Shown: one piece after another, positions 1-64,000 of the stretch | Layout: each line of letters starts with the position of its first letter | How positions within the stretch are numbered: position 1 is the stretch's first letter | IMG/VR virus record: IMGVR_UViG_3300020445_000001 | From: an uncultured virus (IMG/VR IMGVR_UViG_3300020445_000001) | Taxonomy: Duplodnaviria > Heunggongvirae > Uroviricota > Caudoviricetes | Strand: one strand, 5' to 3' | Length of the DNA: 64,000 bases | The notes under the pieces: generated by a model | Told to the model about the DNA's origin: nothing | The model's database searches: none | What the model saw: only the letters and a program-made list of their open reading frames with translations | Translations under genes and position numbers: made by a program

Positions 1-38
1 CTATATTTTCTATCTCAGTAATATCCATATTGTCCTCT

Positions 39-212
39 CTAAAATGGTAGTTTATATTCTTTTTCAGTAATAGACACGATTTCATCTTCGCCTGTATACT
101 CAAAAATCTTGTTATTATTCTTTACATACACCTTGTATTCTTCTGGTGTGAACTTTCTACTTGCATAGTGGGGATAACCCAAATTTTTCCAAACTCTTCT
201 AGTTTTTGACAT
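39..212 (-). CDS. small early hypothetical protein (57 aa, MSKTRRVWKNLG...)
   Basis: Hand-translated ORF below the track cutoff; overlaps the stop of 199..423 in an early-gene run. Confidence 0.6.
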   Translation of the reverse strand: MSKTRRVWKNLGYPHYASRKFTPEEYKVYVKNNNKIFEYTGEDEIVSITEKEYKLPF

Positions 213-423
213 ATTCACCTTCCTTGTTAACAGTATAACCCTCTACATCTGGATTACTTAAATTATCTAAAACATTTTCCCAAGTTGTTTCTGGGTCAAT
301 GTCATACTTCCTACAAATAACTGCAAATTCTCCATAGTAATTTCCCTCTGGATATTGACCAGCTAAACTTGCTTGTTCATTTAGAACTAAATCTAACATT
401 TTTAGTTTGTCTTTTTTGTTCAT
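199..423 (-). CDS. early hypothetical protein
   Basis: ORF directly downstream of the early promoter at 431-482, with a purine-rich RBS. Confidence 0.75.
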   Translation of the reverse strand: MNKKDKLKMLDLVLNEQASLAGQYPEGNYYGEFAVICRKYDIDPETTWENVLDNLSNPDVEGYTVNKEGEYVKN

Positions 424-430
424 TATTACC

Positions 431-482
431 TTTCTTTCTTGATTATATTACTATTGTACTATGTTTTGAGAACAATGTCAAG
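431..482 (-). promoter_or_regulatory. early sigma70-type promoter, repeat copy 1
   Basis: TTGACA (481-476), 17 nt spacer, TACAAT (458-453), then conserved ATAATCAAGAAAGAAAG leader; five near-identical copies in the window. Confidence 0.9.
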
Positions 483-488
483 GCCTTT

Positions 489-740
489 TTAACAACCTTT
501 GGTACAAATATTATCAAAATCTTTCTTTTCCTCAAATTCTCTAATAAATGCCTCTAAATCACACTCTGAAAAATCTACGAAATCTTTCTTACTGTGCTTA
601 GGATATAATGGTTCAAAATAAGTAGGGCCACCCATACCGTCATTCCATATAGAACCCTCTTTGGTTTTTGCCTCATAACCTAACCAACCTCTACTTGTTT
701 CCCACATTCTTAAATGTTTTACTTTTAAATTTTTTATCAT
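489..740 (-). CDS. early hypothetical protein
   Basis: ORF with GAGG RBS in a tightly packed early cluster. Confidence 0.7.
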   Translation of the reverse strand: MIKNLKVKHLRMWETSRGWLGYEAKTKEGSIWNDGMGGPTYFEPLYPKHSKKDFVDFSECDLEAFIREFEEKKDFDNICTKGC

Positions 741-751
741 ATTATCCTCTC

Positions 752-1168
752 TTATAGTTGATGAAAATGTTCTTCGTCAATATCTCCAACAAGTTTGTTG
801 AAACCACCAATAACATTACCAGAATAATCAGGCAACCATTGATTTGCAAAAGTCTGTAAATCTTGAACTTCATAGAACAACTTGTCTTTGACTTTCTCAT
901 CAGTTTTGAAGTTTCCGTCTTTTAACTTATCCTTAACTACACCTTTAACAGTTTGTATAACTTCAATGTAATCAATCAAAGCGTCTTCTAACTCATTAAG
1001 ACCCTCATACATTTGAGTAACTCCGTCAAAGTTTTGTTCTAAATCACTATACTTAATATAGTTGCCGTTCTTGTCAACATTTTGTTTGTTGAACTTATCA
1101 AATGCTCTCTCAATCAATTTATCTTTATCAACTGATTTGGCTCTCTCTAAACTTACATAATTTTTCAT
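752..1168 (-). CDS. early hypothetical protein
   Basis: 138 aa ORF directly after early promoter copy 2. Confidence 0.75.
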   Translation of the reverse strand: MKNYVSLERAKSVDKDKLIERAFDKFNKQNVDKNGNYIKYSDLEQNFDGVTQMYEGLNELEDALIDYIEVIQTVKGVVKDKLKDGNFKTDEKVKDKLFYEVQDLQTFANQWLPDYSGNVIGGFNKLVGDIDEEHFHQL

Positions 1169-1179
1169 ATTTTTTTCTC

Positions 1180-1231
1180 TTTCTTTCTTGATTATATTAC
1201 TATTGTACTATGTTCTGACAACAATGTCAAG
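1180..1231 (-). promoter_or_regulatory. early sigma70-type promoter, repeat copy 2
   Basis: TTGACA (1230-1225), 17 nt, TACAAT (1207-1202), same leader. Confidence 0.9.
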
Positions 1232-1243
1232 TCTTTTTTTAAA

Positions 1244-1519
1244 TTATTTTGCTAATTTTCTTACTAAATCGTTCATTGTATAAGTTCCAGGCGATTCAGC
1301 TGTAACTAAATCTGCAAGTTGTAAGAACTCACTTAATGGCATACACTCTAATTCAAAATAACTAACATTTTCTTGTAGTTTTCTACTTGGTGTATAATCA
1401 CCACTCTTTATCCAATCATTACCCATTAGTAATTCTTGTACATTATTCTTAGCATATTTCTCAATCTTTTTTCTGTGTTCTATTCTTTCCATTTGTGTCA
1501 TTTTATAATTTTCTTTCAT
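1244..1519 (-). CDS. early hypothetical protein (probable start MKENYK at 1519; may start at 1603)
   Basis: AAGGAG RBS precedes the ATG at 1519; the track's longer start overlaps the upstream gene. Confidence 0.6.
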   Translation of the reverse strand: MKENYKMTQMERIEHRKKIEKYAKNNVQELLMGNDWIKSGDYTPSRKLQENVSYFELECMPLSEFLQLADLVTAESPGTYTMNDLVRKLAK

Positions 1520-1604
1520 AATATATTTTCTCCTTAAAGATTTGTATTCATTATTATTAGTAAAGTTGTCAATTAAATCAATTTGTTTTTCCAACATACT
1601 CATC

Positions 1605-1901
1605 TTATGACCCCTCATAAGAGATAGTAGTACCATTGTAATAAACCTTCATTACATTGTCAGAAGTGTCTACATCACCTCTACCGTCAGCTTCACACTC
1701 TACAATGTAGTAATAACCTTTTGAACAACCCTCTATACTACTATGTGCATTATTTACAGTATCAGTATAAAATGTATCCGTATTATACTTAACATCTTCT
1801 GATTGGTCATCAAATTTAGGACTTTGCTCATCATACCACCAATTACCACAAGGTGTCATTGTTTGACTTTTGTCATTTAAAACTTTAAAACATTTTTCCA
1901 T
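1605..1901 (-). CDS. early hypothetical protein (start MEKCFK)
   Basis: The track start at 1946 lies inside the promoter; ATG at 1901 follows the leader and RBS. Confidence 0.7.
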   Translation of the reverse strand: MEKCFKVLNDKSQTMTPCGNWWYDEQSPKFDDQSEDVKYNTDTFYTDTVNNAHSSIEGCSKGYYYIVECEADGRGDVDTSDNVMKVYYNGTTISYEGS

Positions 1902-1914
1902 AATTATTATTGCC

Positions 1915-1966
1915 TTTCTTTCTTGATTATGTCTTGATCTTAACATTGTTTTGATAACAAGTCAAG
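1915..1966 (-). promoter_or_regulatory. early sigma70-type promoter, repeat copy 3
   Basis: TTGACT (1965-1960), 17 nt, TAAGAT (1942-1937), same leader. Confidence 0.85.
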
Positions 1967-2018
1967 GCAATTTTTAAATTATATTAAATTATTTTTGGAT
2001 TGTTGTAGAACTACAACA

Positions 2019-2162
2019 CTATCTGGATTTGTTGTGTAAATCAAAAAGGGCTTTAACCTTTTCTTCTAATACTTGAATTCTCATATACATTTGCGATAAC
2101 ACTACAACTAATGTAATGAAACCTATAAACATTGGCCATAATGAATTGATTATCTCTAACAT
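2019..2162 (-). CDS. small membrane protein (47 aa, MLEIINSLWPMFIGFITLVVVLSQ...)
   Basis: Hand-translated; AGGAG RBS; N-terminal TM helix followed by a short coiled coil; late-like ATAAATA box upstream. Confidence 0.75.
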   Translation of the reverse strand: MLEIINSLWPMFIGFITLVVVLSQMYMRIQVLEEKVKALFDLHNKSR

Positions 2163-2225
2163 TTCTCTCTCCTATTAATATTTATTCAGAGTCAGAAAAA
2201 TGACGGTCATCTTTATTTGACAGAC

Positions 2226-2348
2226 TTACTTGTCAGAAATCTTACGGTAACCCCAACGGTTTTCAGATTTATCCCACAGACCCTTCATTTGTCTAGGAAT
2301 ACTGACTAGAAAGCTATTAAATTTTATTATGTTCTTTGTAATTTGCAT
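2226..2348 (-). CDS. small basic peptide (40 aa, MQITKNIIKFNSFLVSIPRQ...)
   Basis: Hand-translated; strong AAGGAG RBS. Confidence 0.65.
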   Translation of the reverse strand: MQITKNIIKFNSFLVSIPRQMKGLWDKSENRWGYRKISDK

Positions 2349-2496
2349 AATATTCTCCTTTTGCTATTAATTTGAACATTACGCCCTTTTAACTGATGGA
2401 CTATCAGCCACTTTTGAACCATATGGATGGTACTACTATTTATGTGTTAATCTCTCCACATAAGAGTTATAATGAGGCATACGAAAAGTAAAGAAA

Positions 2497-2706
2497 TTAA
2501 TCCCATTGTATATCAAACAATGTGTGCCTTAATTCTTTAATTCTCTTTTCATATGCCTCTTCCGTTTTAAACCATTCTAATATTTGTCCACTACCGAATT
2601 TCGGTATCTGAATTTCCACAAACCAAGTATTCACATCTTGGTCATATCCGTGAAAAATGTCAAACGATTCTATGGGTTTTTGACCCTTTAACCTCTGTCT
2701 TGGCAT
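2497..2706 (-). CDS. hypothetical protein
   Basis: ORF in operon context. Confidence 0.6.
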   Translation of the reverse strand: MPRQRLKGQKPIESFDIFHGYDQDVNTWFVEIQIPKFGSGQILEWFKTEEAYEKRIKELRHTLFDIQWD

Positions 2707-2828
2707 TTTTCACATCTACAATACTTACAAACTTCTATTTCATTTCCACTTCTGTCTATGTCACTTACATATCGTGTTCCACAATGAGAATCGTGTCCAC
2801 AATTTGAACAGAATGAACTAGCTATCAT
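2688..2828 (-). CDS. small Cys/His-rich metal-binding protein (46 aa)
   Basis: CxxCGHxxHC...CxxCxCxxC; ATG at 2828 overlaps the end of iscU. Confidence 0.65.
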   Translation of the reverse strand: MIASSFCSNCGHDSHCGTRYVSDIDRSGNEIEVCKYCRCEKCQDRG

Positions 2829-3210
2829 CACAACTGCACTTTCTTTTATAATCAGAGATCGCAGACTTGACAGCATCTTCAGCAAGAACTGAACAATGTA
2901 TCTTAACTGGGGGAAGTGCAAGTTCGGTTGCAATCTCGGTGTTTTTAATTGATTGTGCATCGTCAATGTGAGCTCCTTTCAGCCACTCAGTAACTAGCGA
3001 ACTACTGGCTATTGCAGAACCACATCCAAATGTTTTAAATTTTGCGTCTGTTATTTTACCTTTGTCATTAACTTCTATCTGAAGTTTCATAACATCACCA
3101 CACGCCGGCGCTCCTACTAAACCAGTACCTACATTTTTCTTATCTTTATCTAATGAACCAACATTTCTTGGGTTCTCATAATGGTCTAATAATTGTTTAC
3201 TGTACGCCAT
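2818..3210 (-). CDS. iscU: Fe-S cluster scaffold protein IscU
   Basis: DHYENPRNVG, GAPACGDVMKLQI, FKTFGCGSAIASSS, LPPVKIHCS motifs. Confidence 0.97.
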   Translation of the reverse strand: MAYSKQLLDHYENPRNVGSLDKDKKNVGTGLVGAPACGDVMKLQIEVNDKGKITDAKFKTFGCGSAIASSSLVTEWLKGAHIDDAQSIKNTEIATELALPPVKIHCSVLAEDAVKSAISDYKRKCSCDDS

Positions 3211-3243
3211 TTAAAACTCCTACAATAGTTATTGCATATATAT

Positions 3244-3552
3244 TTATGGTTTTCTCTTCTCTGTAATACTATTTTGACAAGGATAACCTATGCTTGTTGT
3301 AACAACAACGGTTTCTTTATCACTACATTGATAAAAACATTTTCTTTCTTCATCTTTTCTACTTCTATCTATTTCTTCATCATATATTCTACAGAATACA
3401 GAATACTCTTGTCGTTCACCATAAGTTCTTGCATTTTTCCTTTGATATGTTTTGCCTTTACCAAATGTTAAATCTGGAAAGGAAATCATTATTACATACC
3501 AAATTAATGAGGCAATAATAATTCTAGACACTAAAGGATTCTCCACAACCAC
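3244..3552 (-). CDS. hypothetical membrane/secreted Cys-containing protein
   Basis: N-terminal hydrophobic segment and 4 Cys; lies between iscA and iscU. Confidence 0.6.
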   Translation of the reverse strand: MVVENPLVSRIIIASLIWYVIMISFPDLTFGKGKTYQRKNARTYGERQEYSVFCRIYDEEIDRSRKDEERKCFYQCSDKETVVVTTSIGYPCQNSITEKRKP

Positions 3553-3850
3553 AACTTGACTTTGTGAGTGGATTATTTATTTTTAGGAAACTACCCATTA
3601 TCTCTTGTACATAATCTATTTCAGCACCCATTATATACATCTCTGCAACTTTATCTACTGCAAGTGATACTTCGTCTTTTATGTGAAATATGGTATGACC
3701 TCTATCAGGCTCATCTATATAATCCCACTTGTAACTGAAACCAGCACAACCACCACCACTTACACCAAAAGAAACAAACTTCTTGTCGTTCTTTTTTGCA
3801 ATGTCGTACAAATATTTTTTTGCGTTTTCTGTTATAGTAATCATAAACAA
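3524..3850 (-). CDS. iscA: A-type Fe-S carrier (IscA/HesB family)
   Basis: GGGCAGFSY and SCGCGESF motifs. Confidence 0.95.
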   Translation of the reverse strand: MFMITITENAKKYLYDIAKKNDKKFVSFGVSGGGCAGFSYKWDYIDEPDRGHTIFHIKDEVSLAVDKVAEMYIMGAEIDYVQEIMGSFLKINNPLTKSSCGCGESFSV

Positions 3851-3860
3851 TCCTTAAATA

Positions 3861-3868
3861 TATTTATA
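3861..3868 (-). promoter_or_regulatory. T4-type late promoter TATAAATA
   Basis: Exact consensus just upstream of iscA. Confidence 0.75.
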
Positions 3869-3870
3869 AT

Positions 3871-4752
3871 CTACTCATAATATTCCATTGTCACACCATT
3901 CTTTGTTTTGGTAATTTTTCGTGCAGTACCATCACCGATTGGTTCTTCTTTGACAAGTATCTTATTCTTTCTTTGTTTTCGCAACAACTTATCTTTAATT
4001 CTTTTTCTTTTATTTAAAACATCTCTAATCGTTATGTTTGCAGCCACAACTAAAAGAACTGCAAGTGGGTCAAATACAAATACTAAAATTAATATAACCC
4101 ATCTTACTGCATTTTCTAAAAATGTAAGTGCATTATCACCATATAATAATGCAGAGATATATTTTAGTGGGCCGACCTCAACCTCAAAGTTCTTAATCTC
4201 TAGTTCATACTCTGACTTCTCATCTAAATATACATCTATTTTTTCTTGTGATTTATTAACCATATTGGTTAGTTTTGTTCGTTCTTCTTCTTGACTTTCT
4301 CTTCTATCTAAACCTTTTGATACTGCACCTAATTCTACATATCTCTCTAGTGCCTTGTCTAGGTTTTCTAATTGTCTTTCTGCTCTGTCTATTGTCTTTT
4401 GTTCTGATGTAATTCTACTGTTTACTCTGTCAAGTTTTATTGACACTTGAGATGTATTTGTACCAGCGTCAATATGTGACTTAGATAGATAACCGAATAT
4501 ACCCATAGAAGTAATAAACATTAATATTACTACTGCACTTGTCAGATAATATTTTAGAACTTTGGGAACAGTTTTCCAGTTTTGATACAACCAAGATGCA
4601 GTAACAAGTTTACCTATCTCTAGAACAATTCCCATTACTGCAATAGAAAATGCAGCCGCAGAGAATATCGCCATTAAACCAACGATACTATAATAGGCTG
4701 CAACTGCACTAATACATAGTGCAACAGCTAATGTTACTAATCCAAAGAACAT
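3871..4752 (-). CDS. membrane protein with central coiled coil
   Basis: Three N-terminal TM helices, a coiled coil and a C-terminal TM ending in FDPLA. Confidence 0.8.
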   Translation of the reverse strand: MFFGLVTLAVALCISAVAAYYSIVGLMAIFSAAAFSIAVMGIVLEIGKLVTASWLYQNWKTVPKVLKYYLTSAVVILMFITSMGIFGYLSKSHIDAGTNTSQVSIKLDRVNSRITSEQKTIDRAERQLENLDKALERYVELGAVSKGLDRRESQEEERTKLTNMVNKSQEKIDVYLDEKSEYELEIKNFEVEVGPLKYISALLYGDNALTFLENAVRWVILILVFVFDPLAVLLVVAANITIRDVLNKRKRIKDKLLRKQRKNKILVKEEPIGDGTARKITKTKNGVTMEYYE

Positions 4753-4934
4753 AATTTCTGATATTTCTCTGTTACAAGCAATTTAGTTTTTAACCAAAAC
4801 TCTTTCATATCTAAGTCTTGGCAATCTTCTAATGCAGTATCGCAATTATTGATTAGTCTTTGATATCTAATCTTTATCTTTTCTATGTGGGTCATTTTCG
4901 CAAACTTGTTTAAAAAATATGTACTTTTCGCCAA
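4737..4934 (-). CDS. hypothetical protein (start may be MTHIEK)
   Basis: ORF in a packed operon. Confidence 0.55.
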   Translation of the reverse strand: MAKSTYFLNKFAKMTHIEKIKIRYQRLINNCDTALEDCQDLDMKEFWLKTKLLVTEKYQKLCSLD

Positions 4935-5118
4935 CTGGTGGGTTAAAAGGTATAGACTTTGCAGTAGGGTCTAGGGATTGTTTTCCCACAAATTCCCAGC
5001 TGCAGGGGCCATACAGTTCTTCCATTTTCTTTTTATGTGCAAAAAATTCTGCTTCATCATAAACAAATAATGAAGAGAAGATTGAGAAAACTATACTTAT
5101 TGCTGAAATTATTTCCAT
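4867..5118 (-). CDS. hypothetical protein with N-terminal TM/signal
   Basis: AGGA RBS and hydrophobic N-terminus. Confidence 0.65.
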   Translation of the reverse strand: MEIISAISIVFSIFSSLFVYDEAEFFAHKKKMEELYGPCSWEFVGKQSLDPTAKSIPFNPPVGEKYIFFKQVCENDPHRKDKD

Positions 5119-5119
5119 T

Positions 5120-5287
5120 TTAATATCCTAATATATTGTTATTTTTAAGAGGCTTACCCTCTCTGTAGTCGTTCTTTAAATAATGAACTAACTGTTCCAA
5201 AACATATTGCTCAGCACTAGTTCCATTTTCTAAAGTGTCTTCGTGGATTTCTTCTATCCAACCCAACAAATGTTTATATGTTATCAT
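5120..5287 (-). CDS. small hypothetical protein (55 aa, MITYKHLLGWIEE...)
   Basis: Hand-translated; ATGA overlap with the upstream gene; fills the gap. Confidence 0.65.
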   Translation of the reverse strand: MITYKHLLGWIEEIHEDTLENGTSAEQYVLEQLVHYLKNDYREGKPLKNNNILGY

Positions 5288-5565
5288 ATATTCGCACCAC
5301 CTTTCTTTATTAATATATCTTGTAAAGTTTTTTCGTCCATTCTATAATCATATTCATATTTATAAGTATCATCTTCAATAGACGGTGTACACTCAAAGAA
5401 CAAATCAATGGTATTACCAAAAAGGTTGATTGCAACATCATCTTGTTTTTCCAACTCAGCACGACAATCAACTTCACTCATTTGTTTTCGTTCTACTTGT
5501 ATCTCTTGGTGTTCACCATTAGGAAAATTAAATAGAATAGTTATTAATAATGTAAATTCTTTCAT
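5284..5565 (-). CDS. hypothetical protein
   Basis: ORF in operon. Confidence 0.65.
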   Translation of the reverse strand: MKEFTLLITILFNFPNGEHQEIQVERKQMSEVDCRAELEKQDDVAINLFGNTIDLFFECTPSIEDDTYKYEYDYRMDEKTLQDILIKKGGANI

Positions 5566-5577
5566 ATCACTATTTTA

Positions 5578-6093
5578 TCAGACTTGTCTTGACTTGTCAA
5601 CCCCCATAAAGTGTAAATATGTACTCATTATAAACTTAGGTTCTTTCTTAGGCATTTCACCTTCGTGTGGGTACATCCACATTGGTGGAAATACAACTAC
5701 ACTACCTTTTTCTGCTGGTACATATGTCTTTTCAAATTTAGTACCAGCCTCACTTGTATTTAAATAAAATAGTAGTGCAAGAAACCTTGTGCAATTTTGT
5801 ATATTACCAGCGTCAGTATGCCAAGGGAAACTGCCCTTATTTGGTTCATACCTTTTAACTCTAAAACCTTCTAATGCAAATGGTTCTGGGTGTTGATTTG
5901 TTTTGTCGTGCAACTCAAAATAATGGTCTGTAACTTTATAAACTATATCTTTCATATAGTTTGAAAGTTTATGTTGAGTATCTATTTCAACTTGTGTGAA
6001 ATTACCATAATCAATAGGCTCATTTGAATCATAATAATCCAACAAGTCTTTTACCAAATCATCTGGTAAAATGTTCTTGTATAGTTGTATCAT
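5578..6093 (-). CDS. 2OG-Fe(II) oxygenase (prolyl-hydroxylase-like)
   Basis: WHTD...FYLN...FP...YPHEG...K: HxD...H facial triad. Confidence 0.9.
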   Translation of the reverse strand: MIQLYKNILPDDLVKDLLDYYDSNEPIDYGNFTQVEIDTQHKLSNYMKDIVYKVTDHYFELHDKTNQHPEPFALEGFRVKRYEPNKGSFPWHTDAGNIQNCTRFLALLFYLNTSEAGTKFEKTYVPAEKGSVVVFPPMWMYPHEGEMPKKEPKFIMSTYLHFMGVDKSRQV

Positions 6094-6218
6094 TTATTTT
6101 TTCTTATCTTCCTACCTCTAATATAAACTATTAAGTTTATTGAAGTGTTAACAGTTACTGCAACAAGTATCCACCATTGCCACCAACTAATACCTATACA
6201 CTTCATAAACTCGTCCAT
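6090..6218 (-). CDS. small membrane protein (42 aa, MDEFMKCIGISWWQWWIL...)
   Basis: Hand-translated; TAATG and ATGA overlaps with both neighbours; single TM and basic tail. Confidence 0.7.
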   Translation of the reverse strand: MDEFMKCIGISWWQWWILVAVTVNTSINLIVYIRGRKIRKNK

Positions 6219-6646
6219 TAGTCTATAACCTTTCCACCTTTAATTCTACAACCCTCTCTAGGGCCTGCAATTATTCTTCTGGTCAATGGTATCTCTTCAT
6301 ATTCACCAATAAAATCACCAGCAAACTCACCACTTTCTAGATAGTTATTCAACCACCTAATATATCCTCGTGCATTAAGTCCTTTTGCTCTTTCTTGATT
6401 CTTGATTTTAGTATCAACACCGTGTCTTCTTGACGCCTTTTCAGAAGTTGATGCGATATCTTTTTGTGTCTTAATCCATTGTCTAACTTTTTTCATAGAC
6501 ATAAAGCCATCATCTGGTATTGCAAGTACCTTCGGTGAAATGTTTTTATATTGTGGTGGATTTTCTTTTAGTCGTTTTTCTCTTGCAAGTGCAAGTCTTT
6601 CAATCGCAGCCTGTCGTTGTTCTTCAGACATCTTTCGTTTAGCCAT
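6218..6646 (-). CDS. basic hypothetical protein
   Basis: GAGG RBS; follows the promoter at 6679-6710. Confidence 0.8.
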   Translation of the reverse strand: MAKRKMSEEQRQAAIERLALAREKRLKENPPQYKNISPKVLAIPDDGFMSMKKVRQWIKTQKDIASTSEKASRRHGVDTKIKNQERAKGLNARGYIRWLNNYLESGEFAGDFIGEYEEIPLTRRIIAGPREGCRIKGGKVID

Positions 6647-6678
6647 TATACCTCACTAATTAAATTATTATTGTCTAC

Positions 6679-6710
6679 ATACTAACATAGAAAATTATGT
6701 TTGTCAACCC
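6679..6710 (-). promoter_or_regulatory. sigma70-type promoter, GGGTTGACA class with extended -10
   Basis: GGGTTGACA, 17 nt, TG-n-TAGTAT. Confidence 0.7.
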
Positions 6711-7387
6711 TTTGCCAATTTTTTTAATCTTAACTGATTATCAATCCATTGTTTTGCAATGTAATTATTGACCTTTTTAGTTGCAAGTTTTCTAATTGAT
6801 TTAAATACTTTATTAAATACATTTTCGCCTGCATTATTATTGTCAACAACAACAAAGTTTTTAGTACCAAATAAATTTTGAAATTTACCAATGTTTGATT
6901 GTACATTGTTCCAATATGTTTTTACAATATCTGATGGTAGTTTTCTATCTCTTTTGTTATTTCTTTCTATTGCAGTATCTAATGAAGTATTAACAAAAAT
7001 CATATAAGTGTCATAACCCATATCTTGTAACAATCTTTTTTGTAAATTTATTTTACCATATTCTGCACCAGTACCATCTATAATCATACCAAGTCTACCA
7101 GCAACAAAATTCTTTTGCATTTTAGATGTAACTTCTTTTGCTCTTTTTCTTATTTTATCTCTTTCAAGAGTTTTTTCTGGACTCATATCTCTAAAATCCA
7201 AATCAAAGTCTGCATCTTTGAGTAATTTTTCAAATGCATTATCAGAGTTTACAATTTTCAGACCGAGCCCACCAGTGGTTTTTCTTGCTACAAAGGATTT
7301 ACCACTACCAGGCCCGCCTGCTAGAAAAAATGCTTTAAATATATTAGGGTCGTATACACCCTCTTGTAATTGGTCAAATGTCTTCAC
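6704..7387 (-). CDS. P-loop kinase (AAA_33 / zeta-toxin / PNK-like)
   Basis: GGPGSGKS Walker A, IIDGT and ERNxxRxR lid. Confidence 0.85.
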   Translation of the reverse strand: MKTFDQLQEGVYDPNIFKAFFLAGGPGSGKSFVARKTTGGLGLKIVNSDNAFEKLLKDADFDLDFRDMSPEKTLERDKIRKRAKEVTSKMQKNFVAGRLGMIIDGTGAEYGKINLQKRLLQDMGYDTYMIFVNTSLDTAIERNNKRDRKLPSDIVKTYWNNVQSNIGKFQNLFGTKNFVVVDNNNAGENVFNKVFKSIRKLATKKVNNYIAKQWIDNQLRLKKLAKG

Positions 7388-7533
7388 GCTGTTCTTCTTC
7401 CTAAAAACTTTCTCGTTCTTGCGAGGTAGAGTTTACTCACCTCCGTTGTTAAGTCATTTACATCATTATTTAGGTATCGTTCTTGTTTTTGAAAATTTAA
7501 TGTTCTTAACTTACGAGTTTGTTTATTAGTCAT
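7384..7533 (-). CDS. small hypothetical protein (49 aa, MTNKQTRKLRTLNF...)
   Basis: Hand-translated; AAGGAAG RBS; GTGA overlap with the next gene. Confidence 0.6.
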   Translation of the reverse strand: MTNKQTRKLRTLNFQKQERYLNNDVNDLTTEVSKLYLARTRKFLGRRTA

Positions 7534-7543
7534 TTTACTTCCT

Positions 7544-8953
7544 TTAAATTAACCTCTTAGGGTTGGGTGGTAGATTATTTGAATAAGGTTTAGTCACACT
7601 ATCTTTAATGACTGTCGCTTGTATAGTATGTTTTTTAGGATTACCAAAATCAAAAGTGTGTCTTAATCTTGTTATAACATATCTACCAGTTAGTCTTTCA
7701 TCATATAATTCTTCATCTTCATTATCTGAATCAGTTTTTGCTTTATATACATTCAATCTTATTACATCTGAAGCCTGTATTGATAAGTTACCCACCATTT
7801 CAATAGTCATACCCATTCTATCTAAAAATGCCATTTTATGATTTCTAGATAACAAATGATCACTTATTGAGGATTCCTCAAAAGGATAAATTGTATTTGG
7901 GTAAGGATTGATATTGTGGATTGAACCTTTTGGATTATTAAATCCAGAAGAGGATTGTACAGACAAATAAGAATCGTGAAAGTCTTCTACTGTTTTTCCA
8001 TCTTCATCTACTGGACTTGATATTGGAAATACTGGATAACCAGTTTCACCAATACCACTCTCTATATCATTTTTTTTGGAAAACGCATCAGAGTATCTAA
8101 ACTTTAAATCGTGATAAGTTTTATTGTATATATCGTGTAACAACATTCTTGAAGAATACATTCCATTCATTGTGTTTAACAGTACACTATTACTTATACT
8201 ATGGTCACTTTCTACTTGTCCTAATTGTCTAACTATATTTGCTTCTAATTGAGATGATTTAGATGGTTTATTATCATAAGTATCTGATGCACCTAATGTA
8301 AATGTTGTTTTAGTATTTTGTCTATTAATCATATCAAAAGATAAAAAATGCAAACCTTTACTAGTTTCAAAAAACACAAAAGGTGAGTCTTTTTTTGTTT
8401 TAGCTCTTTGTGCAATCATTTGTATTGCAGTTAAAGGTCGTAAATTAGGAATCACCACTCTCTCTAAACCAACACTATCATCAGTTAAAAATCTTTTATT
8501 ACTACCTAAAAATTGTTTCTCTTTTACTAATCTACGAACTATTTCTGACATATTACCAGAAAAACTTTGGGATATTCTGGTTCTAGAATTTCTCATATAT
8601 TCTCTTGATGCAAGAGTTAATGTAACAAATTTACCTTGCCCCTCATTTTTTTGTGTTACTGATGTAACGATAAGTGGGTCTGTTGTGAAATCTATTGAAA
8701 TATCTTCGGTGGAGGGTGTAACTAATTTTAAGTAACAAAATTCATTACCTACAATACCATTATTTAATACCAAATCATTTGTATCTGCAAAAGATATGTT
8801 TGCAGTCATAAAACCTTGCATTATATCTTCATACACACTTACAATACTTAATATACCTTCAAGGCTCACATCAGTTCCGTGATGTGTTTTAAGTTTACAT
8901 TCTTCAACTTCAAATGTACCACTATAATTGTATTGACTTAATCCAACAGACAT
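7544..8953 (-). CDS. baseplate hub protein (gp27-like)
   Basis: Follows gp53; SVYEDI, FFET..G.HF and LTGRYVITRLRH motifs typical of hub proteins. Confidence 0.7.
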   Translation of the reverse strand: MSVGLSQYNYSGTFEVEECKLKTHHGTDVSLEGILSIVSVYEDIMQGFMTANISFADTNDLVLNNGIVGNEFCYLKLVTPSTEDISIDFTTDPLIVTSVTQKNEGQGKFVTLTLASREYMRNSRTRISQSFSGNMSEIVRRLVKEKQFLGSNKRFLTDDSVGLERVVIPNLRPLTAIQMIAQRAKTKKDSPFVFFETSKGLHFLSFDMINRQNTKTTFTLGASDTYDNKPSKSSQLEANIVRQLGQVESDHSISNSVLLNTMNGMYSSRMLLHDIYNKTYHDLKFRYSDAFSKKNDIESGIGETGYPVFPISSPVDEDGKTVEDFHDSYLSVQSSSGFNNPKGSIHNINPYPNTIYPFEESSISDHLLSRNHKMAFLDRMGMTIEMVGNLSIQASDVIRLNVYKAKTDSDNEDEELYDERLTGRYVITRLRHTFDFGNPKKHTIQATVIKDSVTKPYSNNLPPNPKRLI

Positions 8954-9486
8954 TATTTATCACTTTGTAATAAGGTTCTTAATTCTTTCCTAATTTGATT
9001 TACGAATTCTTTTCTTACTAATCTTATTTTACTTCTTTCAGTTTGTAAATTTTCCTCATACTCTCTGTTTGTTACTTCACTTACTGTATCACCACTATGA
9101 CCAGTAGAGTCTAAACCTATGTTTATCTTTGTTGTTGTATCACCAGACTTTTGACTAATTTCATAATGATGAGTTCCAAGTGGACTTGCATATTTGTCTT
9201 TTATATAATCTTCAAATCCTCTAACACTCATAGGCCATTGATGGTATCTATCAACTATATTATTTGCATATAACACTAACCAATGTAATTCTGCACTACC
9301 ATAAAAATCATATGCAACATCTTCTGGTTTTTCGCCTGGTTTAACTTGATAAAAATCATATAGTAAAATATTATCTTTTACTAAATCATTTATCTTAACT
9401 CTTCTTAATATGTGTGTGAATAGTTTTGGATTATCATCACCAACTACATCATATACTAATGTTTCAAAGTTCTGAAAGTATGCCAT
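8953..9486 (-). CDS. gp53: baseplate wedge subunit gp53
   Basis: MAYFQNF...GEKPEDVAYDFYG...HWLVL..N...WP (LysM-like). Confidence 0.9.
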   Translation of the reverse strand: MAYFQNFETLVYDVVGDDNPKLFTHILRRVKINDLVKDNILLYDFYQVKPGEKPEDVAYDFYGSAELHWLVLYANNIVDRYHQWPMSVRGFEDYIKDKYASPLGTHHYEISQKSGDTTTKINIGLDSTGHSGDTVSEVTNREYEENLQTERSKIRLVRKEFVNQIRKELRTLLQSDK

Positions 9487-10721
9487 TAAAAACCCCTTGC
9501 GAGTACATTATTCTGTGTTACTATTTCTAGTTCTTTAAATTGAAGTGTCATTTCTGTTTGCACTGGTGGAGCTTTCATACCGTCTGGTGCTCCTGCCTCT
9601 GCCATAGATGGGTCAAATGTTTGATATCTGTCACCACCGTATTTTACATTCATATTTTCTAATACACAAGTTGATATTTTATTAATGTATTCATTTTCTT
9701 TACCATCATTCATCATATATTTAATATCAAACACATCTGGTGTAATAAATGTTCTTGATGTTGTTACATCACCAGCAATTTCTGGTAACATATGAAACTT
9801 AAATCTTCTTACAATATTATAAACTGCTTTTGCTTCTTGATAACTTTTTGGTAAAAATTTAAAATTAAATGAAAAACTTCTTTTTGCTAAACCAGAAAAT
9901 ATTAATTCTAATCTATTGTTAACTGCCTTACCAGACCTACCAAATAATATCGCTTTAAAACCAGGCGCCATTGTATCTATCGTACCAATCGCAGCTTTCT
10001 CAATTAAATTATTTTTTCTAAAAACATCATCAAATGCCTTAGTTAATTTTTCAGCAGTATCACCTTTGGTAGTAATAAATTCATCAACTGCACCAGCAGC
10101 AGTTTTTGCACCAAGTCCAATATTCTCTTCAGTATATTGTGGTGCATATGTAACCTCAACAGACGGTGGCATAAACAATTTTATAAGACTTTGTAGTCTA
10201 CTTGTCGGTGCTCTTGCAAATGTTTGGTTTCTAATTCTTGCACCTTGTTTTTGAACTCTTTTAACTTCTGCCGCACCACTAATGAATGGATTAAGACCTA
10301 ACTCTTGTGCAGCTCTACTTGAATTTCCAGACTCACTTGCAGCTTGTGCTTTCTGTGATAATGCTGGAACTAAAGTAAACACAGAACCATTTTTACTTAC
10401 AACAACATCTCTTGCAACAGCAGAGTTACTTATTAATGAACTGATACCAACTACTTCATCAGTCGTTTCTTTAGGTAATTCACCAAATTTAATTGAACCT
10501 ACATCTTGTTCTAATATTTCAAATTGAATATGATGTCCAGCTGGTGTTCTACCACCATCATTACCAGCATTTAATGGATATTGTAAAATCTCTTGATTGA
10601 ATTTACTTTTTCTAGTGTTTTGGTCAAGACTCACTCTTTGTTTAAATGGGTCTGCATCAAAATCATTTGTCAAACCCTCAGTTGAAGGTTTCCCCATTGC
10701 AATGTCTTTATAATTAACCAT
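9486..10721 (-). CDS. gp48: baseplate tail-tube cap gp48
   Basis: LFMPP, RSFSFNFKFLPKS..EA and LQFKELEI motifs; synteny with gp53 and gp4. Confidence 0.85.
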   Translation of the reverse strand: MVNYKDIAMGKPSTEGLTNDFDADPFKQRVSLDQNTRKSKFNQEILQYPLNAGNDGGRTPAGHHIQFEILEQDVGSIKFGELPKETTDEVVGISSLISNSAVARDVVVSKNGSVFTLVPALSQKAQAASESGNSSRAAQELGLNPFISGAAEVKRVQKQGARIRNQTFARAPTSRLQSLIKLFMPPSVEVTYAPQYTEENIGLGAKTAAGAVDEFITTKGDTAEKLTKAFDDVFRKNNLIEKAAIGTIDTMAPGFKAILFGRSGKAVNNRLELIFSGLAKRSFSFNFKFLPKSYQEAKAVYNIVRRFKFHMLPEIAGDVTTSRTFITPDVFDIKYMMNDGKENEYINKISTCVLENMNVKYGGDRYQTFDPSMAEAGAPDGMKAPPVQTEMTLQFKELEIVTQNNVLARGF

Positions 10722-10728
10722 ATAAATA
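10721..10728 (+). promoter_or_regulatory. T4-type late promoter TATAAATA
   Basis: Exact consensus 6 nt before the gp4 start. Confidence 0.8.
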
Positions 10729-10733
10729 TTCCT

Positions 10734-11186
10734 ATGAGTTATAGTGGTCGTTTCATTCCCTCTGATACTAAAAAGTATAAAGGTAATCCTACTACTATTT
10801 ATTACAGAAGTTTGTGGGAACGAAAATTTATGGTGTATTGTGATAAAAATCCTAGAGTATTAGAGTGGGGGTCAGAAGAACTGATAATACCTTATTTTTT
10901 ACCAACAGATGGCAAATATCATAGATATTTCCCAGATTTCTATGTCAAAGTCAAAAGAGCAGATGGTAAATTAAAAAAAATGATAATAGAAGTCAAACCT
11001 AAAAAATATACTGTTGAACCTAAAATACCTAAAAGAAAAACAAAATCGTTCATAAAAGAGGTTTACGAGTGGGGAAAGAACACTGCAAAATGGAAAGCTG
11101 CAAAAGAATATTGTAGAGATAGAAATATGGATTTTGTAATATTGACTGAAGACCACCTCAATCCCACTTATAAATATAGTAAATGA
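10734..11186 (+). CDS. gp4: head completion nuclease gp4
   Basis: YRSLWE, WGSEE..IPY, HRYFPDF and IEVKP motifs. Confidence 0.93.
   Translation: MSYSGRFIPSDTKKYKGNPTTIYYRSLWERKFMVYCDKNPRVLEWGSEELIIPYFLPTDGKYHRYFPDFYVKVKRADGKLKKMIIEVKPKKYTVEPKIPKRKTKSFIKEVYEWGKNTAKWKAAKEYCRDRNMDFVILTEDHLNPTYKYSK
11169..11176 (+). promoter_or_regulatory. T4-type late promoter TATAAATA
   Basis: Exact consensus before gp2. Confidence 0.75.
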
Positions 11187-11692
11187 GTATATTTGACGAA
11201 ATATCAAAGTTAAGGAAAAGTGGTAAAGAACCATACCAATGGTATCGTAATCGTATAAAAGAACTCGGTACACCATCTCAATCACAACTTATAAGAGATG
11301 GAAAGATTACTGGTAGAGTTAACTTTGGTGCGTTGAATATGTTTATATATGACCCTAAATTGAAAAACAAACTACCATATTATGATACATTTCCGTTGGT
11401 ATTACCAATAGAAAAATATAGAGATGGTTTCTTAGGAATAAATTTTCACTATTTACCATATGCGTTGAGGGCCCAACTATTAAGTCGTTTAGACCCAAAT
11501 GCAAATTATAGTGCGTTGAAAAAAGTAAGACTTATTAAACCAACTTTAAAAAGATACTTAAATAGTAATGTTAGAAGTAGATTTAGGAAATTAGAAGAAG
11601 AAGATTTTATGACTGCAATTATGTTACCAGTACAGAGATTCAAGAAATCATCTGCAAGTAAAGTGTGGTCAGATAGTAGGAAAGCAATCTAA
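11183..11692 (+). CDS. gp2: DNA end protector gp2
   Basis: YDPK.K..LPYYDTFPL, GINFHYLP and VWSDSR motifs. Confidence 0.93.
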   Translation: MSIFDEISKLRKSGKEPYQWYRNRIKELGTPSQSQLIRDGKITGRVNFGALNMFIYDPKLKNKLPYYDTFPLVLPIEKYRDGFLGINFHYLPYALRAQLLSRLDPNANYSALKKVRLIKPTLKRYLNSNVRSRFRKLEEEDFMTAIMLPVQRFKKSSASKVWSDSRKAI

Positions 11693-12486
11693 TGGTATTT
11701 TCATTAAGAGATTTTAAAAGTTCTTTATATGGTAGAGAACAAGCACAACAAAATAGATTTGAGATATTTTTAAAGTGTAAATTATTTACTGGTGAAAGTA
11801 ATCGTTATGTTAGTTTAAGAGCAGAAAATTTACAGTTTCCAGGCAGAAGTATTCGTTCTGCACCAGACGATAACATATACGGCCCACCAAGAGAACTACC
11901 TCAAGGTGTTGGTCAATATGCAACATTACAAGCAACATTTTTATGTAATGCAGATATGTCTGAAAAAAGATTCTTTGAAATGTGGATGAAAAACATTTAC
12001 AATCCAGTAAATCACAATTTAAACTATTATAATAATTACATAGGTGAACTAGATATATTTCAAATGGGTAAAGGTAGTAATACAGTTATACCATTTAATT
12101 TCTTTGCATTTACTGGTGCAAAAGAAGAAAAAACCAGTTATGGAGTTTCAGTAAAAGAGGTTTGGCCTAAATCAATTTCACCTCAAGATTTAAACCAAGC
12201 ATCTAGTGAAATTCAAAGAGTAACCGTTGAACTTGCATATAGAGAGTGGCATACTATCAAAGAAGAAGGTGTTGATGATAGTATTGCAGATAAGAGTTTA
12301 AGGTTGAGAGGGTCGGATATATATATTGGAGATGATTCCAGATACAGTATCATAAGTCCTAAAGGTGTTCTTTATGATATTCTTGGTAAATCTGGTGCAT
12401 CACCTACTGCGATTGCAACCGCTGGTTCAGCCGCAGATATAATCACTGGTGGTGTTGGTAACACTATCGGTAAATTTGTTAGATAA
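11692..12486 (+). CDS. tail tube initiator / tail tube-like protein (gp54/gp19 family)
   Basis: FPGRS, FEMW, WPKSI and V.LAYREW motifs of tube-fold proteins; synteny. Confidence 0.75.
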   Translation: MVFSLRDFKSSLYGREQAQQNRFEIFLKCKLFTGESNRYVSLRAENLQFPGRSIRSAPDDNIYGPPRELPQGVGQYATLQATFLCNADMSEKRFFEMWMKNIYNPVNHNLNYYNNYIGELDIFQMGKGSNTVIPFNFFAFTGAKEEKTSYGVSVKEVWPKSISPQDLNQASSEIQRVTVELAYREWHTIKEEGVDDSIADKSLRLRGSDIYIGDDSRYSIISPKGVLYDILGKSGASPTAIATAGSAADIITGGVGNTIGKFVR

Positions 12487-12497
12487 AGGAGTACATT

Positions 12498-13208
12498 ATG
12501 GCTTTGCCAAAATTTGAAGTGTCAACTTATGACATAAAACTACCAATTTCTCAACTAGATGTTAAATATAGACCATATCTAGTAAAAGAAGAAAAGAACC
12601 TTATGATTGCCAATGAAACTGGTGAACAAAGAGATGTAATTAATGCAGTAAAAAATCTTATAGAGAATTGCACTAACAACACTATAAAAAGTGGTGTAAT
12701 ACCTATGGCAGATTTAGAGTATTTATTTGTAAATATTCGTGCAAAATCATCTGGGGAAATGACTAAAGTTTCTATAAAATGTCCAGATGAAGAAAATACA
12801 TATGTGACAAAAGAAGTTAACCTTACTGATTTGGTGGTAGATAAACCTTTACCAGATAGTAATTTAGTTAGACTAGATGATAAGATTTCAATAGAATTTA
12901 GATATCCATCTATTGATGATTTATCACACTTGAAAGATTTTAAAAGTCCTACTTTGGAAGACTTATTTAAAATTATTATAAATTGTGTGCATAGAGTAAT
13001 AGATGGTGAAAAGGTGTATGAAAAAACAGACTTTAATGAAAAAGAAACTAAAGATTTCATTGAAAGTTTGTCTTCTGCACAATTTAACAAAGTAAGAACA
13101 TTCTTTGATAATATACCAAAATTGTATAAGGATGTTGAAATTAATAATCCAAACACTAATGTTTCTTCAAAAGTTAGATTGGAGGGTTTGAATAGTTTTT
13201 TTACATAG
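12498..13208 (+). CDS. gp26: baseplate hub assembly protein gp26
   Basis: MALPK...YRPYLVKEEK, DLEYLF..IRAKS.GE and LEGL.SFF motifs. Confidence 0.92.
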   Translation: MALPKFEVSTYDIKLPISQLDVKYRPYLVKEEKNLMIANETGEQRDVINAVKNLIENCTNNTIKSGVIPMADLEYLFVNIRAKSSGEMTKVSIKCPDEENTYVTKEVNLTDLVVDKPLPDSNLVRLDDKISIEFRYPSIDDLSHLKDFKSPTLEDLFKIIINCVHRVIDGEKVYEKTDFNEKETKDFIESLSSAQFNKVRTFFDNIPKLYKDVEINNPNTNVSSKVRLEGLNSFFT

Positions 13209-13393
13209 CTCTTTCTCACGATACTCTTGAGAACCATTTTAAAACAAACTTTTCATTTATGCAACATCATAAATACAGTTTGTCCGAATTAGAAAATATG
13301 GTGCCTTGGGAAAGAGAAATATATGTTGGACTATTAAACGAACATATAAGAGACGAAAATGAACGACTTAAACAACAACAACAAAATAACTAA
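13205..13393 (+). CDS. gp51: baseplate hub assembly catalyst gp51 (conserved region begins without ATG; probable frameshift product)
   Basis: Hand-translated IALSHDTLENHFKTNFSFMQHHKYSLSELENMVPWEREIY; first ATG only at 13259. Confidence 0.85.
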   Translation: MALSHDTLENHFKTNFSFMQHHKYSLSELENMVPWEREIYVGLLNEHIRDENERLKQQQQNN

Positions 13394-13715
13394 AACAGTT
13401 GACCCAGAGGTCGCTAAAAAAGATTTGAATGGTGATGGACACATCACTCAAAAAGAATTGGAGATGGATTTGGAATTTAAAAGAAAAGAATTAGAAGATG
13501 CAGATGCCCGTAGAGATGCAATGAGAACAATGACTTGGTTCGCATTGTTGGGTATGTTGTTTTATCCTAGTGGTATATTAATTACTGCAATGTTAGGACA
13601 AGACACAGCTGCAAAATTAATCGCCGATATTGCACCAACATATTTTGTTGCAATCTCAGCACTAGTCGCCGCATATTTCGGTGCAAATGCATATGCAGAT
13701 AAAAAGAGAAAATAA
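13359..13715 (+). CDS. two-TM membrane protein with EF-hand-like DLNGDG motif (holin-like)
   Basis: DLNGDGHITQKE followed by two TM helices and a basic C-terminus. Confidence 0.7.
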   Translation: MNDLNNNNKITKTVDPEVAKKDLNGDGHITQKELEMDLEFKRKELEDADARRDAMRTMTWFALLGMLFYPSGILITAMLGQDTAAKLIADIAPTYFVAISALVAAYFGANAYADKKRK

Positions 13716-15427
13716 TGGCTGACATCACTTCAAGAGACTTTCAAGAACTTATCAAAAGACAAAAAGAAACTACTGATAGTCTACAAACTATTATTCAACA
13801 GAATGATAGAGGTGATGATGCTGGTGAAAGATTAAAAGATGCATTACCAGAAATAATTAATGATACTAGACTTGCAGCTCAAAGAGAATCTTTTGATAAA
13901 AAAGAAGGTATTACTGAAACTGATAATCTTCAACAAGAAACAACAGACGAAGTAATAAAATTACAAAAAATACAAACTCAAGGTATTGATGAAACAAAAG
14001 AACAAAAAGAAGAACAAAGTGAATTACAACAACAAATTATAGAGGCGAATAAAAAGGGGTTTTTAACTTTTGGTGAAAGAATAAAATTCTTTGCATTGGG
14101 TATAAAAGAGTCTGTTACAAAAAGTAACGAAGATAAAAAAGATGAAAAGAGAGACCGTAGTAAACTATTAACATCTGTTCAGAATCTTGGTAAAGGTATA
14201 TTAGGTGCTATAACATCACCAATAGAAACTACATTTAAAAGTATAGGTGCAATTTTAAAAAATTTATTGACTGGTGGTCTTTTATTGGCTGCACTATTTG
14301 GTTTACAAAAATTTATTAATAGTCCTATGTGGCCTAAATTTCTTGAGGGATTGGAAAAGACTATCCGTGCAACCATAGAAATGACAAAAACATTTTTTAA
14401 ATATGTTGGAGATTTGTATGCAGTATTTCAAGAAGAAGGTTTAGGTGGTGTTGCAAAAAAATTATTTACTGATGCAAATGATAAGTTTGGTGGTTGGACA
14501 AAAGGTTTTCTTATTACTTTAGGTGTAGCAATCGCTGCCTTTGGGGCTGCAATCATTTTTGCGATAAAAACTGCAACAAGTATGGTCAGAGGACTTGGTG
14601 GAATGATGGGTCTTGGTGGTAAAGGTGGTAAAGGTGGTAAAGGTGCAAAAGGTGTTAAACCAGGCGTTGGTGGAAAATCAAAAATGGAGATGTCTGGGAA
14701 AAAACAAAGTATTAAACCAGACAAACCATCAAGAATGCCTGGTTTAAAAAATGTTGCAAAAGGTGGTTTAAGAGTTGGTGCTACTGCACTTAGAGCTGCA
14801 GGGCCAGTAGGATTTGCACTTGGTTCTGTGGCTATTTCAGCAACAGATGCAGTATCAGCATTTGGTAATGCAAATGAATTATTTGGTAAAGAGGCAAATA
14901 ATTTTCAAAAAATATTAGCAGGGGGTGCTGGTGCTATTGAAGGTTTTACTTTTGGTTTAATAAAGGCAGAAGATTTAATTGACACACCTGGCGATAAGAT
15001 TGAAAGATATGCGAAACAAGTTGAAAAGAGTCAACTTAGTTTTGAAAAATTTGAGAAGTTTCAACAAAAAAGATTAGAAGCAGGTGATATAACTCAAGAA
15101 CAATTTGATAAACTCATTGAACAAAAAAGAGTTGCTACTGTTGAGAGTATGAAAAGAAACAATGAAAAAATTAAAAAAGTGATGGACGAGAATAATAAAA
15201 TTCTTGAAAAAACTAGTATAAAACAAGTTGAAAAAATAAATGAGTTAGTTGAACTTATGAAAGATAATAAAAAATTAGTTGCAGAAAAAGAAAATCAAAC
15301 TGCATCATTTATGATGGCTGGTGGTAACACTAATATTACAACTAACCCATCTGAACAAACAATAGTTATGGATACAAAAATTACAGATAGTTTTCATACT
15401 CAAGTTGTAAGACAACAATTTGGTTAA
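13715..15427 (+). CDS. tape-measure / baseplate hub gp29-like protein
   Basis: Long helical Gly/Ala-rich protein with coiled coils and hydrophobic segments, downstream of gp26/51. Confidence 0.7.
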   Translation: MADITSRDFQELIKRQKETTDSLQTIIQQNDRGDDAGERLKDALPEIINDTRLAAQRESFDKKEGITETDNLQQETTDEVIKLQKIQTQGIDETKEQKEEQSELQQQIIEANKKGFLTFGERIKFFALGIKESVTKSNEDKKDEKRDRSKLLTSVQNLGKGILGAITSPIETTFKSIGAILKNLLTGGLLLAALFGLQKFINSPMWPKFLEGLEKTIRATIEMTKTFFKYVGDLYAVFQEEGLGGVAKKLFTDANDKFGGWTKGFLITLGVAIAAFGAAIIFAIKTATSMVRGLGGMMGLGGKGGKGGKGAKGVKPGVGGKSKMEMSGKKQSIKPDKPSRMPGLKNVAKGGLRVGATALRAAGPVGFALGSVAISATDAVSAFGNANELFGKEANNFQKILAGGAGAIEGFTFGLIKAEDLIDTPGDKIERYAKQVEKSQLSFEKFEKFQQKRLEAGDITQEQFDKLIEQKRVATVESMKRNNEKIKKVMDENNKILEKTSIKQVEKINELVELMKDNKKLVAEKENQTASFMMAGGNTNITTNPSEQTIVMDTKITDSFHTQVVRQQFG

Positions 15428-15612
15428 TTTTCTGGTATTTTTCTGGTACTTTTCCCTCTACACATATAGACAGGCAATTCCTCACCATCAACCTCTTCAA
15501 TCTTTACTAATATCAATTCACTAGTCCACATTACTACTGGACTCTTGTATGGCATTGAATGTCTCCACCTAGATTTTACTTTAGGCCAACGAGTCCATTT
15601 AAATTTTTTCAT
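15424..15612 (-). CDS. hypothetical protein
   Basis: ORF convergent with the tape-measure gene. Confidence 0.5.
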   Translation of the reverse strand: MKKFKWTRWPKVKSRWRHSMPYKSPVVMWTSELILVKIEEVDGEELPVYMCRGKSTRKIPEN

Positions 15613-15616
15613 TGAA

Positions 15617-15700
15617 TTAACTTGTTATGAAATCAATTATGGTTAACAATGTAAAAAGAAATATAACAAATAGATAAATCCAAAACCAATGATTTCTCAT
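15617..15700 (-). CDS. putative small membrane peptide (27 aa, MRNHWFWIYLFVIF...)
   Basis: Hand-translated hydrophobic ORF filling an operon gap. Confidence 0.4.
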   Translation of the reverse strand: MRNHWFWIYLFVIFLFTLLTIIDFITS

Positions 15701-15723
15701 TAATTTACTCAAAATATTATCTT

Positions 15724-15954
15724 TCATTCTAATACTCCTATGGATCTTAATGGTAAAGGTTTACCAAGACTATCACATATAAGTTCGCCTTCAACAGAAC
15801 CAGACATTATACCTTTACCACCATCACTGGTGAAACGAACTGGTTTGACCTCTTTACCATTTAACATTCTTTTGCGATTATGTATTTTTTCTTTTGCAAA
15901 TGCATTTCTATTTCTACCACCCATTTTAATGTCCCATAGCTTTCCAGATGACAT
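15724..15954 (-). CDS. hypothetical protein (start may be MGGRNR)
   Basis: ORF in operon. Confidence 0.6.
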   Translation of the reverse strand: MSSGKLWDIKMGGRNRNAFAKEKIHNRKRMLNGKEVKPVRFTSDGGKGIMSGSVEGELICDSLGKPLPLRSIGVLE

Positions 15955-16372
15955 AAAATACTACCCATAGGGAACATAATGCACCTAAACCTATACAAAT
16001 CCACATAATCATTTCTTCTTGCTTTTTCTTTGCAAGTGCTATTGCTTCTTTTCTTTTTTTTCTTATCTCTGCTTGTATTCTTAAAACTTCATTCCACGCA
16101 TCAGGCCCGTGATTCATATTCACGAAAGTTCTGAGTTCTTGTTCCATTGCTGCGATTTTCTTTTTGTGTGCAAAGACTTCAAGTGCTTCTTCTTCAACAC
16201 TCATACCATTTTTTTTTGCTACTGCTGCTTCTTTATTTACAGTTTCACAACTTGTCATCCACCTACCTATGTCTCCATACATAGATTCCACATCTCGGCC
16301 GATTTCAAATCCTTTTTTGATTGCACTAAAGGCTGCTGTTGCAGCTCCAAATGCTGTAATTGGGTCTACCAT
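15926..16372 (-). CDS. hypothetical protein with C-terminal TM
   Basis: AGGAG RBS and late promoter upstream. Confidence 0.8.
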   Translation of the reverse strand: MVDPITAFGAATAAFSAIKKGFEIGRDVESMYGDIGRWMTSCETVNKEAAVAKKNGMSVEEEALEVFAHKKKIAAMEQELRTFVNMNHGPDAWNEVLRIQAEIRKKRKEAIALAKKKQEEMIMWICIGLGALCSLWVVFYVIWKAMGH

Positions 16373-16394
16373 ATTTGCCTCTCCTACTCACTAC

Positions 16395-16402
16395 TATTTA
16401 TA
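16395..16402 (-). promoter_or_regulatory. T4-type late promoter TATAAATA
   Basis: Exact consensus. Confidence 0.75.
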
Positions 16403-16416
16403 AAAAACCGTGTGGA

Positions 16417-16452
16417 TAAAAAAAAGGGTGTCACAATAAAGTAACACCCTTT
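16417..16452 (-). terminator. rho-independent terminator after gp32
   Basis: AAGGGTGTTAC-loop-GTGACACCCTT followed by a T-run on the minus strand. Confidence 0.85.
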
Positions 16453-16475
16453 AAATAAGGAGAAACAAAGGAAGT

Positions 16476-17366
16476 TTAGGCTTCTTTTGCTAATTTCTGA
16501 AAGTAATCTAAACTATCATCACTCTCATTAGAAGTTGTTTTGACAACATTGTCTACATAAGACTTGTCATCTCCATCAACTTCTGTCTTAGGAAGTTCTA
16601 CATCAGCTGCAGAACTTGTTGTTGATTGAGTTCCACTTAGAACATCGTCAAGACGATTTTTGAGTTCATCATAAGTCTTAAAGTTAGATGGTGAATTAAA
16701 CTCTTTTAAAGAGTATTCTGTCTTCCAAATCTTATCTAATTCGGAATCATCTTCGTTTAATTTTGATGGACTATCAAACTCTGACTTGTCGTAGTTCCAG
16801 TATCCGTCAACCTTTCTGATTTTCAATTTGAAGTTTGCACCTTCCCAGAAATCAAATGGATTTACTGGAGTTTCATCTTCAAACTGAGGTTGTAAAGCTT
16901 CCATCAATTTATCATAAATTTTCTTACCATATCTGAATAAGAAAACTTTACCTTCATTTTCTGGATGCTTTGGGTCAGACACTACATATATGTTTGAGTA
17001 GTATTGTAGTTTTCTCTTTTGTTTTCTAGCGATTTCTTTATCACTTTCAACACCAGAGTTCCACAGTTTAGAATTGTATTCTGAAACTGGGTCTTTTTGA
17101 TTTAATGTAGTTAATGAGTTTTCAATGTACCACTTACCAGTTGGCCCTTGAAATGCGTGATTCCAAAGTTTTGCCCAAGGCATATCTTCACCATCTGGTG
17201 CAGGCAGAAAACGAATAACTGCATAACCATTACCAGACTTATCTAGTTCTGGTTTCCACAATCTCTCATCTACATATGATTGTTTTTCTACTGGTGCATT
17301 TTCTGATTCAACTGCAGCCAGTATCTTGTCTAAAGAATTAGACTTTTTTAAAGTATCTAATGACAT
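16476..17366 (-). CDS. gp32: single-stranded DNA-binding protein gp32
   Basis: DKSGNGYAVIRFLPA, WYIENSLTT and YWNYDKSEF motifs; acidic tail. Confidence 0.97.
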   Translation of the reverse strand: MSLDTLKKSNSLDKILAAVESENAPVEKQSYVDERLWKPELDKSGNGYAVIRFLPAPDGEDMPWAKLWNHAFQGPTGKWYIENSLTTLNQKDPVSEYNSKLWNSGVESDKEIARKQKRKLQYYSNIYVVSDPKHPENEGKVFLFRYGKKIYDKLMEALQPQFEDETPVNPFDFWEGANFKLKIRKVDGYWNYDKSEFDSPSKLNEDDSELDKIWKTEYSLKEFNSPSNFKTYDELKNRLDDVLSGTQSTTSSAADVELPKTEVDGDDKSYVDNVVKTTSNESDDSLDYFQKLAKEA

Positions 17367-17441
17367 ATTATATCTCCGTATGTTATTATATGTTTTATAT
17401 GTTATTTTATTTCACTTAATCATAATATAATGTTATTTATA
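17367..17441 (-). promoter_or_regulatory. gp32 late promoter and A-rich repetitive 5' leader (putative autogenous operator)
   Basis: TATAAATA at 17441-17434; AACATA repeats before the GGAG RBS. Confidence 0.65.
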
Positions 17442-18348
17442 CAACCACTCTACCCCACATATTTGCGTAGGCGATTGTTTTCACATTGTCATAGTTTGAC
17501 CATTCTGGTATTTCAGAACCATCATCTATAACTCTGTAAAACTTTTTGTCTGGATATTTCTTAAAATTATTTTCGTGTTGTTCTATCCAGTTCATAGGAC
17601 TTACATATTTACAATCAGAAGTAATGTAACAATCTGTGTCTTTATACACATTATTTACTTTACCATCTCTTGGCATATCAAATCCTAACATATAGATGTT
17701 ATCTATATCTTTATTTTCTTCTATTGCAACTCTAACAGCAGTAGGGCCAGAACTCCAACCCATAAATTCACCATCAAAGAAAGTATCTAAATCTTCAGCC
17801 ATATCATTATCATCTACCCAAGTAATCCATAAACCAGCATTACCTAGTTTTTGTCTTACATCACCTTTCGGCAATCCTTTAAACTTTGATAATATTTCTA
17901 ATATCGCATCTTTAAATCTCTCTGGGTCTATTCCGTGACAAACTAATTGTGTTCTAGAACCTTTTTCATTTTGATGTAAAAATTTATCTACTGTATCTAA
18001 ATCTAAACTCTTGAGTTGTTCATTCAGTTGTTCCATACTTGATTGTTCTAATCCAGTATATTGTAACATCTCAAAGAATTGTTCTGGTAACAGTTTCCAT
18101 TGTCTAAAATAACATTTGTTATTAGAACAATAACCAGATGAATATATCTCGTGCATCATAGGCCAATCTGTTGATATTAATCCGTCTGGTTGAAAATCCC
18201 TATAAAGTGCATTGCACCCATATATCTTTCCCCATTGTCTAAATTGTTTTAGGTCATATCCATCTCTGGACTCACCATTACCAAGTACAAATACATTTTT
18301 AGGTTTACTATTATCCACTATAAAATCCAATAAAGATAGTTGTTGCAT
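17437..18348 (-). CDS. hypothetical protein, glycosyltransferase / MptE-like fold
   Basis: VLGNGESR...YGCNALYRDF...IYMLGFD pattern. Confidence 0.6.
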   Translation of the reverse strand: MQQLSLLDFIVDNSKPKNVFVLGNGESRDGYDLKQFRQWGKIYGCNALYRDFQPDGLISTDWPMMHEIYSSGYCSNNKCYFRQWKLLPEQFFEMLQYTGLEQSSMEQLNEQLKSLDLDTVDKFLHQNEKGSRTQLVCHGIDPERFKDAILEILSKFKGLPKGDVRQKLGNAGLWITWVDDNDMAEDLDTFFDGEFMGWSSGPTAVRVAIEENKDIDNIYMLGFDMPRDGKVNNVYKDTDCYITSDCKYVSPMNWIEQHENNFKKYPDKKFYRVIDDGSEIPEWSNYDNVKTIAYANMWGRVVV

Positions 18349-18656
18349 TACTCTGTGTCAGATGGTTTATCATTATAATCACTAGTTTTTTTGAAAGCGT
18401 GAATATTGTCCACTTCGTCAATATCTTCTAGTTCATCATCTAAATCACCAAGAACATCACTATCTTGTTCTATACTAGGTTCTGTTATTGATACTGTAAT
18501 GTCTTCATAACCACAACCTTTAAGAAAATTATTAAACTTTTCTTCTAGTTGTCCTAAATCATTTTCTTCTATTACAACTTCAACTTCAACTCTTTCTTCG
18601 GAGTCAAAATCGTCTTTCATTTCGTTTGTCTTAATAAATGTAAATCTTTGTTCCAC
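18348..18656 (-). CDS. acidic hypothetical protein
   Basis: F..FLKGCGY motif; operon packing. Confidence 0.7.
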   Translation of the reverse strand: MEQRFTFIKTNEMKDDFDSEERVEVEVVIEENDLGQLEEKFNNFLKGCGYEDITVSITEPSIEQDSDVLGDLDDELEDIDEVDNIHAFKKTSDYNDKPSDTE

Positions 18657-18658
18657 AC

Positions 18659-18865
18659 CTATCTCCTAAAGTTTCTTTTATTTTTAATAAAAGCTTGTTT
18701 GTTTACTTCTTTTAATCTATCTCTCAAACTGTCATTATCTTTTTTAAGATATGCACAATCAGATGATAGAAGTTTTATTTTATTTTCCATACCTTCAAAT
18801 TTAGAACGATAAAAATCTCTTTCTCTTACTAAAGATTCGTTAGATTGTTTTTGTTCCATAATCAT
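18659..18865 (-). CDS. small coiled-coil protein
   Basis: ORF with GGAG RBS. Confidence 0.65.
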   Translation of the reverse strand: MIMEQKQSNESLVRERDFYRSKFEGMENKIKLLSSDCAYLKKDNDSLRDRLKEVNKQAFIKNKRNFRR

Positions 18866-18883
18866 ATTTACTCCAAGTTAAAA

Positions 18884-19831
18884 TTAATATTGTATGTGTT
18901 GTAGTTGTTTTGACACTTTTCGTACATAATCATCTCTGACCAAATCACCCTCGTGGATAAACATATCACAAGAACAATATGCACAATTTTTACCTTGCAA
19001 TAAGAAATTCAAAACTGTATGTTTAAAGTTTTTCATATCCTCATTAAAAGGTTTTAATGGTAAAGTATCAATACCATTATTCTCTAAAATCAATATGGAA
19101 TTAGTAATAAAAGAAGATTGATTCTTATGTTCTAATTTCATATGTTTAAGAAACTCAAAATATTTTTGTACATTAACATTGTGTAAACTGTATAAAACTG
19201 AATACACAGTTCCTAATTGATGGTGCAATTCATCTGACTCAAATAGGTCAGCTACATCTGACACCAGACCCTCTGGTGTTATATCATTGATTGCACCTTT
19301 ATCCCACAGAAAGTTCCAATCTCTTTCTAACATATATTCTAATAAATCTTGTAATTTTTGTGGTTCACCATCATCTTTAATATAACTTTTTCTTTTACAC
19401 TTATAATCCATTTTAAAATAATACTGTTTATTTACTGCATCATAATTAATAACTTCTATCACATCAACTGATGACCTTTTAAAACCTCTTGAGTTACCAG
19501 TAATTGTTTTTTCTTTAACACTACAAGCACCAATAAAATCTGGAAAAAATGGTTGATATCTCTCTTGGAATATTCCTACTTTATTCTTCCAATTTTTTCT
19601 ACACACAAGATACCCTAGATAAAATATATTTGTATTCTGTATCATATCAAATTCAGAATCATCTGTAATATCTTTTTCTAGTAATTGATGATGAGAGTAA
19701 GGAATACCTAAACCTTTGTAATAGTGTTCTTTACCTTTCCAGACCCTTCCACCACAATGATTTAAATCATCGTCTATTTCTAATCTGTTTACTTCTGTAC
19801 CTTGTTTATCGTATATTGGTATTATATGCAT
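18884..19831 (-). CDS. hypothetical protein
   Basis: 315 aa ORF with TAATG overlap; C-terminal CxxCxC. Confidence 0.75.
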   Translation of the reverse strand: MHIIPIYDKQGTEVNRLEIDDDLNHCGGRVWKGKEHYYKGLGIPYSHHQLLEKDITDDSEFDMIQNTNIFYLGYLVCRKNWKNKVGIFQERYQPFFPDFIGACSVKEKTITGNSRGFKRSSVDVIEVINYDAVNKQYYFKMDYKCKRKSYIKDDGEPQKLQDLLEYMLERDWNFLWDKGAINDITPEGLVSDVADLFESDELHHQLGTVYSVLYSLHNVNVQKYFEFLKHMKLEHKNQSSFITNSILILENNGIDTLPLKPFNEDMKNFKHTVLNFLLQGKNCAYCSCDMFIHEGDLVRDDYVRKVSKQLQHIQY

Positions 19832-20424
19832 TACTTTTTACTTTTTGTTAAGTTAATGAGTTTCATTTTATACTCTGTTTCGTTAATTGTCAATAGTGAA
19901 TTGTAATTATTTAATTTGTTTCTATGATTAGGCCAGATAATGTTTTCACTTATTTGTTTATCCCAATCCTTTTGATAGTTTACTAACTTGTTTAATATAA
20001 TCATTGTTTCTATATTGATTCTTTGTGATAAATAATTTCTAAACAATATTGGGTGTTGTCCGTTTTCAACAGTAAATAATTTATTAAAATCTGTAACTTG
20101 ATTTAACAACAAGTTCATATCTTGTTCAAACATATATCTTAATGATTGATGTCTTTTTTTCCAATCTGTAAAGTTTCTATCATTGAACTCTCCAATGTAT
20201 CCTTTTTCATTTCTTAAAAAATTAGAAACAAAAAAGTCTTGAGTTTCATCACCATACTTTCTTGCAACTTTACCAAAAAAGTGTTTGTCTTTTCTTTTTA
20301 AATAACTTGATTTACTAGCTCTGGTTTTACCACCATACTTTGTAAAGTCATAGTCTGAGTTGAAGTGTGCTTTCAGACCCATATAAATTTTAAATGCATT
20401 AAAGGCGTCCATAATATGAATCAT
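19831..20424 (-). CDS. gp59: helicase loader gp59
   Basis: Y..LK.HF..YDF.KY.GK...RKDK.FF motif; next to gp33. Confidence 0.9.
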   Translation of the reverse strand: MIHIMDAFNAFKIYMGLKAHFNSDYDFTKYGGKTRASKSSYLKRKDKHFFGKVARKYGDETQDFFVSNFLRNEKGYIGEFNDRNFTDWKKRHQSLRYMFEQDMNLLLNQVTDFNKLFTVENGQHPILFRNYLSQRINIETMIILNKLVNYQKDWDKQISENIIWPNHRNKLNNYNSLLTINETEYKMKLINLTKSKK

Positions 20425-20630
20425 ACTGGTAGTTTACCCATTTTAGGTAAAAAGTTTAAATCTCTTGCGTTTGCTTCTATTTTATCTTTAAGTGGTTTTT
20501 GGATTAGACCAGTTATACTATCTGGTTCTACTTCGTTCTTGGTACAATATTCTAATATTGCATCCATATGTGATATGTTTTTCTCTCTGACTTGAGATTC
20601 TATGTATATTGAAAATGTTTTTGGTGTCAT
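20421..20630 (-). CDS. gp33: late transcription coactivator gp33
   Basis: FS..IE...MDAILEYC...LKDKIE..A..LNFL. Confidence 0.9.
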   Translation of the reverse strand: MTPKTFSIYIESQVREKNISHMDAILEYCTKNEVEPDSITGLIQKPLKDKIEANARDLNFLPKMGKLPV

Positions 20631-20658
20631 AATGTATTCACAATCTAATAAAAATTAA

Positions 20659-20702
20659 TAAAAAAGGGTGGGTTCAAACCTCAAGGGTATTATACCCCAC
20701 CC
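20659..20702 (-). terminator. probable terminator after pqqA
   Basis: GGGTGGG...CCCACCC stem followed by TTTTTT on the minus strand. Confidence 0.65.
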
Positions 20703-20715
20703 AATTTCTGCGAAA

Positions 20716-20793
20716 TTACTTCTCAGCGCAAGCGTAAGAATTAATTTCAAGACCTACTGAAATTTCAGTAATAGTTGGTTTTGACCAAGCCAT
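20716..20793 (-). CDS. pqqA: pyrroloquinoline quinone precursor peptide PqqA (25 aa)
   Basis: MAWSKPTITEISVGLEINSYACAEK with W.KP...G.E-I-N-S-Y (ExxxY); AGGAG RBS. Confidence 0.92.
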   Translation of the reverse strand: MAWSKPTITEISVGLEINSYACAEK

Positions 20794-20816
20794 AGTTATT
20801 CTCCTAACTAGTATTG

Positions 20817-20848
20817 GAGTGCTGGTTGCCTTGGGCCGCAGACCACTC
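20817..20848 (-). other. GC-rich RNA hairpin in the pqqA leader
   Basis: GAGUG...CACUC closing stem with inner CUG/CAG and GCC/GGC pairs. Confidence 0.55.
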
Positions 20849-20858
20849 ATTATTAAAT

Positions 20859-21104
20859 GGTGAGTATTCTGTTACTAGGAACTCACCGAACCCTATCAGA
20901 TTAAGCAGCTAGTGCGAAATCTTGAAATGCAAAGTTATCGTTTGCGTTTATCGTTTTGACCTATAAGGAAGTCAACCCATACTCTCCAACAACCCTTTAA
21001 CATCTGTCTACCCTATTTCACCCCCTCATTAGAGGCTTTTTGGTGGAGGTGGAGGGTACTGCCCCCTCGTCCAGTCTATCTCAAAGTCGTCTTCGTCAAG
21101 TATC
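20859..21104 (-). ncRNA. ssrA: circularly permuted two-piece tmRNA (alphaproteobacterial type)
   Basis: Acceptor piece ending CACCTCCACCA (3' end at 21041) precedes a 15 nt spacer and the coding piece starting GGGGGTG (21025); G3:U70 pair; tag ORF 20945-20901 reads ANDNFAFQDFALAA*; outer boundaries approximate. Confidence 0.93.
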
Positions 21105-21109
21105 CTTTA

Positions 21110-21117
21110 TATCTATA
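21110..21117 (-). promoter_or_regulatory. late-promoter variant TATAGATA upstream of the tmRNA
   Basis: One mismatch to TATAAATA at the expected position. Confidence 0.5.
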
Positions 21118-21158
21118 AATTACATTTCTGTAAGTTATATGAACAAACTGTTAATTTG

Positions 21159-21845
21159 TCATTTACCAGTCTCTACAGTATTATAATATAGATTTAACTC
21201 TTTGTCAAGTAGATGCAAATATTTATGTTTATCTTTTACAAACTCTTGAACTGTACCGTCTTCTGTAACCACTAATATAACTATCTGGTTTATCTCTTGT
21301 GATGTTCTTTCTTGATACATCTCTGCATATGCAGAGGCTTGTATATAATAGTTCTCATTCCAATTATCTTCTCGTTCTTTGGTACTTGTTTTGAAATCAA
21401 TTACAGACAACTCTCCGTTCCACTCTGCAATACAATCAACCCTACCAGCAATCTTATAAAAGTCGTGCCATAATGCTCTTTCTTGACAATGTATCAATCC
21501 AATTCTTTTATCTAAATATGGTTTTAGTTGTGAGAACAAACAATAAGATAGAAATCTACCTTTTTTATATTCATTCCAATCTTTGTTCTCATAACCATTG
21601 TCTAAATACTTTTCACAATAATGATGTACTTGAGTTCCTCTTGTTGCAGATTTTCTTGAAACATAAGTTGCAACATCCTCACCAACTCTTTTTCTCCACT
21701 CAAATAAACCTTCTTTACCTCTGTTTTTTAAAACAGTAGTAATAGATGGATAAAACTTACCTTCTGGTGTTTCGTATAACCTTATACCATCAGAAGTCTT
21801 AGCACTTATGTCTGGTATATCTAAATTATTTTTGTGTTGGAACAT
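21159..21845 (-). CDS. PD-(D/E)XK exonuclease (Cas4/RecB-like); start probably MFQHK
   Basis: YPSITTVL, RGT.VH, AGRVDC..IDFKTS and Y.Q..AY motifs. Confidence 0.9.
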   Translation of the reverse strand: MFQHKNNLDIPDISAKTSDGIRLYETPEGKFYPSITTVLKNRGKEGLFEWRKRVGEDVATYVSRKSATRGTQVHHYCEKYLDNGYENKDWNEYKKGRFLSYCLFSQLKPYLDKRIGLIHCQERALWHDFYKIAGRVDCIAEWNGELSVIDFKTSTKEREDNWNENYYIQASAYAEMYQERTSQEINQIVILVVTEDGTVQEFVKDKHKYLHLLDKELNLYYNTVETGK

Positions 21846-21930
21846 TCTTTTTCTTATATTCATCTGGTACTTTTCCATAACCTACAACTCTATCCCATTC
21901 TCTTTGAGTATAACCTTTTTTATCTAACAT
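21826..21930 (-). CDS. small hypothetical protein (34 aa, MLDKKGYTQREWDRVVG...)
   Basis: Hand-translated; fills the gap with overlaps on both sides. Confidence 0.55.
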   Translation of the reverse strand: MLDKKGYTQREWDRVVGYGKVPDEYKKKNVPTQK

Positions 21931-22463
21931 TTTCTATTAATTCCATTATAAGCTATTGATATTCTTTTTTCTTTAGTGTCACCTATGTAATGTTGTAACA
22001 TAGAATTAAAAACTATTAGATGTCCAGTTCTAGCATTAAATTTATAATAATCACTATTATATTCATTAAACTCGTCTATCATATCATTAGATTGATGAGA
22101 TATTAATGATTGCATAGGATTTAAAAATGAAATGTGACCGTCTGTTGCCAAAGGATAATATACAGCAGATATAAAAGATTCTCTGTGATTATGTGGTTCT
22201 GTTATTAAATCATCATTATTAACATTTGACCAAGCTTGTGATACTACCATATTATATTTGTCATTATATATTTTACTATAATACTCATTCATTTTTATTT
22301 TTACAACATTATTTAATTCTGTAAATATATTATTAGTGAGTATATCTTTATTTTCTTTCACACCATTTCTGATTGAATTTTTTTCTGAATAGTTAATAAT
22401 TGATTCATTATCTATACCTTCTAATTTAAATGTTTCTATGCCTGTTGAAAATATATTTTGCAT
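21924..22463 (-). CDS. 2OG-Fe(II) oxygenase (TIGR02466-like)
   Basis: W.N...PHNH..ISAVYY...FNS.LQH...RISIAYN. Confidence 0.85.
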   Translation of the reverse strand: MQNIFSTGIETFKLEGIDNESIINYSEKNSIRNGVKENKDILTNNIFTELNNVVKIKMNEYYSKIYNDKYNMVVSQAWSNVNNDDLITEPHNHRESFISAVYYPLATDGHISFLNPMQSLISHQSNDMIDEFNEYNSDYYKFNARTGHLIVFNSMLQHYIGDTKEKRISIAYNGINRKC

Positions 22464-22472
22464 TGTAAGTAA

Positions 22473-22943
22473 TTATACATTTAATCCTTTTGTGTATACT
22501 ACTTTACCATTTATTTTACTTGCTGTCAATACCGATTTTCTATTTTTTCCATCTTCATTATAAGATATATGAATCCACCCACTTCTAGGGTCGCCTGGTG
22601 TATAGAACTCTAAAATGAGCTGGTCAAAATCTAGATTGTTTTCTATCCACATAGCCACATCTGCATTACTTTCTTTTAAACACTCAAGGTCAACCGCCTG
22701 ACCTTTACAATGTTGTGACCTTGATGAACCACCTATCTTTGCATTTAAATCTGGACTTCTATACCCAGATGTAATGAGTGTTATACCAAACTTTTCTCTT
22801 ATTGGTTGTACAACATTTGCAAATAACTTTTTTGCATTTTGTAAATGTTCTTCACTTAATGAATTATCTATTCCGTGTCGTGTTGCAGTTTGTGATTTAA
22901 TATATTCTGCAACTGTAAAATTTGCACTTAATTTTTCAGACAT
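22473..22943 (-). CDS. peptidase M15A (Zn D-Ala-D-Ala carboxypeptidase fold, candidate endolysin)
   Basis: SGYRS..LN..IGGS..SQH..GQAVD...WIHISY. Confidence 0.9.
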   Translation of the reverse strand: MSEKLSANFTVAEYIKSQTATRHGIDNSLSEEHLQNAKKLFANVVQPIREKFGITLITSGYRSPDLNAKIGGSSRSQHCKGQAVDLECLKESNADVAMWIENNLDFDQLILEFYTPGDPRSGWIHISYNEDGKNRKSVLTASKINGKVVYTKGLNV

Positions 22944-22952
22944 ATTTTCTCC

Positions 22953-23522
22953 TTAAAAATTTACCTTGTAACTCACACCTATTGCATTATATTGACTATC
23001 ACCTCTTTTAAATTTACTTCCGATACCTATACTATTATTCTTATCAAGGTTATAAGATATCTCTGCCTTATATGTAGTGTCTGATTGTTCGTATATAGAA
23101 TCAAAACTATCTCTGAATCTTACACCACCTTTAATACTCCAGACATCATTTAATTTATATTTTAGACCAGGCTCTATGTGCCAGTATTCGTGACTTTTAT
23201 CTCTAGTGAACTTATATCCAGCACCACCTCGTATGTACATACTAAGTTTACCATAAACTTTTTTAGAACTTATCAATGCAAATTCTGCTCTCTGGTCATT
23301 ACTGGTAGAACTATCTTTTACTTTTAATCTTGTTTTTATTTCAGCAGAGAATACATCATTTAGTTTCTTACCAACAGTAAGTCCATACTCTGATGCATTT
23401 TTACCACCATTCAATCCGTCTTGTAAACCATAACCAAATTTTGCATAATAACCATCTGCACTTACAGTAATAGGTAATGCAACAATACTTGCAATCATCA
23501 AATATTTTTTCATTATTGACAA
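22953..23522 (-). CDS. outer-membrane beta-barrel porin-like protein
   Basis: Signal peptide, alternating amphipathic beta strands, C-terminal GVSYKVNF (Bam signal). Confidence 0.85.
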   Translation of the reverse strand: MSIMKKYLMIASIVALPITVSADGYYAKFGYGLQDGLNGGKNASEYGLTVGKKLNDVFSAEIKTRLKVKDSSTSNDQRAEFALISSKKVYGKLSMYIRGGAGYKFTRDKSHEYWHIEPGLKYKLNDVWSIKGGVRFRDSFDSIYEQSDTTYKAEISYNLDKNNSIGIGSKFKRGDSQYNAIGVSYKVNF

Positions 23523-23725
23523 CTTCCCTCTGGGTGTTCACCATTTTCTTCTGGTGATTTTCCGTGTTTTAAATAATAATCTCTAGCCTTACGAATATTT
23601 ACACCGTGATGATTTTCCATATTACACCATTTTTTAATGTATTCATTTTCTGGTTCAAGTCTTAATACTTCTTTCACTAATGTTTCTTGTATTCTCCAAT
23701 CCCATCTTTGTTTTGTACTTTGCAT
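23513..23725 (-). CDS. hypothetical protein
   Basis: ORF with AGGAG RBS. Confidence 0.6.
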   Translation of the reverse strand: MQSTKQRWDWRIQETLVKEVLRLEPENEYIKKWCNMENHHGVNIRKARDYYLKHGKSPEENGEHPEGSCQ

Positions 23726-23728
23726 AAT

Positions 23729-24433
23729 TTACTCTCCTAGACCAAGTTTTGTTTTTTCTATTAAATAATTACGAACAAAACCAGAACGAACAATATCACC
23801 TATTGTAAATTCTACTGTTTCAAATTCTTTCATTTGTTCTAATATTCTCATAAAATCTTGTAGTCCTTCTTTTTCACTCATCTTGGTTAAATCTGATTGA
23901 AAGAAATCACCACAAAATATAATTTTACTATCTTGACCAACTCTTGTAACAATCGTATCTAATTCGTGAAAGTTACAGTTCTGAGATTCGTCAACAATTA
24001 CGACAGCATTATCTAATGTTATACCACGAAGATATGAAGTTGTCAAGAAGGTAACACTACCTTGATTCTTTAATCTGTCGTATAACATACTAAATGCATT
24101 ATCACTTGATTGTTCAAACATAAACTGAACCATATTATGATATGGTACTTGATACAATGCAGACTTATCTTCTTCATCACCAGGCAGAAACCCCATATCT
24201 CTTGTTGGAACAACTGAACGAATAATGATAACATTTTCGTACTTAGTTTTTGGGTCTAATACTTGCTCTAATGCAAGATACATTGATATAAAAGTTTTTC
24301 CAGTACCAGCTGCACCAAACAAAAACAAATTCTTATTGTCTTTTCTCCAGGCATTAAAGACTACCTTTTGATTATCTGTAATTGGTTTTACAGTAACTAA
24401 ATTATCTAATTTAATGTCTTGTTTTTTACTCAT
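23729..24433 (-). CDS. phoH: PhoH family ATPase
   Basis: GAAGTGKT, GFLPG, RGITL, VDESQN and GD..QSDL motifs. Confidence 0.96.
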   Translation of the reverse strand: MSKKQDIKLDNLVTVKPITDNQKVVFNAWRKDNKNLFLFGAAGTGKTFISMYLALEQVLDPKTKYENVIIIRSVVPTRDMGFLPGDEEDKSALYQVPYHNMVQFMFEQSSDNAFSMLYDRLKNQGSVTFLTTSYLRGITLDNAVVIVDESQNCNFHELDTIVTRVGQDSKIIFCGDFFQSDLTKMSEKEGLQDFMRILEQMKEFETVEFTIGDIVRSGFVRNYLIEKTKLGLGE

Positions 24434-25151
24434 AACTTTCCTCGTAATTATTTCCTAAATTATCAGTATATACTATTTTTTCTATATCACCACTAAACAA
24501 AATAAAGTAATGATTTTGTGATATACCGATTGTTCCCTCATATGAGAATATACCTTTACTTGTTTTAACAACAACAGAGTCAATATAATCTGCTGGTATT
24601 TCTGTTCTAGTTAATTGATCAAATTGTAGTCCAGAATAGTTTGGGTGATTGAATTGAATTTTCTTTTTATCAAAATGTAATTTATCATCAATAATATCTA
24701 CTCTATCTTTTGGTACACTACTATCAACTATTGGTGTTGCAGAACAACCACCAGCTGCCTTAATATACTTTCTATTATAAAATAAATTACCATCTATATC
24801 TTCTGCAACAACAGTTAAGTGTGTGTATGCATTTACTCTTATATTAGTTTCAATATACGGTAATAAACCTACAAATTCAAATGTTGCACAACAAGGTGTT
24901 GGATTCTCGTCTATAATTAAAGTAAATTTAATTAAGTCTTTTGACTTTGTTGTGATAACAATAGGAACATCACCACCATCTATTGCACGATAAGGTGATT
25001 TAATGATTATATCATCAGTTTGTTCTAAAAACTGTTCTTCATATAAATCATCTTTTAACCATTCATTCCAACTATCAGATGTAGAAAATTTAGGTATCAA
25101 CAATATTATACCAAGTATTATTAAACTAAGTGCGATTTTTGTGTTTGTCAT
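24426..25151 (-). CDS. quinoprotein dehydrogenase-associated SoxYZ-like carrier (fused SoxY-SoxZ, exported)
   Basis: Signal peptide; IIDENPTP, IRVNAYT..V.AE, KAAGGCSA, HPNYSGLQFDQLT..IPA.YI and ISQN motifs. Confidence 0.85.
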   Translation of the reverse strand: MTNTKIALSLIILGIILLIPKFSTSDSWNEWLKDDLYEEQFLEQTDDIIIKSPYRAIDGGDVPIVITTKSKDLIKFTLIIDENPTPCCATFEFVGLLPYIETNIRVNAYTHLTVVAEDIDGNLFYNRKYIKAAGGCSATPIVDSSVPKDRVDIIDDKLHFDKKKIQFNHPNYSGLQFDQLTRTEIPADYIDSVVVKTSKGIFSYEGTIGISQNHYFILFSGDIEKIVYTDNLGNNYEESYE

Positions 25152-25425
25152 ATGCTCTTTTTGCTTTTAATTTTCTGATAGTTTTTTTACCATATCTATC
25201 TGCGAGTGGGCTAGTAGGGTGTTTTTCTGCAATCTTACTAAACACCTCTCTCATTCCAGAATCACCTTTTTCACTTTTAGTAACACCAGCAACAACATTC
25301 ATATTTAAATAATCTGCTGGTTCAATGTTAGGATTGTCTTTTAAATACTCAACTTTTTCTTCATAAGACATAAATTCGTCAAAATATTTATCTTCTTTTT
25401 TATTGTAAAAATCATATCTAGGCAT
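25126..25425 (-). CDS. FmdB-like regulatory / conserved phage protein
   Basis: MPRYDF.N...YL..NP...KIAEKHP.S pattern; usual neighbour of phoH in T4-like phages. Confidence 0.7.
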   Translation of the reverse strand: MPRYDFYNKKEDKYFDEFMSYEEKVEYLKDNPNIEPADYLNMNVVAGVTKSEKGDSGMREVFSKIAEKHPTSPLADRYGKKTIRKLKAKRAYDKHKNRT

Positions 25426-25596
25426 TTAATCTAACTTCTTATCAATATCTAATCTCAAGTCAAGAATTCTTTCTTCTATATAATTGATTGCAGTATTAAC
25501 ATAACCCATATCTTCTGGGCCGTGTTCTTCTACAAACTTTTTTGCAATATATACTTCATCTTGAAGTATCATAAGCCTATCAAGTTTACTTGTCAT
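25426..25596 (-). CDS. small hypothetical protein (56 aa, MTSKLDRLMILQDE...)
   Basis: Hand-translated; AAGGAG RBS. Confidence 0.7.
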   Translation of the reverse strand: MTSKLDRLMILQDEVYIAKKFVEEHGPEDMGYVNTAINYIEERILDLRLDIDKKLD

Positions 25597-25600
25597 AATA

Positions 25601-25732
25601 TTATCTCCTTAGTTTTTTTTTATAATTTTTAATTTCACCTTTAAACTCTTTTAGTATTGTAAACATATCTATTGTTTGCATTACAAACATACCAAAAAAG
25701 AAGCCAGTAAAAAATAGTAATAATTCACCCAT
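25601..25732 (-). CDS. small membrane protein (43 aa, MGELLLFFTGFFFG...)
   Basis: Hand-translated; single TM. Confidence 0.55.
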   Translation of the reverse strand: MGELLLFFTGFFFGMFVMQTIDMFTILKEFKGEIKNYKKKLRR

Positions 25733-25955
25733 TTTTTCTCTCCAATTCTTCTATAAGTTCTTTAACTCTAATTTGTAAATCGTGTATTTGTTTTTGCATT
25801 TGTGCAATTTCAAACTGATACAATTCATCTTTATTTAGCCAATTTCTCTTTAACTCTTCTCTTTTTCTTTTCACCTTTTCACTCTCTAAATATTCTAAGT
25901 CATCTTTAACAATGTGTTCATTTATCATATCCCAATATCCTTTTCTTGAAACCAT
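25725..25955 (-). CDS. small coiled-coil protein
   Basis: ORF in operon. Confidence 0.6.
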   Translation of the reverse strand: MVSRKGYWDMINEHIVKDDLEYLESEKVKRKREELKRNWLNKDELYQFEIAQMQKQIHDLQIRVKELIEELERKNG

Positions 25956-26482
25956 AATGGTATACTCCTATTCTTCCAAGTCGCAAATCTTGTCTTCTCT
26001 TTTATATAGTAGTTCTTATATGCAGCGATTGGTTGATTAGGAATTTTACAGTAATCTGGCATACATTGAGGCATCTCAGTTAGTCTAGTATCTGGATTAA
26101 TATTCTTTGGTATGATATTTAAGTATGGTAATCTATTTTCTACTGAGTGTTTCTTACCATATCTAAATGTATATTCTTTAAGTAAGTTCATTAGTAAATG
26201 TAATAACCAAGAATAATTACCTTTAGTTTCTCTACACCATATTGCAGATGGGTGTTTAGTGTGGCACGCTAACATTAGATTTTTGTCCATAAAATCTACT
26301 GGGTGTTTCCACCTTTTTACATTTCTACCAGTTTTGGATTTACCAGCATATTCTTTTCCGTCTAGTAATCTATGTGCAGTAGATAATAGTTGTGCATATT
26401 CTACACACATTTTAACAGCGTGTTTATCACAATGTTCCAGAGATGCAATCTTTGGGTCTTCATTAGTATAAAATATATTCAC
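25925..26482 (-). CDS. pyrimidine-dimer DNA glycosylase-like protein (DenV-related)
   Basis: MNIFY...HCDKH.VKM..E.AQLLST.H...HPS..W...Y..RYGK.H. Confidence 0.8.
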   Translation of the reverse strand: MNIFYTNEDPKIASLEHCDKHAVKMCVEYAQLLSTAHRLLDGKEYAGKSKTGRNVKRWKHPVDFMDKNLMLACHTKHPSAIWCRETKGNYSWLLHLLMNLLKEYTFRYGKKHSVENRLPYLNIIPKNINPDTRLTEMPQCMPDYCKIPNQPIAAYKNYYIKEKTRFATWKNRSIPLWFQEKDIGI

Positions 26483-26483
26483 A

Positions 26484-27134
26484 TCATCTCCTTTTGTAAA
26501 AAATATGTCTACCTATTTTAACTGTTCTTTCAAACTTTCTTGACCACTTTGGTTTAACATAGTCAGCGTGATAATACAATGCTCCGTCAGTAATGTCAAG
26601 TAGTATTTTGAAATTTGATGTAACTAAACTTTCTGCAAGTTTATGTAATTGATTATATGTGTATTCATCTGTGATATCATCTGGCTTACCATCACAATAC
26701 CAACTAAATTGACACATATTTTTTATAGGAATCTTTTTACCTTTTTCTTTCAACCACCATTGTGAAATTTTTGCATCTTCAATAACTCCACATATAGTGT
26801 TTGGATATAATTCACTTTTAACTCTGTTTAATACTACATTACTTACTGCAAGAACTCCAGCAGTACCTTCGTTTCTTGCTTCAAAATACATATTCTTTGC
26901 AAGACAACTAATTTCAGTATCGTCTATAAATCTGTCGTATTTTGCAATTTCCACATATTGCATTGGTATCTGTCTATCTGGTCTATTGATACCAGCAATA
27001 ATAACAAATGTTGATAATATTGATATAAAAACTTTAAAAAACACTCTGTACCCCTCTGTGTTTTTGAATTGTAGGGAACGGTCTGGTAATCCAACTTGTT
27101 CCCTTACAACTCTGGGTTTAGATTTCTTGGTCAT
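26484..27134 (-). CDS. cell wall hydrolase (SleB / Hydrolase_2)
   Basis: CLA.N.YFEAR.E, V.NRV..YPNTIC, CQFSWYCDG and YYHADYV.P.W motifs; N-terminal TM. Confidence 0.93.
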   Translation of the reverse strand: MTKKSKPRVVREQVGLPDRSLQFKNTEGYRVFFKVFISILSTFVIIAGINRPDRQIPMQYVEIAKYDRFIDDTEISCLAKNMYFEARNEGTAGVLAVSNVVLNRVKSELYPNTICGVIEDAKISQWWLKEKGKKIPIKNMCQFSWYCDGKPDDITDEYTYNQLHKLAESLVTSNFKILLDITDGALYYHADYVKPKWSRKFERTVKIGRHIFYKRR

Positions 27135-27279
27135 CTTTCTTATTCATAATATAAGTGCCAAGACCCATAAACCCAATCCCAGCGACTGCGAGGATGGAAA
27201 GAGTAGTGAGAGAGGCGTCACCATCAACAGCACCAGCCGCAAGAATACTGAATATAAATCCAATCAAAAAATAAAACAT
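27118..27279 (-). CDS. small two-TM membrane protein (53 aa, MFYFLIGFIFSILAAGAVDG...)
   Basis: Hand-translated; AGGT RBS; follows the promoter at 27320-27350. Confidence 0.7.
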   Translation of the reverse strand: MFYFLIGFIFSILAAGAVDGDASLTTLSILAVAGIGFMGLGTYIMNKKDDQEI

Positions 27280-27319
27280 AATATACCTATAAATTTAAAT
27301 GTTAATAATATATGTTATC

Positions 27320-27350
27320 ATAATAACATATTCTAATTAAATGTCAACCC
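27320..27350 (-). promoter_or_regulatory. sigma70-type promoter, GGGTTGACA class
   Basis: GGGTTGACA, 16 nt, TG-n-TATTAT. Confidence 0.7.
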
Positions 27351-27830
27351 CTATGCAGATTTTTTATAATCTTTGTGTTTAACATTTAAAAAATTGTCAT
27401 CCCAATCAAATGCCTCTTGTACTACTTGTTTTGATAATCCTTTATATTTTTGATGTAATCTCTTATCCTTTGCAAGTATTAAAACTTCTGCTTCACCCTC
27501 TTGTAATCCTTCTAACATTTGGACAAACATAGTTTCACATTTAACTTGTTTTAATTTATCGTTTCCACCTTTTATAAAGTGAAATAGTTTACTTGCTTCT
27601 TGTTCTAACCTTGTATGTTCAGTTCCAGCTGGTGCATCATTTTTAATAAATGGTACATCACCGTCTGGTAATCTCCATACAATCTTAGGGTCAAAACTAG
27701 ATTTCAAAATCATTTTCAATCCATCACTTTGGTATTTTCTCAATACCTCTATTTTTTTATCTTTTACTTTTGCATTATTGACCTTAGTTAATACTTCGTG
27801 TATTAAAGGTCTTACAACATCATATGCCAT
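27351..27830 (-). CDS. conserved T4-like hypothetical protein
   Basis: W.LP.G..PF...E.MF.QMLEGL...EAE; typical neighbour of rnh. Confidence 0.8.
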   Translation of the reverse strand: MAYDVVRPLIHEVLTKVNNAKVKDKKIEVLRKYQSDGLKMILKSSFDPKIVWRLPDGDVPFIKNDAPAGTEHTRLEQEASKLFHFIKGGNDKLKQVKCETMFVQMLEGLQEGEAEVLILAKDKRLHQKYKGLSKQVVQEAFDWDDNFLNVKHKDYKKSA

Positions 27831-28675
27831 TAAAAATCTCCTAGTTTTTCAGTTAGTTCTTTTAGTCTATGTTTCATAAAATAAGGTAATATTTTACTCC
27901 TATCACTTTGAGTAATTTTATCTACCCACATATTATATATAAGTTCCCCCAACTCATTTGGTATACTATCAAAGTCTATCAATGTTTTGTTTCTTTGATA
28001 GTTTCTTTTTATCTCACCGTCTGGAATACCATTCTCTTTCCATTCTGTTAATTTCTTTTTCGTTATAGGTCTTTGTCTTAATTCATCTACAAAGACAGTA
28101 TCTTGTGATAAAACATTTGGAACACCATCACCTTTATCACCTCTTATAATATGTTCAAACTTATATTGTTCTGGGTTGTCATCAACCACAAATTTTTTCA
28201 AAGTCGGTGAATATTGTTTTACATTATTCTTTTCGTGTAATTGTATGAAGTCTTTATCTCCAGATATAATTAATATATCCTCATATAAATTTGGTGTAGA
28301 AGAAATCCTATTTGATATTATCGCAATAATATCATCAGCTTCTGCACCTTCAATTTTTAAAACTTTATAAGGGAAATTTTCTTCTAACTCATTTTGAATC
28401 TTAGTTAGTATATCAAATAATTCATTCCAATTTAAACTACTTTCACTTCTTGCTTTTTTACGATTTTGTTTGTAATAAGGAAAGTAATCTTTTCTCCAAC
28501 AATGTCTGTCATCATAACAAAGTACCAATTCACCAAAATCTTTACTGAATTTTGTTTTATATGACCTTAAAGAATTTAGTACCATATGTCTTACCAAATC
28601 TTCACTCAAAGGTTCATCTTTTATCTGTATCATCAAATTACTAATTGTAACTTGATTCATATCAACTAATATCAT
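27830..28675 (-). CDS. rnh: T4-type RNase H (5'-3' exonuclease)
   Basis: MILVD.NQ, EADDII, ISGDKDF.QL and GD.GDGVPN motifs. Confidence 0.96.
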   Translation of the reverse strand: MILVDMNQVTISNLMIQIKDEPLSEDLVRHMVLNSLRSYKTKFSKDFGELVLCYDDRHCWRKDYFPYYKQNRKKARSESSLNWNELFDILTKIQNELEENFPYKVLKIEGAEADDIIAIISNRISSTPNLYEDILIISGDKDFIQLHEKNNVKQYSPTLKKFVVDDNPEQYKFEHIIRGDKGDGVPNVLSQDTVFVDELRQRPITKKKLTEWKENGIPDGEIKRNYQRNKTLIDFDSIPNELGELIYNMWVDKITQSDRSKILPYFMKHRLKELTEKLGDF

Positions 28676-29064
28676 TTATTCTTTTTTTTGTCCAAAGCTT
28701 TTAAAAACTTAGGTATCAATTCCATTTTAAATATTGTGTTAGTATTACCCTTTTTATCTTTTTCTTGAACCATAAACTTATCAACTAAAGGTTGCATTTC
28801 GTGTTGAATATCTAAATCTCTATAAATAGAACTCTTGATTGATTCAATAACAAAAGATAAATCTTTTATAAATGTTGGGTTATTAACTTTCAATCCATTA
28901 TCATTTAAAGCGTGTACTAATTGTACTATCAAGGCTTCAGTAAGTGTATCTGCAAAAGACATATCTTCATTAAGTCTTAACAAATTTTCGTCTGGCTTAA
29001 TCACTTTTCTTTTACCCTTAAATCTTTTAGGAAATGTAATTATGTTATCGTTTTTATTTTCCAT
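28672..29064 (-). CDS. hypothetical protein (start probably MENKNDN)
   Basis: NII.FP N-terminus; upstream of rnh. Confidence 0.7.
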   Translation of the reverse strand: MENKNDNIITFPKRFKGKRKVIKPDENLLRLNEDMSFADTLTEALIVQLVHALNDNGLKVNNPTFIKDLSFVIESIKSSIYRDLDIQHEMQPLVDKFMVQEKDKKGNTNTIFKMELIPKFLKALDKKKNK

Positions 29065-29072
29065 AATAATAT

Positions 29073-29315
29073 TTATGTCCAAAAGTTCATTAAACCAACA
29101 ACTGATATAATAAACCCAACAGAGTTTAATAGTATGATAGAACCGTCTTTCCAATAATATCCAACACTAACCCATACAACACTACCAATGGTCATAAAGT
29201 ATAGGTTTAGTGGATAGATATTAAAAGATGTAAAACATAAGCCTGTCAACAATAGGATAGAACCAAACCATTTTAGACCTCTAACATCTTTTCTTTTTCT
29301 ATTTTTCTTATACAT
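29073..29315 (-). CDS. small multi-TM membrane protein
   Basis: KW.G...NIYPLN with three TM segments. Confidence 0.7.
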   Translation of the reverse strand: MYKKNRKRKDVRGLKWFGSILLLTGLCFTSFNIYPLNLYFMTIGSVVWVSVGYYWKDGSIILLNSVGFIISVVGLMNFWT

Positions 29316-29539
29316 CTTCTTGTACTCGCAGCCTTCTCTTTTCTTTTTCTTTCACTTCTAGTTTCAAAAAATTCTCTTTTGCGAAGTTCATTGAACATAT
29401 CTTCTTTTTGTAATTTCTTTTTAAGTTTTCTGATTGCCTTATCTACATTACCATTTTCTACTGCAACAGCAGTACCAGGCAATCTTTTCTCTGGAAATCT
29501 TTTCTTTTTATTAAATTTATGAACTTGTTTGAATCGCAT
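29273..29539 (-). CDS. rpsU: ribosomal protein bS21
   Basis: V.V..GNVDKAIRKLKKK...ELRKREFFE..SE.KR.K.A..RR. Confidence 0.9.
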   Translation of the reverse strand: MRFKQVHKFNKKKRFPEKRLPGTAVAVENGNVDKAIRKLKKKLQKEDMFNELRKREFFETRSERKRKEKAASTRRCIRKIEKEKMLEV

Positions 29540-29720
29540 ACATATCCTCTATTAATTGATTAGTAACTTCTGCCTCATATTGGTCTACGCCAGTAAGAAA
29601 TGCATTTATATCTGTTATTGATAGTTTTGTAATATCCGAAACATCTGCACACTTCATAACATAGTCTACAATGTGATTAGGAATATCTTCGTGTGTATTA
29701 TAAAAATAAATCATATTCAC
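29517..29720 (-). CDS. hypothetical protein
   Basis: ORF in operon. Confidence 0.6.
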   Translation of the reverse strand: MNMIYFYNTHEDIPNHIVDYVMKCADVSDITKLSITDINAFLTGVDQYEAEVTNQLIEDMYAIQTSS

Positions 29721-29728
29721 CTATATTG

Positions 29729-29950
29729 TTAAGTTTTATATCGTCTAATTTCACTCTCTACCATTTCTGCATAATGTCTAATATAATCTTTTCCAAAATC
29801 ATTAATTCCGTGTGTTTCAGAATCATTAACTTTAGACCACATCATTTTAACAATATCTTCAAGGTTTTCAAGTGCAAGTTGTTTATTAGTTTTGATTGGT
29901 TTTAAATCTTTCAAACTTAAATTAATTCCAACTTTTTCTAAATTATCCAT
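29729..29950 (-). CDS. hypothetical protein (near-leaderless)
   Basis: ATG lies 7 nt after the -10 box. Confidence 0.65.
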   Translation of the reverse strand: MDNLEKVGINLSLKDLKPIKTNKQLALENLEDIVKMMWSKVNDSETHGINDFGKDYIRHYAEMVESEIRRYKT

Positions 29951-29956
29951 AATTAC

Positions 29957-29988
29957 ATCTTACCATAAAAATTAATATTGTCAACCCC
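29957..29988 (-). promoter_or_regulatory. sigma70-type promoter, GGGTTGACA class
   Basis: GGGGTTGACA, 16 nt, TG-n-TAAGAT. Confidence 0.7.
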
Positions 29989-30006
29989 ATTTAAATTATT
30001 TTTCCT

Positions 30007-30255
30007 TTATATTACCTCTTTTAAATTAAACTTACTTGTAAGAATATCTCTTACTCTTTCTCTGTCAAGACTATCACCATAAAATGGCAAAGAATCATCA
30101 CTTCCAATATAGTCAATAGTTGCAGTTTGAATTTGACTTACAGTTGCACCCATATCATAGATACCATTTTTACCATAAAAATCATAAACATAACTTACAA
30201 ATTCATTCATTAATTTTGCAAATTTTAAACTCTTTATAATATCTTTTTTCTTCAT
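30007..30255 (-). CDS. early hypothetical protein
   Basis: AAGGA RBS; DSLDRE.VRD motif. Confidence 0.7.
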   Translation of the reverse strand: MKKKDIIKSLKFAKLMNEFVSYVYDFYGKNGIYDMGATVSQIQTATIDYIGSDDSLPFYGDSLDRERVRDILTSKFNLKEVI

Positions 30256-30273
30256 TTTATATCCTTTCTTAAA

Positions 30274-30498
30274 TTAATTCCAGCTTGGTAATGTATAATT
30301 TGCCCAATAATCGTTCCAGACATATCTTGCAAGCCATTCTGTTTCATTTTCACTCCAAATGTTATTACACTTTTTCTTTGCAATAACAACAAACTCTTCA
30401 AATTCTTCACAGTTTGCGATATCATTTTCATCTACATTATCATAAAATCTCTCTACAAGATTTGTCATATGGTTATCAGTTATATTTGCGATTGTCAT
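30274..30498 (-). CDS. early hypothetical protein
   Basis: Follows early promoter copy 4. Confidence 0.7.
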   Translation of the reverse strand: MTIANITDNHMTNLVERFYDNVDENDIANCEEFEEFVVIAKKKCNNIWSENETEWLARYVWNDYWANYTLPSWN

Positions 30499-30507
30499 AT
30501 TTTTCTC

Positions 30508-30559
30508 TTTCTTTCTTGATTATATTATTATTATACTTTGTTTTAAGAACAATGTCAAG
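30508..30559 (-). promoter_or_regulatory. early sigma70-type promoter, repeat copy 4
   Basis: TTGACA (30558-30553), 17 nt, TATAAT (30535-30530), same leader. Confidence 0.9.
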
Positions 30560-30571
30560 TCTTTTTTTAAA

Positions 30572-30871
30572 TTATTTTGTTAATTTTCTTTGTTTTCTTC
30601 TTTGTTGTTCGTTCCAAACTTCTTCTTGAACTTGTAAAGAAGGCCACTCGTGGTCATCTTCTATTGTATCATTAACCCACGCTAACAAATCATTTGCTAA
30701 CTTTTTTGCTTCTGTTTTACTAAGATTAACAACATTCAATCTATCATCAGATTGCATCCAATCAGTCTTTGGATTTCTTATAGTTAATACACTCAGTCTT
30801 GCACCACCAAAACCAGAAAACTGTCTTAAACTTATTGTTTTTTTATTTGAAGATTTAACTCTTTTACCCAT
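30572..30871 (-). CDS. early hypothetical protein
   Basis: Follows early promoter copy 5. Confidence 0.7.
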   Translation of the reverse strand: MGKRVKSSNKKTISLRQFSGFGGARLSVLTIRNPKTDWMQSDDRLNVVNLSKTEAKKLANDLLAWVNDTIEDDHEWPSLQVQEEVWNEQQRRKQRKLTK

Positions 30872-30881
30872 TTTTTTGTCC

Positions 30882-30935
30882 TTTCTTTCTTGACTTTATG
30901 TATCTATTGTACCTTGTTTTGAGAACAATGTCAAG
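30882..30935 (-). promoter_or_regulatory. early sigma70-type promoter, repeat copy 5
   Basis: TTGACA (30934-30929), 17 nt, TACAAT (30911-30906), TCAAGAAAGAAAGG leader. Confidence 0.9.
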
Positions 30936-30982
30936 TAAAAAAGTTAAAAAAATGAAAAAAAGATATGAATTAAATCAATGAC

Positions 30983-31534
30983 TTACGAAGATATGTTATA
31001 TTTTCTGTAATCATTGTGGTTTCCATACCAATGAACTTCGGTATGAATCTTGTTTTTATTGGATTTTATAATGTGTTTTTCCCACCAATCTGGTTCTTTT
31101 ACAGTACAATGTGCATTTTCACCGTTTGGTAGTATTGCTTGTGCAAGTCTAGTGCAAATCGCAAGATATACAAATTTGTTTGCCTTACTGTATATCTCAT
31201 CAAGTATTTTAGGTACTATCTCTTCTGGTATATGTTCTAAAACATCTGTTGATATAACACCGTCAAACTTATCCTCTGGTATGTTTTCGTGTTCTGGAAA
31301 GCCTGGGTCGTACATATAGATGTTTTCATCATTTATATGAAATAAGATGTTAAGGTGTGAATCTGTGTATTGACTACCCTTTCCACAACCATAATCTAAT
31401 ACTGTTTGAGAATGTGTTATCAAAACAATATTTGCAATGTTTGGGGTTTCTTTGAATAAACTAACACCTTGATAGGTTTTTTTATCTTCGTGCATTGACC
31501 TATACAAGTCAATATAATGTTGTTCAATGTCCAT
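30983..31534 (-). CDS. class I SAM-dependent methyltransferase
   Basis: VLDYGCGKG, YDP and FDGVISTDVLEHIP motifs. Confidence 0.9.
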   Translation of the reverse strand: MDIEQHYIDLYRSMHEDKKTYQGVSLFKETPNIANIVLITHSQTVLDYGCGKGSQYTDSHLNILFHINDENIYMYDPGFPEHENIPEDKFDGVISTDVLEHIPEEIVPKILDEIYSKANKFVYLAICTRLAQAILPNGENAHCTVKEPDWWEKHIIKSNKNKIHTEVHWYGNHNDYRKYNISS

Positions 31535-31859
31535 TATGTAACCTCATAAAATATTCTGCATCAATTAAAACTAATGGTTTTTGATTGTTTCTTTTTATAA
31601 CAACAATCGGTTCATATTTACCAGCATTATCACACGCCTGTTTATATGATTCCCATATATTTAATTTTTCTTGATTTTTACATTCAATGGAATATGGAAA
31701 CTTTTCTCTTGCAGCTCTTGCCATAATTAAATCTTCACCACCAGCACCCATTGAACGACTTTCAATATCCTCTTCGTGTATATTCAATTTTTCTATGAGT
31801 TGTTCCCTAACCCATTTCTGTAATCTTCTACCTTTTGATTTTTTACTCTGTGTCTTCAT
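31524..31859 (-). CDS. PD-(D/E)XK endonuclease (Holliday junction resolvase-like)
   Basis: K.KGRRLQ...SMGAGGED...SIECKN. Confidence 0.75.
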   Translation of the reverse strand: MKTQSKKSKGRRLQKWVREQLIEKLNIHEEDIESRSMGAGGEDLIMARAAREKFPYSIECKNQEKLNIWESYKQACDNAGKYEPIVVIKRNNQKPLVLIDAEYFMRLHNGH

Positions 31860-31989
31860 CTACATTATCTTCATCAAGTTCTTCACCACAAAAAGGACAA
31901 TGTTTTACTTGATAGTATTCATCGTCCATATTATGGTTTATTTTAAATTCTGCTTCACAATAATCGCAATAAATTGTTTTTCCAGGCAT
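31843..31989 (-). CDS. small zinc-ribbon protein (48 aa)
   Basis: Hand-translated MPGKTIYCDYC...HCPFCGEEL; TAATG overlap with nrdJ. Confidence 0.75.
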   Translation of the reverse strand: MPGKTIYCDYCEAEFKINHNMDDEYYQVKHCPFCGEELDEDNVDEDTE

Positions 31990-33905
31990 TACTGAATCTC
32001 ACAAGAACCAGCAGAACACGCAAGTTCTTGTGAACCTACTGTCATATCAGATCTTTCATACTCTGATAACTTATTCCAATCAACACTAGTAGGCATTTTA
32101 TTCAACAAATCTTTATATTCCTTTTCATTACAATCTTGATAAGGTGCTTGTTTATATGTATGTTCACTATATGGTAAGAAACTAACTCCACTCATTAAGT
32201 CAAAATTCTTATATACCCAAGCTCCAACATCAATCCATTCTTCTTCTTTTACAGAAATAGTAACTGACGGTTTGTGTTCACACCAATGTACTTGATATGT
32301 TTTCCAAAGTTCTAGTTGTTCAATCGCAGTTAAATCTTGTCTGAATACTGCATCTGGACTACATTTTATTGGAAAAGAAAACACAGTAGTATCATTTGGT
32401 TTCATAACATCATCTTCATTAGGAAAACCTTCTTCTACCATCATCTTTGTAAGTGGGTCTTTCTTATCACCTCTTACAGTTCTAATATAATAAGGATTGT
32501 GTCTAGCGTGAATACCACTTGCACTATCTACTAATTGTGAAACAGTTCCAGACGGTTTTACACAAGTAATCGCAGCTGAGTGATTAATCTTTAATTTCTT
32601 AGACCAATCTTTGTTAGTATCTACTGACATTTGTTTAAGGTTCTTTAACAATAAATCTAAACCATTTAGTTTACCAGCTGTCCATTTATTATCCATAATA
32701 CCAGTAAGTGATACACCAAGTAATCTTTCTTCAACACAATTCTTTTTCCAATCTTTACTTACATATTTAAAATTAGTTAGTGTAGACTGAAATGTTCCAA
32801 GTATTGTTGCAAGTTTTACTTTTCTTAGTAATGTATCTTCTGTATCGTTTGGTCTGACAACAACTTCAGATAAGTTACAAAATTCTCTACTTCGTAAAAT
32901 TATTTCTGAACAAGGATTTGTTCCAAAATCATATCCAACATCTCTTCTTTCATTCTTCTCTGCAATTCTCTTTGCAGATTCTCTGTTGAATATTCCTCGT
33001 TCACCAGACTTAGAATCATAAAGTGCTTTCCATTCGTCCATAAAAATGCCTATGTCTGGTTTCTCAGTATAACAAGCAGAGTTATTTGCAAGTGCTCTTT
33101 GACCATTATCAATCCACCATTGACCAGACTTTGCAACTCTCATTCTATCGTCAGAAAGATTAGATAAACTAATTAATGCACTTCTTCTAACACCACCAAC
33201 AACAACAATCTCTGCCGTCTTACAAACAATGTCGTGACATTCAATAGAACTTAATTTTCTTCCGTGTGCATTTTGAAATATTTCTGTTGTGAATTCAAAT
33301 AATCTATGTAATGGTTCAGGCCCAGATGCACGACCACCAAAAGTTTTTAGTGGAGCACCAGCTGGTCTTACTTTAGTTAAATCCCATTTAGGTATTTGCC
33401 CGTGATATAACATTGCAACAAGTTCTTTAAATGCTTTTGCCCAACCCATTTTACTGTCTTGAACAACAATAGTCGTATCACTAGGGTGAAACTCTTCTGC
33501 AACTGTTGGTAGATTACCAACAAATTGTCTTTCAACTGAGAATCCTACTCCAGTTCCATTCATCAATACATATAGTATTTCGTCAAATGCTTGTGGTCTA
33601 TCAACTGCAACATAACTACAATTATAACCAGCAATATTTTCTCTTCTTAGTGCTTCACCAGCTGTCATTAAACATCTCATAGAAGGCATAATATCAAGAT
33701 GTATTACTGCATCTTCCAACTCTTCTCTCAATGACTTATCTAAATTATATTTACAACTTTGTTTCAAATGTTCTTGAAAAAAATCAAAGTATCTAGTTAC
33801 TGTTTCTCTCCAAGTTTCTCTTCTACCTTCTTTCGGTATCCACCTTGAGTATCTTGATAGGTGTATAAATTCTTGATAATTAGTTGGAAGTTTACCATTA
33901 AGCAT
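31989..33905 (-). CDS. nrdJ: class II (adenosylcobalamin-dependent) ribonucleotide reductase
   Basis: NCSY, GTGVGFS, VVVGGVRRSA, TNPCSEI, FCNLSE, KPSGT, EHKPS and C-terminal CxxGxCE; no nrdB adjacent. Confidence 0.93.
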   Translation of the reverse strand: MLNGKLPTNYQEFIHLSRYSRWIPKEGRRETWRETVTRYFDFFQEHLKQSCKYNLDKSLREELEDAVIHLDIMPSMRCLMTAGEALRRENIAGYNCSYVAVDRPQAFDEILYVLMNGTGVGFSVERQFVGNLPTVAEEFHPSDTTIVVQDSKMGWAKAFKELVAMLYHGQIPKWDLTKVRPAGAPLKTFGGRASGPEPLHRLFEFTTEIFQNAHGRKLSSIECHDIVCKTAEIVVVGGVRRSALISLSNLSDDRMRVAKSGQWWIDNGQRALANNSACYTEKPDIGIFMDEWKALYDSKSGERGIFNRESAKRIAEKNERRDVGYDFGTNPCSEIILRSREFCNLSEVVVRPNDTEDTLLRKVKLATILGTFQSTLTNFKYVSKDWKKNCVEERLLGVSLTGIMDNKWTAGKLNGLDLLLKNLKQMSVDTNKDWSKKLKINHSAAITCVKPSGTVSQLVDSASGIHARHNPYYIRTVRGDKKDPLTKMMVEEGFPNEDDVMKPNDTTVFSFPIKCSPDAVFRQDLTAIEQLELWKTYQVHWCEHKPSVTISVKEEEWIDVGAWVYKNFDLMSGVSFLPYSEHTYKQAPYQDCNEKEYKDLLNKMPTSVDWNKLSEYERSDMTVGSQELACSAGSCEIQ

Positions 33906-34905
33906 CTATTTTTCTCCATTCATTGAATCGGACTTTTGCTTCTAGTCCTTTATATGTGTTATCGTCTATTAGTTTTTTTATGTCTTTTACTCCAGACACA
34001 ACCATTTCGTTGATGTCTTTCTGTTTTATTTGTTCTGGAAACAAACAAACAGAATAATCATCTTCTATGAAACTTCTAATTCTTTTTACTATTTCTCTAT
34101 TTCTTGGTTCATTATCTGGTATCAAAGTTACACTATTCTTTTTATCAATTCTTAAATCAGAGTGTGCAGTTGCAATACAATTATCTAAAAATAAACTATC
34201 AATAGGCCCTTCTACCACATAAACCCTTTTATTCCAATCAACACTATCTAAACCATATAATTTTTTATCATCTGATAATCTTATAGTCAGATACTTCGGT
34301 TCTTCTTTACCAAATGCACGACCTTGTAGTGCGAACATTTTATTACTCTTATCTAAGAAAGGTATCACAAATCTAGGGTGATCACCCTTTAAAGATGGAA
34401 ACTTGTTCGGTGCAAATGTGTTGACCCACTCATAGAATTTGTTGCAGAAAAACAACTTGTAATGAAAACGACTTTGAATATGTCTATTTCTGACCCATTT
34501 AGTTACTGGGTGGTCTGGACTAAGTTGTGAAATTTTCTTGAGTTTTTTGAGTGGAGAATCCCCTTTTAAAAATACTGATTTAGATAAATTCAAATCTTTT
34601 TTTTTATCGTCTGATTGTATATATACATTCTTATTTTTATAGATTTCAAATGTATATTCCTTATGCAAATCACCATTTACATATCTTAACAGACTACCAA
34701 AGTCAGTAGATTTCTCACAATTATGACATTTATAAACATAAAATGTCTTATTGAGTATTAGATATCCTCTGGCTTTAGTTCTTGACTTTTCTGAATCACC
34801 ACAGTAGGGGCATCTGAAATTGTATAGATTTCCAGATTTCTTTTTAAACTGTGATAACTTTGAAGATAAAAGACCAATATATTTTGTATCAACAAAAGTG
34901 TTCAT
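33898..34905 (-). CDS. gp61: DNA primase gp61
   Basis: CPYCGDS...CHNC zinc finger; VVEGPIDSLF and DNEPRN motifs. Confidence 0.96.
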   Translation of the reverse strand: MNTFVDTKYIGLLSSKLSQFKKKSGNLYNFRCPYCGDSEKSRTKARGYLILNKTFYVYKCHNCEKSTDFGSLLRYVNGDLHKEYTFEIYKNKNVYIQSDDKKKDLNLSKSVFLKGDSPLKKLKKISQLSPDHPVTKWVRNRHIQSRFHYKLFFCNKFYEWVNTFAPNKFPSLKGDHPRFVIPFLDKSNKMFALQGRAFGKEEPKYLTIRLSDDKKLYGLDSVDWNKRVYVVEGPIDSLFLDNCIATAHSDLRIDKKNSVTLIPDNEPRNREIVKRIRSFIEDDYSVCLFPEQIKQKDINEMVVSGVKDIKKLIDDNTYKGLEAKVRFNEWRKIDA

Positions 34906-34913
34906 AGATAGAC

Positions 34914-34942
34914 ATTATATACCATAATTAAAAGATTGTCAA
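34914..34942 (-). promoter_or_regulatory. sigma70-type promoter for primase
   Basis: TTGACA, 17 nt, TATAAT. Confidence 0.75.
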
Positions 34943-34944
34943 TA

Positions 34945-35355
34945 CTATATTGCAAACATTATTACTTTGTGAAGAATAAATCCAGCGACTATTGAACCAC
35001 CGATAATAATCCATCTCCACTTTTCTAATATACCTACCCTATTAGATAATTCTCTTTGAAGTTGATGAAATCTTTCAATATCATCTGAATTGTGTTTACT
35101 TATAACTGCTACTATTTCTTTATAATTTGATGTAACCCTTGAATGTAATTCTTGTATTTCTCTTTTTATTTCTTTTTCGTGTTTAACTATTTCTTCTTCT
35201 TGTCTTCCAAGTTTTTCTTCGTGTACTGCAAGTATTTTGTTAATACAGTTTGATACATCTGTAAGTTTACTAATTGCAGTATCAAGGCGTGAGTGAATAT
35301 GTTTCATATCACTCACATCCTTTTTAAGAAGTTCTAGTTCTGTTTTGATAGTCAT
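34945..35355 (-). CDS. coiled-coil protein with C-terminal TM (XhlA/holin-like)
   Basis: Coiled coil ending RV..LEKWRW.I.GG.. Confidence 0.7.
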   Translation of the reverse strand: MTIKTELELLKKDVSDMKHIHSRLDTAISKLTDVSNCINKILAVHEEKLGRQEEEIVKHEKEIKREIQELHSRVTSNYKEIVAVISKHNSDDIERFHQLQRELSNRVGILEKWRWIIIGGSIVAGFILHKVIMFAI

Positions 35356-35360
35356 ACTTA

Positions 35361-35427
35361 TATTTATAAGTGTTCAAAAATTTGACAACTTACATAATTT
35401 GACTAAACAAACAGTCAAACAAATGAC
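35361..35427 (-). promoter_or_regulatory. late promoter TATAAATA with adjacent GTCA-N6-TGAC-like palindromes
   Basis: TATAAATA at 35368-35361; ttcaN6tgac at 35373-35386; gtcaN6tgac at 35414-35427. Confidence 0.65.
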
Positions 35428-35612
35428 TACCACTCAGACTTAACAATAGTCCAAACTCCGTATGCAATAGCAATGTAAGCAGCCCAAGTTATTAAACCTT
35501 GAAATAATAAACCAACAAGACCTACACCGACTAGCATTGCTCCGTCCCAAGATGTTCTCTCTTGAACTCTATCACTAATCCATTCTCTAGCGTTTTGAAT
35601 CCACTCTACCAT
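35427..35612 (-). CDS. small two-TM protein (holin candidate)
   Basis: ERTSWDG followed by two hydrophobic helices; within the lysis-like cluster. Confidence 0.7.
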   Translation of the reverse strand: MVEWIQNAREWISDRVQERTSWDGAMLVGVGLVGLLFQGLITWAAYIAIAYGVWTIVKSEW

Positions 35613-35613
35613 C

Positions 35614-36204
35614 TTATTCTCCTATTTTTAAATTTCTTTTTCTATGTTTATTCCAAGCAAACCAACCACCAAGTCTTAGTGCCCAGTAGGCAAGATAGTT
35701 TAGAAAATAGAAACCATTTATTTCTATATTGATATCTCTGAAAATTTTATCTGCCTGTTTTTGGTCAACCACCAACAACGAACTTTGTTGTAAGGCAGGT
35801 TTCAGAGCTGCATATTTATAAGCATAATCGTGGATTAAACCACCTAAAAGTAATACCCCAACTGGTGATAAAAAAGTTGCCAAAAACTTTGGCACACTTG
35901 CACCGTCAAAAGAAAAACCTTTTGGTATAACATACTTAACACCTTCTAATTCATAATGAAAATCTTTTGAAACTTGCCATCTTCTTCTACCTAATAACCA
36001 CATTAATATTGCACCCCAAAAACCTCTATCTTTAGTTGCAATTCTAATAGGTTTCATATGAGGGTACTCATCATATTTAAAACTTACTCTCCACTTATTT
36101 ACTTGTTTTCTATCTAGAAAATTAATTAACAATCCAATAAGTATTAATATTATAACAACTGTCCATTGCCAAAATTGTGTTGCGAGTGTTAGTATAAAAT
36201 CCAT
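35614..36204 (-). CDS. DUF1353-like membrane-anchored protein
   Basis: IPKGF.FDGASVP...HDYAY...AD.IF...LR.GG. Confidence 0.8.
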   Translation of the reverse strand: MDFILTLATQFWQWTVVIILILIGLLINFLDRKQVNKWRVSFKYDEYPHMKPIRIATKDRGFWGAILMWLLGRRRWQVSKDFHYELEGVKYVIPKGFSFDGASVPKFLATFLSPVGVLLLGGLIHDYAYKYAALKPALQQSSLLVVDQKQADKIFRDINIEINGFYFLNYLAYWALRLGGWFAWNKHRKRNLKIGE

Positions 36205-36584
36205 TATTTCTCTTCCTTAGATTCTTTTTCGTAATAGTCTTTATAAGACTTAATTATCTCTGATTTAGTTTTAAGGTTATGTCTTATCTGTGCAAAATTC
36301 TTTGCAATAAGTTGATAGTCATTATCTGATAGTCCAAATAAAACTGGGTCAATACCTTGTTCTTCTAGTTTCTTAAATACTTCTTCTGCATTTTCTGATG
36401 TGATAACAATCCATTTAATTGATTCTAATTTACCTAAAACAGGCTCTTCTAAACTAAGAGGCTCTCTTTCAACTGGTGTGAAAAAAGTTTCTATCTTCTT
36501 GATACTAGAACAACTAGTAAGGAATATAATTAGGGTTAGCGATAGAAGGACATTCCCTATTGATTTCACTTTTCTTTGTTGCAT
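36204..36584 (-). CDS. outer-membrane lipoprotein (o-spanin / Rz1-like)
   Basis: Lipobox FLTS-C; overlaps the 3' end of the i-spanin candidate; true start may be downstream. Confidence 0.7.
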   Translation of the reverse strand: MQQRKVKSIGNVLLSLTLIIFLTSCSSIKKIETFFTPVEREPLSLEEPVLGKLESIKWIVITSENAEEVFKKLEEQGIDPVLFGLSDNDYQLIAKNFAQIRHNLKTKSEIIKSYKDYYEKESKEEK

Positions 36585-36987
36585 TTAATTCTTTCTCTGT
36601 TAGTGGTGAACCAGATGATATTTCTACACATCTAAGTGCAGCTGCACTTGCTTTGTTAATTATTCTTTGTATTACTTTGTCTTTTGCGATTGCAGTTTTA
36701 CCTATATCTCTATTACCTTTAGTAAATCTTTTGTCTAAATCGTTTAATTCTTTTTGAAGATTATTTGATAATGTTGTAAGTCTTTGATTTGTTTCTAATA
36801 TTGTTTTGAAATCTTCTTTTTGTTGTGCAATAACTTGTTGTTGGGATTCTACACTTTTTTCTAATACCATATTGTTTGCTTTAAGAATAGCGTTATCTGC
36901 ACGAAGTTTGAATACATAAGTCAATGCACCACCTATACCTATAATCATCACTAAAGTGATTGCCATTTTTGCATAACCAAATATCAT
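36514..36987 (-). CDS. inner-membrane spanin (Rz-like)
   Basis: N-terminal TM, long coiled coil and C-terminal Cys residues. Confidence 0.7.
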   Translation of the reverse strand: MIFGYAKMAITLVMIIGIGGALTYVFKLRADNAILKANNMVLEKSVESQQQVIAQQKEDFKTILETNQRLTTLSNNLQKELNDLDKRFTKGNRDIGKTAIAKDKVIQRIINKASAAALRCVEISSGSPLTEKELNATKKSEINRECPSIANPNYIPY

Positions 36988-37497
36988 TTACTTAAAATCT
37001 TTCTCTGATACTCTACGAATTAATTTTAAAAAGTTTTTATGTTGACTATTTGGTATGTCTAATACACCAGTATTCATTATAATAGACATCTTCTTACCGC
37101 CAAAAGGGTCTTCATCAAATGCGATTCTAATACCACCACTCATATATCTTTCATCAAGTTTAACTTCTTCTACAAAATCTTCCATTCTAATTTTACCAAG
37201 TTTGTTTAAATCAGATGCTTTATAATTGTGTTTTAACATAAGTCTTGACATAGCCATTGTACTAACAAAAGGTATATCTGCTTTATATAATTGAATTAAA
37301 CCATCTTTATTTGAATCAATCTTATCAAATATTTTCATTAAAGGTGTTGGATTAATCTTTTTACCTTTTAAAGGTTCATATGCTTTTTTAAGTTTGTTAA
37401 TCATATCACTACTAAACTTAGATGCATTTAAATCAGCCATAGGTTTAGAAGTTAAATCTGCATAAGGAAAATTGTAATATTCTTTAAACTTTTTCAT
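36988..37497 (-). CDS. putative internal head protein
   Basis: MKKFKEY N-terminus; EEVKLDE site. Confidence 0.65.
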   Translation of the reverse strand: MKKFKEYYNFPYADLTSKPMADLNASKFSSDMINKLKKAYEPLKGKKINPTPLMKIFDKIDSNKDGLIQLYKADIPFVSTMAMSRLMLKHNYKASDLNKLGKIRMEDFVEEVKLDERYMSGGIRIAFDEDPFGGKKMSIIMNTGVLDIPNSQHKNFLKLIRRVSEKDFK

Positions 37498-37503
37498 ATC
37501 AAC

Positions 37504-39474
37504 CTACGCAAACTTCACTTGTTTCATTGCAAACTTTTGTAACTTTAAAAAGTCAGTAATTGTTCCGTTCATCAATTTTTCTATTTTCTTTTTATTATCT
37601 GGTTTTACTGCATCATATACTTTCATAATTGCATTTGCAGTAAACAAGTCAACAGTTGCTTGCTTGTCTTTGAACTTAACTTTTTGATTTTGTTTTCTTT
37701 TCACAATGTTTTGTAAAACTTTTAAATTAGTTTCTACAAGTTCGTGTTCATTTCCAAACTCATTTACTTTTTCTAGAATAGATGCAGTAAATGTTGTTTG
37801 AATTTGTAGTTCTTCTTTTAACCTTTTATTCAACATACTATCTTCTTGTGGTGTTGGAGAACCTTTTCCAAAATCACCGACATCAGTAGGACTACCCATT
37901 GATGATTTACCAATAACTGTTCTTCCAAAATCGTTTATTTGTTTTTTACTACCTTTAACTCTTACATATTTTCCTAAGAGTGCAGCTTTTAAACCTAAAC
38001 CTTTTGCACCATTATATACCTTGAGTCCCATAATATTATCTTTTGTTTTAAGTGTCATAACTTCTTCTGTTATTTCCATTATTTCTTCCTTGAATGTTCC
38101 CTTGAATGTAATTTGTTTAGGGTCTGACACACCTAATTTCTTTAAGATTGCATCTATTTTACTAGGATTAATTTTCGTCTTTATAGGGTCATACTCACCC
38201 TTACCAGCCCTACCAGTACCTAATTTAATTGGTTTAACACCCATATTCATAAGTGTTTTAACTAACAACATTGCAGTTCTGTCATTAGTAAAATCTGCAA
38301 GTCTATTTAAGATAACACTTCTTGGGTCAATTTTACTATATGCTTTCTTTTGGTTTTTATATGGAAAGTCTTTTAATCTGCCTGGTGCATCATCTAATTC
38401 ACCAGCAAGTGCAGCTATATCATCACCTAATTCATCATCTGGAATATGTGTATCTACAAAATCATATGCTTGTTTTGCATTAGGTTTTTTCTTAAAAAAC
38501 TTAGTTAATTCATAACCAGATTTGTTTGATACTTCTGGGTTTCTATTGAAAATACCACTAGACATAGTTCCTTCTGTAATCTCTTCTACTACATTTTTAG
38601 GAAATGATTTTTTGATATAAGCAACTACTGACTGAGTATGTTTTCCGTCCATCTTTGCAACAACCTTAAACTTATTACCAGATGAAGTTGCAATAGTTTG
38701 AGCACCTAAACCACCCTTTGTTAATTTTTTACCATCTGTGGATAGTGTATCACCTTCCATAGATTTACCATCATAAAATGCATCTACAACTTTTTTATCT
38801 TTTGGTTTTAGTGCTTCTTCAAGTTCAACTTCTTCTTTTACACTATTTTGAAGGTACTTTATACTTTTTACTGATTTAAATTTCTTTGCAATTTTATCAA
38901 GACCTTTATACAAGATTTCATATGCAGCTAAATCAGCTTCATCTTTAGGTCTAACACTTACACTACTTGCGTGTGCATCTCGTCCTTTTTCAAAATGTAT
39001 AACTTGTTTAATACCTAATTTTTGTTTACTTTTTTCAACATAATCATTAAACTTTTTTGCGTCACCAAATGACTTAAAATGAAAAAGAATTTCATCTGGT
39101 GATTTTTCATCAAGTTCAACTTCTTCTTTAGTTCTGCCTTTTAGTAAACGATGAATTAATTTTGCTTCTTTACCACCAACTTTGAGGCCTGATTTTCTGA
39201 TTTCTTTATCAATTCCTTTTTTATTATACTCATCAAGTTCAACTTCCTCTGTAACTCTTCTTGCTTCTCTTGCTTTGAGTATTCTCTCAACAAATTTCTT
39301 TGCAATAGATGTTCTACCGTCATACAATTTTTTCTTTTTCTTTTTCATAGCAACTGTTGGGTCATCACCAGTGGCTGCAACACCAGCAGTAGATGTTGTC
39401 GGTACATCTTCTTTTACATCTTTCTCTGGGAATCCAGTGAAAGGGTCTACTCTTACATATTTTTTCTTATCCAT
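37504..39474 (-). CDS. putative internal virion polyprotein
   Basis: Modules separated by EEVELDE / EEVELEE / EITE linkers. Confidence 0.7.
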   Translation of the reverse strand: MDKKKYVRVDPFTGFPEKDVKEDVPTTSTAGVAATGDDPTVAMKKKKKKLYDGRTSIAKKFVERILKAREARRVTEEVELDEYNKKGIDKEIRKSGLKVGGKEAKLIHRLLKGRTKEEVELDEKSPDEILFHFKSFGDAKKFNDYVEKSKQKLGIKQVIHFEKGRDAHASSVSVRPKDEADLAAYEILYKGLDKIAKKFKSVKSIKYLQNSVKEEVELEEALKPKDKKVVDAFYDGKSMEGDTLSTDGKKLTKGGLGAQTIATSSGNKFKVVAKMDGKHTQSVVAYIKKSFPKNVVEEITEGTMSSGIFNRNPEVSNKSGYELTKFFKKKPNAKQAYDFVDTHIPDDELGDDIAALAGELDDAPGRLKDFPYKNQKKAYSKIDPRSVILNRLADFTNDRTAMLLVKTLMNMGVKPIKLGTGRAGKGEYDPIKTKINPSKIDAILKKLGVSDPKQITFKGTFKEEIMEITEEVMTLKTKDNIMGLKVYNGAKGLGLKAALLGKYVRVKGSKKQINDFGRTVIGKSSMGSPTDVGDFGKGSPTPQEDSMLNKRLKEELQIQTTFTASILEKVNEFGNEHELVETNLKVLQNIVKRKQNQKVKFKDKQATVDLFTANAIMKVYDAVKPDNKKKIEKLMNGTITDFLKLQKFAMKQVKFA

Positions 39475-40112
39475 TAAATTTCTCCTAGTGCATCTTCTAC
39501 TGATACTGGTTCAATATCATCCATACTTACAAAAATCTTACTATTACTATTAGTATGTAGGACTGCAAAAACTGGAACACCTAATACTGTATCAGAAGGT
39601 AATGTGTCTTCCAATGTTTCTACATCATCATCTTTTTTTAGTAAAGGTATGTCCTCATCATCATCTTTTATAATATCGTTTGAGAGTTTATAAACACCCT
39701 TTGGTAATCTACCATCAACTAAATCAACTTCTTCAGTAATCGTGTCATCTAGTTTAATATCATTTTCTTTTATAAACTTTAAAAATTCTCTTTCAAACAT
39801 TTTAGGGTCAACACCCTCTTTGAATGTGTCCTTTAATAAAAAAAGTGCAGCTGCATAAGTTCCAACTTTAGAACCTAGTCCAGGCACTCTTGCAAAAATT
39901 CTTTTAATATTGAATACTAACTTGTGGAGAACAGTATATGCATTTCTCTCTTTTATAGTTGAGAGTTTTGTTGGTTGTGTTGTTCCAGGCACAACTTGTC
40001 GTAAACCTTTTTCGTTAATAATACCAAGTTTAAATGCATCAGTTTTTTCAAAAGGTGTTACTAATAATTTAATAAACCTATAAGTTACAAATAAATCTAT
40101 CGCAGTTCCCAT
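39474..40112 (-). CDS. conserved T4-like virion-associated protein
   Basis: DLFVTYRF.KLL.TPF...A.KLGII...G motif. Confidence 0.75.
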   Translation of the reverse strand: MGTAIDLFVTYRFIKLLVTPFEKTDAFKLGIINEKGLRQVVPGTTQPTKLSTIKERNAYTVLHKLVFNIKRIFARVPGLGSKVGTYAAALFLLKDTFKEGVDPKMFEREFLKFIKENDIKLDDTITEEVDLVDGRLPKGVYKLSNDIIKDDDEDIPLLKKDDDVETLEDTLPSDTVLGVPVFAVLHTNSNSKIFVSMDDIEPVSVEDALGEI

Positions 40113-40474
40113 TAAATATTCCTTAAAATACTTTCTACTTTTTCGTCATTCTCTATATTTTCTAACTCACCTACTGGAAGAATTTTTAAAAATTCCATAA
40201 ATGGTTTTATATATTTCCATAACGAAGTTTCTAGTTTAAATAATAAAAGTGTTGAACACGCATCTGCACCAAAGACATTATTTAAAACAATTATGTGATT
40301 TAAAATCAATCGTTCTTTCAAAGGCCCATTGTCTTGATACTTTCTCAACAATCTCTTAATATATTTGAATCTCTTCATATCATCAAGAAATTCTTTTTCA
40401 TTATCCCCTTGAGGATTATTATAATGTTTCATCGCATACATCATAACATTATCAACAGTTATTTTCTCAAACAT
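40112..40474 (-). CDS. conserved T4-like hypothetical protein
   Basis: Y.NP...EF.DD.KRFKYIKRL...ERLILNH.I.L.NVFG. Confidence 0.8.
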   Translation of the reverse strand: MFEKITVDNVMMYAMKHYNNPQGDNEKEFLDDMKRFKYIKRLLRKYQDNGPLKERLILNHIIVLNNVFGADACSTLLLFKLETSLWKYIKPFMEFLKILPVGELENIENDEKVESILRNI

Positions 40475-40905
40475 TATTTAATTTCGGCAGTGACCTTGAA
40501 TTTTCCATTTTCTTTTTTTTCATAAACAAAATTAATGGAACGACCACCTTCAACTCTATGTGAAATACCATCATCATTAACAAACTCATTGTGAGGTGTG
40601 TCAATGTCTTTACCAAATCTACCACCGAATTGTGTTAACGGTGCAGATATGTTTCCAGAATCTTCTACTACATCAACATTTGGAAATGTTAATCCAATAC
40701 TTGCAAGTCTTCTTCTCACAACACTAATAGTTTGTTCTGGTAACATATGATCCATTTCGGCAATACAACCCAAAAATGAATTAAGTTTTCTAACAACACC
40801 ATCATCAGACACATCAACCATATCGTGGTCGGAGTCGTGTTGTGCATTAGAGTTAGCGGGTTTTGTTCCCTTTAGTTCAGTAATATACTGTTTAAAATCT
40901 ATCAT
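40474..40905 (-). CDS. putative virion protein
   Basis: MIDFKQYITE N-terminus; QFGGR.GK motif. Confidence 0.75.
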   Translation of the reverse strand: MIDFKQYITELKGTKPANSNAQHDSDHDMVDVSDDGVVRKLNSFLGCIAEMDHMLPEQTISVVRRRLASIGLTFPNVDVVEDSGNISAPLTQFGGRFGKDIDTPHNEFVNDDGISHRVEGGRSINFVYEKKENGKFKVTAEIK

Positions 40906-40940
40906 TATGATTTCCCTAATTTATTATTTTAAAACCATCA

Positions 40941-40963
40941 GCACGAGGAATTAAACCTCGTGC
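40941..40963. terminator. intergenic stem-loop (terminator or processing site)
   Basis: GCACGAGG-7 nt-CCTCGTGC perfect inverted repeat; weak U-tract. Confidence 0.6.
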
Positions 40964-41003
40964 CTTTAGTCTTATATTTTTTCAATCATCTTTAAGTCAG
41001 ACA

Positions 41004-41468
41004 TTACTGAATGACAGTAGCAATACTTGTTGCGAAAGATGAAGTTGCAACTGCAGCCCAAGCAGTACCAGTATACATTAATGATACTGATTCACCAGCT
41101 GCATCTAGTACAACAGTAGTACCAGAACCAACTGTGGCGGCAGGAGTTACAGTGATGTTATTGCCAGCAGTAGTACAAATAATTGTCTTCAACTGACCAG
41201 TTACACCAGCTGCAAGTGTTACAGTTACTGCACCACCAGATGAATCAACTGTTGAAACAGCAGTAGAAACTGAAACAGCAGTAGAAGTATTAGTTAGTGC
41301 TTCTGTACTGTTAGTTGCAACGAATGTTGGAATATAGTTAAATACATTCGCAGCTGAAATTTTCTTATTGATAGGTGTACCAGTTGGGTCATCTACAATG
41401 TGAAATAAATCAGCAGTTGCGATACCAGACCCTAAGTCTGTTAACGCAGTAATTTTCTTATCAGCCAT
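41004..41468 (-). CDS. structural fibre/decoration-like protein
   Basis: MADKKIT.L N-terminus; Thr/Ala-rich beta C-terminal domain. Confidence 0.7.
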
Positions 41469-41485
41469 ATTTTATCTCCTATGGT

Positions 41486-41722
41486 CTAAACCCCAGCAAT
41501 AGTGTGGGGAATGTTACTGTCGGCATCAGATTTTTCATCTTTTCCGACATCAGTTTTATCACCGAATTCATTACAAAGCGCTATGGCACCAGCGATAGAG
41601 AATTTAGTTTGTTTCAACGACTCTACTTTTTTGAGTGCCTCTACAAGTTGATTCTCTACCTTTGATAATTCAACTTGTAATTCTTGTTTTCTCGTTTCAA
41701 TATCTTTTAATTCTAAAGACAT
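41486..41722 (-). CDS. small coiled-coil protein (fibre chaperone-like)
   Basis: Coiled coil ending I.GAI. Confidence 0.65.
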   Translation of the reverse strand: MSLELKDIETRKQELQVELSKVENQLVEALKKVESLKQTKFSIAGAIALCNEFGDKTDVGKDEKSDADSNIPHTIAGV

Positions 41723-41745
41723 AATATACTCCTATAATTTAGATT

Positions 41746-43266
41746 CTAGCTATCTGGTAGTGCGATATCATCAGCAGCATCACCAGAAATACTTGAAGCA
41801 GCAACTAGAGTTTCATATTGAACTCTACCAGCACGACCACCAGTACCTACTGTTTTCTTAACCCAACCTACATGGCTAAGTTCTGTGGTGTTACTATCAC
41901 CGTCATTACCTAAACCAGTTGAAGCTACAGCAGTTGCTGTTGTTGCACCAGTTACAATAGTAAATGTTTGAGCACTATGACCAGTACCAATATTAATCGC
42001 AGTTCCACCAGAAGTGGCTGCAATCTTAAAGGTATTCGCAGTTACATCTCTTGCAAAAACAGTTTGTCCATTAGTTACATTGGTCATCAAAGTACCACCA
42101 CCTACTTGGTTGTAAGTGATTTGGTCAGTATTTGACAATCCGTGTGCAGTAAATGTGATTACATCAGTACCAGCATTTACATTACCAGTTGGAATAGTCA
42201 TTTTTGGTGCTTCAACTGTTACAGCTGGTGTAGATTGATAATCAGAACCTACTGCTGTTACAGTAATTGCAGAAACAGCTCCACCAGAAACTGTTGCAGT
42301 TGCAGTTGCAGTAGTACCAGTTAATGTTTGTGAATTGTTACCAGTATTACCAGAACCACCAGTCATATCAAGATTAGTACCAGCTTGTGCATTAGAAAGT
42401 GAACTTGCAAGTTTAATAGTGTCTTCATCTACACGAATAACAAATAATTCAGTATCATCTGCAATAGAACCACTATTTTGACCAAGATTAGTTCCACCTT
42501 GACTATTATAAGTCAATGATGTACCAGTTCTCATATTGTGGCCTGTAATTGTAAATGTATCATTTGCAAGTGAAACATTTGCAGTTGTAAGAACTCTTGC
42601 AGTTGGCCCTGCAACAGTAATAGTTGGTGCTTGTACATATCTTGCACCAGTAGTTGATGTTAATGCAATATCAGTTACATTATCAACACCAGCAACAGAT
42701 TCGCCTTCATCTATACCAAATACGGTGCTGTCAATAGTTCCACCGTGTCCGTTTATTGGTGGTCTTGATACAGTTGCGGCAACACCACTTTCTGTACTTC
42801 CACCAAAGTTAGATGTTAATGTCATACCAGTATTTGTTTCACCAATAAATGTTTGTGAATTGTTACCAGTTCCAGTTAAATCAATTACTGAACCACCTTC
42901 TGTTGCAGATACATCTATTGTATTTGCATCGTGAACAGTTTTAACATATACGATTTGTCCGTCTGTTAATCCAGCGATTGCAGTTCCACCAGCTGCACTA
43001 TATGTGAGTGGTGTGTTTGCAGTATATCCGTGTGCAGTAATGGTAATTCTTTCATTACTTGCGTTCACACTAGATGTAGCAACTGTTCTAGGTGGTGTAA
43101 GGTCTTTTACTCTCACTTTTTCTCCACCAGCTGTAGTAACTACATCACCGATTTTTACTTCGGATTTGTATGCTCCACTTGCATTAGCTTGTACAATCGC
43201 ACTTCCATTCGTGTAAGTGTGAGTACCAGATAAAGCGGAGCCATCATTCATACTCCATAAACTCAT
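41746..43266 (-). CDS. virion structural protein with three internal beta-repeat domains
   Basis: Three ITITAHG/TITGHN/TFTAHG...Y...GG...(I/F)(K/D)(L/V/I)(A/S) modules; HVGWV...GRV.YETLVA C-terminus; late promoter upstream. Confidence 0.8.
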   Translation of the reverse strand: MSLWSMNDGSALSGTHTYTNGSAIVQANASGAYKSEVKIGDVVTTAGGEKVRVKDLTPPRTVATSSVNASNERITITAHGYTANTPLTYSAAGGTAIAGLTDGQIVYVKTVHDANTIDVSATEGGSVIDLTGTGNNSQTFIGETNTGMTLTSNFGGSTESGVAATVSRPPINGHGGTIDSTVFGIDEGESVAGVDNVTDIALTSTTGARYVQAPTITVAGPTARVLTTANVSLANDTFTITGHNMRTGTSLTYNSQGGTNLGQNSGSIADDTELFVIRVDEDTIKLASSLSNAQAGTNLDMTGGSGNTGNNSQTLTGTTATATATVSGGAVSAITVTAVGSDYQSTPAVTVEAPKMTIPTGNVNAGTDVITFTAHGLSNTDQITYNQVGGGTLMTNVTNGQTVFARDVTANTFKIAATSGGTAINIGTGHSAQTFTIVTGATTATAVASTGLGNDGDSNTTELSHVGWVKKTVGTGGRAGRVQYETLVAASSISGDAADDIALPDS

Positions 43267-43290
43267 TGTTTTCTCCTTATAGTTTTATAA

Positions 43291-43818
43291 CTATTTATAA
43301 CCTAATTTTTTCAATTCGTTTAATGTTGTACTCACAGACATATGATGTATTCCGATACCACCTTTTGATTTCCACTCTTTAATATTTTTAGCGTGGTCAT
43401 CAATTAAAACATTAGGTTTATTGTTTGTCATTGCAAAATCTTGTTTTTGAGAACGCCTTACTAAATGTATACGACTTCTCTGTGTTAAACTCAAATTCTT
43501 TCTCAACCATTTCATTTTACCAGGCACACAGTTACTATCTTTTGTTGAATATGCAGATAATATATGTGAACCATATTTATTAACGAAACTCCATAATCTC
43601 TTTGCTCCAGGCATCCATTCTAAGTTTTCCCAAAAGGTTTTATTCTTGTGAATAGTTGCCCATCTTTTTGCATTATCCATTTTTACAAAGGTTTGACCGA
43701 CTTCTTTATCGGCACCTCCTAAAAAATTAACCAACACCATATCCATATCGCAAAATAGTGTCGGTAATTCCTCTTTCTCACTTAATGTAGAATTATAAAC
43801 ATCATAAAAATTTTTCAC
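43291..43818 (-). CDS. HAD-family 5'(3')-deoxyribonucleotidase-like phosphatase
   Basis: DMDMVL.NF motif I, K..W, LIDD...NI.EW...GG. Confidence 0.88.
   Translation of the reverse strand: MKNFYDVYNSTLSEKEELPTLFCDMDMVLVNFLGGADKEVGQTFVKMDNAKRWATIHKNKTFWENLEWMPGAKRLWSFVNKYGSHILSAYSTKDSNCVPGKMKWLRKNLSLTQRSRIHLVRRSQKQDFAMTNNKPNVLIDDHAKNIKEWKSKGGIGIHHMSVSTTLNELKKLGYK
43292..43299 (-). promoter_or_regulatory. T4-type late promoter TATAAATA
   Basis: Exact consensus before the structural operon. Confidence 0.75.
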
Positions 43819-43841
43819 TTTACCTCTCTTTTCATTCTGTT

Positions 43842-43872
43842 ATTATAACATACTATCGTAACTTGTCAACCC
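43842..43872 (-). promoter_or_regulatory. sigma70-type promoter, GGGTTGACA class
   Basis: GGGTTGACA, 16 nt, TG-n-TATAAT. Confidence 0.8.
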
Positions 43873-44690
43873 TATGCAGATTTTTTTTCTTCTTTAGAAG
43901 TTTCAATATCTGACATTGGTTTACCAGTCATAGTTTTATTCATTTTTTTACTTTTGATAATCTCTTTGTCTTCTTTGTCTTTCTTATGGTTTTCGTGTTT
44001 TCCTTCAGTAACAATTTCTAAATCTTTAGCAGGAACTCTTTTTTCAATTCCGTGTTGAAACCAAATGTCATACCATTCAACCATACCTTTTTTATCTGGG
44101 TCGGCGTGCATAGAGTGTATTGTATTACCTCTACCCCATTTTTCGTGTACTACATTTTTTGCACACATATGCCATTGGTTAGCTGGGTTAGGTGAATCTT
44201 CTAGTTTATTTTCTTCTAATGATTCTTTATAAACTCTTTTACCTTGACTATGAAGTTGTTTAGCAATTTTAGCATTAGGGGCAAAAATGTGATTCTTATT
44301 ATCAGGCGTATTTGAATTATCTTTTTTAACCTTACCACCTTTAACAATAAATCTATCATTTTCATAAGCGTCAGATTCTTTTACTGAATCACTCCATACT
44401 TTTTTTAGAGCATCTCTCATAGTGTCAACTTTAAAATATGCATTTTCATTTTTAGACATTTTTGATTCCTTTTCAGTTTCTTTTTTCATTGCTTTAGTGA
44501 TTGCCTTTCTTTTCTTGTGAAGAAATTTATCACTTGAATCCACATCTCCATCATTATCAATATCTTTATCTTTTCTATCGTCAAACTTTTTCTTTACAGC
44601 GTCTTTATTTACTGGGTCTAATTTTTTCTCGTAAACAGATAACACGGCATTTTCCAAAGTTCCATTTTTTGTATCAAAATACTTTGTCAT
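43872..44690 (-). CDS. putative internal virion protein with EF-hand-like DIDNDGD motif
   Basis: DKDIDNDGDVDSSD; HxCA..V.H..WG.G module. Confidence 0.7.
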   Translation of the reverse strand: MTKYFDTKNGTLENAVLSVYEKKLDPVNKDAVKKKFDDRKDKDIDNDGDVDSSDKFLHKKRKAITKAMKKETEKESKMSKNENAYFKVDTMRDALKKVWSDSVKESDAYENDRFIVKGGKVKKDNSNTPDNKNHIFAPNAKIAKQLHSQGKRVYKESLEENKLEDSPNPANQWHMCAKNVVHEKWGRGNTIHSMHADPDKKGMVEWYDIWFQHGIEKRVPAKDLEIVTEGKHENHKKDKEDKEIIKSKKMNKTMTGKPMSDIETSKEEKKSA

Positions 44691-45652
44691 TAATTTTCTC
44701 CTTGTTTCTCACGACTTGCATTAGTAACATCTTTAATTTTTGCTCTTTGCATAATTCTGTCGTGTTTATCGTTCATTCTCTCTTTTTCTCTATCAATTAA
44801 TTCTTTGGCTGCATCAGTAGCATCACCTTCCATCATATCAATATGTTTTTGAACTCTTTCAGCTTGACCTAAATGTAGTTTAGATGCACCTTTAAGTTCT
44901 TCAACAACTTTTTTCATATCTTCTATATCACCCTCTTCTTCCATAATAACACTTTCTTCAATAGGGTTCAGAATATAATCTCTCATTTTGTTCATACTGT
45001 TTGATGCAACTGCAAGTTTATTAGTCCACCAAGTTGGTAGTGTACCTTCCTTATCCATAGAGTCTAGTTTACTCATAATTTCATTTGCATCTTCAATAAC
45101 TGTTTTACATTTTCTAATCATTGATGGAACATCACTATGACCATCTTCATTAAGTTCTTCTTTTAGTGCCTTTTCTGTTTTCTTTGCAATATCTTGTCCA
45201 AACTTCTTTGCAAGTGCAGACATAAGTTGTTTATCAAACTTCTTAACTTCAGGCCCCTTTTTAATACCTTTTTTTTCTAATTCACGATAATACTTAAATA
45301 AAGATGGTGATTTAATTTCAATTTTATTTGCAATTTCTATTCTTGCTTTCAAACCAAGTCCCTTTTCTCTAAGTTGTCTTGCTCTTATAACAAGGGCATC
45401 TTTTGTTGTTAATGACAATGACTGAGGATTCGTCATTGATACTTCATCAAGTTCAAAAGATTCTTTTTTTGCCATCTTTGTTGCAACACCCATTTTTACT
45501 TGCATACCTTTTTCTTTACCATATCTTTTTTCAAAATCTTTTAATGGTAAATCTTTTGCAATCTTTTCTCTGCGTTTCAATTCAGTTGGAGTCAGTTCTC
45601 TTTCCCTAACTTGTTGATACATCTCTGTCATAGTTTTTCTATATGTTGTCAT
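44690..45652 (-). CDS. putative internal virion polyprotein
   Basis: ESFELDE / EELNE linkers; LPTWWTNK module. Confidence 0.7.
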   Translation of the reverse strand: MTTYRKTMTEMYQQVRERELTPTELKRREKIAKDLPLKDFEKRYGKEKGMQVKMGVATKMAKKESFELDEVSMTNPQSLSLTTKDALVIRARQLREKGLGLKARIEIANKIEIKSPSLFKYYRELEKKGIKKGPEVKKFDKQLMSALAKKFGQDIAKKTEKALKEELNEDGHSDVPSMIRKCKTVIEDANEIMSKLDSMDKEGTLPTWWTNKLAVASNSMNKMRDYILNPIEESVIMEEEGDIEDMKKVVEELKGASKLHLGQAERVQKHIDMMEGDATDAAKELIDREKERMNDKHDRIMQRAKIKDVTNASREKQGEN

Positions 45653-45660
45653 ATTTATTC

Positions 45661-48402
45661 CTAATTATCAACCTTTGCACCTTTTCTCCATTGATAACAA
45701 CTCCAGTATCGTGCCTTTGTTTTTGGGCCAGGATTATCACAATTATGTCTTGCCCTAAAACTCTTTAATCTGTTAGGGTCATCCCTCTTTATCTCCATAT
45801 TTGGATCGCCGAAAGTCACTTTAACTACATTACCTTTTTCATTTTTCACATAAACACCAAACTTTTTATTACTTCCACTAGGTAGTCTAAATGGGTCATT
45901 TAACTTAACTTTACGACCTTGATATTCAGATTCTACTATGTCTAGTTTCTCTATATATTTATCTTCTAAATCATCTTTAGAAATCTTTGACCTCATAAGA
46001 TTATAGGTTTCTTGGAGTTTTTCTTCCCATTCATCTTTGTATCTTTCTTGATACTCTTTTCTAGTAGACGGTCTTTCAAACCACTCTTGTATATTGGATT
46101 CACTCGCAAACTTTGACTTGACTGATAGTTCATAGTCTTGGCCTGGTGTAACATTAAATGTATGTCTAGCATAAGGTTCTCCTATTTCATATGACTCTTT
46201 CTTTTTAGATGCTTTTGCTTGTTTTTGTAAGTCTGGGTCTGCTTTACCACCAGTTAACATTGAGTTCACTCTTGCAAATGCCCATTGTTGTGGTGTAGTG
46301 CCTGGTCTGTGTCCAGTTTTCCAAGCTGCAAGTCCTCTATCATAACTCTTTTTTAGAATACCATAAGGCACACCAGTTTGTTGTGATTTCTTAACTAAAC
46401 CTTCAATCTTTTCATTAAGATTTACAGATTCATCTATTTCAAAATCAACTTTGGCTGCAAGTTCAGATGGTAATTTACCTTTTTTTACTAAACCATTTAT
46501 GTAATATGCAATATCTCTTGCATCAACACCTTTCATCATTTGTCCTAATGCACCAGCAGGATTTCTATGTCCTTGTTTATGCATTTGCATATACATTTTA
46601 AGTATCTTTTCATAACCTTTAGGGTGAGTCATTTGATGTATCTTATCATATATCTTTCTATAATAAGGCATTTCTTTTATATCATCTGATTGTTCTTCTA
46701 ACTGTTCTTTTAATGCACTTAACATATCTTTATATGATTTAGAAATTTTACTCTGAAATTTTTCTTTATCAGATGCTTTTTTCATAGAATCATATTTTGA
46801 TTGAACTGCTTGTGCAATCTTAGATGAAACTTTTACTTTCTTCTTATCCATAAATTGTACTGGAAAATTACCTCGTAAAGATACAGACTTTCTTAGTTGC
46901 ATCATAATATTTTTATCTGCAGCTTTAATATCGTCATCTGTTGCAAAATCATCAACATCTGCTGGGTCTACTTTTTTTTCTGAAACTTCACCATACATTT
47001 GTTTGAATTTTTTAGTATATTGTGAAGGTTTAGTTTTCTTATCTTTATCACCAGGCGCTGATTTGTATGCATTTGGGTTATCATCGTCCATTTTCGCTCC
47101 CTTTGTAAAATGGGCATCTCTTGCCTTTTTAGTAGATACAGACATTCCTTTTTTATCACCTACACCTTTTGCATAATACTTTGCTGGTTCGGAGCCTGGA
47201 CTGTCTTTTATATCTGGGTCTTGTTTTGTTTTTGTTATTTTTTTTGTTTCTTTTATTGAATGAAGAAATGCTTTATGTACATTTTCACCATCTGTGTATT
47301 GTACATAGTTTGTTCCTCTTCTAATTATTTCACCACTAGTTCCATCATTTATATTTTCTACCAAATCACCGATTTGATAGATTGTACCTCTGATGTATAA
47401 ATCTCTTTCAATTTCTTCATCAGAGTATTTTGAATTTTCTTTTAAGTTCATACCTTTTCTCACATCCTTGAATAATTGATTACCATTTTTAAAACCTCTT
47501 GGTAATCCTTTTTGAAATGTATCATAATCATTATTAGTTGCAGCTGCCCTCATCTTAGATGCACTCATTCCAGTAACACCTTCTGCATCTGGGTCTCTTT
47601 CGCCTGCACTAAAAATATTAATAGTATCAAAATCATAAAAACCGTGTCGTTTTTCTTGACCATTATATGTTGTCAATAGTTTTTTAAACTCTGCAACTCT
47701 ATCAGAACCTACCACCATATTTAATTCTACATAACCTTGTTGATGAAAGTAAACTGCAATATCTAAAACTGTTTTTAATTTGTTATTTGCGATTATGTTT
47801 CTTTTGTGTTTTGGAAACATATCTCTCATATATGCAACTTTCTTTGCAAGTGGTAAAGGGTCTTTCTTATTGTTTTGAGAATGTGATGGGAATATATAAT
47901 AGTCATCACCACCAGCAATCTTCTTAACTTTTTCTATTAGTTTTTCGTGGCCAGTTGTTGGTGGATTGAATCTACCAAATGTAAATACAACTGATTCAGT
48001 TCCTTCTGAAAAAGTTCTAAACGATTCGTACTTAATAACCTTATTAGGTGTTTTGAAGTTTTGTTTTCTCATAATAGTCTTGTTTGTTACTTCTATTTCA
48101 TTACCTTTTGTTTTAATAACAACTGGTAAATTTAAATTAGTTGACATATCTTTTAAAACAGCTTGTATGTCTGGGTTGTTTATTATATTCCTTGCTTTGT
48201 TTTTTTGAATCTTCTTAAAGAACCTTTGTAATTCAGATACTTTTATCTCTGGACTATTTCTTGGGTCATTCATTCTATCTACAAAGTGTTTAGTAAATTC
48301 TATATCAACTCCATATTTTTTTAATATTCTATCTGCAAATTTTTCTAAATCATTTATATCTTTTCTTGATACCTCTTCTTCTAATAACTCTCTAAGTTTC
48401 AT
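45661..48402 (-). CDS. multidomain protein with HIGH-family nucleotidyltransferase (cytidyltransferase-like) domain
   Basis: FGRFNPPTTGH, VVGSDR and SASKMR motifs, plus several further modules. Confidence 0.88.
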   Translation of the reverse strand: MKLRELLEEEVSRKDINDLEKFADRILKKYGVDIEFTKHFVDRMNDPRNSPEIKVSELQRFFKKIQKNKARNIINNPDIQAVLKDMSTNLNLPVVIKTKGNEIEVTNKTIMRKQNFKTPNKVIKYESFRTFSEGTESVVFTFGRFNPPTTGHEKLIEKVKKIAGGDDYYIFPSHSQNNKKDPLPLAKKVAYMRDMFPKHKRNIIANNKLKTVLDIAVYFHQQGYVELNMVVGSDRVAEFKKLLTTYNGQEKRHGFYDFDTINIFSAGERDPDAEGVTGMSASKMRAAATNNDYDTFQKGLPRGFKNGNQLFKDVRKGMNLKENSKYSDEEIERDLYIRGTIYQIGDLVENINDGTSGEIIRRGTNYVQYTDGENVHKAFLHSIKETKKITKTKQDPDIKDSPGSEPAKYYAKGVGDKKGMSVSTKKARDAHFTKGAKMDDDNPNAYKSAPGDKDKKTKPSQYTKKFKQMYGEVSEKKVDPADVDDFATDDDIKAADKNIMMQLRKSVSLRGNFPVQFMDKKKVKVSSKIAQAVQSKYDSMKKASDKEKFQSKISKSYKDMLSALKEQLEEQSDDIKEMPYYRKIYDKIHQMTHPKGYEKILKMYMQMHKQGHRNPAGALGQMMKGVDARDIAYYINGLVKKGKLPSELAAKVDFEIDESVNLNEKIEGLVKKSQQTGVPYGILKKSYDRGLAAWKTGHRPGTTPQQWAFARVNSMLTGGKADPDLQKQAKASKKKESYEIGEPYARHTFNVTPGQDYELSVKSKFASESNIQEWFERPSTRKEYQERYKDEWEEKLQETYNLMRSKISKDDLEDKYIEKLDIVESEYQGRKVKLNDPFRLPSGSNKKFGVYVKNEKGNVVKVTFGDPNMEIKRDDPNRLKSFRARHNCDNPGPKTKARYWSCYQWRKGAKVDN

Positions 48403-48589
48403 TTCCCACCTCTACTATTGGTTCACTGCTAGTTGTGTCTATGTAATCACCTTTAGATGATTTCATATATTTTCTTGTACTAACATCTTTTACCAACATA
48501 CCATTTTTTAAAGTGTAAGTGATATACTTTGCAACAATTACACCTTCTTTACTTCTATTAATGTGTTCTTTCATAGGGCCATCTTCCAT
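48392..48589 (-). CDS. hypothetical protein
   Basis: Overlaps both neighbours. Confidence 0.65.
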   Translation of the reverse strand: MEDGPMKEHINRSKEGVIVAKYITYTLKNGMLVKDVSTRKYMKSSKGDYIDTTSSEPIVEVGNET

Positions 48590-49050
48590 TATTTTTTTGC
48601 TCTCATTTTTGCAATTCTCTCTCTATCTGCAATTCTTACTTTTCTTTCTTGTTTCTTCGCAATCTTATTAATCTTCTTTTTAACATTTGGTTTAGATAAG
48701 AAGTTTTGAGTTATCTGTGCTTTTCTTTGCATTGGTAAACTTCTATATGGAAGTTTGTATATCTTTTGCACTAACAAATCAATCGCTTTCTTTCTTGCAA
48801 TTCTTTTTATTGCTTCTGGTTTTTTATACCTTTTAAGAGATTTCATTCTTTTCTTCAAAAACAATGCAGACTTAGCTCTTAACTTTCTTCCTGCTTTTCT
48901 TGCTCTTTGCATAAACTTAGAAATTGCAGTTACTTCATCAAGATTTTCTTTATCCATAATCTCAACAATTTCTTGGTCAACAGAATACATATCTCTTACA
49001 TCATTATCTAAATCCATCACATATTTTTTTAACTCTGTAAATGTTTTCAT
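48589..49050 (-). CDS. highly basic putative internal head protein
   Basis: MKTFTEL N-terminus; acidic propeptide ending ENLDE, then a Lys/Arg-rich body. Confidence 0.75.
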   Translation of the reverse strand: MKTFTELKKYVMDLDNDVRDMYSVDQEIVEIMDKENLDEVTAISKFMQRARKAGRKLRAKSALFLKKRMKSLKRYKKPEAIKRIARKKAIDLLVQKIYKLPYRSLPMQRKAQITQNFLSKPNVKKKINKIAKKQERKVRIADRERIAKMRAKK

Positions 49051-49109
49051 TTGTTCATTTCCTTTGTTTTCTTTTGCATCTTCTCTATGTATTGTTTAAA
49101 TGTTTTCAT
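49047..49109 (-). CDS. 20 aa micro-ORF MKTFKQYIEKMQKKTKEMNK
   Basis: Hand-translated; TAATG and ATGA coupling to both neighbours. Confidence 0.55.
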   Translation of the reverse strand: MKTFKQYIEKMQKKTKEMNK

Positions 49110-50170
49110 TAAATCAATCCGTTATATTGTAATTTAAGTGCAGTAAATTTACCAAGTCTACCAAGTTTTGCCAATTTCTTACCAGCTCTTACACCAGAAT
49201 CACTTCTAATATTCATTTTAATTGTTTTCTTTTCTTCTGGTGTTTCAATATCAATTAACCACTCTTGTACTGAACTTTTATTTAAATATGCTTTAAAATT
49301 ATTGATAAGTGGTAACAAAGATGCAAGGTCATCATTTTTTTGTTCTGCTGTTTTACCTACAGCTTTAACTAAAATTAATGGAATTTTTTCTTTTGCATCT
49401 TGTAAATTAAAATTATTTTTAACCCAATCTTTAAATTCATCTAAACTTAATGAATTTACTATATCGCAAAAATGTTCTCTGCACACTTTTAACATTATAG
49501 TATACAATTCATTTGCACCTTTTTCATTTTCAACAAAAAAATCTAAGTATAATTGTCTAACACCATTTTTATTTGACATATAGTTATTTTTATTAGTAAT
49601 ACTATCTATGCCAGGTATTTTTGAATAAACACTATCCCACAAATCATCCTCTAGTTTTTTAATCTCACTTTCTTTATTTAATTTTTTATATTGTGTACTT
49701 ACATAACTATTGAGTAATGGTTCTTTAGATTTCTTCTCACCAGCTTTTAAACTAACTCCTAATGTATCTCCATTAGAAAAAAATATAAAAATATCACCAG
49801 CGTGATTTTTTGGAATACCAGATGGTTTTTGTCTATATCCCCAAACTACTTTTTTTATCTTTTTAGTTCTATTAATATCATACAAGTAATTTGTAATACC
49901 TATTGCATTTTCTATTTTTGTTTTTACTAGTTTTTCTGGTAATGAAGTCAATGAATCAATGACTGCAACACCAGCACTCTTATTTGCATCTACTACAAAA
50001 GAATTTTTATCTTTTTTTAAATCTAATTTATATAAAAACTTTTTGAAATCTTCAACTGATGATGGTTTAAATTTTAAATTAAATGCAAGTGTTGGAAAAA
50101 GTTCTGTTATTGATGCAGTTGCAGTAGTATCAACTCTTTCACTTATGAACTGTCTAAATCTTAACATCAC
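49109..50170 (-). CDS. putative PD-(D/E)XK restriction-like endonuclease
   Basis: N-terminal helix TEL and AGDIFI...GVSLK catalytic pattern. Confidence 0.6.
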   Translation of the reverse strand: MMLRFRQFISERVDTTATASITELFPTLAFNLKFKPSSVEDFKKFLYKLDLKKDKNSFVVDANKSAGVAVIDSLTSLPEKLVKTKIENAIGITNYLYDINRTKKIKKVVWGYRQKPSGIPKNHAGDIFIFFSNGDTLGVSLKAGEKKSKEPLLNSYVSTQYKKLNKESEIKKLEDDLWDSVYSKIPGIDSITNKNNYMSNKNGVRQLYLDFFVENEKGANELYTIMLKVCREHFCDIVNSLSLDEFKDWVKNNFNLQDAKEKIPLILVKAVGKTAEQKNDDLASLLPLINNFKAYLNKSSVQEWLIDIETPEEKKTIKMNIRSDSGVRAGKKLAKLGRLGKFTALKLQYNGLI

Positions 50171-51405
50171 TTATCCCAATTCTTTATTGCAGTAAAGTTA
50201 TTAAAACTAAACTCCATTCTATCAACAAGTTTTACGGCCTTACCATCATTATTAATTGCGACATAACCTTCTGGATTTGTAACCTTAAATCCATTTTTCG
50301 TTTTTATAAAGGTGTCCGTCAGTTGTTTAACTGAATTCAACTTTTTAACAATTAACATCTTTGCGGCCACAAGGGCTTGTTGAAAAGAAATGACACTTTC
50401 TATATTTCTGATATGTTTCTTAAACTCTCTCAGATACTCGTTCTTATTTCTTTCAATCTTTTCTTTTGCTCCGAGTGTCTTTACTTTGTCCTTATTCTTA
50501 TCAAAATGGTTTGCAATATGGTCAAGATATCCTTGAGCGTGTTGCCTTACATTTTTGATAGTTTGTCCTTGTCTTACTTTTAAATTATTATATGTTTTCA
50601 GACTAGCACCAGACAAATTCCCTACCATTGAATTTTGAAGTCTTATAAACTTCTCTAACAATGATGAATTTATTCGTCTAAAAATCTTACCAACTGTTGA
50701 TAAGTATGATGTTACTTCGTCTGTTTCTGATTGAGTAAATGTTGCCTTACCAGAAACATCTTTAAATGAAGCATTATCCATCCATACACTATCTATATTT
50801 TTTAATCCTTTTATATCCACACCGAATTTTGCTGACATTGATGACAGATTATCGCCTTCATAGGTGGTGTGCCATACAACTCCAATTTGTGCTTTAGAGA
50901 TTTGTCCACTAAGTTCAGAACCCATAGGTGCAGCATACACGATAGTATTAGGCTGAAAAGAAATAAAGGTTTCATCATCAATTTTCTCCTTTTTTAAATC
51001 TTTCTTGGTGAACATTAAATCACCTTGAATAACATTTTTAATTCCTAATTTTTTAAATTCTTTTAATGCGATTGCAAACTTGTCTTTTAAATCACCAGAA
51101 ACATCTATTTCTGATTCTTCTTTATACAACTTTGGATTTACATTGAATACTGATTTCTTTGCGACAAAGAACTTGCCGTCTGATGGGTCAATGCCTGCAA
51201 ATATAGCTGGGGCCCCGTCCCACTTAACAGTCATATTAACTGAACCTTTAGATGACCCAGATAACATATCTCTTAATGATTGTAGAAAATTAATTGCACC
51301 TCTACCCCCACCGACACCAAAGTTGAGTATCTCATCTTCCAAGTGTTCAAGGTGTAGATTTTTGCCTTGTTTATCTTCTAATAAAAATTCTTTAAATGTT
51401 AACAT
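50167..51405 (-). CDS. conserved T4-like protein (DUF6267-like) with ligase-type motifs
   Basis: HLEHLED, TVKWDGAPA, QGDLMF, PEGYV and VKLVDR motifs. Confidence 0.75.
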   Translation of the reverse strand: MLTFKEFLLEDKQGKNLHLEHLEDEILNFGVGGGRGAINFLQSLRDMLSGSSKGSVNMTVKWDGAPAIFAGIDPSDGKFFVAKKSVFNVNPKLYKEESEIDVSGDLKDKFAIALKEFKKLGIKNVIQGDLMFTKKDLKKEKIDDETFISFQPNTIVYAAPMGSELSGQISKAQIGVVWHTTYEGDNLSSMSAKFGVDIKGLKNIDSVWMDNASFKDVSGKATFTQSETDEVTSYLSTVGKIFRRINSSLLEKFIRLQNSMVGNLSGASLKTYNNLKVRQGQTIKNVRQHAQGYLDHIANHFDKNKDKVKTLGAKEKIERNKNEYLREFKKHIRNIESVISFQQALVAAKMLIVKKLNSVKQLTDTFIKTKNGFKVTNPEGYVAINNDGKAVKLVDRMEFSFNNFTAIKNWDK

Positions 51406-51437
51406 TTTTCAATTTTTCCATAGTTCTATTACTACTA

Positions 51438-51445
51438 TATTTATA
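51438..51445 (-). promoter_or_regulatory. T4-type late promoter TATAAATA
   Basis: Exact consensus heading the 51405-43872 operon. Confidence 0.8.
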
Positions 51446-51465
51446 AATTGAAATTTGTCAAGTCT

Positions 51466-52038
51466 TTAAAACATTCCAGTTCTTGCATTTAAATTACCAG
51501 CAACCATAACTCTTTCAAAGTCAATTTCTTGTGGTGGTACTTTATGTTTTACCCAGCCTGGAAACATCACCAGTAATCCGTTTGACGGTTGTACTTTATA
51601 ATCTGTGTTTGTGAATACTAATGGTGAACATTGACTAGTTACATTAACATAGTATGTCCAAGACCATATCGCAGGCCAATGGTCGTGGGATACAGTATAT
51701 TCTCCCTTTTTATATACTGCACCCCAACAATCGTAACAATCTGGAATGAATTGTACTGGTGATACTTCTATTGAAATTTCTCTTACCCAGTTTACTAGTT
51801 CTTGAAAATGTTCACCACCAGCTTCTAATTGCATATTCCATTCAGTCATTTGTGCTTTTACATTTGACTTGTAATTTATTCTATCACCTTGTTGTCTGAT
51901 AAACTTTTCTAATATAGGGTTAAGAGTTTTCCATTTGTCATATGTTTTGAGAACAACTGGATATCTCTCTTTAAATAATATTTGTCTACCGTTTTTACCC
52001 CATATCGGTGGGTGGTCTTTCATTGGGTCATCTACCAT
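51466..52038 (-). CDS. 2OG-Fe(II) oxygenase
   Basis: WG..Y..G....HDH....YYV...FPGW.KH.V...R...AGN. Confidence 0.85.
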   Translation of the reverse strand: MVDDPMKDHPPIWGKNGRQILFKERYPVVLKTYDKWKTLNPILEKFIRQQGDRINYKSNVKAQMTEWNMQLEAGGEHFQELVNWVREISIEVSPVQFIPDCYDCWGAVYKKGEYTVSHDHWPAIWSWTYYVNVTSQCSPLVFTNTDYKVQPSNGLLVMFPGWVKHKVPPQEIDFERVMVAGNLNARTGMF

Positions 52039-52262
52039 ACATTTTCCTTTAAGAATTTTGGTAAAGGTTCTCTACCAAATGGTCTTATAGTCATTAGAGT
52101 TGAAACCATTTCTTCAGCGTCTTCCTTGAATCTGAATACTTGGACAACATCGTTTGTCGGTAATTCAATAACAACATAGCAAGCTGCTTTATCTCTCCAT
52201 TCCACATCAACAAAATATTTAACCTTGTACTTTTTATATTTTGAGGTCGGAAAACTTTTCAT
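52032..52262 (-). CDS. hypothetical protein
   Basis: ORF coupled to the end of gp41. Confidence 0.6.
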   Translation of the reverse strand: MKSFPTSKYKKYKVKYFVDVEWRDKAACYVVIELPTNDVVQVFRFKEDAEEMVSTLMTIRPFGREPLPKFLKENVW

Positions 52263-53640
52263 AAGACTTCTCTCCTAATCTTTTTCCAACACCAGTATTG
52301 TCAAAGACTGGTTCATTCTGTCCAGAATCTAACACATCTTTTTGTGCGACTTGTTCAACATCATATAACTTCATCTTTGCTCTATCTATTCCTAATATGA
52401 ATCTTTTATTCATTGTAGGGTCATTATATCTGTTCTTTAATTGTTTAATCATTATCTGATTTAAATCCTCTAGTTCCTCTGTTGATATTAATGCAAACAT
52501 TAAATCAGCAGTTGCAGGCAATCCAAAACTTTCAGATGTATCTTCTAATCCTACATCTGTTGAAGTGTATGCACTTCTCGTTGTCTGTGTTGCAGAAACA
52601 ATCGGTACATTTGATTCAACTGCAAACCCTCTAAGTTCTTCTGCAATAGCCTTAATATAAAAATATGAACCTATACTTGCATTACCTTTAAACCTAGATG
52701 ATGAACAAATATTTAGATAGTCTATAAAAATGATATCTGGTTTAAATGATTTCTTGAGTGCAAGTTCTTTTACTAAACTTTTAAAGTGTCCACTATGTGC
52801 AGATGCAGTTGGATATTCTTTAATTACTAATTTACCATTTGTCTTTTTAGATATACTTGATATCTTATCAGTAAACATCTTTTTAGGTAGTTCGTGTAAA
52901 TCATCAATAGATATATTCATTAAGTTTGCATCTATTCTTTCTGCAATCTTTTCTTCTGCCATCTCTAATGTAATATAAAGAACATTTTTACCTTGCATCA
53001 AAGTTGATGCAGCCATATGACACATAAACAATGATTTACCTACACCAGTACCAGCAAGTGCAACATTTAATGTTTTATTAGGTAAACCACCTTTAGTAAT
53101 TTTATTAAAGTAGTCCAAGTCAAAAGGTATTTTATCTTCTTTTTTATGATAGTATTCATATCTATTTTCAGACTCATCAATATAATCGTGTCCAATATGA
53201 TTGTCAAATGATACTGAAAGTGCATCTGATAATATACTTGGAATAGATTCTGGTGTGTTGTTCTTATCTTTGTCTTCTATTATTTTTATACTATCAACAA
53301 CTGCATTATATACAGCCTTGTCTTTACAGAATTGTTCAACTGTTTTCAACAACCAATCATAATCAACCTTTGAATTATCAAGTGATTTTAAAAGTTCTAA
53401 TGCACTAGTATGTTCAGTATCTGATAAATCTCTTCTGTTTTGAAGTTCTATTTCTAAAACAGTTTGAGTTGGAGGTTTAGAATACTTCTCTACAAAGTCA
53501 TTTATTTCTTCAAAGACAATCTGTTGACTTCTATCTTTAAAATATTCTTTCTTTAAAAAGGGTGTTACCTTACGATTGAATTGTTCATTGTTCAATAACT
53601 GACTTAGTGTCGTTACTTCTATCGTCTGATTTTGTACCAC
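52234..53640 (-). CDS. gp41: replicative helicase gp41
   Basis: AGTGVGKS, TLEMAEE, IDYLNIC, SATQTTR and KQLKNRY motifs. Confidence 0.97.
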   Translation of the reverse strand: MVQNQTIEVTTLSQLLNNEQFNRKVTPFLKKEYFKDRSQQIVFEEINDFVEKYSKPPTQTVLEIELQNRRDLSDTEHTSALELLKSLDNSKVDYDWLLKTVEQFCKDKAVYNAVVDSIKIIEDKDKNNTPESIPSILSDALSVSFDNHIGHDYIDESENRYEYYHKKEDKIPFDLDYFNKITKGGLPNKTLNVALAGTGVGKSLFMCHMAASTLMQGKNVLYITLEMAEEKIAERIDANLMNISIDDLHELPKKMFTDKISSISKKTNGKLVIKEYPTASAHSGHFKSLVKELALKKSFKPDIIFIDYLNICSSSRFKGNASIGSYFYIKAIAEELRGFAVESNVPIVSATQTTRSAYTSTDVGLEDTSESFGLPATADLMFALISTEELEDLNQIMIKQLKNRYNDPTMNKRFILGIDRAKMKLYDVEQVAQKDVLDSGQNEPVFDNTGVGKRLGEKSYEKFSDLKI

Positions 53641-53980
53641 TAATTACCCCCTCTGAATAATGTTTATCTACTATATCACAAAGTATATCACCTAGAAGAT
53701 TTTTGAAATCTATATTCAAATGTTCTTCTTTCAATCCGTTGTAATCAACAACTGTATATTGAAATTTAAGAACTGCTTCTAGGCCTTGGTTTTGTGTATC
53801 TTGTACTGATGCAATCTTTCCAAACTTGAATACAACACCATCATATCTACCACCTTTAATACCAATGCAATCTTGTTGTGACTTTGATTTGTTTTCTAAG
53901 AAAACATAACTATCTGCGATATTACCTAAATATCTTTTTGAGGTATCATTCGCTTTCTTCAACGCTTTCTGTTCCACCAT
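53585..53980 (-). CDS. conserved protein in the gp40 position (start probably MVEQK)
   Basis: Between uvsX and gp41; G.Y.GV...G...L.F.Y...GDIL pattern. Confidence 0.65.
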
Positions 53981-54986
53981 ATCTAAATTCCTTTTTTGCA
54001 CATTCATCTAAGATGGCCATAACATCTTTAGTGAAATATTTCTTTGGGTCATTCAATATAGTTTTACCATATTGTTTTGAACCGTCTGGTAATTCATACC
54101 TTGTTGAAACTTTTTTGAATACTTTATATTTTTCTGCAAGTTCAAGTAATCCATAATATCTATCAAGACCTTTATTATATGTTAGTCTAACATCTACCAT
54201 TTTGTTTTCAATGGTAAGTCTTGATTTAAAGTTTTTACAATGTATAATATTACCTACAACTTCTGTTCCTTCTTTTTCTTTTCTTTTAGAAAGATATACA
54301 ATAGAAGAAGCTGCATATTTTAATCCAGAACCACCACCCATTTCTTTTGTTGGAAACATAGAACCAACAACATCATATGTGTGATTCGTTACAACCATAG
54401 GTACTTTTGCTTTACCAAGTTTTAAAGTCAACACTCTAAATGCAGCTTTAAGAACTTGAGCACGAGTCATATCTCTTGTTTCTTTTCCCTCAGCAGTATC
54501 TTCAACTTCTTTCGTTGTTGATAACATACCAAGTGAATCTAATGCAAGAAATAATGGTCTACGAATAGATTCTTCTTGATTAATATAGCTATCTAGAACT
54601 TTTAATGATTGAGTTCTAAATTCTTGTACTGTTGTTACTGGAAGTATAACCATTCTTGATGGGTCAATACCTCTGTCAACAATCATTTGTTTAGTAATTG
54701 CACTTTCACTTTCAAAGTATATGACACCACTCTCTGGATTTTTGTCCAGAAAGTTTTTACACATACCCATCAGAAAAAATGTTTTACCAGTTGCACTTTC
54801 ACCAGCGATTGCAGTAATCTTATTTGCTGGAAGTCCACCATTTATTGAACCAGATAATAATGCATTTAAAGCATATGACCCAGTATCAATAAATTCATCT
54901 ACATCACCAGCTCCAACTCCGTCTGAAACTAATGATGCATATTCGTTACCAGTTGTTTTGATAACTTCTTTTAAAAAATCAGGCAT
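53946..54986 (-). CDS. uvsX: RecA-like recombinase UvsX
   Basis: [17 protein letters not shown] and MGGG.G.KY motifs. Confidence 0.97.
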
Positions 54987-55503
54987 TCAGTATCTCCATA
55001 ATTTCACCCTTTACAGTATTGATACCATCTGAAGTATCTCTAATCTGTAATCTTCCCATAAGACTTAAATTCTTTTGTATATTGTCTATTTGGGTTCTTC
55101 TTCCTTTTAACCAAGTTTCACTTTGATTGTCTTTTCTCAAAGTGTGTCTTTTATTTTCTTCTTCATAGCTTACTATTAGAATATACACTATACTTTGGTG
55201 TTTGTCAAGTACCCACTCAATATTATTTGTGAACCTATCACCCTCAAAGATAATGTGTTTATATTGTTTTGATTGTGTGTTTATAAAATCTTGAAACTTA
55301 CTAATTGTTCCATATGATAATCTGTCAGTACCACCAAATGTTTCATTTTCTGGATATTGACCTATTACAAGAACATCTTTAAATTTTTGACATTTAAATA
55401 AAGAAGTGGGTTCACAATTTTCATATGAACCCAAGTCTTTTATTATAGATTTAAGTAATGTGGTTTTGCCAGAGCAAGGTATACCACTAATCATTATAAT
55501 CAT
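54979..55503 (-). CDS. P-loop nucleotide kinase of the base-hypermodification type
   Basis: [11 protein letters not shown]...[16 protein letters not shown]...WL.GR motifs. Confidence 0.8.
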
Positions 55504-55506
55504 AAT

Positions 55507-56493
55507 CTAAAATAAAGTTACTATGTTTTTAGTTTTTAATTTTAATCCTTGAGGATTCGTTAAAAAACTTCTGTAAGTTGAACTCTGTTGAAGCATATTT
55601 GTGTGATTAGATTCTGCAAGAGTTAAACCGAACTCACAATCACCTTCTGGTGCGATTAAAAATCTATCTGTGGCTTTACATAACATATAAAACATCTGTT
55701 CAGATTTTTTTGTTCCAGTAATCCAACCGACACCTTGACCTTCGTCTCCAAGAAAATACTCATTCATTTCTGTAAATAGTTGAACTTTTTTTGTTGTTGT
55801 GAGATGAGTTTTAAGTAGTGATAAAAAGTTTTTTGGTATTTCATCTTTACCTTGAAAGACTAAAATTGTTGCCCAAGCATTTAAAATTCTTTGCCAAGGC
55901 AAAAATCTTTTAACTTTTTTATCATCAAAAAAATTATTGGTTATGTTCATACCTATACGAATATATTCTTTCCATACTCTAAATAAACTTAGTGCATTTA
56001 CCATTGTTAAAGTTTCGGTATCAATAGATTGTTTGTCCTTCCCTTTCCTCATTTTTAAAACTTGTTCTAAGGTAGTGACCTCATCTTTTGTTGCACTTTT
56101 TTCATAACGCCATACAACATCAAATTTAGTTCGGTTTTTTGCTGGTGCAGCCTTTTCAAAGGTATCTTTTCTAACACCAGTTGCAATCCAAACAATTCTG
56201 TTTTTTCTTCCAGATGCAATATTTTCTAGTCTATGTTGAAACTCAGTTAAATTACCAGTTATATCAAATGCACAAGTATCACCAGTATGTAACCAGTTAT
56301 GTCTGTATACACTATGGTTTATTGCTTTTAATTGAGCTGGAACAAACTTTCTGTTCTGTTCATTATGATTGTTAAGAATGTATCTTGCCATTTTTGGTGT
56401 CATTACAACTTTAAAGATATCTTCTTCTTTTGATTTAGGATTAAATCCTAATATTTCTTCTGAGGCTGATATTGCCTTTTTTTCAATTTCCAT
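55507..56493 (-). CDS. ParB/DGQHR-like domain protein (start probably MEIEKK)
   Basis: MTP.MA..L..N..NR...W...G....FD..G.L.EFQHRL; AGGAG RBS before 56493. Confidence 0.65.
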   Translation of the reverse strand: MEIEKKAISASEEILGFNPKSKEEDIFKVVMTPKMARYILNNHNEQNRKFVPAQLKAINHSVYRHNWLHTGDTCAFDITGNLTEFQHRLENIASGRKNRIVWIATGVRKDTFEKAAPAKNRTKFDVVWRYEKSATKDEVTTLEQVLKMRKGKDKQSIDTETLTMVNALSLFRVWKEYIRIGMNITNNFFDDKKVKRFLPWQRILNAWATILVFQGKDEIPKNFLSLLKTHLTTTKKVQLFTEMNEYFLGDEGQGVGWITGTKKSEQMFYMLCKATDRFLIAPEGDCEFGLTLAESNHTNMLQQSSTYRSFLTNPQGLKLKTKNIVTLF

Positions 56494-56599
56494 CTTAACT
56501 CCTTTTGTTTTAATGGATATCACTTAATTGTGATACTATTATAATATAACACACTTTCTCAATAACACAACTATATGGTGTTCCCCCAAATGTGTATAG

Positions 56600-57580
56600 T
56601 TACATAAACTCCTCTAAGTTTCCACTTTCTTTGGCTGCATACTTACCAATAAGTTTTTCTTGTTTACCATAAACACCTACTGTTGCAAGTCTTCTATCAC
56701 AATATGCAACACAACTAAACCTTTGTCCAGAACCTCTTATCTCTGTAACTCCGTGTACTTCATTACTATCTGCAATGATTACTGAGTTATCTGGTGCATC
56801 AAGAGCAACTCCATATCTAGGAAACACTAAGTATGCACCCTCATAATCACCTTCTCTGAAAACGCACATTGATGTAAGTCCAGCATCTGTATCTCCACTA
56901 TCAATATGTGCAGACATCTTTGTAGATTGATATGCAGAATATCTATTTGCAGAAAGTGTTGTAAATATACCACCACCAACTCTATGTTCTGGTTTTATGT
57001 TATTATCTGCAAAACTCTTTTGAGATTTGTATACTTGTTCGTTTGCTTTCTTAAATGCAATCTCATTCCATTTAGATATCTCTTGAAGTCTTTCCCATCT
57101 CTCTTTATTATCTTTACACCAACCAGATGAATCTATTGCACCAGTAAATCTTCCTCTTTTATATCCTATCATTACTGAATGTATTTCATTACTGTATGCA
57201 ATCATACCCCATTTACCAGATTTGGTTTTTACATAATAAGAGTTTGGTGTTCTTAATTTATAATGTTCACCCTCTATCAAACCTTTTTTCTTCATTTCTT
57301 CTTTATCAATAGGCCCAGAACAATTTGCTCTCATTGTAGATGTATCTTCTATTGTTGTGAGAACATCTCTAATATCATCATTAGGATATACATTGTTTAC
57401 AACATATGCAAGGGGAACATCAGAACCATCTAATGACCTTACTGGTTTCATTATTCCTAAATCTTCTTTTTGTGTAACTTTGTAAACTTTATCATAAGAT
57501 GAATCATCTAAGAATTTACCATTCCATTTTTCAAATGTTTCTTTCTTACCATAATCTTTTTCTAATACTATCTTTTTCAT
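56600..57580 (-). CDS. TET/JBP-family 2OG-Fe(II) dioxygenase (5-methylpyrimidine oxidase)
   Basis: FTT...N...HIDSGD...G..L.FP.Y.V.......D...HG.T...RFS.VAY. Confidence 0.85.
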   Translation of the reverse strand: MKKIVLEKDYGKKETFEKWNGKFLDDSSYDKVYKVTQKEDLGIMKPVRSLDGSDVPLAYVVNNVYPNDDIRDVLTTIEDTSTMRANCSGPIDKEEMKKKGLIEGEHYKLRTPNSYYVKTKSGKWGMIAYSNEIHSVMIGYKRGRFTGAIDSSGWCKDNKERWERLQEISKWNEIAFKKANEQVYKSQKSFADNNIKPEHRVGGGIFTTLSANRYSAYQSTKMSAHIDSGDTDAGLTSMCVFREGDYEGAYLVFPRYGVALDAPDNSVIIADSNEVHGVTEIRGSGQRFSCVAYCDRRLATVGVYGKQEKLIGKYAAKESGNLEEFM

Positions 57581-58776
57581 TTTGTTTCCTTATATGGTTT
57601 TAGGATATTTTCATAAATCTTTTTTGATAGATAATGTAATTGTAAAGGTGCAACCATCAACCCTATCCTCGCAAGGTTGTCATCTAATTTACCAACAAGT
57701 TTATAATCTTCTGGTAATGTCATTATTCTTGCAGCCTCAATAGTAGTAAAAACTCTATCTTCTTCTGGGTGTAAATGAACTGCAAGAGATTGTCTTAATC
57801 CTTGTTCTGATAGAGTATGACTTGGTTGATTCCAAGGCACTCTTCTTGATTGATAAAAACTATGTTTTTCTTTCCATTCACTTTTACCCCACTTCTTTCT
57901 ATGTTCAATTACTTTTCTATACCAAGGCCCGACAACATCATCACCAACAGACATAACTTTGTCTGGATTCTTTTGTAATCTTTTTAACCACTTATATTTA
58001 GCACTTTTCTTCATAGACTCTTTTAATTCAAATGCTTCAGATATATTTTTATTTGTCTTTTGTATATCATATATTGCATCTTTAATATTATATCTTTCTT
58101 CTTTTGGGTCTGGAAATATAGAACTATCTAAACACATAAAAGGTAAACCTATATCATCTAATACATCTTCTCTAACTGATACTATAAAAACTCTTTCTCT
58201 CTTTTGTGGAACTCCGTGTTCGTGTCCTTTTAAAACTCTCCATACTGTATGATATCCGTGTGATTCAAAATCTTTAACCATTCTATTTAAATGATCTCTT
58301 GCATAATCCATTGTTAAACCTTTAACATTTTCACAAACAACAACTCTAGGTTTTAAATCACCAACAATTCTAATTTGTTCCCAAGTTAAATCTTCAATGT
58401 TTTTTTGTTTCATACCATATGCAGTTTTTTCTTGATTCCAACCTTTTTGTTTTGTACCAGACATACTAAATGGTGGACAAGGTGGTGAACCATCTAATAT
58501 ATCTAACTCACCAGGCTTTAGTCCAGTCATTTCCATAATCTTTTGACCAGTAACATTTTTAATATCACCACAGATATGTTGTGTGTTTGGAAAGTTTGCA
58601 AGATAATCATTTACTGCAACTTGTTGAAACTCATTTACAAATAAACATTCACCACCAGATAATTTATATCCACAAGAAGAACCACCTCCACCAGCAAAGA
58701 AGCTGATAAAATTAAATAGTTTTCTATTTGCAGACTTTTCTAAATCGTCTAATGTATATCTAAAATAATTACCCAA
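57577..58776 (-). CDS. DNA (cytosine-5) methyltransferase
   Basis: FAGGGG, GSPPC, ENV and VPQ.RER motifs, plus motif IX/X R.MT.P. Confidence 0.95.
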   Translation of the reverse strand: MGNYFRYTLDDLEKSANRKLFNFISFFAGGGGSSCGYKLSGGECLFVNEFQQVAVNDYLANFPNTQHICGDIKNVTGQKIMEMTGLKPGELDILDGSPPCPPFSMSGTKQKGWNQEKTAYGMKQKNIEDLTWEQIRIVGDLKPRVVVCENVKGLTMDYARDHLNRMVKDFESHGYHTVWRVLKGHEHGVPQKRERVFIVSVREDVLDDIGLPFMCLDSSIFPDPKEERYNIKDAIYDIQKTNKNISEAFELKESMKKSAKYKWLKRLQKNPDKVMSVGDDVVGPWYRKVIEHRKKWGKSEWKEKHSFYQSRRVPWNQPSHTLSEQGLRQSLAVHLHPEEDRVFTTIEAARIMTLPEDYKLVGKLDDNLARIGLMVAPLQLHYLSKKIYENILKPYKETK

Positions 58777-61258
58777 AGAAATCCTCTAAGTTACCTTGTG
58801 TTCCATAAGTTCTATCTATATTCCATTTTATACTATTTAAAATTAATGTCAAGGGGTCAATGAAAACTTTTTCAAACTGTATATCATAATCAACAAAACT
58901 GTGTATATCAAATTCTTTAGGAAGTTTAGTAATGTATGTGATTACATTTGAAGTAAATGGATTAGGTTGTTTTAAATAAACAAACTTAATCTTATCACCC
59001 TCTTGTATCAAAGGGTATTTGTTTATAAGTTTATTTTGTTTTATCTTATGATTGTATATCAATGCACCTTTGATATGCATAGGTGTTGACTTTTTAAATG
59101 TTGTTCCACTATCAAAGTATTTTGATAAACCATTTACTGAACGAGGAAACGAAATCAATTCTGGTTTTACTTTAAGAAACTCTTCTCTAAAATTAATTAC
59201 AAACTTGTTTAATTCTTTTTCATCACTTGTCATTATAAGTTCAAGTGCATCTTTAATCTTTTGTCTACACATTGCAGGCGTTGATGACTTGACAGCTTCA
59301 ATACCCATCATCTTCAACTTAGGTTCTTTGTATGATACACCTTCACTATCCCAAACATTTAGAATATATCTTTTCTTTGCAACCCAAATACCTTTGTCTG
59401 CAATCACTTCTCGTTTCATAAACATCTTATTTGCAAATGCATTTGTATATTGTTTAAGTTCATCATACGATTTTGTAATGTATGGTTCAATAGATTCTGA
59501 TGCAACCTTGTCTAGAAAGTTTATTGTTTTAGATAATGCATTATCACTTTTAATTGTTTTAGTAACAAATTTATCCATAGTCAAATAAACAGAATCAGTA
59601 TCAGATGCAATCACATAATCATCATCTGTTTTTAAAACATTGTTTAGATATTTGTTAAGTTTGTTTTCAATCCAACGAATAGATAATTGACCACTCTTTG
59701 TAATACCCTCTGCAATCGCTTTATCGTAATAACGAAAATATTGATTACCTATTGCACCATAAGCAGAGTTCAAAGAAATCTTACGAGCCATCTGAATATT
59801 GTTATAACGACTTATCAGTTTTTTATACTTGTTGTCTTTTGTGTTTTCAAATTCTTGTTGTGCAGATAACATTTTCTTTTTGTAAGTCACTCGTTCATTG
59901 TATAACTCTTCCATCATAGTTGGTAAGAAACCTTTTTTATCTGTTCTAAACAATGCACCATTTGGTGTCATAGTAGTTCTATCTGGTATGTCTAGTTTAA
60001 TACCTTTTAACATATCATCAACTATAATGTCTTGATGTTTACTTTTCAATAATGTTTCTGGTGAGAGATTATACTGCATAATTAAATGTGGATATAGTGA
60101 ATTCAAATCAAATGATACAACCCACTTATGTAAACCAGTAATCGGTTCTTTTACATATGCACCTTCATATTGTTCGTTTTTGTTATAAGACTTTTTCTGT
60201 GGTATAACAATCTTTCTTTTTCTCAAGAAGTTATAGATTAGAATATCCCAATATTTAACTTGACCAAACACATCTGAATAATTTACTTTACCCTCATAGG
60301 CCATAGTAAGTGCAAGGTCAATCAAACCCATCTTGTCTTCTAGTTTGTCAACTATTTCCACATCTTGAATATTATAATCAATAAAAGATTGAAAGTCTTT
60401 TTCATACCACTCTCTAAATGTTTCGTATGGATTTTCATCTTTCTTTTCACCAAGTTCAACACTTGCAATATAATCTAACTTGTATGATTCTTGTTTGGTA
60501 TAAGTAAACTTTTGATAGAGTTGTAAATAATCATATTGAGATACACCCATAATATCATACATCAAATGATTTCTACCCATACTATAAATTTGTCTTGCAC
60601 TAACATTTTTCCAAGGCGATAGTTCTCGCATTTTATCTTCACCACAAACTTGTTTGATTCTATTTGCAAGATAAGGAATATCAAAGAAGTCTGTATTCCA
60701 ACCAGTAATAACATCTGGATAATTCTTTGTCCAGAAAGACATAAACTCCATAATCAAATCGTGTTCGTTAGGACAACGAATATAAGTGACATCTTCTCTT
60801 GTATTTTTGTAGGGTTGAATACCCCACACTATAATCTTTTTAGATTGTTGATTTTTTACTGTAATAGAAAGTAAAGGTTCTATTGCAGATTCTGGATTAG
60901 GAAAACCATTTTCACATTGAACCTCAATATCAATCGTCATAATTAATAGTTTGTCAATGTTCCAATTTACCTTTTGTGGAAATGTATCTGAAATATATGT
61001 GTATGCGAATCTGTTTAGTCCGTGAACAAGATGAGGCTGACTTTCGTATTTAAGAAGAAAATCTTTTGCATCTTTTATACAATCAAATTGATATGGTGTT
61101 ACCGATTTGCCATCAAGAGTTTTCCAATCCGTTTGTTTCATTACTGGAACAAACAAAGTTGGTTTGTATTTTAATCTAAAACTTACTCTTTGATTTTTAT
61201 CAACACCACGAACTAAAAGAAAATTACCCCATTGTACTACATTAGTATAAAAATCCAT
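58769..61258 (-). CDS. gp43: family B DNA polymerase gp43
   Basis: DIE exonuclease motif; DLNSLYP, K..LNS.YG and DTDS motifs. Confidence 0.98.
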   Translation of the reverse strand: MDFYTNVVQWGNFLLVRGVDKNQRVSFRLKYKPTLFVPVMKQTDWKTLDGKSVTPYQFDCIKDAKDFLLKYESQPHLVHGLNRFAYTYISDTFPQKVNWNIDKLLIMTIDIEVQCENGFPNPESAIEPLLSITVKNQQSKKIIVWGIQPYKNTREDVTYIRCPNEHDLIMEFMSFWTKNYPDVITGWNTDFFDIPYLANRIKQVCGEDKMRELSPWKNVSARQIYSMGRNHLMYDIMGVSQYDYLQLYQKFTYTKQESYKLDYIASVELGEKKDENPYETFREWYEKDFQSFIDYNIQDVEIVDKLEDKMGLIDLALTMAYEGKVNYSDVFGQVKYWDILIYNFLRKRKIVIPQKKSYNKNEQYEGAYVKEPITGLHKWVVSFDLNSLYPHLIMQYNLSPETLLKSKHQDIIVDDMLKGIKLDIPDRTTMTPNGALFRTDKKGFLPTMMEELYNERVTYKKKMLSAQQEFENTKDNKYKKLISRYNNIQMARKISLNSAYGAIGNQYFRYYDKAIAEGITKSGQLSIRWIENKLNKYLNNVLKTDDDYVIASDTDSVYLTMDKFVTKTIKSDNALSKTINFLDKVASESIEPYITKSYDELKQYTNAFANKMFMKREVIADKGIWVAKKRYILNVWDSEGVSYKEPKLKMMGIEAVKSSTPAMCRQKIKDALELIMTSDEKELNKFVINFREEFLKVKPELISFPRSVNGLSKYFDSGTTFKKSTPMHIKGALIYNHKIKQNKLINKYPLIQEGDKIKFVYLKQPNPFTSNVITYITKLPKEFDIHSFVDYDIQFEKVFIDPLTLILNSIKWNIDRTYGTQGNLEDFFG

Positions 61259-61264
61259 AATATA

Positions 61265-61295
61265 ACTATATCACCTTTTTAAAAATAGTCAACCC
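61265..61295 (-). promoter_or_regulatory. sigma70-type promoter, GGGTTGAC class, directly before gp43
   Basis: GGGTTGACT, 16 nt, TG-n-TATAGT; ATG 7 nt downstream. Confidence 0.65.
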
Positions 61296-61528
61296 TCAAT
61301 TAAATCTTTTTCCTCTGGAAAGTATTTGTTCATTGCCTCAATTAAATCTTCATATTTAGCGACCTCGTGCAGTTCTTTTTCTATTTCACTTACGATATCA
61401 CCGTGTTCACCAATTCCTCTTGGATTGTCAAGTAACACCTCAACATTTGCAAGGTGTTTCTTAATATGTCCTTCAGAGTGAAGTAAAAATGCAGATTTTA
61501 ATTTTTGTTTAATCGCTTTTTGGCTCAT
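61289..61528 (-). CDS. conserved T4-like hypothetical protein
   Basis: NVEV.L.NP.GIGEH.D motif. Confidence 0.8.
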   Translation of the reverse strand: MSQKAIKQKLKSAFLLHSEGHIKKHLANVEVLLDNPRGIGEHGDIVSEIEKELHEVAKYEDLIEAMNKYFPEEKDLIEG

Positions 61529-61934
61529 CAGTTTCCTCTTTCTTTTTTCCTATATTATATTTTGGTTCTAAAATCCAATCACCTTTTTCTTTAAAAGAGA
61601 TAACTTTTATTTGTGATAGTGGAGCTTTGGTTTCTGGTTCGTTCTCAAAACTAACTAGTCCCCAATCTTTTAAAAGACAAGCTATAGAATTTCTTCTTCC
61701 TATATCGTTATCTGATATGTTGTGCTCTTTACCATCAAGTGCAAATAGTTCTTTGAAGTGAACTATGTAATATTTGCCTTGTTTGTGTAGTATGTGACAA
61801 GATTGAAAAAGTTTCTTTTCTTTTCTAGATGATACTCCGATTCTGGAAAGTGTTTCCCTAACCTTTAAAAAATCATCTGGTTCTTTCAAAGAAACTTCTA
61901 ACATCTTATCTGTGTTCCATAAAGTTTCGTTCAT
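61509..61934 (-). CDS. regA: translational repressor RegA
   Basis: DDFLKVRETL.RIG...QSCHILHKQG.YYIVHFKELF. Confidence 0.97.
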   Translation of the reverse strand: MNETLWNTDKMLEVSLKEPDDFLKVRETLSRIGVSSRKEKKLFQSCHILHKQGKYYIVHFKELFALDGKEHNISDNDIGRRNSIACLLKDWGLVSFENEPETKAPLSQIKVISFKEKGDWILEPKYNIGKKKEETDEPKSD

Positions 61935-62332
61935 TTTTTCATTCCACCTTTATTCAGTTTACTTTTGATAAACTCTATTTGTTTATCGTTAAGTATGTCA
62001 AGAATTGATTTAGCTTTAGAGTTATTATATCCATAATATTCTTTTACATACTCAAGATTTTTAGATTTACTTTCCTTTATCCAAGGGGCATATCTTTTTC
62101 TTGTTCTTATAGTATTTAGTAAAAAGTCATATTGCAACTTCTTGTCTTTGTCTAAAACTGAACCATAACGATTCATTTCATTCACTAATAATATACAATC
62201 ATTATGTGGTGCAAGACATTTATTTACAATAAAAGGACTATACTTTTTTTCGTACATATCGTCCTCACCGTCCATAAGATTATTCTTATTAAAGTTTAAA
62301 GAATTCAGATACTCTTTTAATTCATATGCCAT
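61931..62332 (-). CDS. gp62: clamp loader small subunit gp62
   Basis: Y.PFIVNK.L...NEMN...QYDF...YYGY..KA. Confidence 0.93.
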   Translation of the reverse strand: MAYELKEYLNSLNFNKNNLMDGEDDMYEKKYSPFIVNKCLAPHNDCILLVNEMNRYGSVLDKDKKLQYDFLLNTIRTRKRYAPWIKESKSKNLEYVKEYYGYNNSKAKSILDILNDKQIEFIKSKLNKGGMKK

Positions 62333-63096
62333 TACTTTGGGCTCTGTGCAAGTATCTTTTGGTCTGCAAGTAAAGGCATAGTTTTTAGTTCTATCTCAAA
62401 GTTTGCAGATAAAGTTCTTCTTTCCCCCTCACCATAGAATGGCGATACAGAGTGTTTTAACCAATTAGGAAACATTAATAATTTACCAACTTCTGGTTTT
62501 ACAAATGCTTCTTGAACTGGTTTTAATTGTTTAATATCACTAGTACAATTCATACCCCAACTAAAAAATGTGAAACCATCAGTAGTACCAGATGCATTAT
62601 TTAAATCTAGTTTAAGTCCACCAGTTTCATATTCTTTTGCACTACCAGATAGTTTTTCTATCTGTGGTGGTACTTTTAAATATAAAATGCAAGACATTCC
62701 AGTAGGCGTTTTGACGCCGTGATCGTGTAGTGGATTATAATCACCTTCATAACTATGAACTGTCCACATAGATACACAATCGCTTTTTGCATCTGCACAA
62801 CCTAGAAATTGTAGATATGAATGTGTGAAACCTTCAAGAAGTGCTTTCAAACCTTTTACTGGCTTATCTTCAAAGTTCATATCTAATTGTGCAGACTTTT
62901 TATTTGATTTGATTTGTCCTACAAGTTCGTGTGAAAAACTTTTTGCACTTCCTCTTACACCATCAATATACTCATTAAATTCATCTGTAACATATTCTGG
63001 TAAAAATACTTCCAACATATTTAATGCTGGTTTAGTAACCATTGACATCTTAATATCTTTTGCAAGACTAATTGCCTCTTCATTTGTATCAACCAT
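62332..63096 (-). CDS. 2OG-Fe(II) oxygenase
   Basis: GDYNPLHDH...YLKVP...FP.WL.H.V.PF...RR..S.N. Confidence 0.85.
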   Translation of the reverse strand: MVDTNEEAISLAKDIKMSMVTKPALNMLEVFLPEYVTDEFNEYIDGVRGSAKSFSHELVGQIKSNKKSAQLDMNFEDKPVKGLKALLEGFTHSYLQFLGCADAKSDCVSMWTVHSYEGDYNPLHDHGVKTPTGMSCILYLKVPPQIEKLSGSAKEYETGGLKLDLNNASGTTDGFTFFSWGMNCTSDIKQLKPVQEAFVKPEVGKLLMFPNWLKHSVSPFYGEGERRTLSANFEIELKTMPLLADQKILAQSPK

Positions 63097-63104
63097 AATA
63101 ACTC

Positions 63105-64000
63105 CTATTTAAATTTACACTCACCCATCAACTGTGTTAGACAAGCAAGTAAATTAATTTCTTGGTCGGCAACAAATGCAGCTTTGTATTGATAATCTGC
63201 AATCAATAAAACTGCTGTTGCGATTGAACGACCATCTTCAAAATACTCATAAAGATTGTCATACATTTTTCTAAATATTCTAGCAGGGTCATTATCTAAA
63301 TTATTAACAACCCACTTTCTCATACTTGTAAAATCTTTCTCTCTCAAGAATGTGATTAAATCTCTCATATTCTTTTCAGAAAGGTTTACTAATATTCCAC
63401 TATCAATTTGTCCAGATGTAGCATATCTTTGTAATTCATTAAGACATCTTCTCCAATCTGGAAAGAACTTCATAATTAATTCTGCAACAACTCTTTCTTC
63501 ATACTTTACATTCTCTGTTGTGAGAACAGTATTAATACTAGACATAAATTGTTTTGCAAGATTAGGTTTTTCAGTTTTTGGAATATTAAATTCAACCACA
63601 CTACAACGACTATGTAAAGGTTCTATGATTCTATTCTTAAAATTACAAGTAAGAATAAATCCACAGTTCTTGTGAAACTCCTCTATCATACCACGAAGTG
63701 CTGGTTGTGTTGATTGTGCATTTAGATAATCTGCCTCATCAATAATGATAAACTTTCTACTACCCTCTAACGACATAGTAGATGCAAAGTTTTTCATTTT
63801 ATTACGAAGTACATCAATACCAGATTCTTCAGAACCGTTAATCATAATATAATCATAACCTATTTGTTCTAACATTGCTTTTGCAACTGTTGTTTTACCA
63901 ACACCAGGCCCGCCTGTTAGTAATAGATTAGGAATACCATTTTTAACAAACTCAGAAAAAGTTTTCTTTAGAGTTTCTGGTAATACACAATCTTGTATAG
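63105..64000 (-). CDS. gp44: clamp loader large subunit gp44 (5' end outside the window)
   Basis: Frame open to the window edge with GPGVGKTT; DEAD, TCN and SRC motifs. Confidence 0.96.
   Translation of the reverse strand, partial: IQDCVLPETLKKTFSEFVKNGIPNLLLTGGPGVGKTTVAKAMLEQIGYDYIMINGSEESGIDVLRNKMKNFASTMSLEGSRKFIIIDEADYLNAQSTQPALRGMIEEFHKNCGFILTCNFKNRIIEPLHSRCSVVEFNIPKTEKPNLAKQFMSSINTVLTTENVKYEERVVAELIMKFFPDWRRCLNELQRYATSGQIDSGILVNLSEKNMRDLITFLREKDFTSMRKWVVNNLDNDPARIFRKMYDNLYEYFEDGRSIATAVLLIADYQYKAAFVADQEINLLACLTQLMGECKFK

What the first reader, a model, noticed from the sequence alone, without database searches (positions are those of the whole stretch)
1286..63910. CCWGG sites seem to survive only when they overlap a GpC
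Seen, by eye and not exhaustively: every CCWGG I found (about 29) is in GCCWGG or CCWGGC context. Examples lie near 1286, 7308, 9335, 9961, 11839, 14660, 14987, 22594, 24180, 29475, 31982, 39880, 43520, 46142, 49611, 58511 and 63904. The only CCGG I noticed is GCCGGC, near 3104. A forced G/C flank is unlikely in such AT-rich DNA. Inference: unprotected CCNGG/CCWGG sites were purged by a nuclease, while sites whose outer C lies in GpC are shielded by the phage MTase/TET. The genome composition would then reveal the MTase specificity.
Basis: partly seen in the sequence, partly recalled or inferred. Interest (0 to 1): 0.85.

Follow-up and report, generated by a model that had tools for sequence, protein, structure and literature searches.

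The report
Restriction sites survive under GCY marks
This marine T4-like phage has removed many nuclease target words from its DNA and keeps only copies that touch a G-C-(C/T) step, the context that its cytosine methylase family is reported to modify, which suggests that a sparse DNA mark can protect a whole genome once the sequence has evolved to fit it.

Summary
Confirmed and wider than reported. All 29 CCWGG are GC-flanked. Codon shuffles give 23-24 unflanked sites; 0 are seen. 27 of 28 coding sites are Pro-Gly codons, which cannot avoid CCNGG. The rule also covers CCTG (69 of 70), CCYGC, GGNNCC, CCCG and CTGCAG. The shielding context is GC[C/T], not any GpC: GCA does not rescue here, GCG does not in relatives. 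That matches GpC[C/T], published for phage methylase/TET clusters with this gene order. Cultured phage Melnitz (methylase 76% identical) obeys it genome-wide, 68 of 68 CCWGG; four cultured myophages without TET and three other OM43 phages do not. Against a simple reading: relatives holding an amino-methyltransferase, a GNAT/DruA-like gene or nothing in the same slot show the same shadow, so the writer is not unique; no methylation was measured. The scan noted this shadow on three other genomes; four literature searches did not find it. It bears on a stated doubt (Pyle 2023) that GpC-only marks can protect a genome.

The parts
91..63916 (.). Window-wide rule: CCWGG (29 of 29), CCTG (69 of 70), CCCG (8 of 8), CCGC (16 of 16), CTGCAG (6 of 6), GGNNCC, CCGG (1 of 1) and CATG (1 of 1) occur only with a GC[C/T] cytosine inside or one base beside the word; ACGT, TCGA, CGCG, GGWCC and CAATTG are absent
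57577..58776 (-). C5-cytosine DNA methyltransferase (399 aa, P0001), intact SPPC and ENV motifs; candidate writer of the GC[C/T] mark
   Evidence: Pfam PF00145 E 8e-55, TIGR00675, alignment, 76% to Melnitz gene 5
56600..57580 (-). TET/JBP dioxygenase (326 aa, P0002), HxD..H and downstream Arg visible; would turn 5mC into 5hmC
   Evidence: Pfam PF12851 E 1e-11, over cut-off; translation; 78% to Melnitz gene 6
55507..56523 (-). 338-aa protein of no Pfam family; variable slot in relatives; weak lead to a ParB-like N-terminus
   Evidence: Atlas nearest named cluster has ParB_N in 20% of members
54979..55503 (-). P-loop nucleotide kinase, candidate for phosphorylating 5hmC (end product unknown)
   Evidence: Pfam Ploopntkinase3 E 8e-6, 26 bits, just under the 27-bit cut-off
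58769..61258 (-). Family B DNA polymerase; upstream border of the swappable modification cassette
53946..54986 (-). UvsX recombinase; downstream border of the cassette
3104..3109 (.). The only CCGG, as GCCGGC
41871..41877 (.). The only CATG, as CATGGCT (GCCATG on the minus strand): GC[C/T] cytosine beside the word; GCATG is absent (0 against 20-29 expected)
5003..5006 (-). The one CCTG whose nearest GC[C/T] cytosine is two bases away rather than one

Best explanation
After replication the phage's C5-methylase marks cytosines in GC[C/T]; TET oxidises them to 5hmC and the kinase probably adds a further group. Hosts in the phage's range carry restriction nucleases for several C-containing words (CCNGG, GGNCC, CCYGC, GGNNCC, CTGCAG, and in this lineage CCTG and CCCG). 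A marked cytosine inside the word or beside it, on one strand only, blocks cutting. Selection removed every site that the mark cannot cover; where the protein forces a site (Pro-Gly is always CCNGG, Gly-Pro always GGNCC) it chose rare codons or a G-ending upstream codon that put the site under a mark. Words that cannot contain or touch GC[C/T] (ACGT, GGWCC) fell to zero. Shown here: the compositional rule, its GC[C/T] specificity, the codon steering, the genes and their order, the rule in relatives. From the literature: GpC[C/T] specificity and 5hmC formation for this family. Inferred: that this enzyme marks this genome, that the mark blocks cutting, that the cutters are host restriction enzymes.
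For: Window: 27 of 28 coding CCWGG are in-frame Pro-Gly; 16 of 16 Gly-Pro use GGG/GGC, which are 91 of 1068 Gly codons; 13 of 13 Pro-Gly without a 5' G use GGC. Specificity: WCCYGC is followed by C/T in 8 of 8 (window, p 5e-5), 69 of 72 (Melnitz) and 21 of 21 (G007) cases; WCCTGCG 0 against 13.1 expected in Melnitz; GCY covers 194 of 196 word occurrences, RGCY only 80. Complete Melnitz genome: CCWGG 68 of 68, CCGG 15 of 15, CTGCAG 14 of 14 shielded; it has this methylase/TET pair and no hit to the amino-methylase, the DruA-like protein or PF01555. Unflanked CCWGG is common in Mosig (89 of 123), HTVC008M (112 of 136), P-TIM68 (110 of 151), OM43 phages MEP301/401/402 (13 of 21, 30 of 37, 32 of 40) and G005, 78% identical to the window (11 of 16). 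S-B43, whose GC modification was measured by nanopore (PMC12783734), keeps 7 CCGG in the 200 kb read, 7 of 7 GC-flanked. Burke 2021 for specificity and layout.
Against: The shadow is not tied to methylase/TET: in the polymerase-selected sample flanked/unflanked CCWGG are 125/2 in 22 DruA-like loci, 16/0 in 4 amino-methylase loci and 10/2 in 5 loci with an empty slot, against 74/0 in 19 loci with this methylase family. GC-marking CmoX-type cassettes do not always give a CCWGG shadow (31/41 in 12 loci; S-B43 has 276 unflanked). Controls are not fully clean: Mosig has HCCGCA 0 against 27 expected while GCCGCA is normal, and YGCGCR is 0 there too. GATC (11 sites) is depleted without any shield. 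Some methylase/TET loci keep unshielded GGWCC or CCYGC (e.g. L020, L066, L079). Other OM43 phages do not avoid CCWGG at all, so the host nuclease is not shown. GGWCC absence alone is what a GGWCC cutter gives without any mark. No methylation was measured on this phage.
Confidence: 0.62

Rival explanations
1. Same GC[C/T] mark, but the cutter is phage-encoded: a nuclease for degrading host DNA or DNA of co-infecting phages, with the phage's own genome spared by purge plus mark (as T4 endonuclease II spares hydroxymethylated DNA; recalled, not from a call).
For: The core panel (CCNGG, GGNCC, CCYGC) is shared by lineages 60% apart in polymerase that probably infect different hosts; most purged words share CC or CC-N-G; three OM43 phages ignore CCWGG; Hiraoka 2022 found few restriction systems in marine MAGs (passage).
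Against: The full panel includes many classic palindromes (ACGT, TCGA, CATG, CAATTG, AGTACT, CTTAAG) that differ between lineages, as expected from different host systems; no GIY-YIG gene in Melnitz, G001 or G007; no nuclease gene was found that follows the shadow among the window's genes (the window is only part of the genome).
Confidence: 0.15
2. The mark is real but written by something else: a host methylase, or a phage gene outside this slot; the shadow in this window may be partly inherited from a population that swaps cassettes.
For: Shadow in viruses with four different cassette types and with an empty polymerase-UvsX slot; the contigs are fragments, 4-44% complete; Seong 2022 argue that much viral methylation is host-derived (passage).
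Against: Inside the window's own polymerase clade the shadow follows cassette type; complete Melnitz has no other candidate among those tested; other OM43 phages lack the shadow (different host strains); in SMRT data RGCY-like marks were on 9 of 163 viral genomes (plus VGCY and GCT calls) and 1 of 233 prokaryotic genomes in the rows seen; the amino-methylase has no close cellular relative in the GTDB scan (6 hits, 48-59%, MAG contigs).
Confidence: 0.15
3. No modification is involved: the pattern is the sum of separate avoided words and codon or mutation biases.
For: Some read-outs (GGWCC, YGCGCR) can be explained by ordinary avoidance; GCA is preferred over GCT in control phages too.
Against: The same exception applies to at least six unrelated words and at several positions on both strands; words such as HCCWGGD are not natural targets; shielded forms are above expectation (28 against 5-6); no excess C/T change at GC[C/T] between the window and G001.
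Confidence: 0.05

Closest known systems
Phage C5-methyltransferase + TET/5mYOX clusters, clade II/B layout (Burke et al. 2021, PMC8256090)
   Same: Polymerase, C5-MT, TET, then P-loop kinase; composition gives GC[C/T] with no 5' preference, as measured for these enzymes on E. coli DNA.
   Different: Burke measured enzymes in E. coli and did not report, in the four of six parts read, a genome-wide conditional purge; the end product of kinase-type clusters is unknown; clade placement by sequence could not be tested.
Post-replicative GpC glycosylation pathways (Pyle et al. 2023, bioRxiv 10.1101/2023.12.21.572611)
   Same: Same methylase/TET core; close relatives of this virus carry TAGT glycosyltransferases in the slot.
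   Different: That paper judges genome-wide protection by GpC-only marks unlikely and says it is not known whether phage DNA is the substrate; the shadow argues that the genome has been fitted to the mark.
Restriction-site avoidance in phage genomes (established knowledge)
   Same: Near-total loss of palindromic 4-6-mers (ACGT, TCGA, CATG, CAATTG, AGTACT).
   Different: Avoidance is conditional on a flanking mark, and steers codon choice at Pro-Gly, Gly-Pro, Pro-Ala and Ala-Gly.
CmoX carboxymethylcytosine system of Synechococcus phage S-B43 (PMC12783734)
   Same: Also marks a GC motif; CmoX-like genes (one 62% identical) occupy the same slot in relatives; S-B43 keeps only GC-flanked CCGG (7 of 7).
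   Different: The window's enzyme is 35% identical to it, sits beside TET and lacks adjacent CmoA/CmoY; S-B43 and many CmoX-like relatives keep unflanked CCWGG.
RGCY/VGCY m4C and m5C motifs on marine myovirus-like genomes (Hiraoka et al. 2022, PMC8919816)
   Same: Direct SMRT evidence that marine myoviruses mark GCY-type words, and separately CCNGG, CCWGG, GGWCC, GGHCC, the words purged here.
   Different: No enzyme was assigned; here YGCY shields as well as RGCY.

Membership tests
Phage C5-MT/TET cluster (Burke clade II/B) | C5-MT with catalytic cysteine | tested here: met
   PF00145 E 8e-55; invariant S97-P98-P99-C100 and E149-N150-V151
Phage C5-MT/TET cluster (Burke clade II/B) | TET/JBP with HxD..H and 2OG-binding Arg, parallel and within five genes of the MT | tested here: met
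   PF12851 over cut-off; motifs read from the translation; genes overlap at 57577-57580
Phage C5-MT/TET cluster (Burke clade II/B) | DNA polymerase upstream, glycosyltransferase or P-loop kinase downstream of TET | tested here: met
   kinase hit is 1 bit under the Pfam cut-off
Phage C5-MT/TET cluster (Burke clade II/B) | Placement in clade II rather than clade I by sequence | not testable with these tools
   SI appendix not readable; P0001 has an insert of about 20 aa in the TRD region relative to CmoX-like enzymes, not compared with Burke's sequences
Phage C5-MT/TET cluster (Burke clade II/B) | Methylates GpC[C/T] and forms 5hmC | tested here: inconclusive
   Composition points to GC[C/T]; no biochemical test possible
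Classical restriction-site avoidance | Depletion of short palindromes beyond codon expectation | tested here: met
Classical restriction-site avoidance | Depletion independent of flanking bases | tested here: not met
   Flanked CCWGG 28 against 5-6 expected, unflanked 0 against 23-24; Mosig's purged CTGCAG, CACTG and CAGGG are lost in both classes
CmoX carboxymethyltransferase system | CmoX with CmoA and CmoY neighbours | tested here: not met
   Neighbours are polymerase and TET; 35% to the S-B43 enzyme; the Cx-SAM-binding Arg was not examined
RGCY-specific methylation | Purine required before GCY | tested here: not met
   RGCY covers 80 of 196 word occurrences, GCY 194 of 196; 20 of 29 sites are YGCCWGG

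The most novel reading that the evidence does not exclude
Composition lock-in: once a phage genome has kept nuclease sites only under GC[C/T] marks it depends on that context, so the polymerase-UvsX slot can be swapped only among writers of the same context. Four unrelated chemistries would then be interchangeable alleles: 5mC/TET hypermodification, CmoX carboxymethylation, an uncharacterised 400-aa amino-methyltransferase (predicted m4C at GCY, the likely source of the unassigned RGCY/VGCY m4C on marine myoviruses) and a GNAT-fold DruA/Mom-like enzyme followed by glycosyltransferases (predicted to act at or beside GCY). The phage would vary its chemistry against modification-dependent nucleases while holding the address fixed, and genome composition would predict the specificity of unknown DNA-modifying enzymes.
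Probability: 0.4. Interest if true: 0.87.

Novelty: new variant of a known kind. Interest (0 to 1): 0.72.

Why it matters
The discoverers of phage methylase/TET pathways wrote that GpC-only marks seem unlikely to protect a genome and that it is unknown whether phage DNA is the substrate (Pyle 2023, passage). The shadow is in-nature evidence that the mark falls on phage DNA, is nearly complete (0 unshielded sites among dozens expected) and protects because the genome was fitted to it, down to codon choice at Pro-Gly and Gly-Pro. It gives a sequence-only way to read a DNA-modifying enzyme's specificity and the nuclease pressures on uncultured phages, predicts targets for two uncharacterised enzyme families, and names a cultured phage-host pair (Melnitz on OM43 H5P1) in which the claim can be tested directly.

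Tried and rejected
No whole genome is held for the window, so window statistics rest on 64 kb plus relatives. 'CCWGG is the target' was rejected as too narrow. 'Any GpC shields' was rejected (GCATG 0 against 20-29; WCCTGCA 0 against 20). RGCY was rejected. YGC-N-GGW, GGWCC/GGSCC and YGCGCR were dropped as sole evidence: the first two can arise from narrower target words without a mark, and YGCGCR is also 0 in Mosig. Deamination at marked C: C/T differences between the window and G001 at GCC (0.058) and GCT (0.047) are not above other contexts. A shared writer among the window's other genes: none follows the shadow. A GIY-YIG nuclease: none in 5 records. C5 or amino-methylase elsewhere in five DruA-like or empty-slot contigs: none, but they are 4-22% complete, so this shows little. 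Single-sequence fold of the DruA-like protein failed (pLDDT 37); the alignment-based model (pLDDT 79) gave only weak GNAT matches (best E 3e-3); PDB sequence searches found nothing. The record of OM43 phage Venkman, which shares Melnitz's host strain, was not located, so the same-host control is missing. No paper on a CCTG/CAGG restriction system was found. PMC13326640 proved unrelated. Contigs of four public runs cover the cassette but say nothing on methylation. No tRNA in the window.
Full report
1. Observation. The window is 31% G+C. An exhaustive count finds 29 CCWGG, all GCCWGG or CCWGGC, one CCGG (GCCGGC at 3104-3109), and no CCSGG, GGWCC or CGCG. With the window's frequency of G before CC, 29 of 29 has p about 2e-20. 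In the coding sequence, 40 synonymous shuffles under each of two nulls (codon usage; codon usage plus neighbouring bases) give 23.2 and 23.8 unflanked CCWGG against 0 seen, and 6.1 and 5.3 flanked against 28 seen.

2. What the rule is. The sites are 26 GCCTGG and 3 GCCAGG, and CCAG is abundant (412) while CCTG is rare (70, both strands). All 70 CCTG touch a GC: 55 GCCTG, 9 followed by GCC/GCT, 3 preceded by GCC, 3 CCTGGC. Scoring a site as shielded when a GC[C/T] cytosine lies inside it or one base away gives 69 of 70; the exception has its mark two bases off. WCCTGW is 0 against 68-106 expected. A systematic scan of 4-6-base and gapped words against 8 shuffles finds the same behaviour for CCNGG, GGNCC, CCNGC, GGNNCC, CCCG and CTGCAG: unshielded copies 0, shielded copies at or above expectation; ACGT, TCGA, CAATTG and AGTACT are simply gone. 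GATC (11 sites) is depleted with no shield and is unexplained. One mark on one strand suffices: 20 of 29 CCWGG have a single one.

3. Why any survive. Pro-Gly always spells CCNGG and Gly-Pro always GGNCC. 27 of 28 coding CCWGG are in-frame Pro-Gly, one is Ala-Trp. In automatically called ORFs, 13 of 13 Pro-Gly without a G-ending codon before them use GGC, and 16 of 16 Gly-Pro use GGG or GGC, codons that make up 91 of 1068 glycines; Gly-Pro is also scarce (O/E 0.46). The survivors are the sites that the proteins force.

4. Specificity read from composition. WCCYGC is followed by C or T in 8 of 8 cases against a background of 29% (p 5e-5). GCATG is 0 against 20-29, WCCTGCA 0 against 20: GCA does not shield. 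The window is too small to test GCG (0 against 1.3), but Melnitz has WCCTGCG 0 against 13.1 and contig G007 0 against 6.1. All four bases occur before GCCWGG (5, 7, 4, 13), and RGCY covers only 80 of 196 word occurrences against 194 for GCY. The shield is GC[C/T].

5. The genes. The window is part of a T4-like marine myophage (its cassette region is held by marine and seawater metagenome runs). On the minus strand lie DNA polymerase (58769-61258), a C5-methylase (57577-58776), a TET/JBP dioxygenase (56600-57580), a 338-aa unknown, a P-loop kinase (54979-55503) and UvsX. Burke et al. [quoted passage not shown] This matches the compositional read-out, but I could not place P0001 in their tree.

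6. Cultured relative and controls. OM43 phage Melnitz has the pair at 76% and 78% identity and is only about 70% alike in DNA where it aligns. Over its complete 141.5 kb, 68 of 68 CCWGG, 15 of 15 CCGG and 14 of 14 CTGCAG are shielded, GGWCC is 0, and WCCYGC is followed by C/T in 69 of 72; 40 of 40 Gly-Pro use GGG/GGC and 28 of 28 unflanked Pro-Gly use GGC. Its panel differs in part: CCTGA is purged, CCTGT is not. It has no hit to PF01555 or to the two alternative cassette proteins. Unflanked CCWGG is common in Mosig (89 of 123, 140 of 141.5 kb read), HTVC008M (112 of 136), P-TIM68 (110 of 151), MEP301, MEP401 and MEP402 (13 of 21, 30 of 37, 32 of 40), and in S-B43 and S-CRM01 (276 and 184 sites). 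The Melnitz paper (PMC9004378, passages) mentions the methylase only as possible protection. S-B43, whose GC-motif carboxymethylation was measured (PMC12783734, passages), keeps 7 CCGG in the 200 of 214 kb read, all GC-flanked, with 0 unshielded against 77 expected in coding sequence, though shielded ones are depleted too (5 against 26). Controls are imperfect: Mosig lacks HCCGCA (0 against 27) but not GCCGCA.

7. The natural experiment, and where it complicates the story. The polymerase-UvsX interval is a swappable cassette. Viruses 96-98% identical in polymerase carry methylase/TET with different tails, a 400-aa N6/N4 methylase, or a DruA-family protein. All show the shadow, in their cassette DNA too, on small counts, and CCTG sites found only in those relatives are shielded in 12 of 12 cases; G005, with two other C5 enzymes and 78% identity, has 53 of 67 unshielded. 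On a quick polymerase tree of 101 dereplicated loci (of 171 with the needed region; the careful search did not finish), loci with at most 15% unshielded sites were 24 of 27 for methylase/TET, 4 of 5 methylase with TET not seen, 43 of 44 amino-methylase at 60% or more, 3 of 3 close DruA-like, 0 of 5 other C5, 0 of 3 distant amino-methylase, 0 of 5 distant DruA-like, 0 of 8 with no cassette seen and 0 of 1 with both; positive types interleave. That sample was drawn by the cassette genes. A second sample drawn by two polymerases alone (141 new loci) gave flanked/unflanked CCWGG after dereplication of 74/0 (19 loci, this methylase family), 125/2 (22, DruA-like), 16/0 (4, amino-methylase), 10/2 (5, empty slot), 41/1 (24, cassette not visible), 1/0 (1, TET only) and 31/41 (12, other C5, some positive, some not). 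So the shadow is widespread in this phage group and is not a marker of methylase/TET alone. One 'other C5' enzyme tested is 62% identical to CmoX. The DruA-like protein models as a GNAT-like fold on weak matches, is annotated as Mom in one phage record and is often followed by TAGT glycosyltransferases; Mu Mom modifies adenine in SAS (PMC13219725, passages), so a GCY role would be new. Hiraoka 2022 (PMC8919816; passages and part 10 of 21 of the supplement) measured RGCY, VGCY, YGCYGC and GCT marks, mostly called m4C, on marine myovirus-like genomes, rarely shared with prokaryotes; Seong 2022 (PMC9516812, passages) instead ascribe much viral methylation to hosts.

8. Mechanism. Most likely the phage marks GC[C/T], the mark blocks host restriction enzymes when it lies in or beside their site, and selection has removed or re-flanked everything else (0.62). 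Shown: rule, specificity, codon steering, genes, distribution. Inferred: that P0001 writes the mark on phage DNA, that it blocks cutting, and who cuts. Rivals: a phage-encoded cutter (0.15), another writer or inherited history (0.15), no mark (0.05).

9. Novelty. The enzymes and plain site avoidance are known. Four searches of the open-access library found no report of avoidance conditional on a phage mark; subscription journals and bioRxiv supplements are not covered. Pyle et al. 2023 (passages) doubt that GpC-limited marks give genome-wide protection. This scan noted the shadow on three other genomes, unchecked notes that I saw after reaching the reading and do not count as support; a further look-up for the amino-methylase, Melnitz and CCTG results returned nothing. 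New here: the codon proof, the GCA/GCG exclusion, a lineage-specific CCTG purge, a cultured test case, and the cassette comparison. Class: new variant of a known kind; interest 0.72.

Noticed in passing
window 7308-7320 and 63904-63916: Two unrelated genes (AAA kinase and clamp loader) share the same 13 bases: both encode the Walker A stretch Gly-Gly-Pro-Gly, which can be written only in shielded codons.
   Followed up: partly
window 24426-25151, 2818-3210, 3524-3850, 29273-29539, 23729-24433, 22953-23522: Auxiliary genes: a SoxY-SoxZ fusion, NifU-N and HesB-type Fe-S proteins, ribosomal protein S21, PhoH and an outer-membrane beta-barrel; SoxYZ hints at a sulfur-oxidising host.
   Followed up: no
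window, 11 GATC sites (e.g. 1936, 2857, 7858): GATC is strongly depleted but survivors have no GC[C/T] shield; zero in several relatives.
   Followed up: partly
window-wide and G007: The non-palindromic 4-mer CCTG/CAGG is purged in this lineage and in a distant amino-methylase virus (WCCTGW 0 in 66.6 kb) but not in Melnitz; no matching restriction system found in the papers searched.
   Followed up: partly
Melnitz, G007, G012: CCTCC/GGAGG is purged when unshielded (Melnitz 0 against 79), so it may be a nuclease word and not only Shine-Dalgarno avoidance.
   Followed up: no
L084:3317-5792, L096:1754-7172, L086:7403-11440: The amino-methylase is followed by varied tailoring genes (PLP enzyme and GNAT; asparagine synthase and hydroxylase; glycosyltransferase), suggesting hypermodification built on an amino-methyl mark.
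   Followed up: partly
L314:6348-10566, L383:2124-6508: DruA/Mom-like GNAT-fold gene followed by TET-associated glycosyltransferases, with no methylase or TET in the slot.
   Followed up: partly
L324:5359-6819: GmrSD N-terminal domain gene inside a DruA-like cassette (weak Pfam hit).
   Followed up: no
L049; L392:2563-3507: L049 carries methylase/TET and the amino-methylase together; in L392 TET lies upstream of the polymerase.
   Followed up: no
S-B43 (L163-L172): All 7 CCGG in 200 kb are GC-flanked in a phage with measured GC carboxymethylation.
   Followed up: yes
Mosig (L185-L191): HCCGCA absent (0 against 27) while GCCGCA is normal, in a phage without this methylase or TET.
   Followed up: partly
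window 5578-6093, 21924-22463, 51466-52038, 62332-63096: Four further 2OG-Fe(II) oxygenases, one between the two clamp-loader genes.
   Followed up: no

Follow-up and report, generated by a model that had tools for sequence, protein, structure and literature searches.

Fused soxYZ genes have been known from viruses since 2016, and they have been read as genes of sulfur oxidation. Roux et al. (2016, bioRxiv 10.1101/053090) ascribed the viral fused soxYZ to sulfur oxidation and reported it as widespread in the low-nutrient surface ocean and detected in metatranscriptomes. Kieft et al. (2020, bioRxiv 10.1101/2020.08.24.253096) compared 44 viral soxYZ genes, gave them a thiosulfate/sulfur oxidation reading and noted that viruses favour carriers over catalytic subunits. 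In the accessible portions of these two papers, PQQ and pqqA do not occur at all. Separately, Coutinho et al. (2020, PMC7678222) described pqqA together with a viral methanol dehydrogenase in freshwater Lake Baikal phages of methylotrophs and proposed that the phage PqqA raises the PQQ supply for methanol oxidation by the host; the sections of that paper available to us mention no SoxYZ-like carrier. In cells, a fused SoxYZ linked to PQQ genes is exemplified by PP_2677 of the Pseudomonas putida ped cluster, according to the part consulted of PMC12997753. The preliminary description of the locus analysed here had considered its combination of genes undescribed, which does not hold for either gene taken singly. 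The pairing of pqqA with SoxYZ and a PQQ reading of viral soxYZ were not found in the literature searched.

The stretch analysed, 64,000 nucleotides long and hereafter called the window, belongs to a marine myophage of the T4-like type. Among cultured phages, Methylophilales phage Melnitz (Buchholz et al., 2022, PMC9004378) is its closest relative; a 6-kb query aligned with it over 23% of its length, at 68.7% nucleotide identity. Both share the synteny of gp32, gp59, gp33, a two-piece tmRNA, a PD-(D/E)XK nuclease and PhoH; unlike the window, the complete Melnitz genome contains no SoxYZ, no IscU and no match to the pqqA pattern. By description, the window resembles the viral soxYZ contigs of Roux et al. 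and Kieft et al. in its fused SoxY-SoxZ, T4-superfamily background, PhoH and Fe-S biosynthesis genes. It was verified that pqqA, the fused SoxY-SoxZ gene and the gene for an outer-membrane beta-barrel are all real (Table 1); the minus strand encodes the three of them in a segment of 4.4 kb. Between pqqA and the SoxYZ-like gene there is a gap of 3.6 kb with PhoH, an endolysin-like peptidase, a nuclease and the tmRNA. Dozens of related viral contigs have kept pqqA and SoxYZ, which are therefore not chance ORFs. A profile search of the window found no pqqB-E.

Table 1. Features of the window discussed in the text.
Feature	Position	Strand	Basis
iscU (NifU_N), possible accessory	2818..3210	-	PF01592, 176.3 bits
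iscA/HesB-type Fe-S assembly protein, possible accessory	3524..3850	-	PF01521, 52.2 bits
Terminator-like GC-rich hairpin (GGGUGGG...CCCACCC) and U-run, directly 3' of the pqqA stop	20660..20702	-	Sequence and fold
pqqA, PQQ precursor peptide, 25 codons	20716..20793	-	TIGR02107 and PF08042 matches
Shine-Dalgarno-like AGGAG, 7 nt 5' of the pqqA ATG	20801..20805	-	Direct sequence reading
Two-piece (permuted) alphaproteobacterial-type tmRNA, tag ANDNFAFQDFALAA	20858..21158	-	Rfam RF01849, 106.6 bits; RF04321, 113 bits
Sigma-70 consensus promoter-like site TTGACA-17-TATAAT, 5' of the tmRNA-pqqA unit	21180..21208	-	12/12 matches
Small outer-membrane beta-barrel protein	22953..23513 (listed ORF to 23522)	-	PF13505, 34.5 bits (cut-off 28.7)
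Fused SoxY-SoxZ-like periplasmic carrier, 241 aa	24426..25151	-	TIGR04557, Pfam SoxY and SoxZ, fold

The SoxYZ-like protein begins with a hydrophobic, signal-like segment and matches Pfam SoxY (74.9 bits) and SoxZ (37.2 bits). Its AlphaFold model (pLDDT 77.8) superimposed on solved SoxY chains with TM scores of 0.73-0.80 and on SoxZ chains with 0.70-0.72. The carrier cysteine is intact, as had been claimed: Cys136 lies in an internal KAAGGCSA motif which, like other family motifs, is invariant across 15 phage homologues. Profile comparison placed the protein nearer to the quinoprotein-associated fused family TIGR04557 (133.2 bits, 6.8 below the cut-off of 140) than to canonical SoxY and SoxZ (SoxY_true 48.6, cut-off 125; SoxZ_true 26.1, cut-off 76), and TIGR04557 was the top match for all 15 phage homologues (best E 1.3e-46, versus 3.3e-15 for true SoxY). 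The motifs KAAGGCSA(P), DENPxP and HPNYSGxQ are common to the phage proteins and 84 cellular family members, with which they also share the fused architecture and a Sec-type signal, and in a tree of the SoxY domain both groups stood apart from four canonical/AACIE SoxY proteins (SH-aLRT 100). The cellular family does adjoin PQQ-dependent dehydrogenases, as the preliminary description stated; a homologue was found within 10 kb at 58 of the 84 loci, and at 44 of the 52 loci that extend over at least 15 kb.

The phage proteins nevertheless differ from their cellular relatives. Their identity to the best-matching cellular members is only 30-38%, and they form their own clade on a very long branch, outside the clade of the candidate hosts described below. 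Their genes adjoin pqqA, not a dehydrogenase, and they carry two extra cysteines, the vicinal pair Cys87-Cys88 (IDENPTPCCA), found in 15/15 phage and 0/84 cellular homologues. Because this invariant pair is absent from every cellular member, the function of the phage carrier may have changed.

The listed ORF at 20716-20850 (44 aa) holds the true pqqA, which starts with the ATG at 20793, stops at 20716-20718 and encodes MAWSKPTITEISVGLEINSYACAEK. The product scored 37.8 bits against TIGR02107 (cut-off 20) and 30.4 bits against PF08042 (cut-off 21.1), and it possesses the Glu-X3-Tyr pair (E16...Y20) as well as the W-x-K-P leader; a six-frame search of the window gave no second match to the PqqA motif. 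The hairpin that follows the gene folds with -18.8 kcal/mol (z -2.2; 3/200 shuffles equally stable) and was missed by a simple terminator scan because its loop is too long. A pqqA ORF with the identical stop is present in 39 SoxYZ-bearing viral contigs. Judged by its Shine-Dalgarno sequence, terminator-like hairpin and conserved frame and stop, the gene looks functional. The tmRNA lies directly upstream, 65 nt away, and the two probably share one transcription unit. Promoter-like sites are not in excess across the window (29, shuffle mean 29.4).

Co-occurrence of pqqA and SoxYZ across phages is evident from the SoxYZ side and not from that of pqqA. Among SoxYZ viral contigs with enough downstream DNA to be informative, pqqA was present in 39 of 41, always downstream and on the same strand, counts that include many near-identical contigs and do not represent independent events. 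The linkage spans all three phage SoxYZ sub-clades. The distance is 525-900 bp in 11 contigs, from a lineage whose other proteins are just 32-60% identical to those of the window, and 2.6-4.6 kb in 28. In the former, divergent lineage the order SoxYZ-iscA-small ORF-pqqA-iscU is contained within about 2 kb. In the two contigs with SoxYZ and without pqqA, L051 and L052, the downstream DNA extends for 9.2 and 6.7 kb, respectively. Conversely, at least 120 viral contigs, which represent several types of phage and mostly lack SoxYZ, carry pqqA, and a SoxYZ gene lay within 8 kb in just 3 of 79 additional viral pqqA loci, many of them on short contigs. Since pqqA is this common in marine phages without SoxYZ, co-occurrence alone proves no coupling, and adjacency is weak evidence because T4-like phages gather unrelated auxiliary genes in islands.

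The third gene, proposed earlier as a porin and part of the module, did not stand. Translation probably begins with the ATG at 23513; the product, with a signal-like N-terminus, about 10 predicted strands and a C-terminus ending in YKVNF, would be a small barrel and not a general porin. The gene was found in only 20 of 62 SoxYZ contigs and was missing from 21 that have both flanking genes. In addition, a contig from an RNA library joins position 22938 to 23489, with the gene absent. The beta-barrel gene is thus a variable cassette, unrelated to the pqqA-SoxYZ module.

The candidate hosts that we infer, from indirect links, are an order of low-GC marine Alphaproteobacteria with genomes of about 1.3 Mb (42 species). 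The phage PqqA is identical at 23 of 25 positions to PqqA copies of this order, and a survey of 401 genomes from across the class turned up the exact EISVGLEINSYACAEK-coding pattern in 4, each belonging to this order and having 1-4 copies. No close relative of the phage was found in any genome of the order, and similarity between the phage and host tmRNAs was confined to the conserved tRNA-like part. The order carries pqqABCDE, a XoxF-type dehydrogenase and its own SoxYZ-like carrier, in agreement with the PQQ pathway that had been expected of the likely hosts. In four low-GC marine alphaproteobacterial single-cell genomes of this order the arrangement is pedC-pqqABCDE-pseudoazurin-MoxJ-like-cytochrome c-XoxF-type dehydrogenase, with the SoxYZ-like gene divergently adjacent, followed by H4MPT/fae genes. 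A XoxF-type enzyme scored over the cut-off in 25 of 42 genomes of the order and the SoxH-related hydrolase TIGR04559 was found in 28, while SoxB exceeded its cut-off in none.

Of the quinoprotein-support module proposed at the outset, the carrier family, the co-occurrence with pqqA and the pathway of the candidate hosts were thus upheld. We lean, by a modest degree, towards the explanation that two parts of the host's periplasmic PQQ-dependent (XoxF-type) alcohol/methanol oxidation system, both non-catalytic and used stoichiometrically, are encoded by the phage. The phage pqqA would provide extra precursor peptide, one being consumed per PQQ made by the host PqqB, C, D and E, and the exported SoxYZ-like protein would add copies of a putative cysteine 'swinging-arm' carrier of the kind encoded beside these dehydrogenases. 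Expressed in infection, the two could sustain periplasmic alcohol oxidation, and hence the energy supply, in a streamlined oligotrophic host. As with viral DsrC-type carrier/substrate genes, the phage copies would be a stoichiometric, fast-turnover component and not a catalytic enzyme, although the pathway proposed here, unlike that of DsrC, would combine the supply of a cofactor with an accessory carrier for a quinoprotein dehydrogenase. The role of PqqA resembles that proposed for the Lake Baikal phages; here, in contrast, the setting is marine, no viral dehydrogenase is present, pqqA is combined with a carrier and it occurs on many backbones. Because the phage has both pqqA and the carrier type associated with PQQ dehydrogenases, the published viral sulfur-oxidation helper gene more likely supports alcohol oxidation. 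The published reading, in which the viral protein promotes thiosulfate/sulfur oxidation of the Sox type in hosts that oxidise sulfur and has no connection with pqqA, can point to the SoxY and SoxZ domains, the carrier cysteine, the two studies cited above and a source that labels homologues 'sulfur-oxidizing protein SoxY'. It appears improbable to us in view of the scores far under both canonical cut-offs, the internal carrier motif in place of a C-terminal GGCGG, the dehydrogenase neighbours of the cellular relatives and the lack of SoxB hits in the candidate order; moreover, a Pfam search of the window yielded no further sox gene, and the consulted portions of the papers that adopt this reading leave PQQ unmentioned.

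A more serious competitor, still rather unlikely in our estimation, is that the two genes are independent morons brought together by a shared host range and a shared island of auxiliary genes, pqqA alone aiding PQQ supply, as in many other marine phages, and the SoxYZ-like protein having another periplasmic thiol, redox or sulfur role. The many pqqA contigs without SoxYZ, the 3.6 kb and the other features that separate the two genes in the window, the phage-specific cysteine pair and the two contigs without pqqA all suit this explanation, whereas the nearly constant presence of pqqA, invariably downstream and in the same orientation, the close adjacency retained in the divergent 11-contig lineage and a nearest cellular family that is specifically associated with PQQ dehydrogenases argue against it. 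There is also a slim chance that the PqqA-like peptide is a decoy titrating host PqqD/PqqE, or that the segment is not translated at all but conserved in connection with the adjacent tmRNA; the phage has no pqqB-E, pqqA closely follows the tmRNA, and the accessible part of the Melnitz paper places a glutamine riboswitch at the tmRNA, the equivalent place. Yet an Rfam search found no riboswitch at gathering score, the peptide, nearly identical to the host copies, retains the leader and the two residues that are cross-linked, and the Shine-Dalgarno sequence and conserved stop speak for translation. Other phage types carry pqqA between terminase and portal genes or beside iscU, with no tmRNA nearby, and variable sites fall mostly on third codon positions (10, 7 and 21 over 22 codons), a count biased by the search pattern.

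The window iscU and iscA are 76.6% and 75.9% identical (tblastn) to the genes that, in the divergent lineage (L053), flank pqqA and follow SoxYZ, respectively; they might conceivably assist by maturing the Fe-S enzyme PqqE. The RNA libraries of three studies include contigs that match pqqA/tmRNA and PhoH-SoxYZ with 90-100% identity, which is compatible with expression of both segments, though no proof of it.

We compared the fused SoxY–SoxZ protein of the window, the carrier (241 aa, carrier cysteine Cys136), with the quinoprotein-dehydrogenase-associated fused SoxYZ family TIGR04557 and with the canonical Sox profiles. TIGR04557 gave the best score (133.2 bits, which is 6.8 under the curated cut-off of 140), whereas SoxY_true (48.6 bits, cut-off 125) and SoxZ_true (26.1 bits, cut-off 76) remained far below their thresholds. 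It was also the top family for all 15 diverse phage homologues (42–91% identical; best E-value 1.3e-46). Both domains lie on one polypeptide, Pfam SoxY at residues 36–136 and SoxZ at residues 164–239; the N-terminus appears signal-like, and the AlphaFold model (pLDDT 77.8) matches solved SoxY and SoxZ chains. The motif KAAGGCSA is internal, between the two domains, and invariant in the 15 phage proteins. The 84 cellular members fetched all contain [VI]KA[AS]GGCS[AT]P, and KAAGGCSA(P), DENPxP and HPNYSGxQ are common to both sets. Canonical SoxY and SoxZ are separate subunits, and the canonical examples that we fetched carry a C-terminal GGCGG or GGCG, whereas the window protein is fused and continues for about 105 residues past the GGC. 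In a SoxY-domain tree of 103 rows, built on 132 columns with long branches and a small outgroup of four rows, the phage and fused cellular proteins were separated from three canonical SoxY and one AACIE-type SoxY with an SH-aLRT of 100.

The preliminary description had stated that this fused family occurs beside PQQ dehydrogenases, and the cellular loci sampled bear it out: 58 of 84 have a PQQ-dehydrogenase homologue no more than 10 kb away from the carrier gene, as do 44 of the 52 loci that are at least 15 kb long. In the 64-kb window no PQQ dehydrogenase was found with Pfam, and the phage carrier is linked to pqqA instead. Because its score falls below the TIGR04557 cut-off and no dehydrogenase gene is its neighbour, we class the window carrier as a probable divergent relative of the quinoprotein-associated family, rather than a strict member, and not as a canonical Sox carrier. 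Neither pqqA nor SoxYZ nor the β-barrel is represented by a family in PHROGs.

The closest cellular homologues of the phage carriers, among 185,579 species genomes, were just 30–38% identical. A tree of full-length proteins (99 rows) placed all phage carriers, 15 in number, in one clade on a long stem (SH-aLRT 100), nested within no cellular group. All 15 have a vicinal Cys-Cys pair (IDENPTPCCA, residues 87–88 in the window), which is seen in none of the 84 cellular proteins; the latter all have the carrier cysteine as their single cysteine, whereas the phage proteins have it plus the pair. The pair aligns with 'HI' after NPTP in Thermus SoxY and is a concrete, testable difference from the cellular carriers. 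For these, the accessible part of a ped-cluster review published in 2026 (PMC12997753) offers two hypotheses, control of disulfides or maturation, and shielding of PQQ from sulfur nucleophiles. The phage carriers provide a handle on this PP_2677-type bacterial carrier family.

The pqqA gene of the window has 25 codons and is nested in a longer listed ORF. Its predicted product scored over the cut-offs of both TIGR02107 (37.8 bits, cut-off 20) and PF08042 (30.4 bits, cut-off 21.1). AGGAG is located 7 nt 5' of the ATG. Directly 3' of the stop codon the sequence can form a GC-rich hairpin, followed by a U-run. Neither HMM nor Pfam searches found pqqB–E in the window, so no pqqBCDE operon adjoins the phage gene. 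The pqqA gene is located 65 nt downstream of a tmRNA that was not called by ARAGORN. This spacing, together with the perfect sigma-70 site before the tmRNA, suggests that tmRNA and pqqA form one transcription unit. The tmRNA of Melnitz, a Methylophilales phage and the nearest cultured relative, has a glutamine riboswitch, whereas none was found at the Rfam gathering score at that of the window.

Features of the window, with the matches on which their assignment is based
Feature	Coordinates	Strand	Evidence
P-loop kinase, Zeta-toxin/AAA_33 matches	6704-7387	-	PF06414, 38.6 bits
TnsA-like endonuclease N-terminal domain protein	10734-11186	+	PF08722, 89 bits
pqqA	20716-20793	-	TIGR02107, PF08042
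Two-piece alphaproteobacterial-type tmRNA, tag ANDNFAFQDFALAA	20858-21158	-	Rfam RF01849 + RF04321
Perfect sigma-70 consensus TTGACA-17-TATAAT, 5' of tmRNA	21208-21180	-	sequence
2OG-Fe(II) oxygenase	21924-22463		
Outer-membrane β-barrel	22953-23513	-	PF13505, 34.5 bits
Fused SoxY–SoxZ carrier	24426-25151	-	TIGR04557, Pfam SoxY and SoxZ
Ribosomal protein S21, phage-encoded	29273-29539	-	PF01165, 49.1 bits
913-aa protein, cytidylyltransferase-like domain + DUF5824	45661-48402	-	
C-5 cytosine DNA methylase, then Tet/JBP-type 2OG dioxygenase	56600-58776	-	PF00145, 187 bits; PF12851

Four RNA libraries (three studies) yielded contigs with 90–100% identity to pqqA plus the tmRNA (e.g. 20600-21164) and to PhoH plus the carrier (23432-25076). 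These contigs, whose strand and level are not readable and which may include DNA contamination of the libraries, are only consistent with transcription of pqqA and the carrier. Viral soxYZ has been seen in metatranscriptomes, according to the accessible part of a preprint by Roux et al. 2016 (bioRxiv 10.1101/053090).

Relatives of the carrier were found on 62 IMG/VR contigs, many of them near-identical and hence not independent events, and 39 of the 62 have pqqA on the carrier strand, downstream of the carrier. Among the remaining 23 contigs, 21 stop less than 2.6 kb past the carrier gene and are thus too short to reach the pqqA slot, so that the pairing is present in 39 of 41 informative contigs; L051 and L052 extend 9.2 and 6.7 kb downstream of the carrier, yet lack pqqA. 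All three sub-clades of phage carriers are represented among the contigs with pqqA. The distance between the two genes is 2.6–4.6 kb in 28 contigs (3.6 kb in the window) and 525–900 bp in a divergent lineage (11 contigs), whose remaining proteins are 32–60% identical to those of the window. In this lineage SoxYZ is followed by iscA, a short ORF (about 60 aa), pqqA and iscU, sometimes with an ORF of 312 aa between the last two. In the window, iscA and iscU are located 17–21 kb from pqqA and are 76% identical to the divergent-lineage copies.

A degenerate DNA pattern for GLEINSYACAE matched at least 120 viral contigs. Among the matches listed, a carrier was present within 8 kb in just three of 79 newly fetched pqqA loci, two of which had already been counted. 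The viral pqqA loci L161-L239 (e.g. L172, L198, L228, L217, L171, L162, L194) represent several unrelated backbones and encode two types of PqqA, …EISVGLEINSYACAEK and …EVAVGLEINCYACAEI. Again among the matches listed, other backbones had pqqA flanked by terminase and portal, in the company of Cpn10-like and capsid genes, or adjacent to a GTA-type holin, an MptE-like protein and a class II ribonucleotide reductase, and a myophage type of 38% G+C had it too; iscU directly adjoins pqqA in L194, whose backbone is without T4 markers, and in L201 and L238. Since most pqqA loci are without the carrier, pqqA is a widespread marine phage gene independently of it, and the carrier is an add-on within one myophage group. 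The co-occurrence is evident when it is counted from the carrier, but not when it is counted from pqqA. If pqqA is indeed present on that many marine viral contigs of several types, it would constitute a new and widespread class of auxiliary genes, one easily overlooked because of its 25 codons.

Among cultured phages, the complete genome of Melnitz has neither the carrier, nor the pqqA pattern, nor IscU. IscU is present in phage C48C1, which is without the pqqA pattern, so IscU is not tied to pqqA. In a cultured-phage collection, from which records close to the window may be absent, tblastn found no SoxYZ, and neither tblastn nor blastn found pqqA, for which a 25-aa query is weak.

The β-barrel had been proposed as a porin, possibly for substrate entry. 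Its N-terminus is signal-like and its final residue is Phe. About 10 strands were predicted, as against the 12 to 18 that we took as the yardstick of a pore-forming architecture, although only one of five models was confident (pLDDT 77.9; others 46–54). The best fold matches, with TM scores of 0.5–0.65, were a designed 10-strand barrel, the 12-strand porins NanC and KdgM, and OpcA. The gene occurs on 20 of the 62 contigs with a carrier, but was not seen in any of the other 79 pqqA loci among the matches listed; it is absent from 21 contigs on which its neighbours on either side, M15 and PhoH, are retained, and in L055 it is located elsewhere. In addition, an RNA-library contig (run X9 variant) joins 22938 to 23489 without the barrel. 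The 2OG-Fe(II) oxygenase gene is skipped likewise, an RNA-library contig joining 21930 to 22489, and is missing from most related contigs. The oxygenase gene and the barrel region (22953-23522) are thus presence/absence cassettes. We saw no basis for the barrel as a substrate-entry part, a link between it and a PQQ module is very unlikely, and this element of the original proposal was dropped.

Four marine single-cell alphaproteobacterial genomes (31–32% G+C, assemblies of about 1.3 Mb) share one PQQ island, in the order pedC-like permease, pqqA-B-C-D-E, pseudoazurin, MoxJ-like binding protein, methanol-type cytochrome c and PQQ dehydrogenase (672 aa; TIGR03075, 668 bits). Next to the island, in divergent orientation, is the gene of a SoxYZ-like carrier (241 bits), followed by H4MPT and fae genes; the proteins flanking this host SoxYZ gene had no NCBIfam match. 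In the order to which these four belong, low-GC marine Alphaproteobacteria with 42 species genomes of 0.8–2.0 Mb each, an XoxF-type dehydrogenase was over cut-off in 25 and a SoxH-related 'relay' hydrolase in 28, and 29 of 61 relatives had a carrier that exceeded its cut-off; the genomes are incomplete and these counts are therefore lower bounds. The expectation that hosts would possess a PQQ pathway was thus borne out by pqqABCDE and the XoxF-type dehydrogenase, for hosts that are assigned indirectly.

PqqA copies of this order are identical to phage PqqA at 22–23 of 25 residues. In an even sample of 401 genomes from the class, the exact EISVGLEINSYACAEK-coding pattern was present in four, each of them a member of the candidate order, with one to four copies per genome in ordinary chromosomal contexts. 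Orphan copies (L294-L299, on contigs G002:C14, G024:C17/C20, G030:C5 and G020:C11) are dispersed far from the pqqABCDE operon, and some form pairs with a spacing of 0.8–2.4 kb; RecQ and a MadB-like ATPase are their neighbours. We considered that the extra copies might be phage contigs and rejected this, their neighbours being ordinary chromosomal genes (RecQ, ABC transporters). The near-identity of PqqA, the low G+C content and the alphaproteobacterial-type tmRNA together point, indirectly, to this order as the best host candidate. Melnitz has a tmRNA of the same type although its host is a gammaproteobacterium, as stated in the accessible part of its description (PMC9004378). Matches of the window tmRNA to the candidate hosts were confined to the conserved tRNA-like part (74–82% over about 70 nt) and were set aside as uninformative. 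A T4-like phage-type contig of 58.5 kb and 35–36% G+C was found inside one genome of the order (G024:C13, L287-L289); its DNA polymerase is 28–35% identical to that of the window and the pqqA pattern is absent, so we rejected it as a phage–host link, being only distant kin. No phage contig linking the window to the order was found among the genomes of the order.

For the function of the two phage genes, the balance tips slightly towards a scheme in which the phage supplies two consumable parts of an XoxF-type system of the host and the host the rest. The phage would contribute the PqqA precursor peptide and the carrier; PqqB–E, the dehydrogenase and the SoxH-like hydrolase would come from the host. 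The phages retain no part but the carrier and the precursor of the cofactor, which points to these two as the limiting ones. Help from IscU/IscA for the Fe-S enzyme PqqE is plausible but weak, and we regard it as doubtful. Equally tentative is the wider reading, in which the globally abundant viral 'soxYZ' would encode a neofunctionalised periplasmic carrier, its phage-only Cys-Cys pair next to the swinging-arm cysteine, rather than be a sulfur-oxidation gene and, with PqqA and with IscU/IscA feeding PqqE, would form a cofactor-and-maturation toolkit for the lanthanide/PQQ XoxF-type methanol dehydrogenase of a streamlined marine alphaproteobacterial lineage. If this were true, surface-ocean phages would reprogram C1/alcohol oxidation, and the very wide spread of pqqA over unrelated marine phages would mean that viruses in general target the supply of PQQ. 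It is rather unlikely, in our judgement, that pqqA and the carrier are independent morons; the many pqqA loci without a carrier fit such an origin, and the regular pairing on informative carrier contigs argues against it.

Members of the PqqA family have a W-x-x-P leader and, with three residues between them, a Glu and a Tyr that become cross-linked. The window PqqA reads ...GLEINSY... and has W3 and P6, so that both the Glu-X3-Tyr pair and the leader are intact. Both are conserved in all 62 PqqA variants from viral loci, a conservation partly forced by the pattern-based retrieval, from which the 39 copies reached via SoxYZ are free. That pqqA is a decoy or non-coding is highly improbable. Scarcely more credible is the published reading, that viral soxYZ, among the textbook cases of marine viruses steering the sulfur cycle, serves sulfur oxidation. 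Roux et al. (2016) described four viral soxYZ genes, whose T4-superfamily contigs also carry PhoH and Fe-S genes, and read them as sulfur oxidation, and Kieft et al. 2020 (bioRxiv 10.1101/2020.08.24.253096) extended this reading to 44 viral soxYZ, with a 'Methylophilales-like clade'; in the accessible portions of these preprints PQQ is mentioned in neither, and pqqA, quinoprotein and methanol are absent from the former. In the window, Pfam found no soxAX, soxB or soxCD, and SoxB was over cut-off in none of the 42 genomes of the candidate order, with a Thermus positive control that worked. Should the carrier belong to a PQQ/XoxF system, its biogeochemical meaning would lie in methanol/alcohol (C1) oxidation instead of sulfur, and other hosts would become likely. 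Viral PqqA has also been published, with methanol dehydrogenase in Lake Baikal, in the accessible part of Coutinho et al. 2020 (PMC7678222). The claim that the combination had not been described consequently holds for the pairing of pqqA with SoxYZ in phages, of which we found no description in the literature on phage pqqA or quinoprotein SoxYZ (main texts), but not for the single genes.

The window has a G+C content of about 30%, and its minus strand codes almost everything. T4-type genes identified with Pfam include those for gp32, gp59, the late-transcription coactivator, RNase H, baseplate proteins and the clamp loader, and further for RegA, a family-B DNA polymerase, a UvsX-like RecA and PhoH. 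The closest viral record is a 48.7-kb IMG/VR contig (G001). Melnitz (Kyanoviridae) shares 68.7% nucleotide identity with the window across 23% of a 6-kb query, and the local gene order is the same. We also noticed a phage-encoded ribosomal protein S21, a large protein with a cytidylyltransferase-like domain and a P-loop kinase. The methylase gene and, directly after it, that of the Tet/JBP-type dioxygenase form a pair that adjoins the DNA polymerase gene and suggests a pathway of 5-methylcytosine oxidation (hypermodified DNA). The TnsA-like gene lies amid the baseplate genes, on the strand opposite to most of the window, and is possibly a homing-endonuclease-like insert.

Follow-up and report, generated by a model that had tools for sequence, protein, structure and literature searches.

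The window, i.e. the whole 64,000-nt stretch of viral DNA analyzed here, carries on its minus strand a gene of 25 codons and a stop (20793 to 20716) that encodes PqqA, the precursor peptide of PQQ. The coordinates 20716..20793 and the translation into 25 residues given in the original prediction proved right; the strand, which it had left out, is minus, and the plus strand of the same stretch contains stops. The proposed identity is borne out by the profile HMM comparisons, in which the peptide scores well above both curated cut-offs (TIGR02107: 39.4 bits, E 3.8e-10, cut-off 20; PF08042: 32 bits, cut-off 21.1), and by the presence of the N-terminal W..P leader and of the Glu-x3-Tyr core, formed by E16 and Y20 and retained in all 32 close relatives that were found by their gp59 gene. 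The 25-aa ORF is PqqA, not a chance reading frame. A search of PHROG with the peptide gave no match. The Shine-Dalgarno sequence AGGAG, likewise predicted, is indeed found at 20805-20801 (minus strand), 7 nt before the ATG, and GGAG, AGGA or GAGG precedes 153 of 157 viral pqqA starts. A mechanical list of ORFs offers for pqqA a longer frame of 44 aa from an upstream ATG at 20850; this start was judged unlikely, because in four relatives (L015, L024, L029 and L031) a 1-nt deletion between the two ATG codons breaks the frame.

The window is a part of a T4-like marine phage, as indicated by its genes for gp32, gp59, gp33, DNA polymerase, clamp loader, helicase, primase and baseplate proteins; gp32 is 64% identical to that of Methylophilales phage Melnitz and 62.5% to that of Pelagibacter phage Mosig. 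It covers less than half of the phage genome, whose size is roughly 150 kb (the nearest record, of 48.7 kb, amounts to 32%). The pqqA gene is flanked by viral genes (gp32, gp59, gp33, an exonuclease, DNA polymerase and baseplate genes) and is not a host contamination. Directly upstream lies a permuted (two-piece) tmRNA gene of the alphaproteobacterial type (20858..21158, minus strand), recovered by Rfam (RF01849: 106.6 bits, RF04321: 113 bits); ARAGORN reported no tRNA or tmRNA for this region. A site scan revealed in the end of the exonuclease gene a perfect sigma-70-type site, TTGACA-17-TATAAT (21180..21208, minus strand), which is a candidate promoter for tmRNA-pqqA and is retained in some relatives only. 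The downstream neighbor of pqqA encodes a late-transcription coactivator similar to T4 gp33 (20421..20630, minus strand; PF16805: 65.4 bits).

Between pqqA and the gp33-like gene, folding identified a hairpin followed by a U run (20660..20702, minus strand; -18.8 kcal/mol, z -2.48, a value reached by 1 of 200 shuffles), with the outer stem GGGTGGG/CCCACCC, six T, and a long loop that contains a conserved inner hairpin. The downstream terminator claimed earlier is thus upheld as far as the hairpin and the U run are concerned, but it is not called by a simple terminator scan with a loop limit of 8 nt. Relatives have a hairpin at this site, mostly with a U run. The outer stem is variable, but the interior of the hairpin (GTATAAT..CC, a short loop and GG.TTGAA) is conserved in both T4-like clades. 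This interior occurs also in L048, L053, L055 and L152, is lost in some close relatives, and may resemble a motif of the loop-E/sarcin-ricin type. Contigs of one rRNA-depleted RNA run match 20578-20707 and 20715-20898 at 99% or better, and no other part of the 2.4 kb compared; contigs of a second run bridge the tmRNA end and the leader described below (20787-20938), and a third run has the tmRNA. Most RNA runs contain under a fifth of the stretch, and among the four compared the oligo-dT run has such broad coverage of the region that it possibly derives from DNA; stretches without coverage are uninformative. Contigs from such runs cannot show transcription, and their coverage of pqqA and its leader is therefore a weak hint of expression. 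Elsewhere on the minus strand the window encodes a phage ribosomal protein S21 (29273-29539; TIGR00030: 56 bits), an outer-membrane beta-barrel protein between phoH and the endolysin gene that is present in only some relatives (22953-23522; PF13505: 34.5 bits), four 2OG-Fe(II) oxygenases (5578-6093, 21924-22463, 51466-52038 and 62332-63096) and a ribonucleotide reductase of the B12-dependent type (31989-33905).

The distribution of the gene was assessed by anchoring on gp59, which is independent of the peptide, and 34 of the 39 loci obtained had over 500 nt of upstream DNA. The arrangement tmRNA–leader–pqqA is present in 32 of these 34, all with gp59 identity of at least 78%, and is missing from the two with 35%, so that pqqA is fixed in the phage clade. 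When the gene of a SoxYZ-like protein was used as the anchor, pqqA was found in 39 of 62 loci, 21 others stop short of the site, and in 2 the genes are arranged differently, with no pqqA in the available DNA. In a distant T4-like clade (gp59 36–41% identical) the order is SoxYZ-like, iscA, small ORFs, pqqA, iscU, with no tmRNA (two loci read; Rfam on 11 loci). A back-translated pattern of the peptide core had at least 120 matches in viral contigs, as did its Cys variant. The Trp and Pro residues, which were not selected for by the pattern, are invariant in all 110 distinct viral PqqA cores, and third codon positions vary more (0.36) than the other two (0.12 and 0.11). Comparison of 23 distinct 25-codon genes with pqqA of the window gave 133 synonymous and 36 non-synonymous codon differences, counts that come from related sequences with core residues fixed by the search pattern. 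The codon changes indicate that the peptide is under purifying selection in the phage clade.

At least three groups of pqqA carriers can be told apart, with hardly any proteins in common and with the gene at different positions. Besides the T4-like phages there are phages of 56–59 kb that encode PolA, a primase/helicase and an ejection protein; the third group is represented by a fragment from a far larger phage. One 57-kb phage of the PolA group (L098/G447) has iscA, iscU and pqqA and no leader. Four other T4-like phages (L091, L114, L126 and L133) exhibit the order tmRNA-pqqA-gp33 with a different type of peptide and again no leader; since peptides of this type resemble those of other marine Alphaproteobacteria, several host groups are probably involved across the phages with pqqA. 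A tblastn search with the peptide against 50,697 GenBank phage records yielded only two matches of 40% (E 9), the SoxYZ-like protein had no match in the same records, and no cultured representative was found there at the tblastn sensitivity used; two protein homolog searches returned metagenomic proteins only. The SoxYZ-like protein is also encoded on complete contigs of 140–146 kb.

None of the 104 window proteins (14 + 90) matched PqqB, PqqC, PqqD or PqqE in NCBIfam, which agrees with the original prediction. Among 29 pqqA-bearing viral records neither pqqC nor pqqE was detected in searches whose positive controls gave matches; 7 of these records are at least 90% complete, and no T4-like record is over 32% complete. 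No PQQ alcohol dehydrogenase was found in 30 viral records. The further claim that the phage supplies only the substrate holds in that the enzymes that make PQQ are not carried, but it is too narrow, as the window also has a SoxYZ-like gene and the genes of IscU and IscA. The first of these encodes a fused SoxYZ-like carrier of the type associated with quinoprotein dehydrogenases (24426..25151, minus strand), with a hydrophobic N-terminus and a retained KAAGGCS arm. Its score against TIGR04557 (133.2 bits) is below the cut-off of 140, and therefore we file it as SoxYZ-like of the TIGR04557 type and not as a member by score; the homologs from three phage relatives pass the cut-off (140.9, 141.1 and 158.7 bits). 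According to the available part of PMC12997753, this family is tied to lanthanide/PQQ alcohol dehydrogenases, its role is unclear, and its function is untested even in bacteria. The Fe-S proteins are an IscU scaffold (2818..3210, minus strand; TIGR01999: 225.9 bits, cut-off 192.4) and a carrier of the IscA/ErpA type (3524..3850, minus strand; TIGR00049: 90.3 bits, cut-off 58.8), the latter behind a T4-late-type site, TATAAATA, at 3868. In the distant clade iscU follows pqqA directly and iscA lies between the SoxYZ-like gene and pqqA; in the window both are 17 kb away from pqqA and could serve other Fe-S needs.

The phage peptide points to the order TMED127/Methylaequorales, which probably provides the host. 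PqqA of the window and the copies encoded by these bacteria have the same length, the pattern W..P..I.EI.VG.EI..Y with its E-x3-Y, and identical last 16 residues. This 16-residue tail is encoded in 38 of 42 TMED127/Methylaequorales genomes, with 1–4 copies in each, and in a class-wide sample it was found in 4 of 401 genomes, all four of them from the same order; it is this confinement that makes the order the likely host. Across 185,579 species genomes the tail occurs in 100 stretches, of which 95 are titled Alphaproteobacteria, Rickettsiales or Pelagibacteraceae, and at least two of the remaining five look like phage contigs in bins (L191, and L437, which has the leader of the viral L140). 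The closest cellular peptides among the matches listed agree in 22–23 of 25 residues and in up to 72 of 78 nt, and come from small, low-GC marine Alphaproteobacteria; these matches include five genomes given as TMED127 in the accessible supplements of PMC12542740, with 2–4 pqqA copies in 1.3–2.0 Mb. Three TMED127 islands (one annotated in full) contain pqqA-B-C-D-E, xoxJ- and xoxG-like genes, a PQQ dehydrogenase and a SoxYZ-like gene of their own, so that pqqB-E are present in the candidate hosts and were not found on the phage side. Stand-alone extra copies of pqqA exist in the hosts, too; unlike the host copies, the window gene is phage-borne, has no pqqB-E with it and follows a tmRNA and a structured leader. 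The host and phage SoxYZ-like proteins are both SoxY-SoxZ fusions with the KAAGGCS arm, the host gene standing beside the PQQ dehydrogenase, but a Cys-Cys pair (PTPCC) in the four phage proteins aligned is absent from the three host proteins. This pair is reminiscent of the vicinal cysteines of PQQ dehydrogenases.

In the available text of PMC12542740, TMED127/Methylaequorales are described as streamlined bacteria of the surface ocean, probably obligate lanthanide methylotrophs, and predicted to live only on methanol via XoxF5, a dehydrogenase that depends on PQQ and lanthanides; xoxF5 is their top transcript (16–57% of mapped transcripts), and a PQQ glucose dehydrogenase is also strongly transcribed. 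The parts of that paper available to us mention neither phage nor pqqA, and a literature search for TMED127 together with phage found a single TMED127 passage, about assembly. Other host-like genes lend the assignment little support: rpS21 and the SoxYZ-like protein of the phage are only 32–38% and 33–38% identical, respectively, to their TMED127 counterparts, and IscU, at 79–82%, is also 72–80% identical to that of many other bacteria, so that neither rpS21 nor IscU discriminates between hosts. The tag of the phage tmRNA differs from that of one TMED127 genome, and the tmRNA type was dropped as evidence for the host, as Melnitz shows that it does not fix the host (PMC9004378, available part). 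A second link to TMED127 is provided by the leader of one of its rpoH genes, which matches the leaders of podovirus-like phages at 57–58 of 65 nt. A box, ATGAA(T/C), which is possibly a site for a host regulator, is repeated upstream of TMED127 pqqA copies (L410-L460) and occurs in reverse upstream of several rpoH genes (L659-L687); a similar TTCAT repeat precedes the leader in the large-phage group (L064), and the window has a single TTGTTCAT before the tmRNA, at about 21147-21140.

Between the 3' hairpin of the tmRNA and the ribosome-binding site lies a structured RNA leader of 32 nt (20817..20848, minus strand), identified by covariation and by the match to its model, which is the one strong match in the window (46.9 bits). 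Its fold comprises a stem of 4–5 bp, a 2-nt bulge, a 3-bp stem, a CG/AAC internal loop and another 3-bp stem with a variable loop; the stems covary, but no change is seen in the G bulge or the CG/AAC loop, and the 3' strand overlaps the anti-Shine-Dalgarno sequence CUCC (20819-20816). In the alignment of 45 distinct sequences 96.7% of the cells of the ten pairs are paired, 7 of these pairs have two-sided changes, and the covariation score of 0.33, which can be inflated by the relatedness of the sequences, compares with 0.146 in shuffles and at most 0.077 for slid pairings; RNAalifold gives the same structure. Thus, as is looked for in a riboswitch, a conserved, covarying structure stands 5' of a gene on its sense strand. 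No Rfam family covers the leader at the gathering score or at E up to 10.

The strict pattern of this element is found in 59 viral stretches, always followed by pqqA and 53 times behind a tmRNA; a second variant occurs in 75, with pqqA following in 74 and the remaining one ending at the start of pqqA, and a third (CCG) variant in 49, with pqqA in 43. The other six matches of the CCG variant, together with one of 86 matches in metagenomes, lie in high-GC coding DNA and were taken as chance. Conversely, by a relaxed pattern the leader precedes 70 of 158 viral pqqA genes and is absent from 88, and the genes that have it are spread over three phage groups sharing almost no proteins. In genome loci it precedes only 4 of 212 pqqA genes, and those four are phage-like contigs; the idea that it is the leader of the host pqqA was rejected, as the host copies do not have it. 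The sole cellular home found is the rpoH leader of one TMED127 lineage (G410, 44.5 bits), i.e. 1 of 26 TMED127 rpoH loci scanned, to which 4 of the 86 metagenome matches can be added, with RpoH 80–100% identical to that of G410. We dismissed the possibility that the G410 match is a phage contig, as it has a pseudouridine-synthase-like gene on one side and rpoH, near purA, on the other, and as four metagenome contigs show it again. A loose pattern applied to 401 Alphaproteobacteria gave 6 matches versus 11 in the control, none in a plausible leader context.

Folding calculations at 25 C suggest that formation of the leader frees the ribosome site of pqqA. Forcing the element, as compared with blocking it, opens the Shine-Dalgarno sequence by 0.26 on average in 44 distinct leaders, versus 0.06 with shuffled spacers and 0.10 with randomized outer stems (maxima of 0.12 and 0.14 in 25 rounds); the opening exceeds 0.2 in 25 of the 44 leaders and is below -0.2 in one, compared with about 11 of 44 in the controls. 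The effect is +0.96 in the window, -0.02 in the rpoH leader and near zero in several other leaders. The related phages Melnitz and Mosig (Kyanoviridae) are T4-like, too, with gp32 62–64% identical, the order nuclease-tmRNA-gp33 and a permuted tmRNA (see also the available part of PMC9004378); Melnitz has a glutamine riboswitch (RF01739, 52.8 bits) and a short ORF in the slot that in the window is taken by the leader and pqqA. No PqqA ORF was found in that slot of Melnitz and none is annotated in Mosig, and the leader model matches neither region. The predicted effect on the Shine-Dalgarno sequence and the glutamine riboswitch of Melnitz in the same slot together make a ligand-sensing switch a possible, tentative reading of the leader.

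A protein-binding or stabilizing 5' element is at least as likely. The leader may not sense a metabolite at all, and could be a portable hairpin that binds a protein, stabilizes RNA or acts as a thermometer and has been exchanged between phages and the host chromosome, an explanation that we regard as about evenly balanced between right and wrong. It agrees with the presence of the element before rpoH, a gene unrelated to PQQ, at the few cellular loci noted above, with its position in several phages, where it follows -10-like boxes at a distance of a few bases, with its absence from the host pqqA copies and with its size of only about 32 nt. On the other hand, a plain stabilizing hairpin would not need an invariant unpaired G bulge and CG/AAC loop within covarying stems, and neither the opening of the Shine-Dalgarno sequence beyond both controls nor the proven riboswitch class in the same slot of a related phage is what it would lead one to expect. 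The literature searched contains no report that joins an RNA motif, pqqA and a riboswitch, and the searchable supplements of PMC10690425 (10,006 viral candidate RNAs) gave no match, although the leader may be among the unnamed candidates there.

In PQQ synthesis the Glu and Tyr of PqqA are cross-linked by PqqE with PqqD (PMC7936290, PMC9851590, available parts). One PqqA peptide yields one cofactor. The phage peptide would serve as a substrate for host PqqB-E. As PqqA alone among the components of the pathway is consumed, it would be the first to run out once host transcription has been taken over, and the phage could keep it coming from a transcript of its own, tmRNA and then pqqA. A continued supply would sustain holo-XoxF and the energy and one-carbon flow for phage replication. 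IscU and IscA might support the Fe-S clusters of the radical-SAM enzyme PqqE, and the SoxYZ-like carrier the maturation or protection of the dehydrogenase, both being weaker propositions; the leader would be a cis-acting RNA that tunes pqqA translation, its folding pulling the anti-Shine-Dalgarno strand off the ribosome site. Thus, we consider it probable that pqqA is a genuine auxiliary gene, with which a T4-like phage of TMED127 supplies PqqA and sustains holo-XoxF via host PqqB-E. Phage PqqA might also raise PQQ and dehydrogenase activity of the host, as was proposed originally. As far as the accessible literature goes, methylotrophs possess several copies of pqqA (the strain of PMC9851590 has five) and the effects of dosage are mixed, with an increase of 29% for pqqAB versus an eightfold one for pqqABCDE, and with the order pqqB > pqqA cited (PMC7936290); extra pqqA alone may add little PQQ.

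Or perhaps the phage makes PQQ for another end, such as the PQQ glucose dehydrogenase or redox protection during infection, possibly in another PQQ-using marine alphaproteobacterium? The strong transcription of the glucose dehydrogenase in TMED127 (PMC12542740, available part) fits this proposal, and so do the weak support for the host from other phage genes and the phage PqqA of the GLEINCY type, whose resemblance to peptides of other marine Alphaproteobacteria implies that the gene is not restricted to a single group of hosts. We nevertheless find it unlikely, as the variant in the window is found almost exclusively in TMED127, whose most abundant transcript is xoxF5 according to the same source, and the available part of PMC12997753 links the SoxYZ-like family to lanthanide/PQQ alcohol dehydrogenases. 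The opposite effect, in which an excess of peptide acts as a decoy or inhibitor that ties up PqqD and PqqE (or SAM or Fe-S capacity) and thereby lowers PQQ synthesis or redirects metabolism, could be read into the slower growth of Acetobacter on pqq over-expression (PMC7936290, available part); in a dead-end decoy, however, loss of a reactive residue would be expected, while the phage peptide is 23/25 identical to host copies with both E and Y intact, and the gene travels with apparent helpers of the same pathway, which makes such a role quite improbable. Least credible is a neutral passenger, i.e. a piece of host DNA that was acquired next to the tmRNA and is kept without being used. The slot behind the tmRNA does vary, with the riboswitch and short ORF in Melnitz and gp33 directly in Mosig, but conservation, namely the fixation in 32 of 32 close relatives, the synonymous excess and the occurrence of pqqA with a ribosome-binding site at different gene positions in phage groups that share almost no proteins, has largely refuted this reading.

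Supply of PqqA for methanol oxidation, which we prefer, can be extended to a broader scenario that we consider rather doubtful as a whole. Unrelated groups of ocean phages that infect Methylaequorales, which oxidize methanol more actively than any other bacteria of the open ocean, would have converged on supplying the PQQ precursor under a new, small class of riboswitch, which is traded with the host chromosome (rpoH) and switches translation on with a signal linked to methylotrophy (PQQ, a pathway intermediate, SAM or a lanthanide ion); the T4-like phages would add the Fe-S and SoxYZ-like helpers, making a module for cofactor supply.

The idea of a phage-encoded PqqA is not new, as it has already been published: the Lake Baikal virus VP_266 encodes PqqA, which was proposed to boost the methanol oxidation of its methylotrophic host (PMC7678222), and pqqA is listed among viral genes from a reservoir (PMC13188868). 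These are freshwater viruses, while the phage described here is marine, and the Baikal viruses also encode methanol dehydrogenase, in contrast to the 30 viral records mentioned above; the available parts of the two papers report no conservation, leader RNA or SoxYZ/Fe-S partners. We found no account of the clade-wide occurrence of pqqA in marine phages, of the host, of the helper module or of the leader in the literature searched, which included few subscription papers and not all supplements (the gene tables of PMC11360552 may list pqqA). What is new here is the covarying 32-nt hairpin, which precedes pqqA in three phage groups and rpoH in one lineage of TMED127.

If the proposed function is correct, phages would steer the oxidation of methanol in the surface ocean through an added supply of a 25-residue cofactor precursor instead of through enzymes of their own. 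Gene catalogs filtered by length would tend to miss such genes, of which one narrow pattern already gave at least 120 viral matches. With the PqqA variant as a sequence handle, phages could be assigned to TMED127, an uncultured order, and with its small size the leader makes a convenient candidate for a new regulatory RNA. The SoxYZ-like gene of the phage points at a step in the maturation of lanthanide dehydrogenases that is poorly understood. Finally, in Melnitz (L694, 6646-6815) we observed an unannotated plus-strand ORF with a ribosome-binding site behind the glutamine riboswitch, where the record annotates an ORF on the minus strand; the riboswitch may control the plus-strand peptide rather than the tmRNA.
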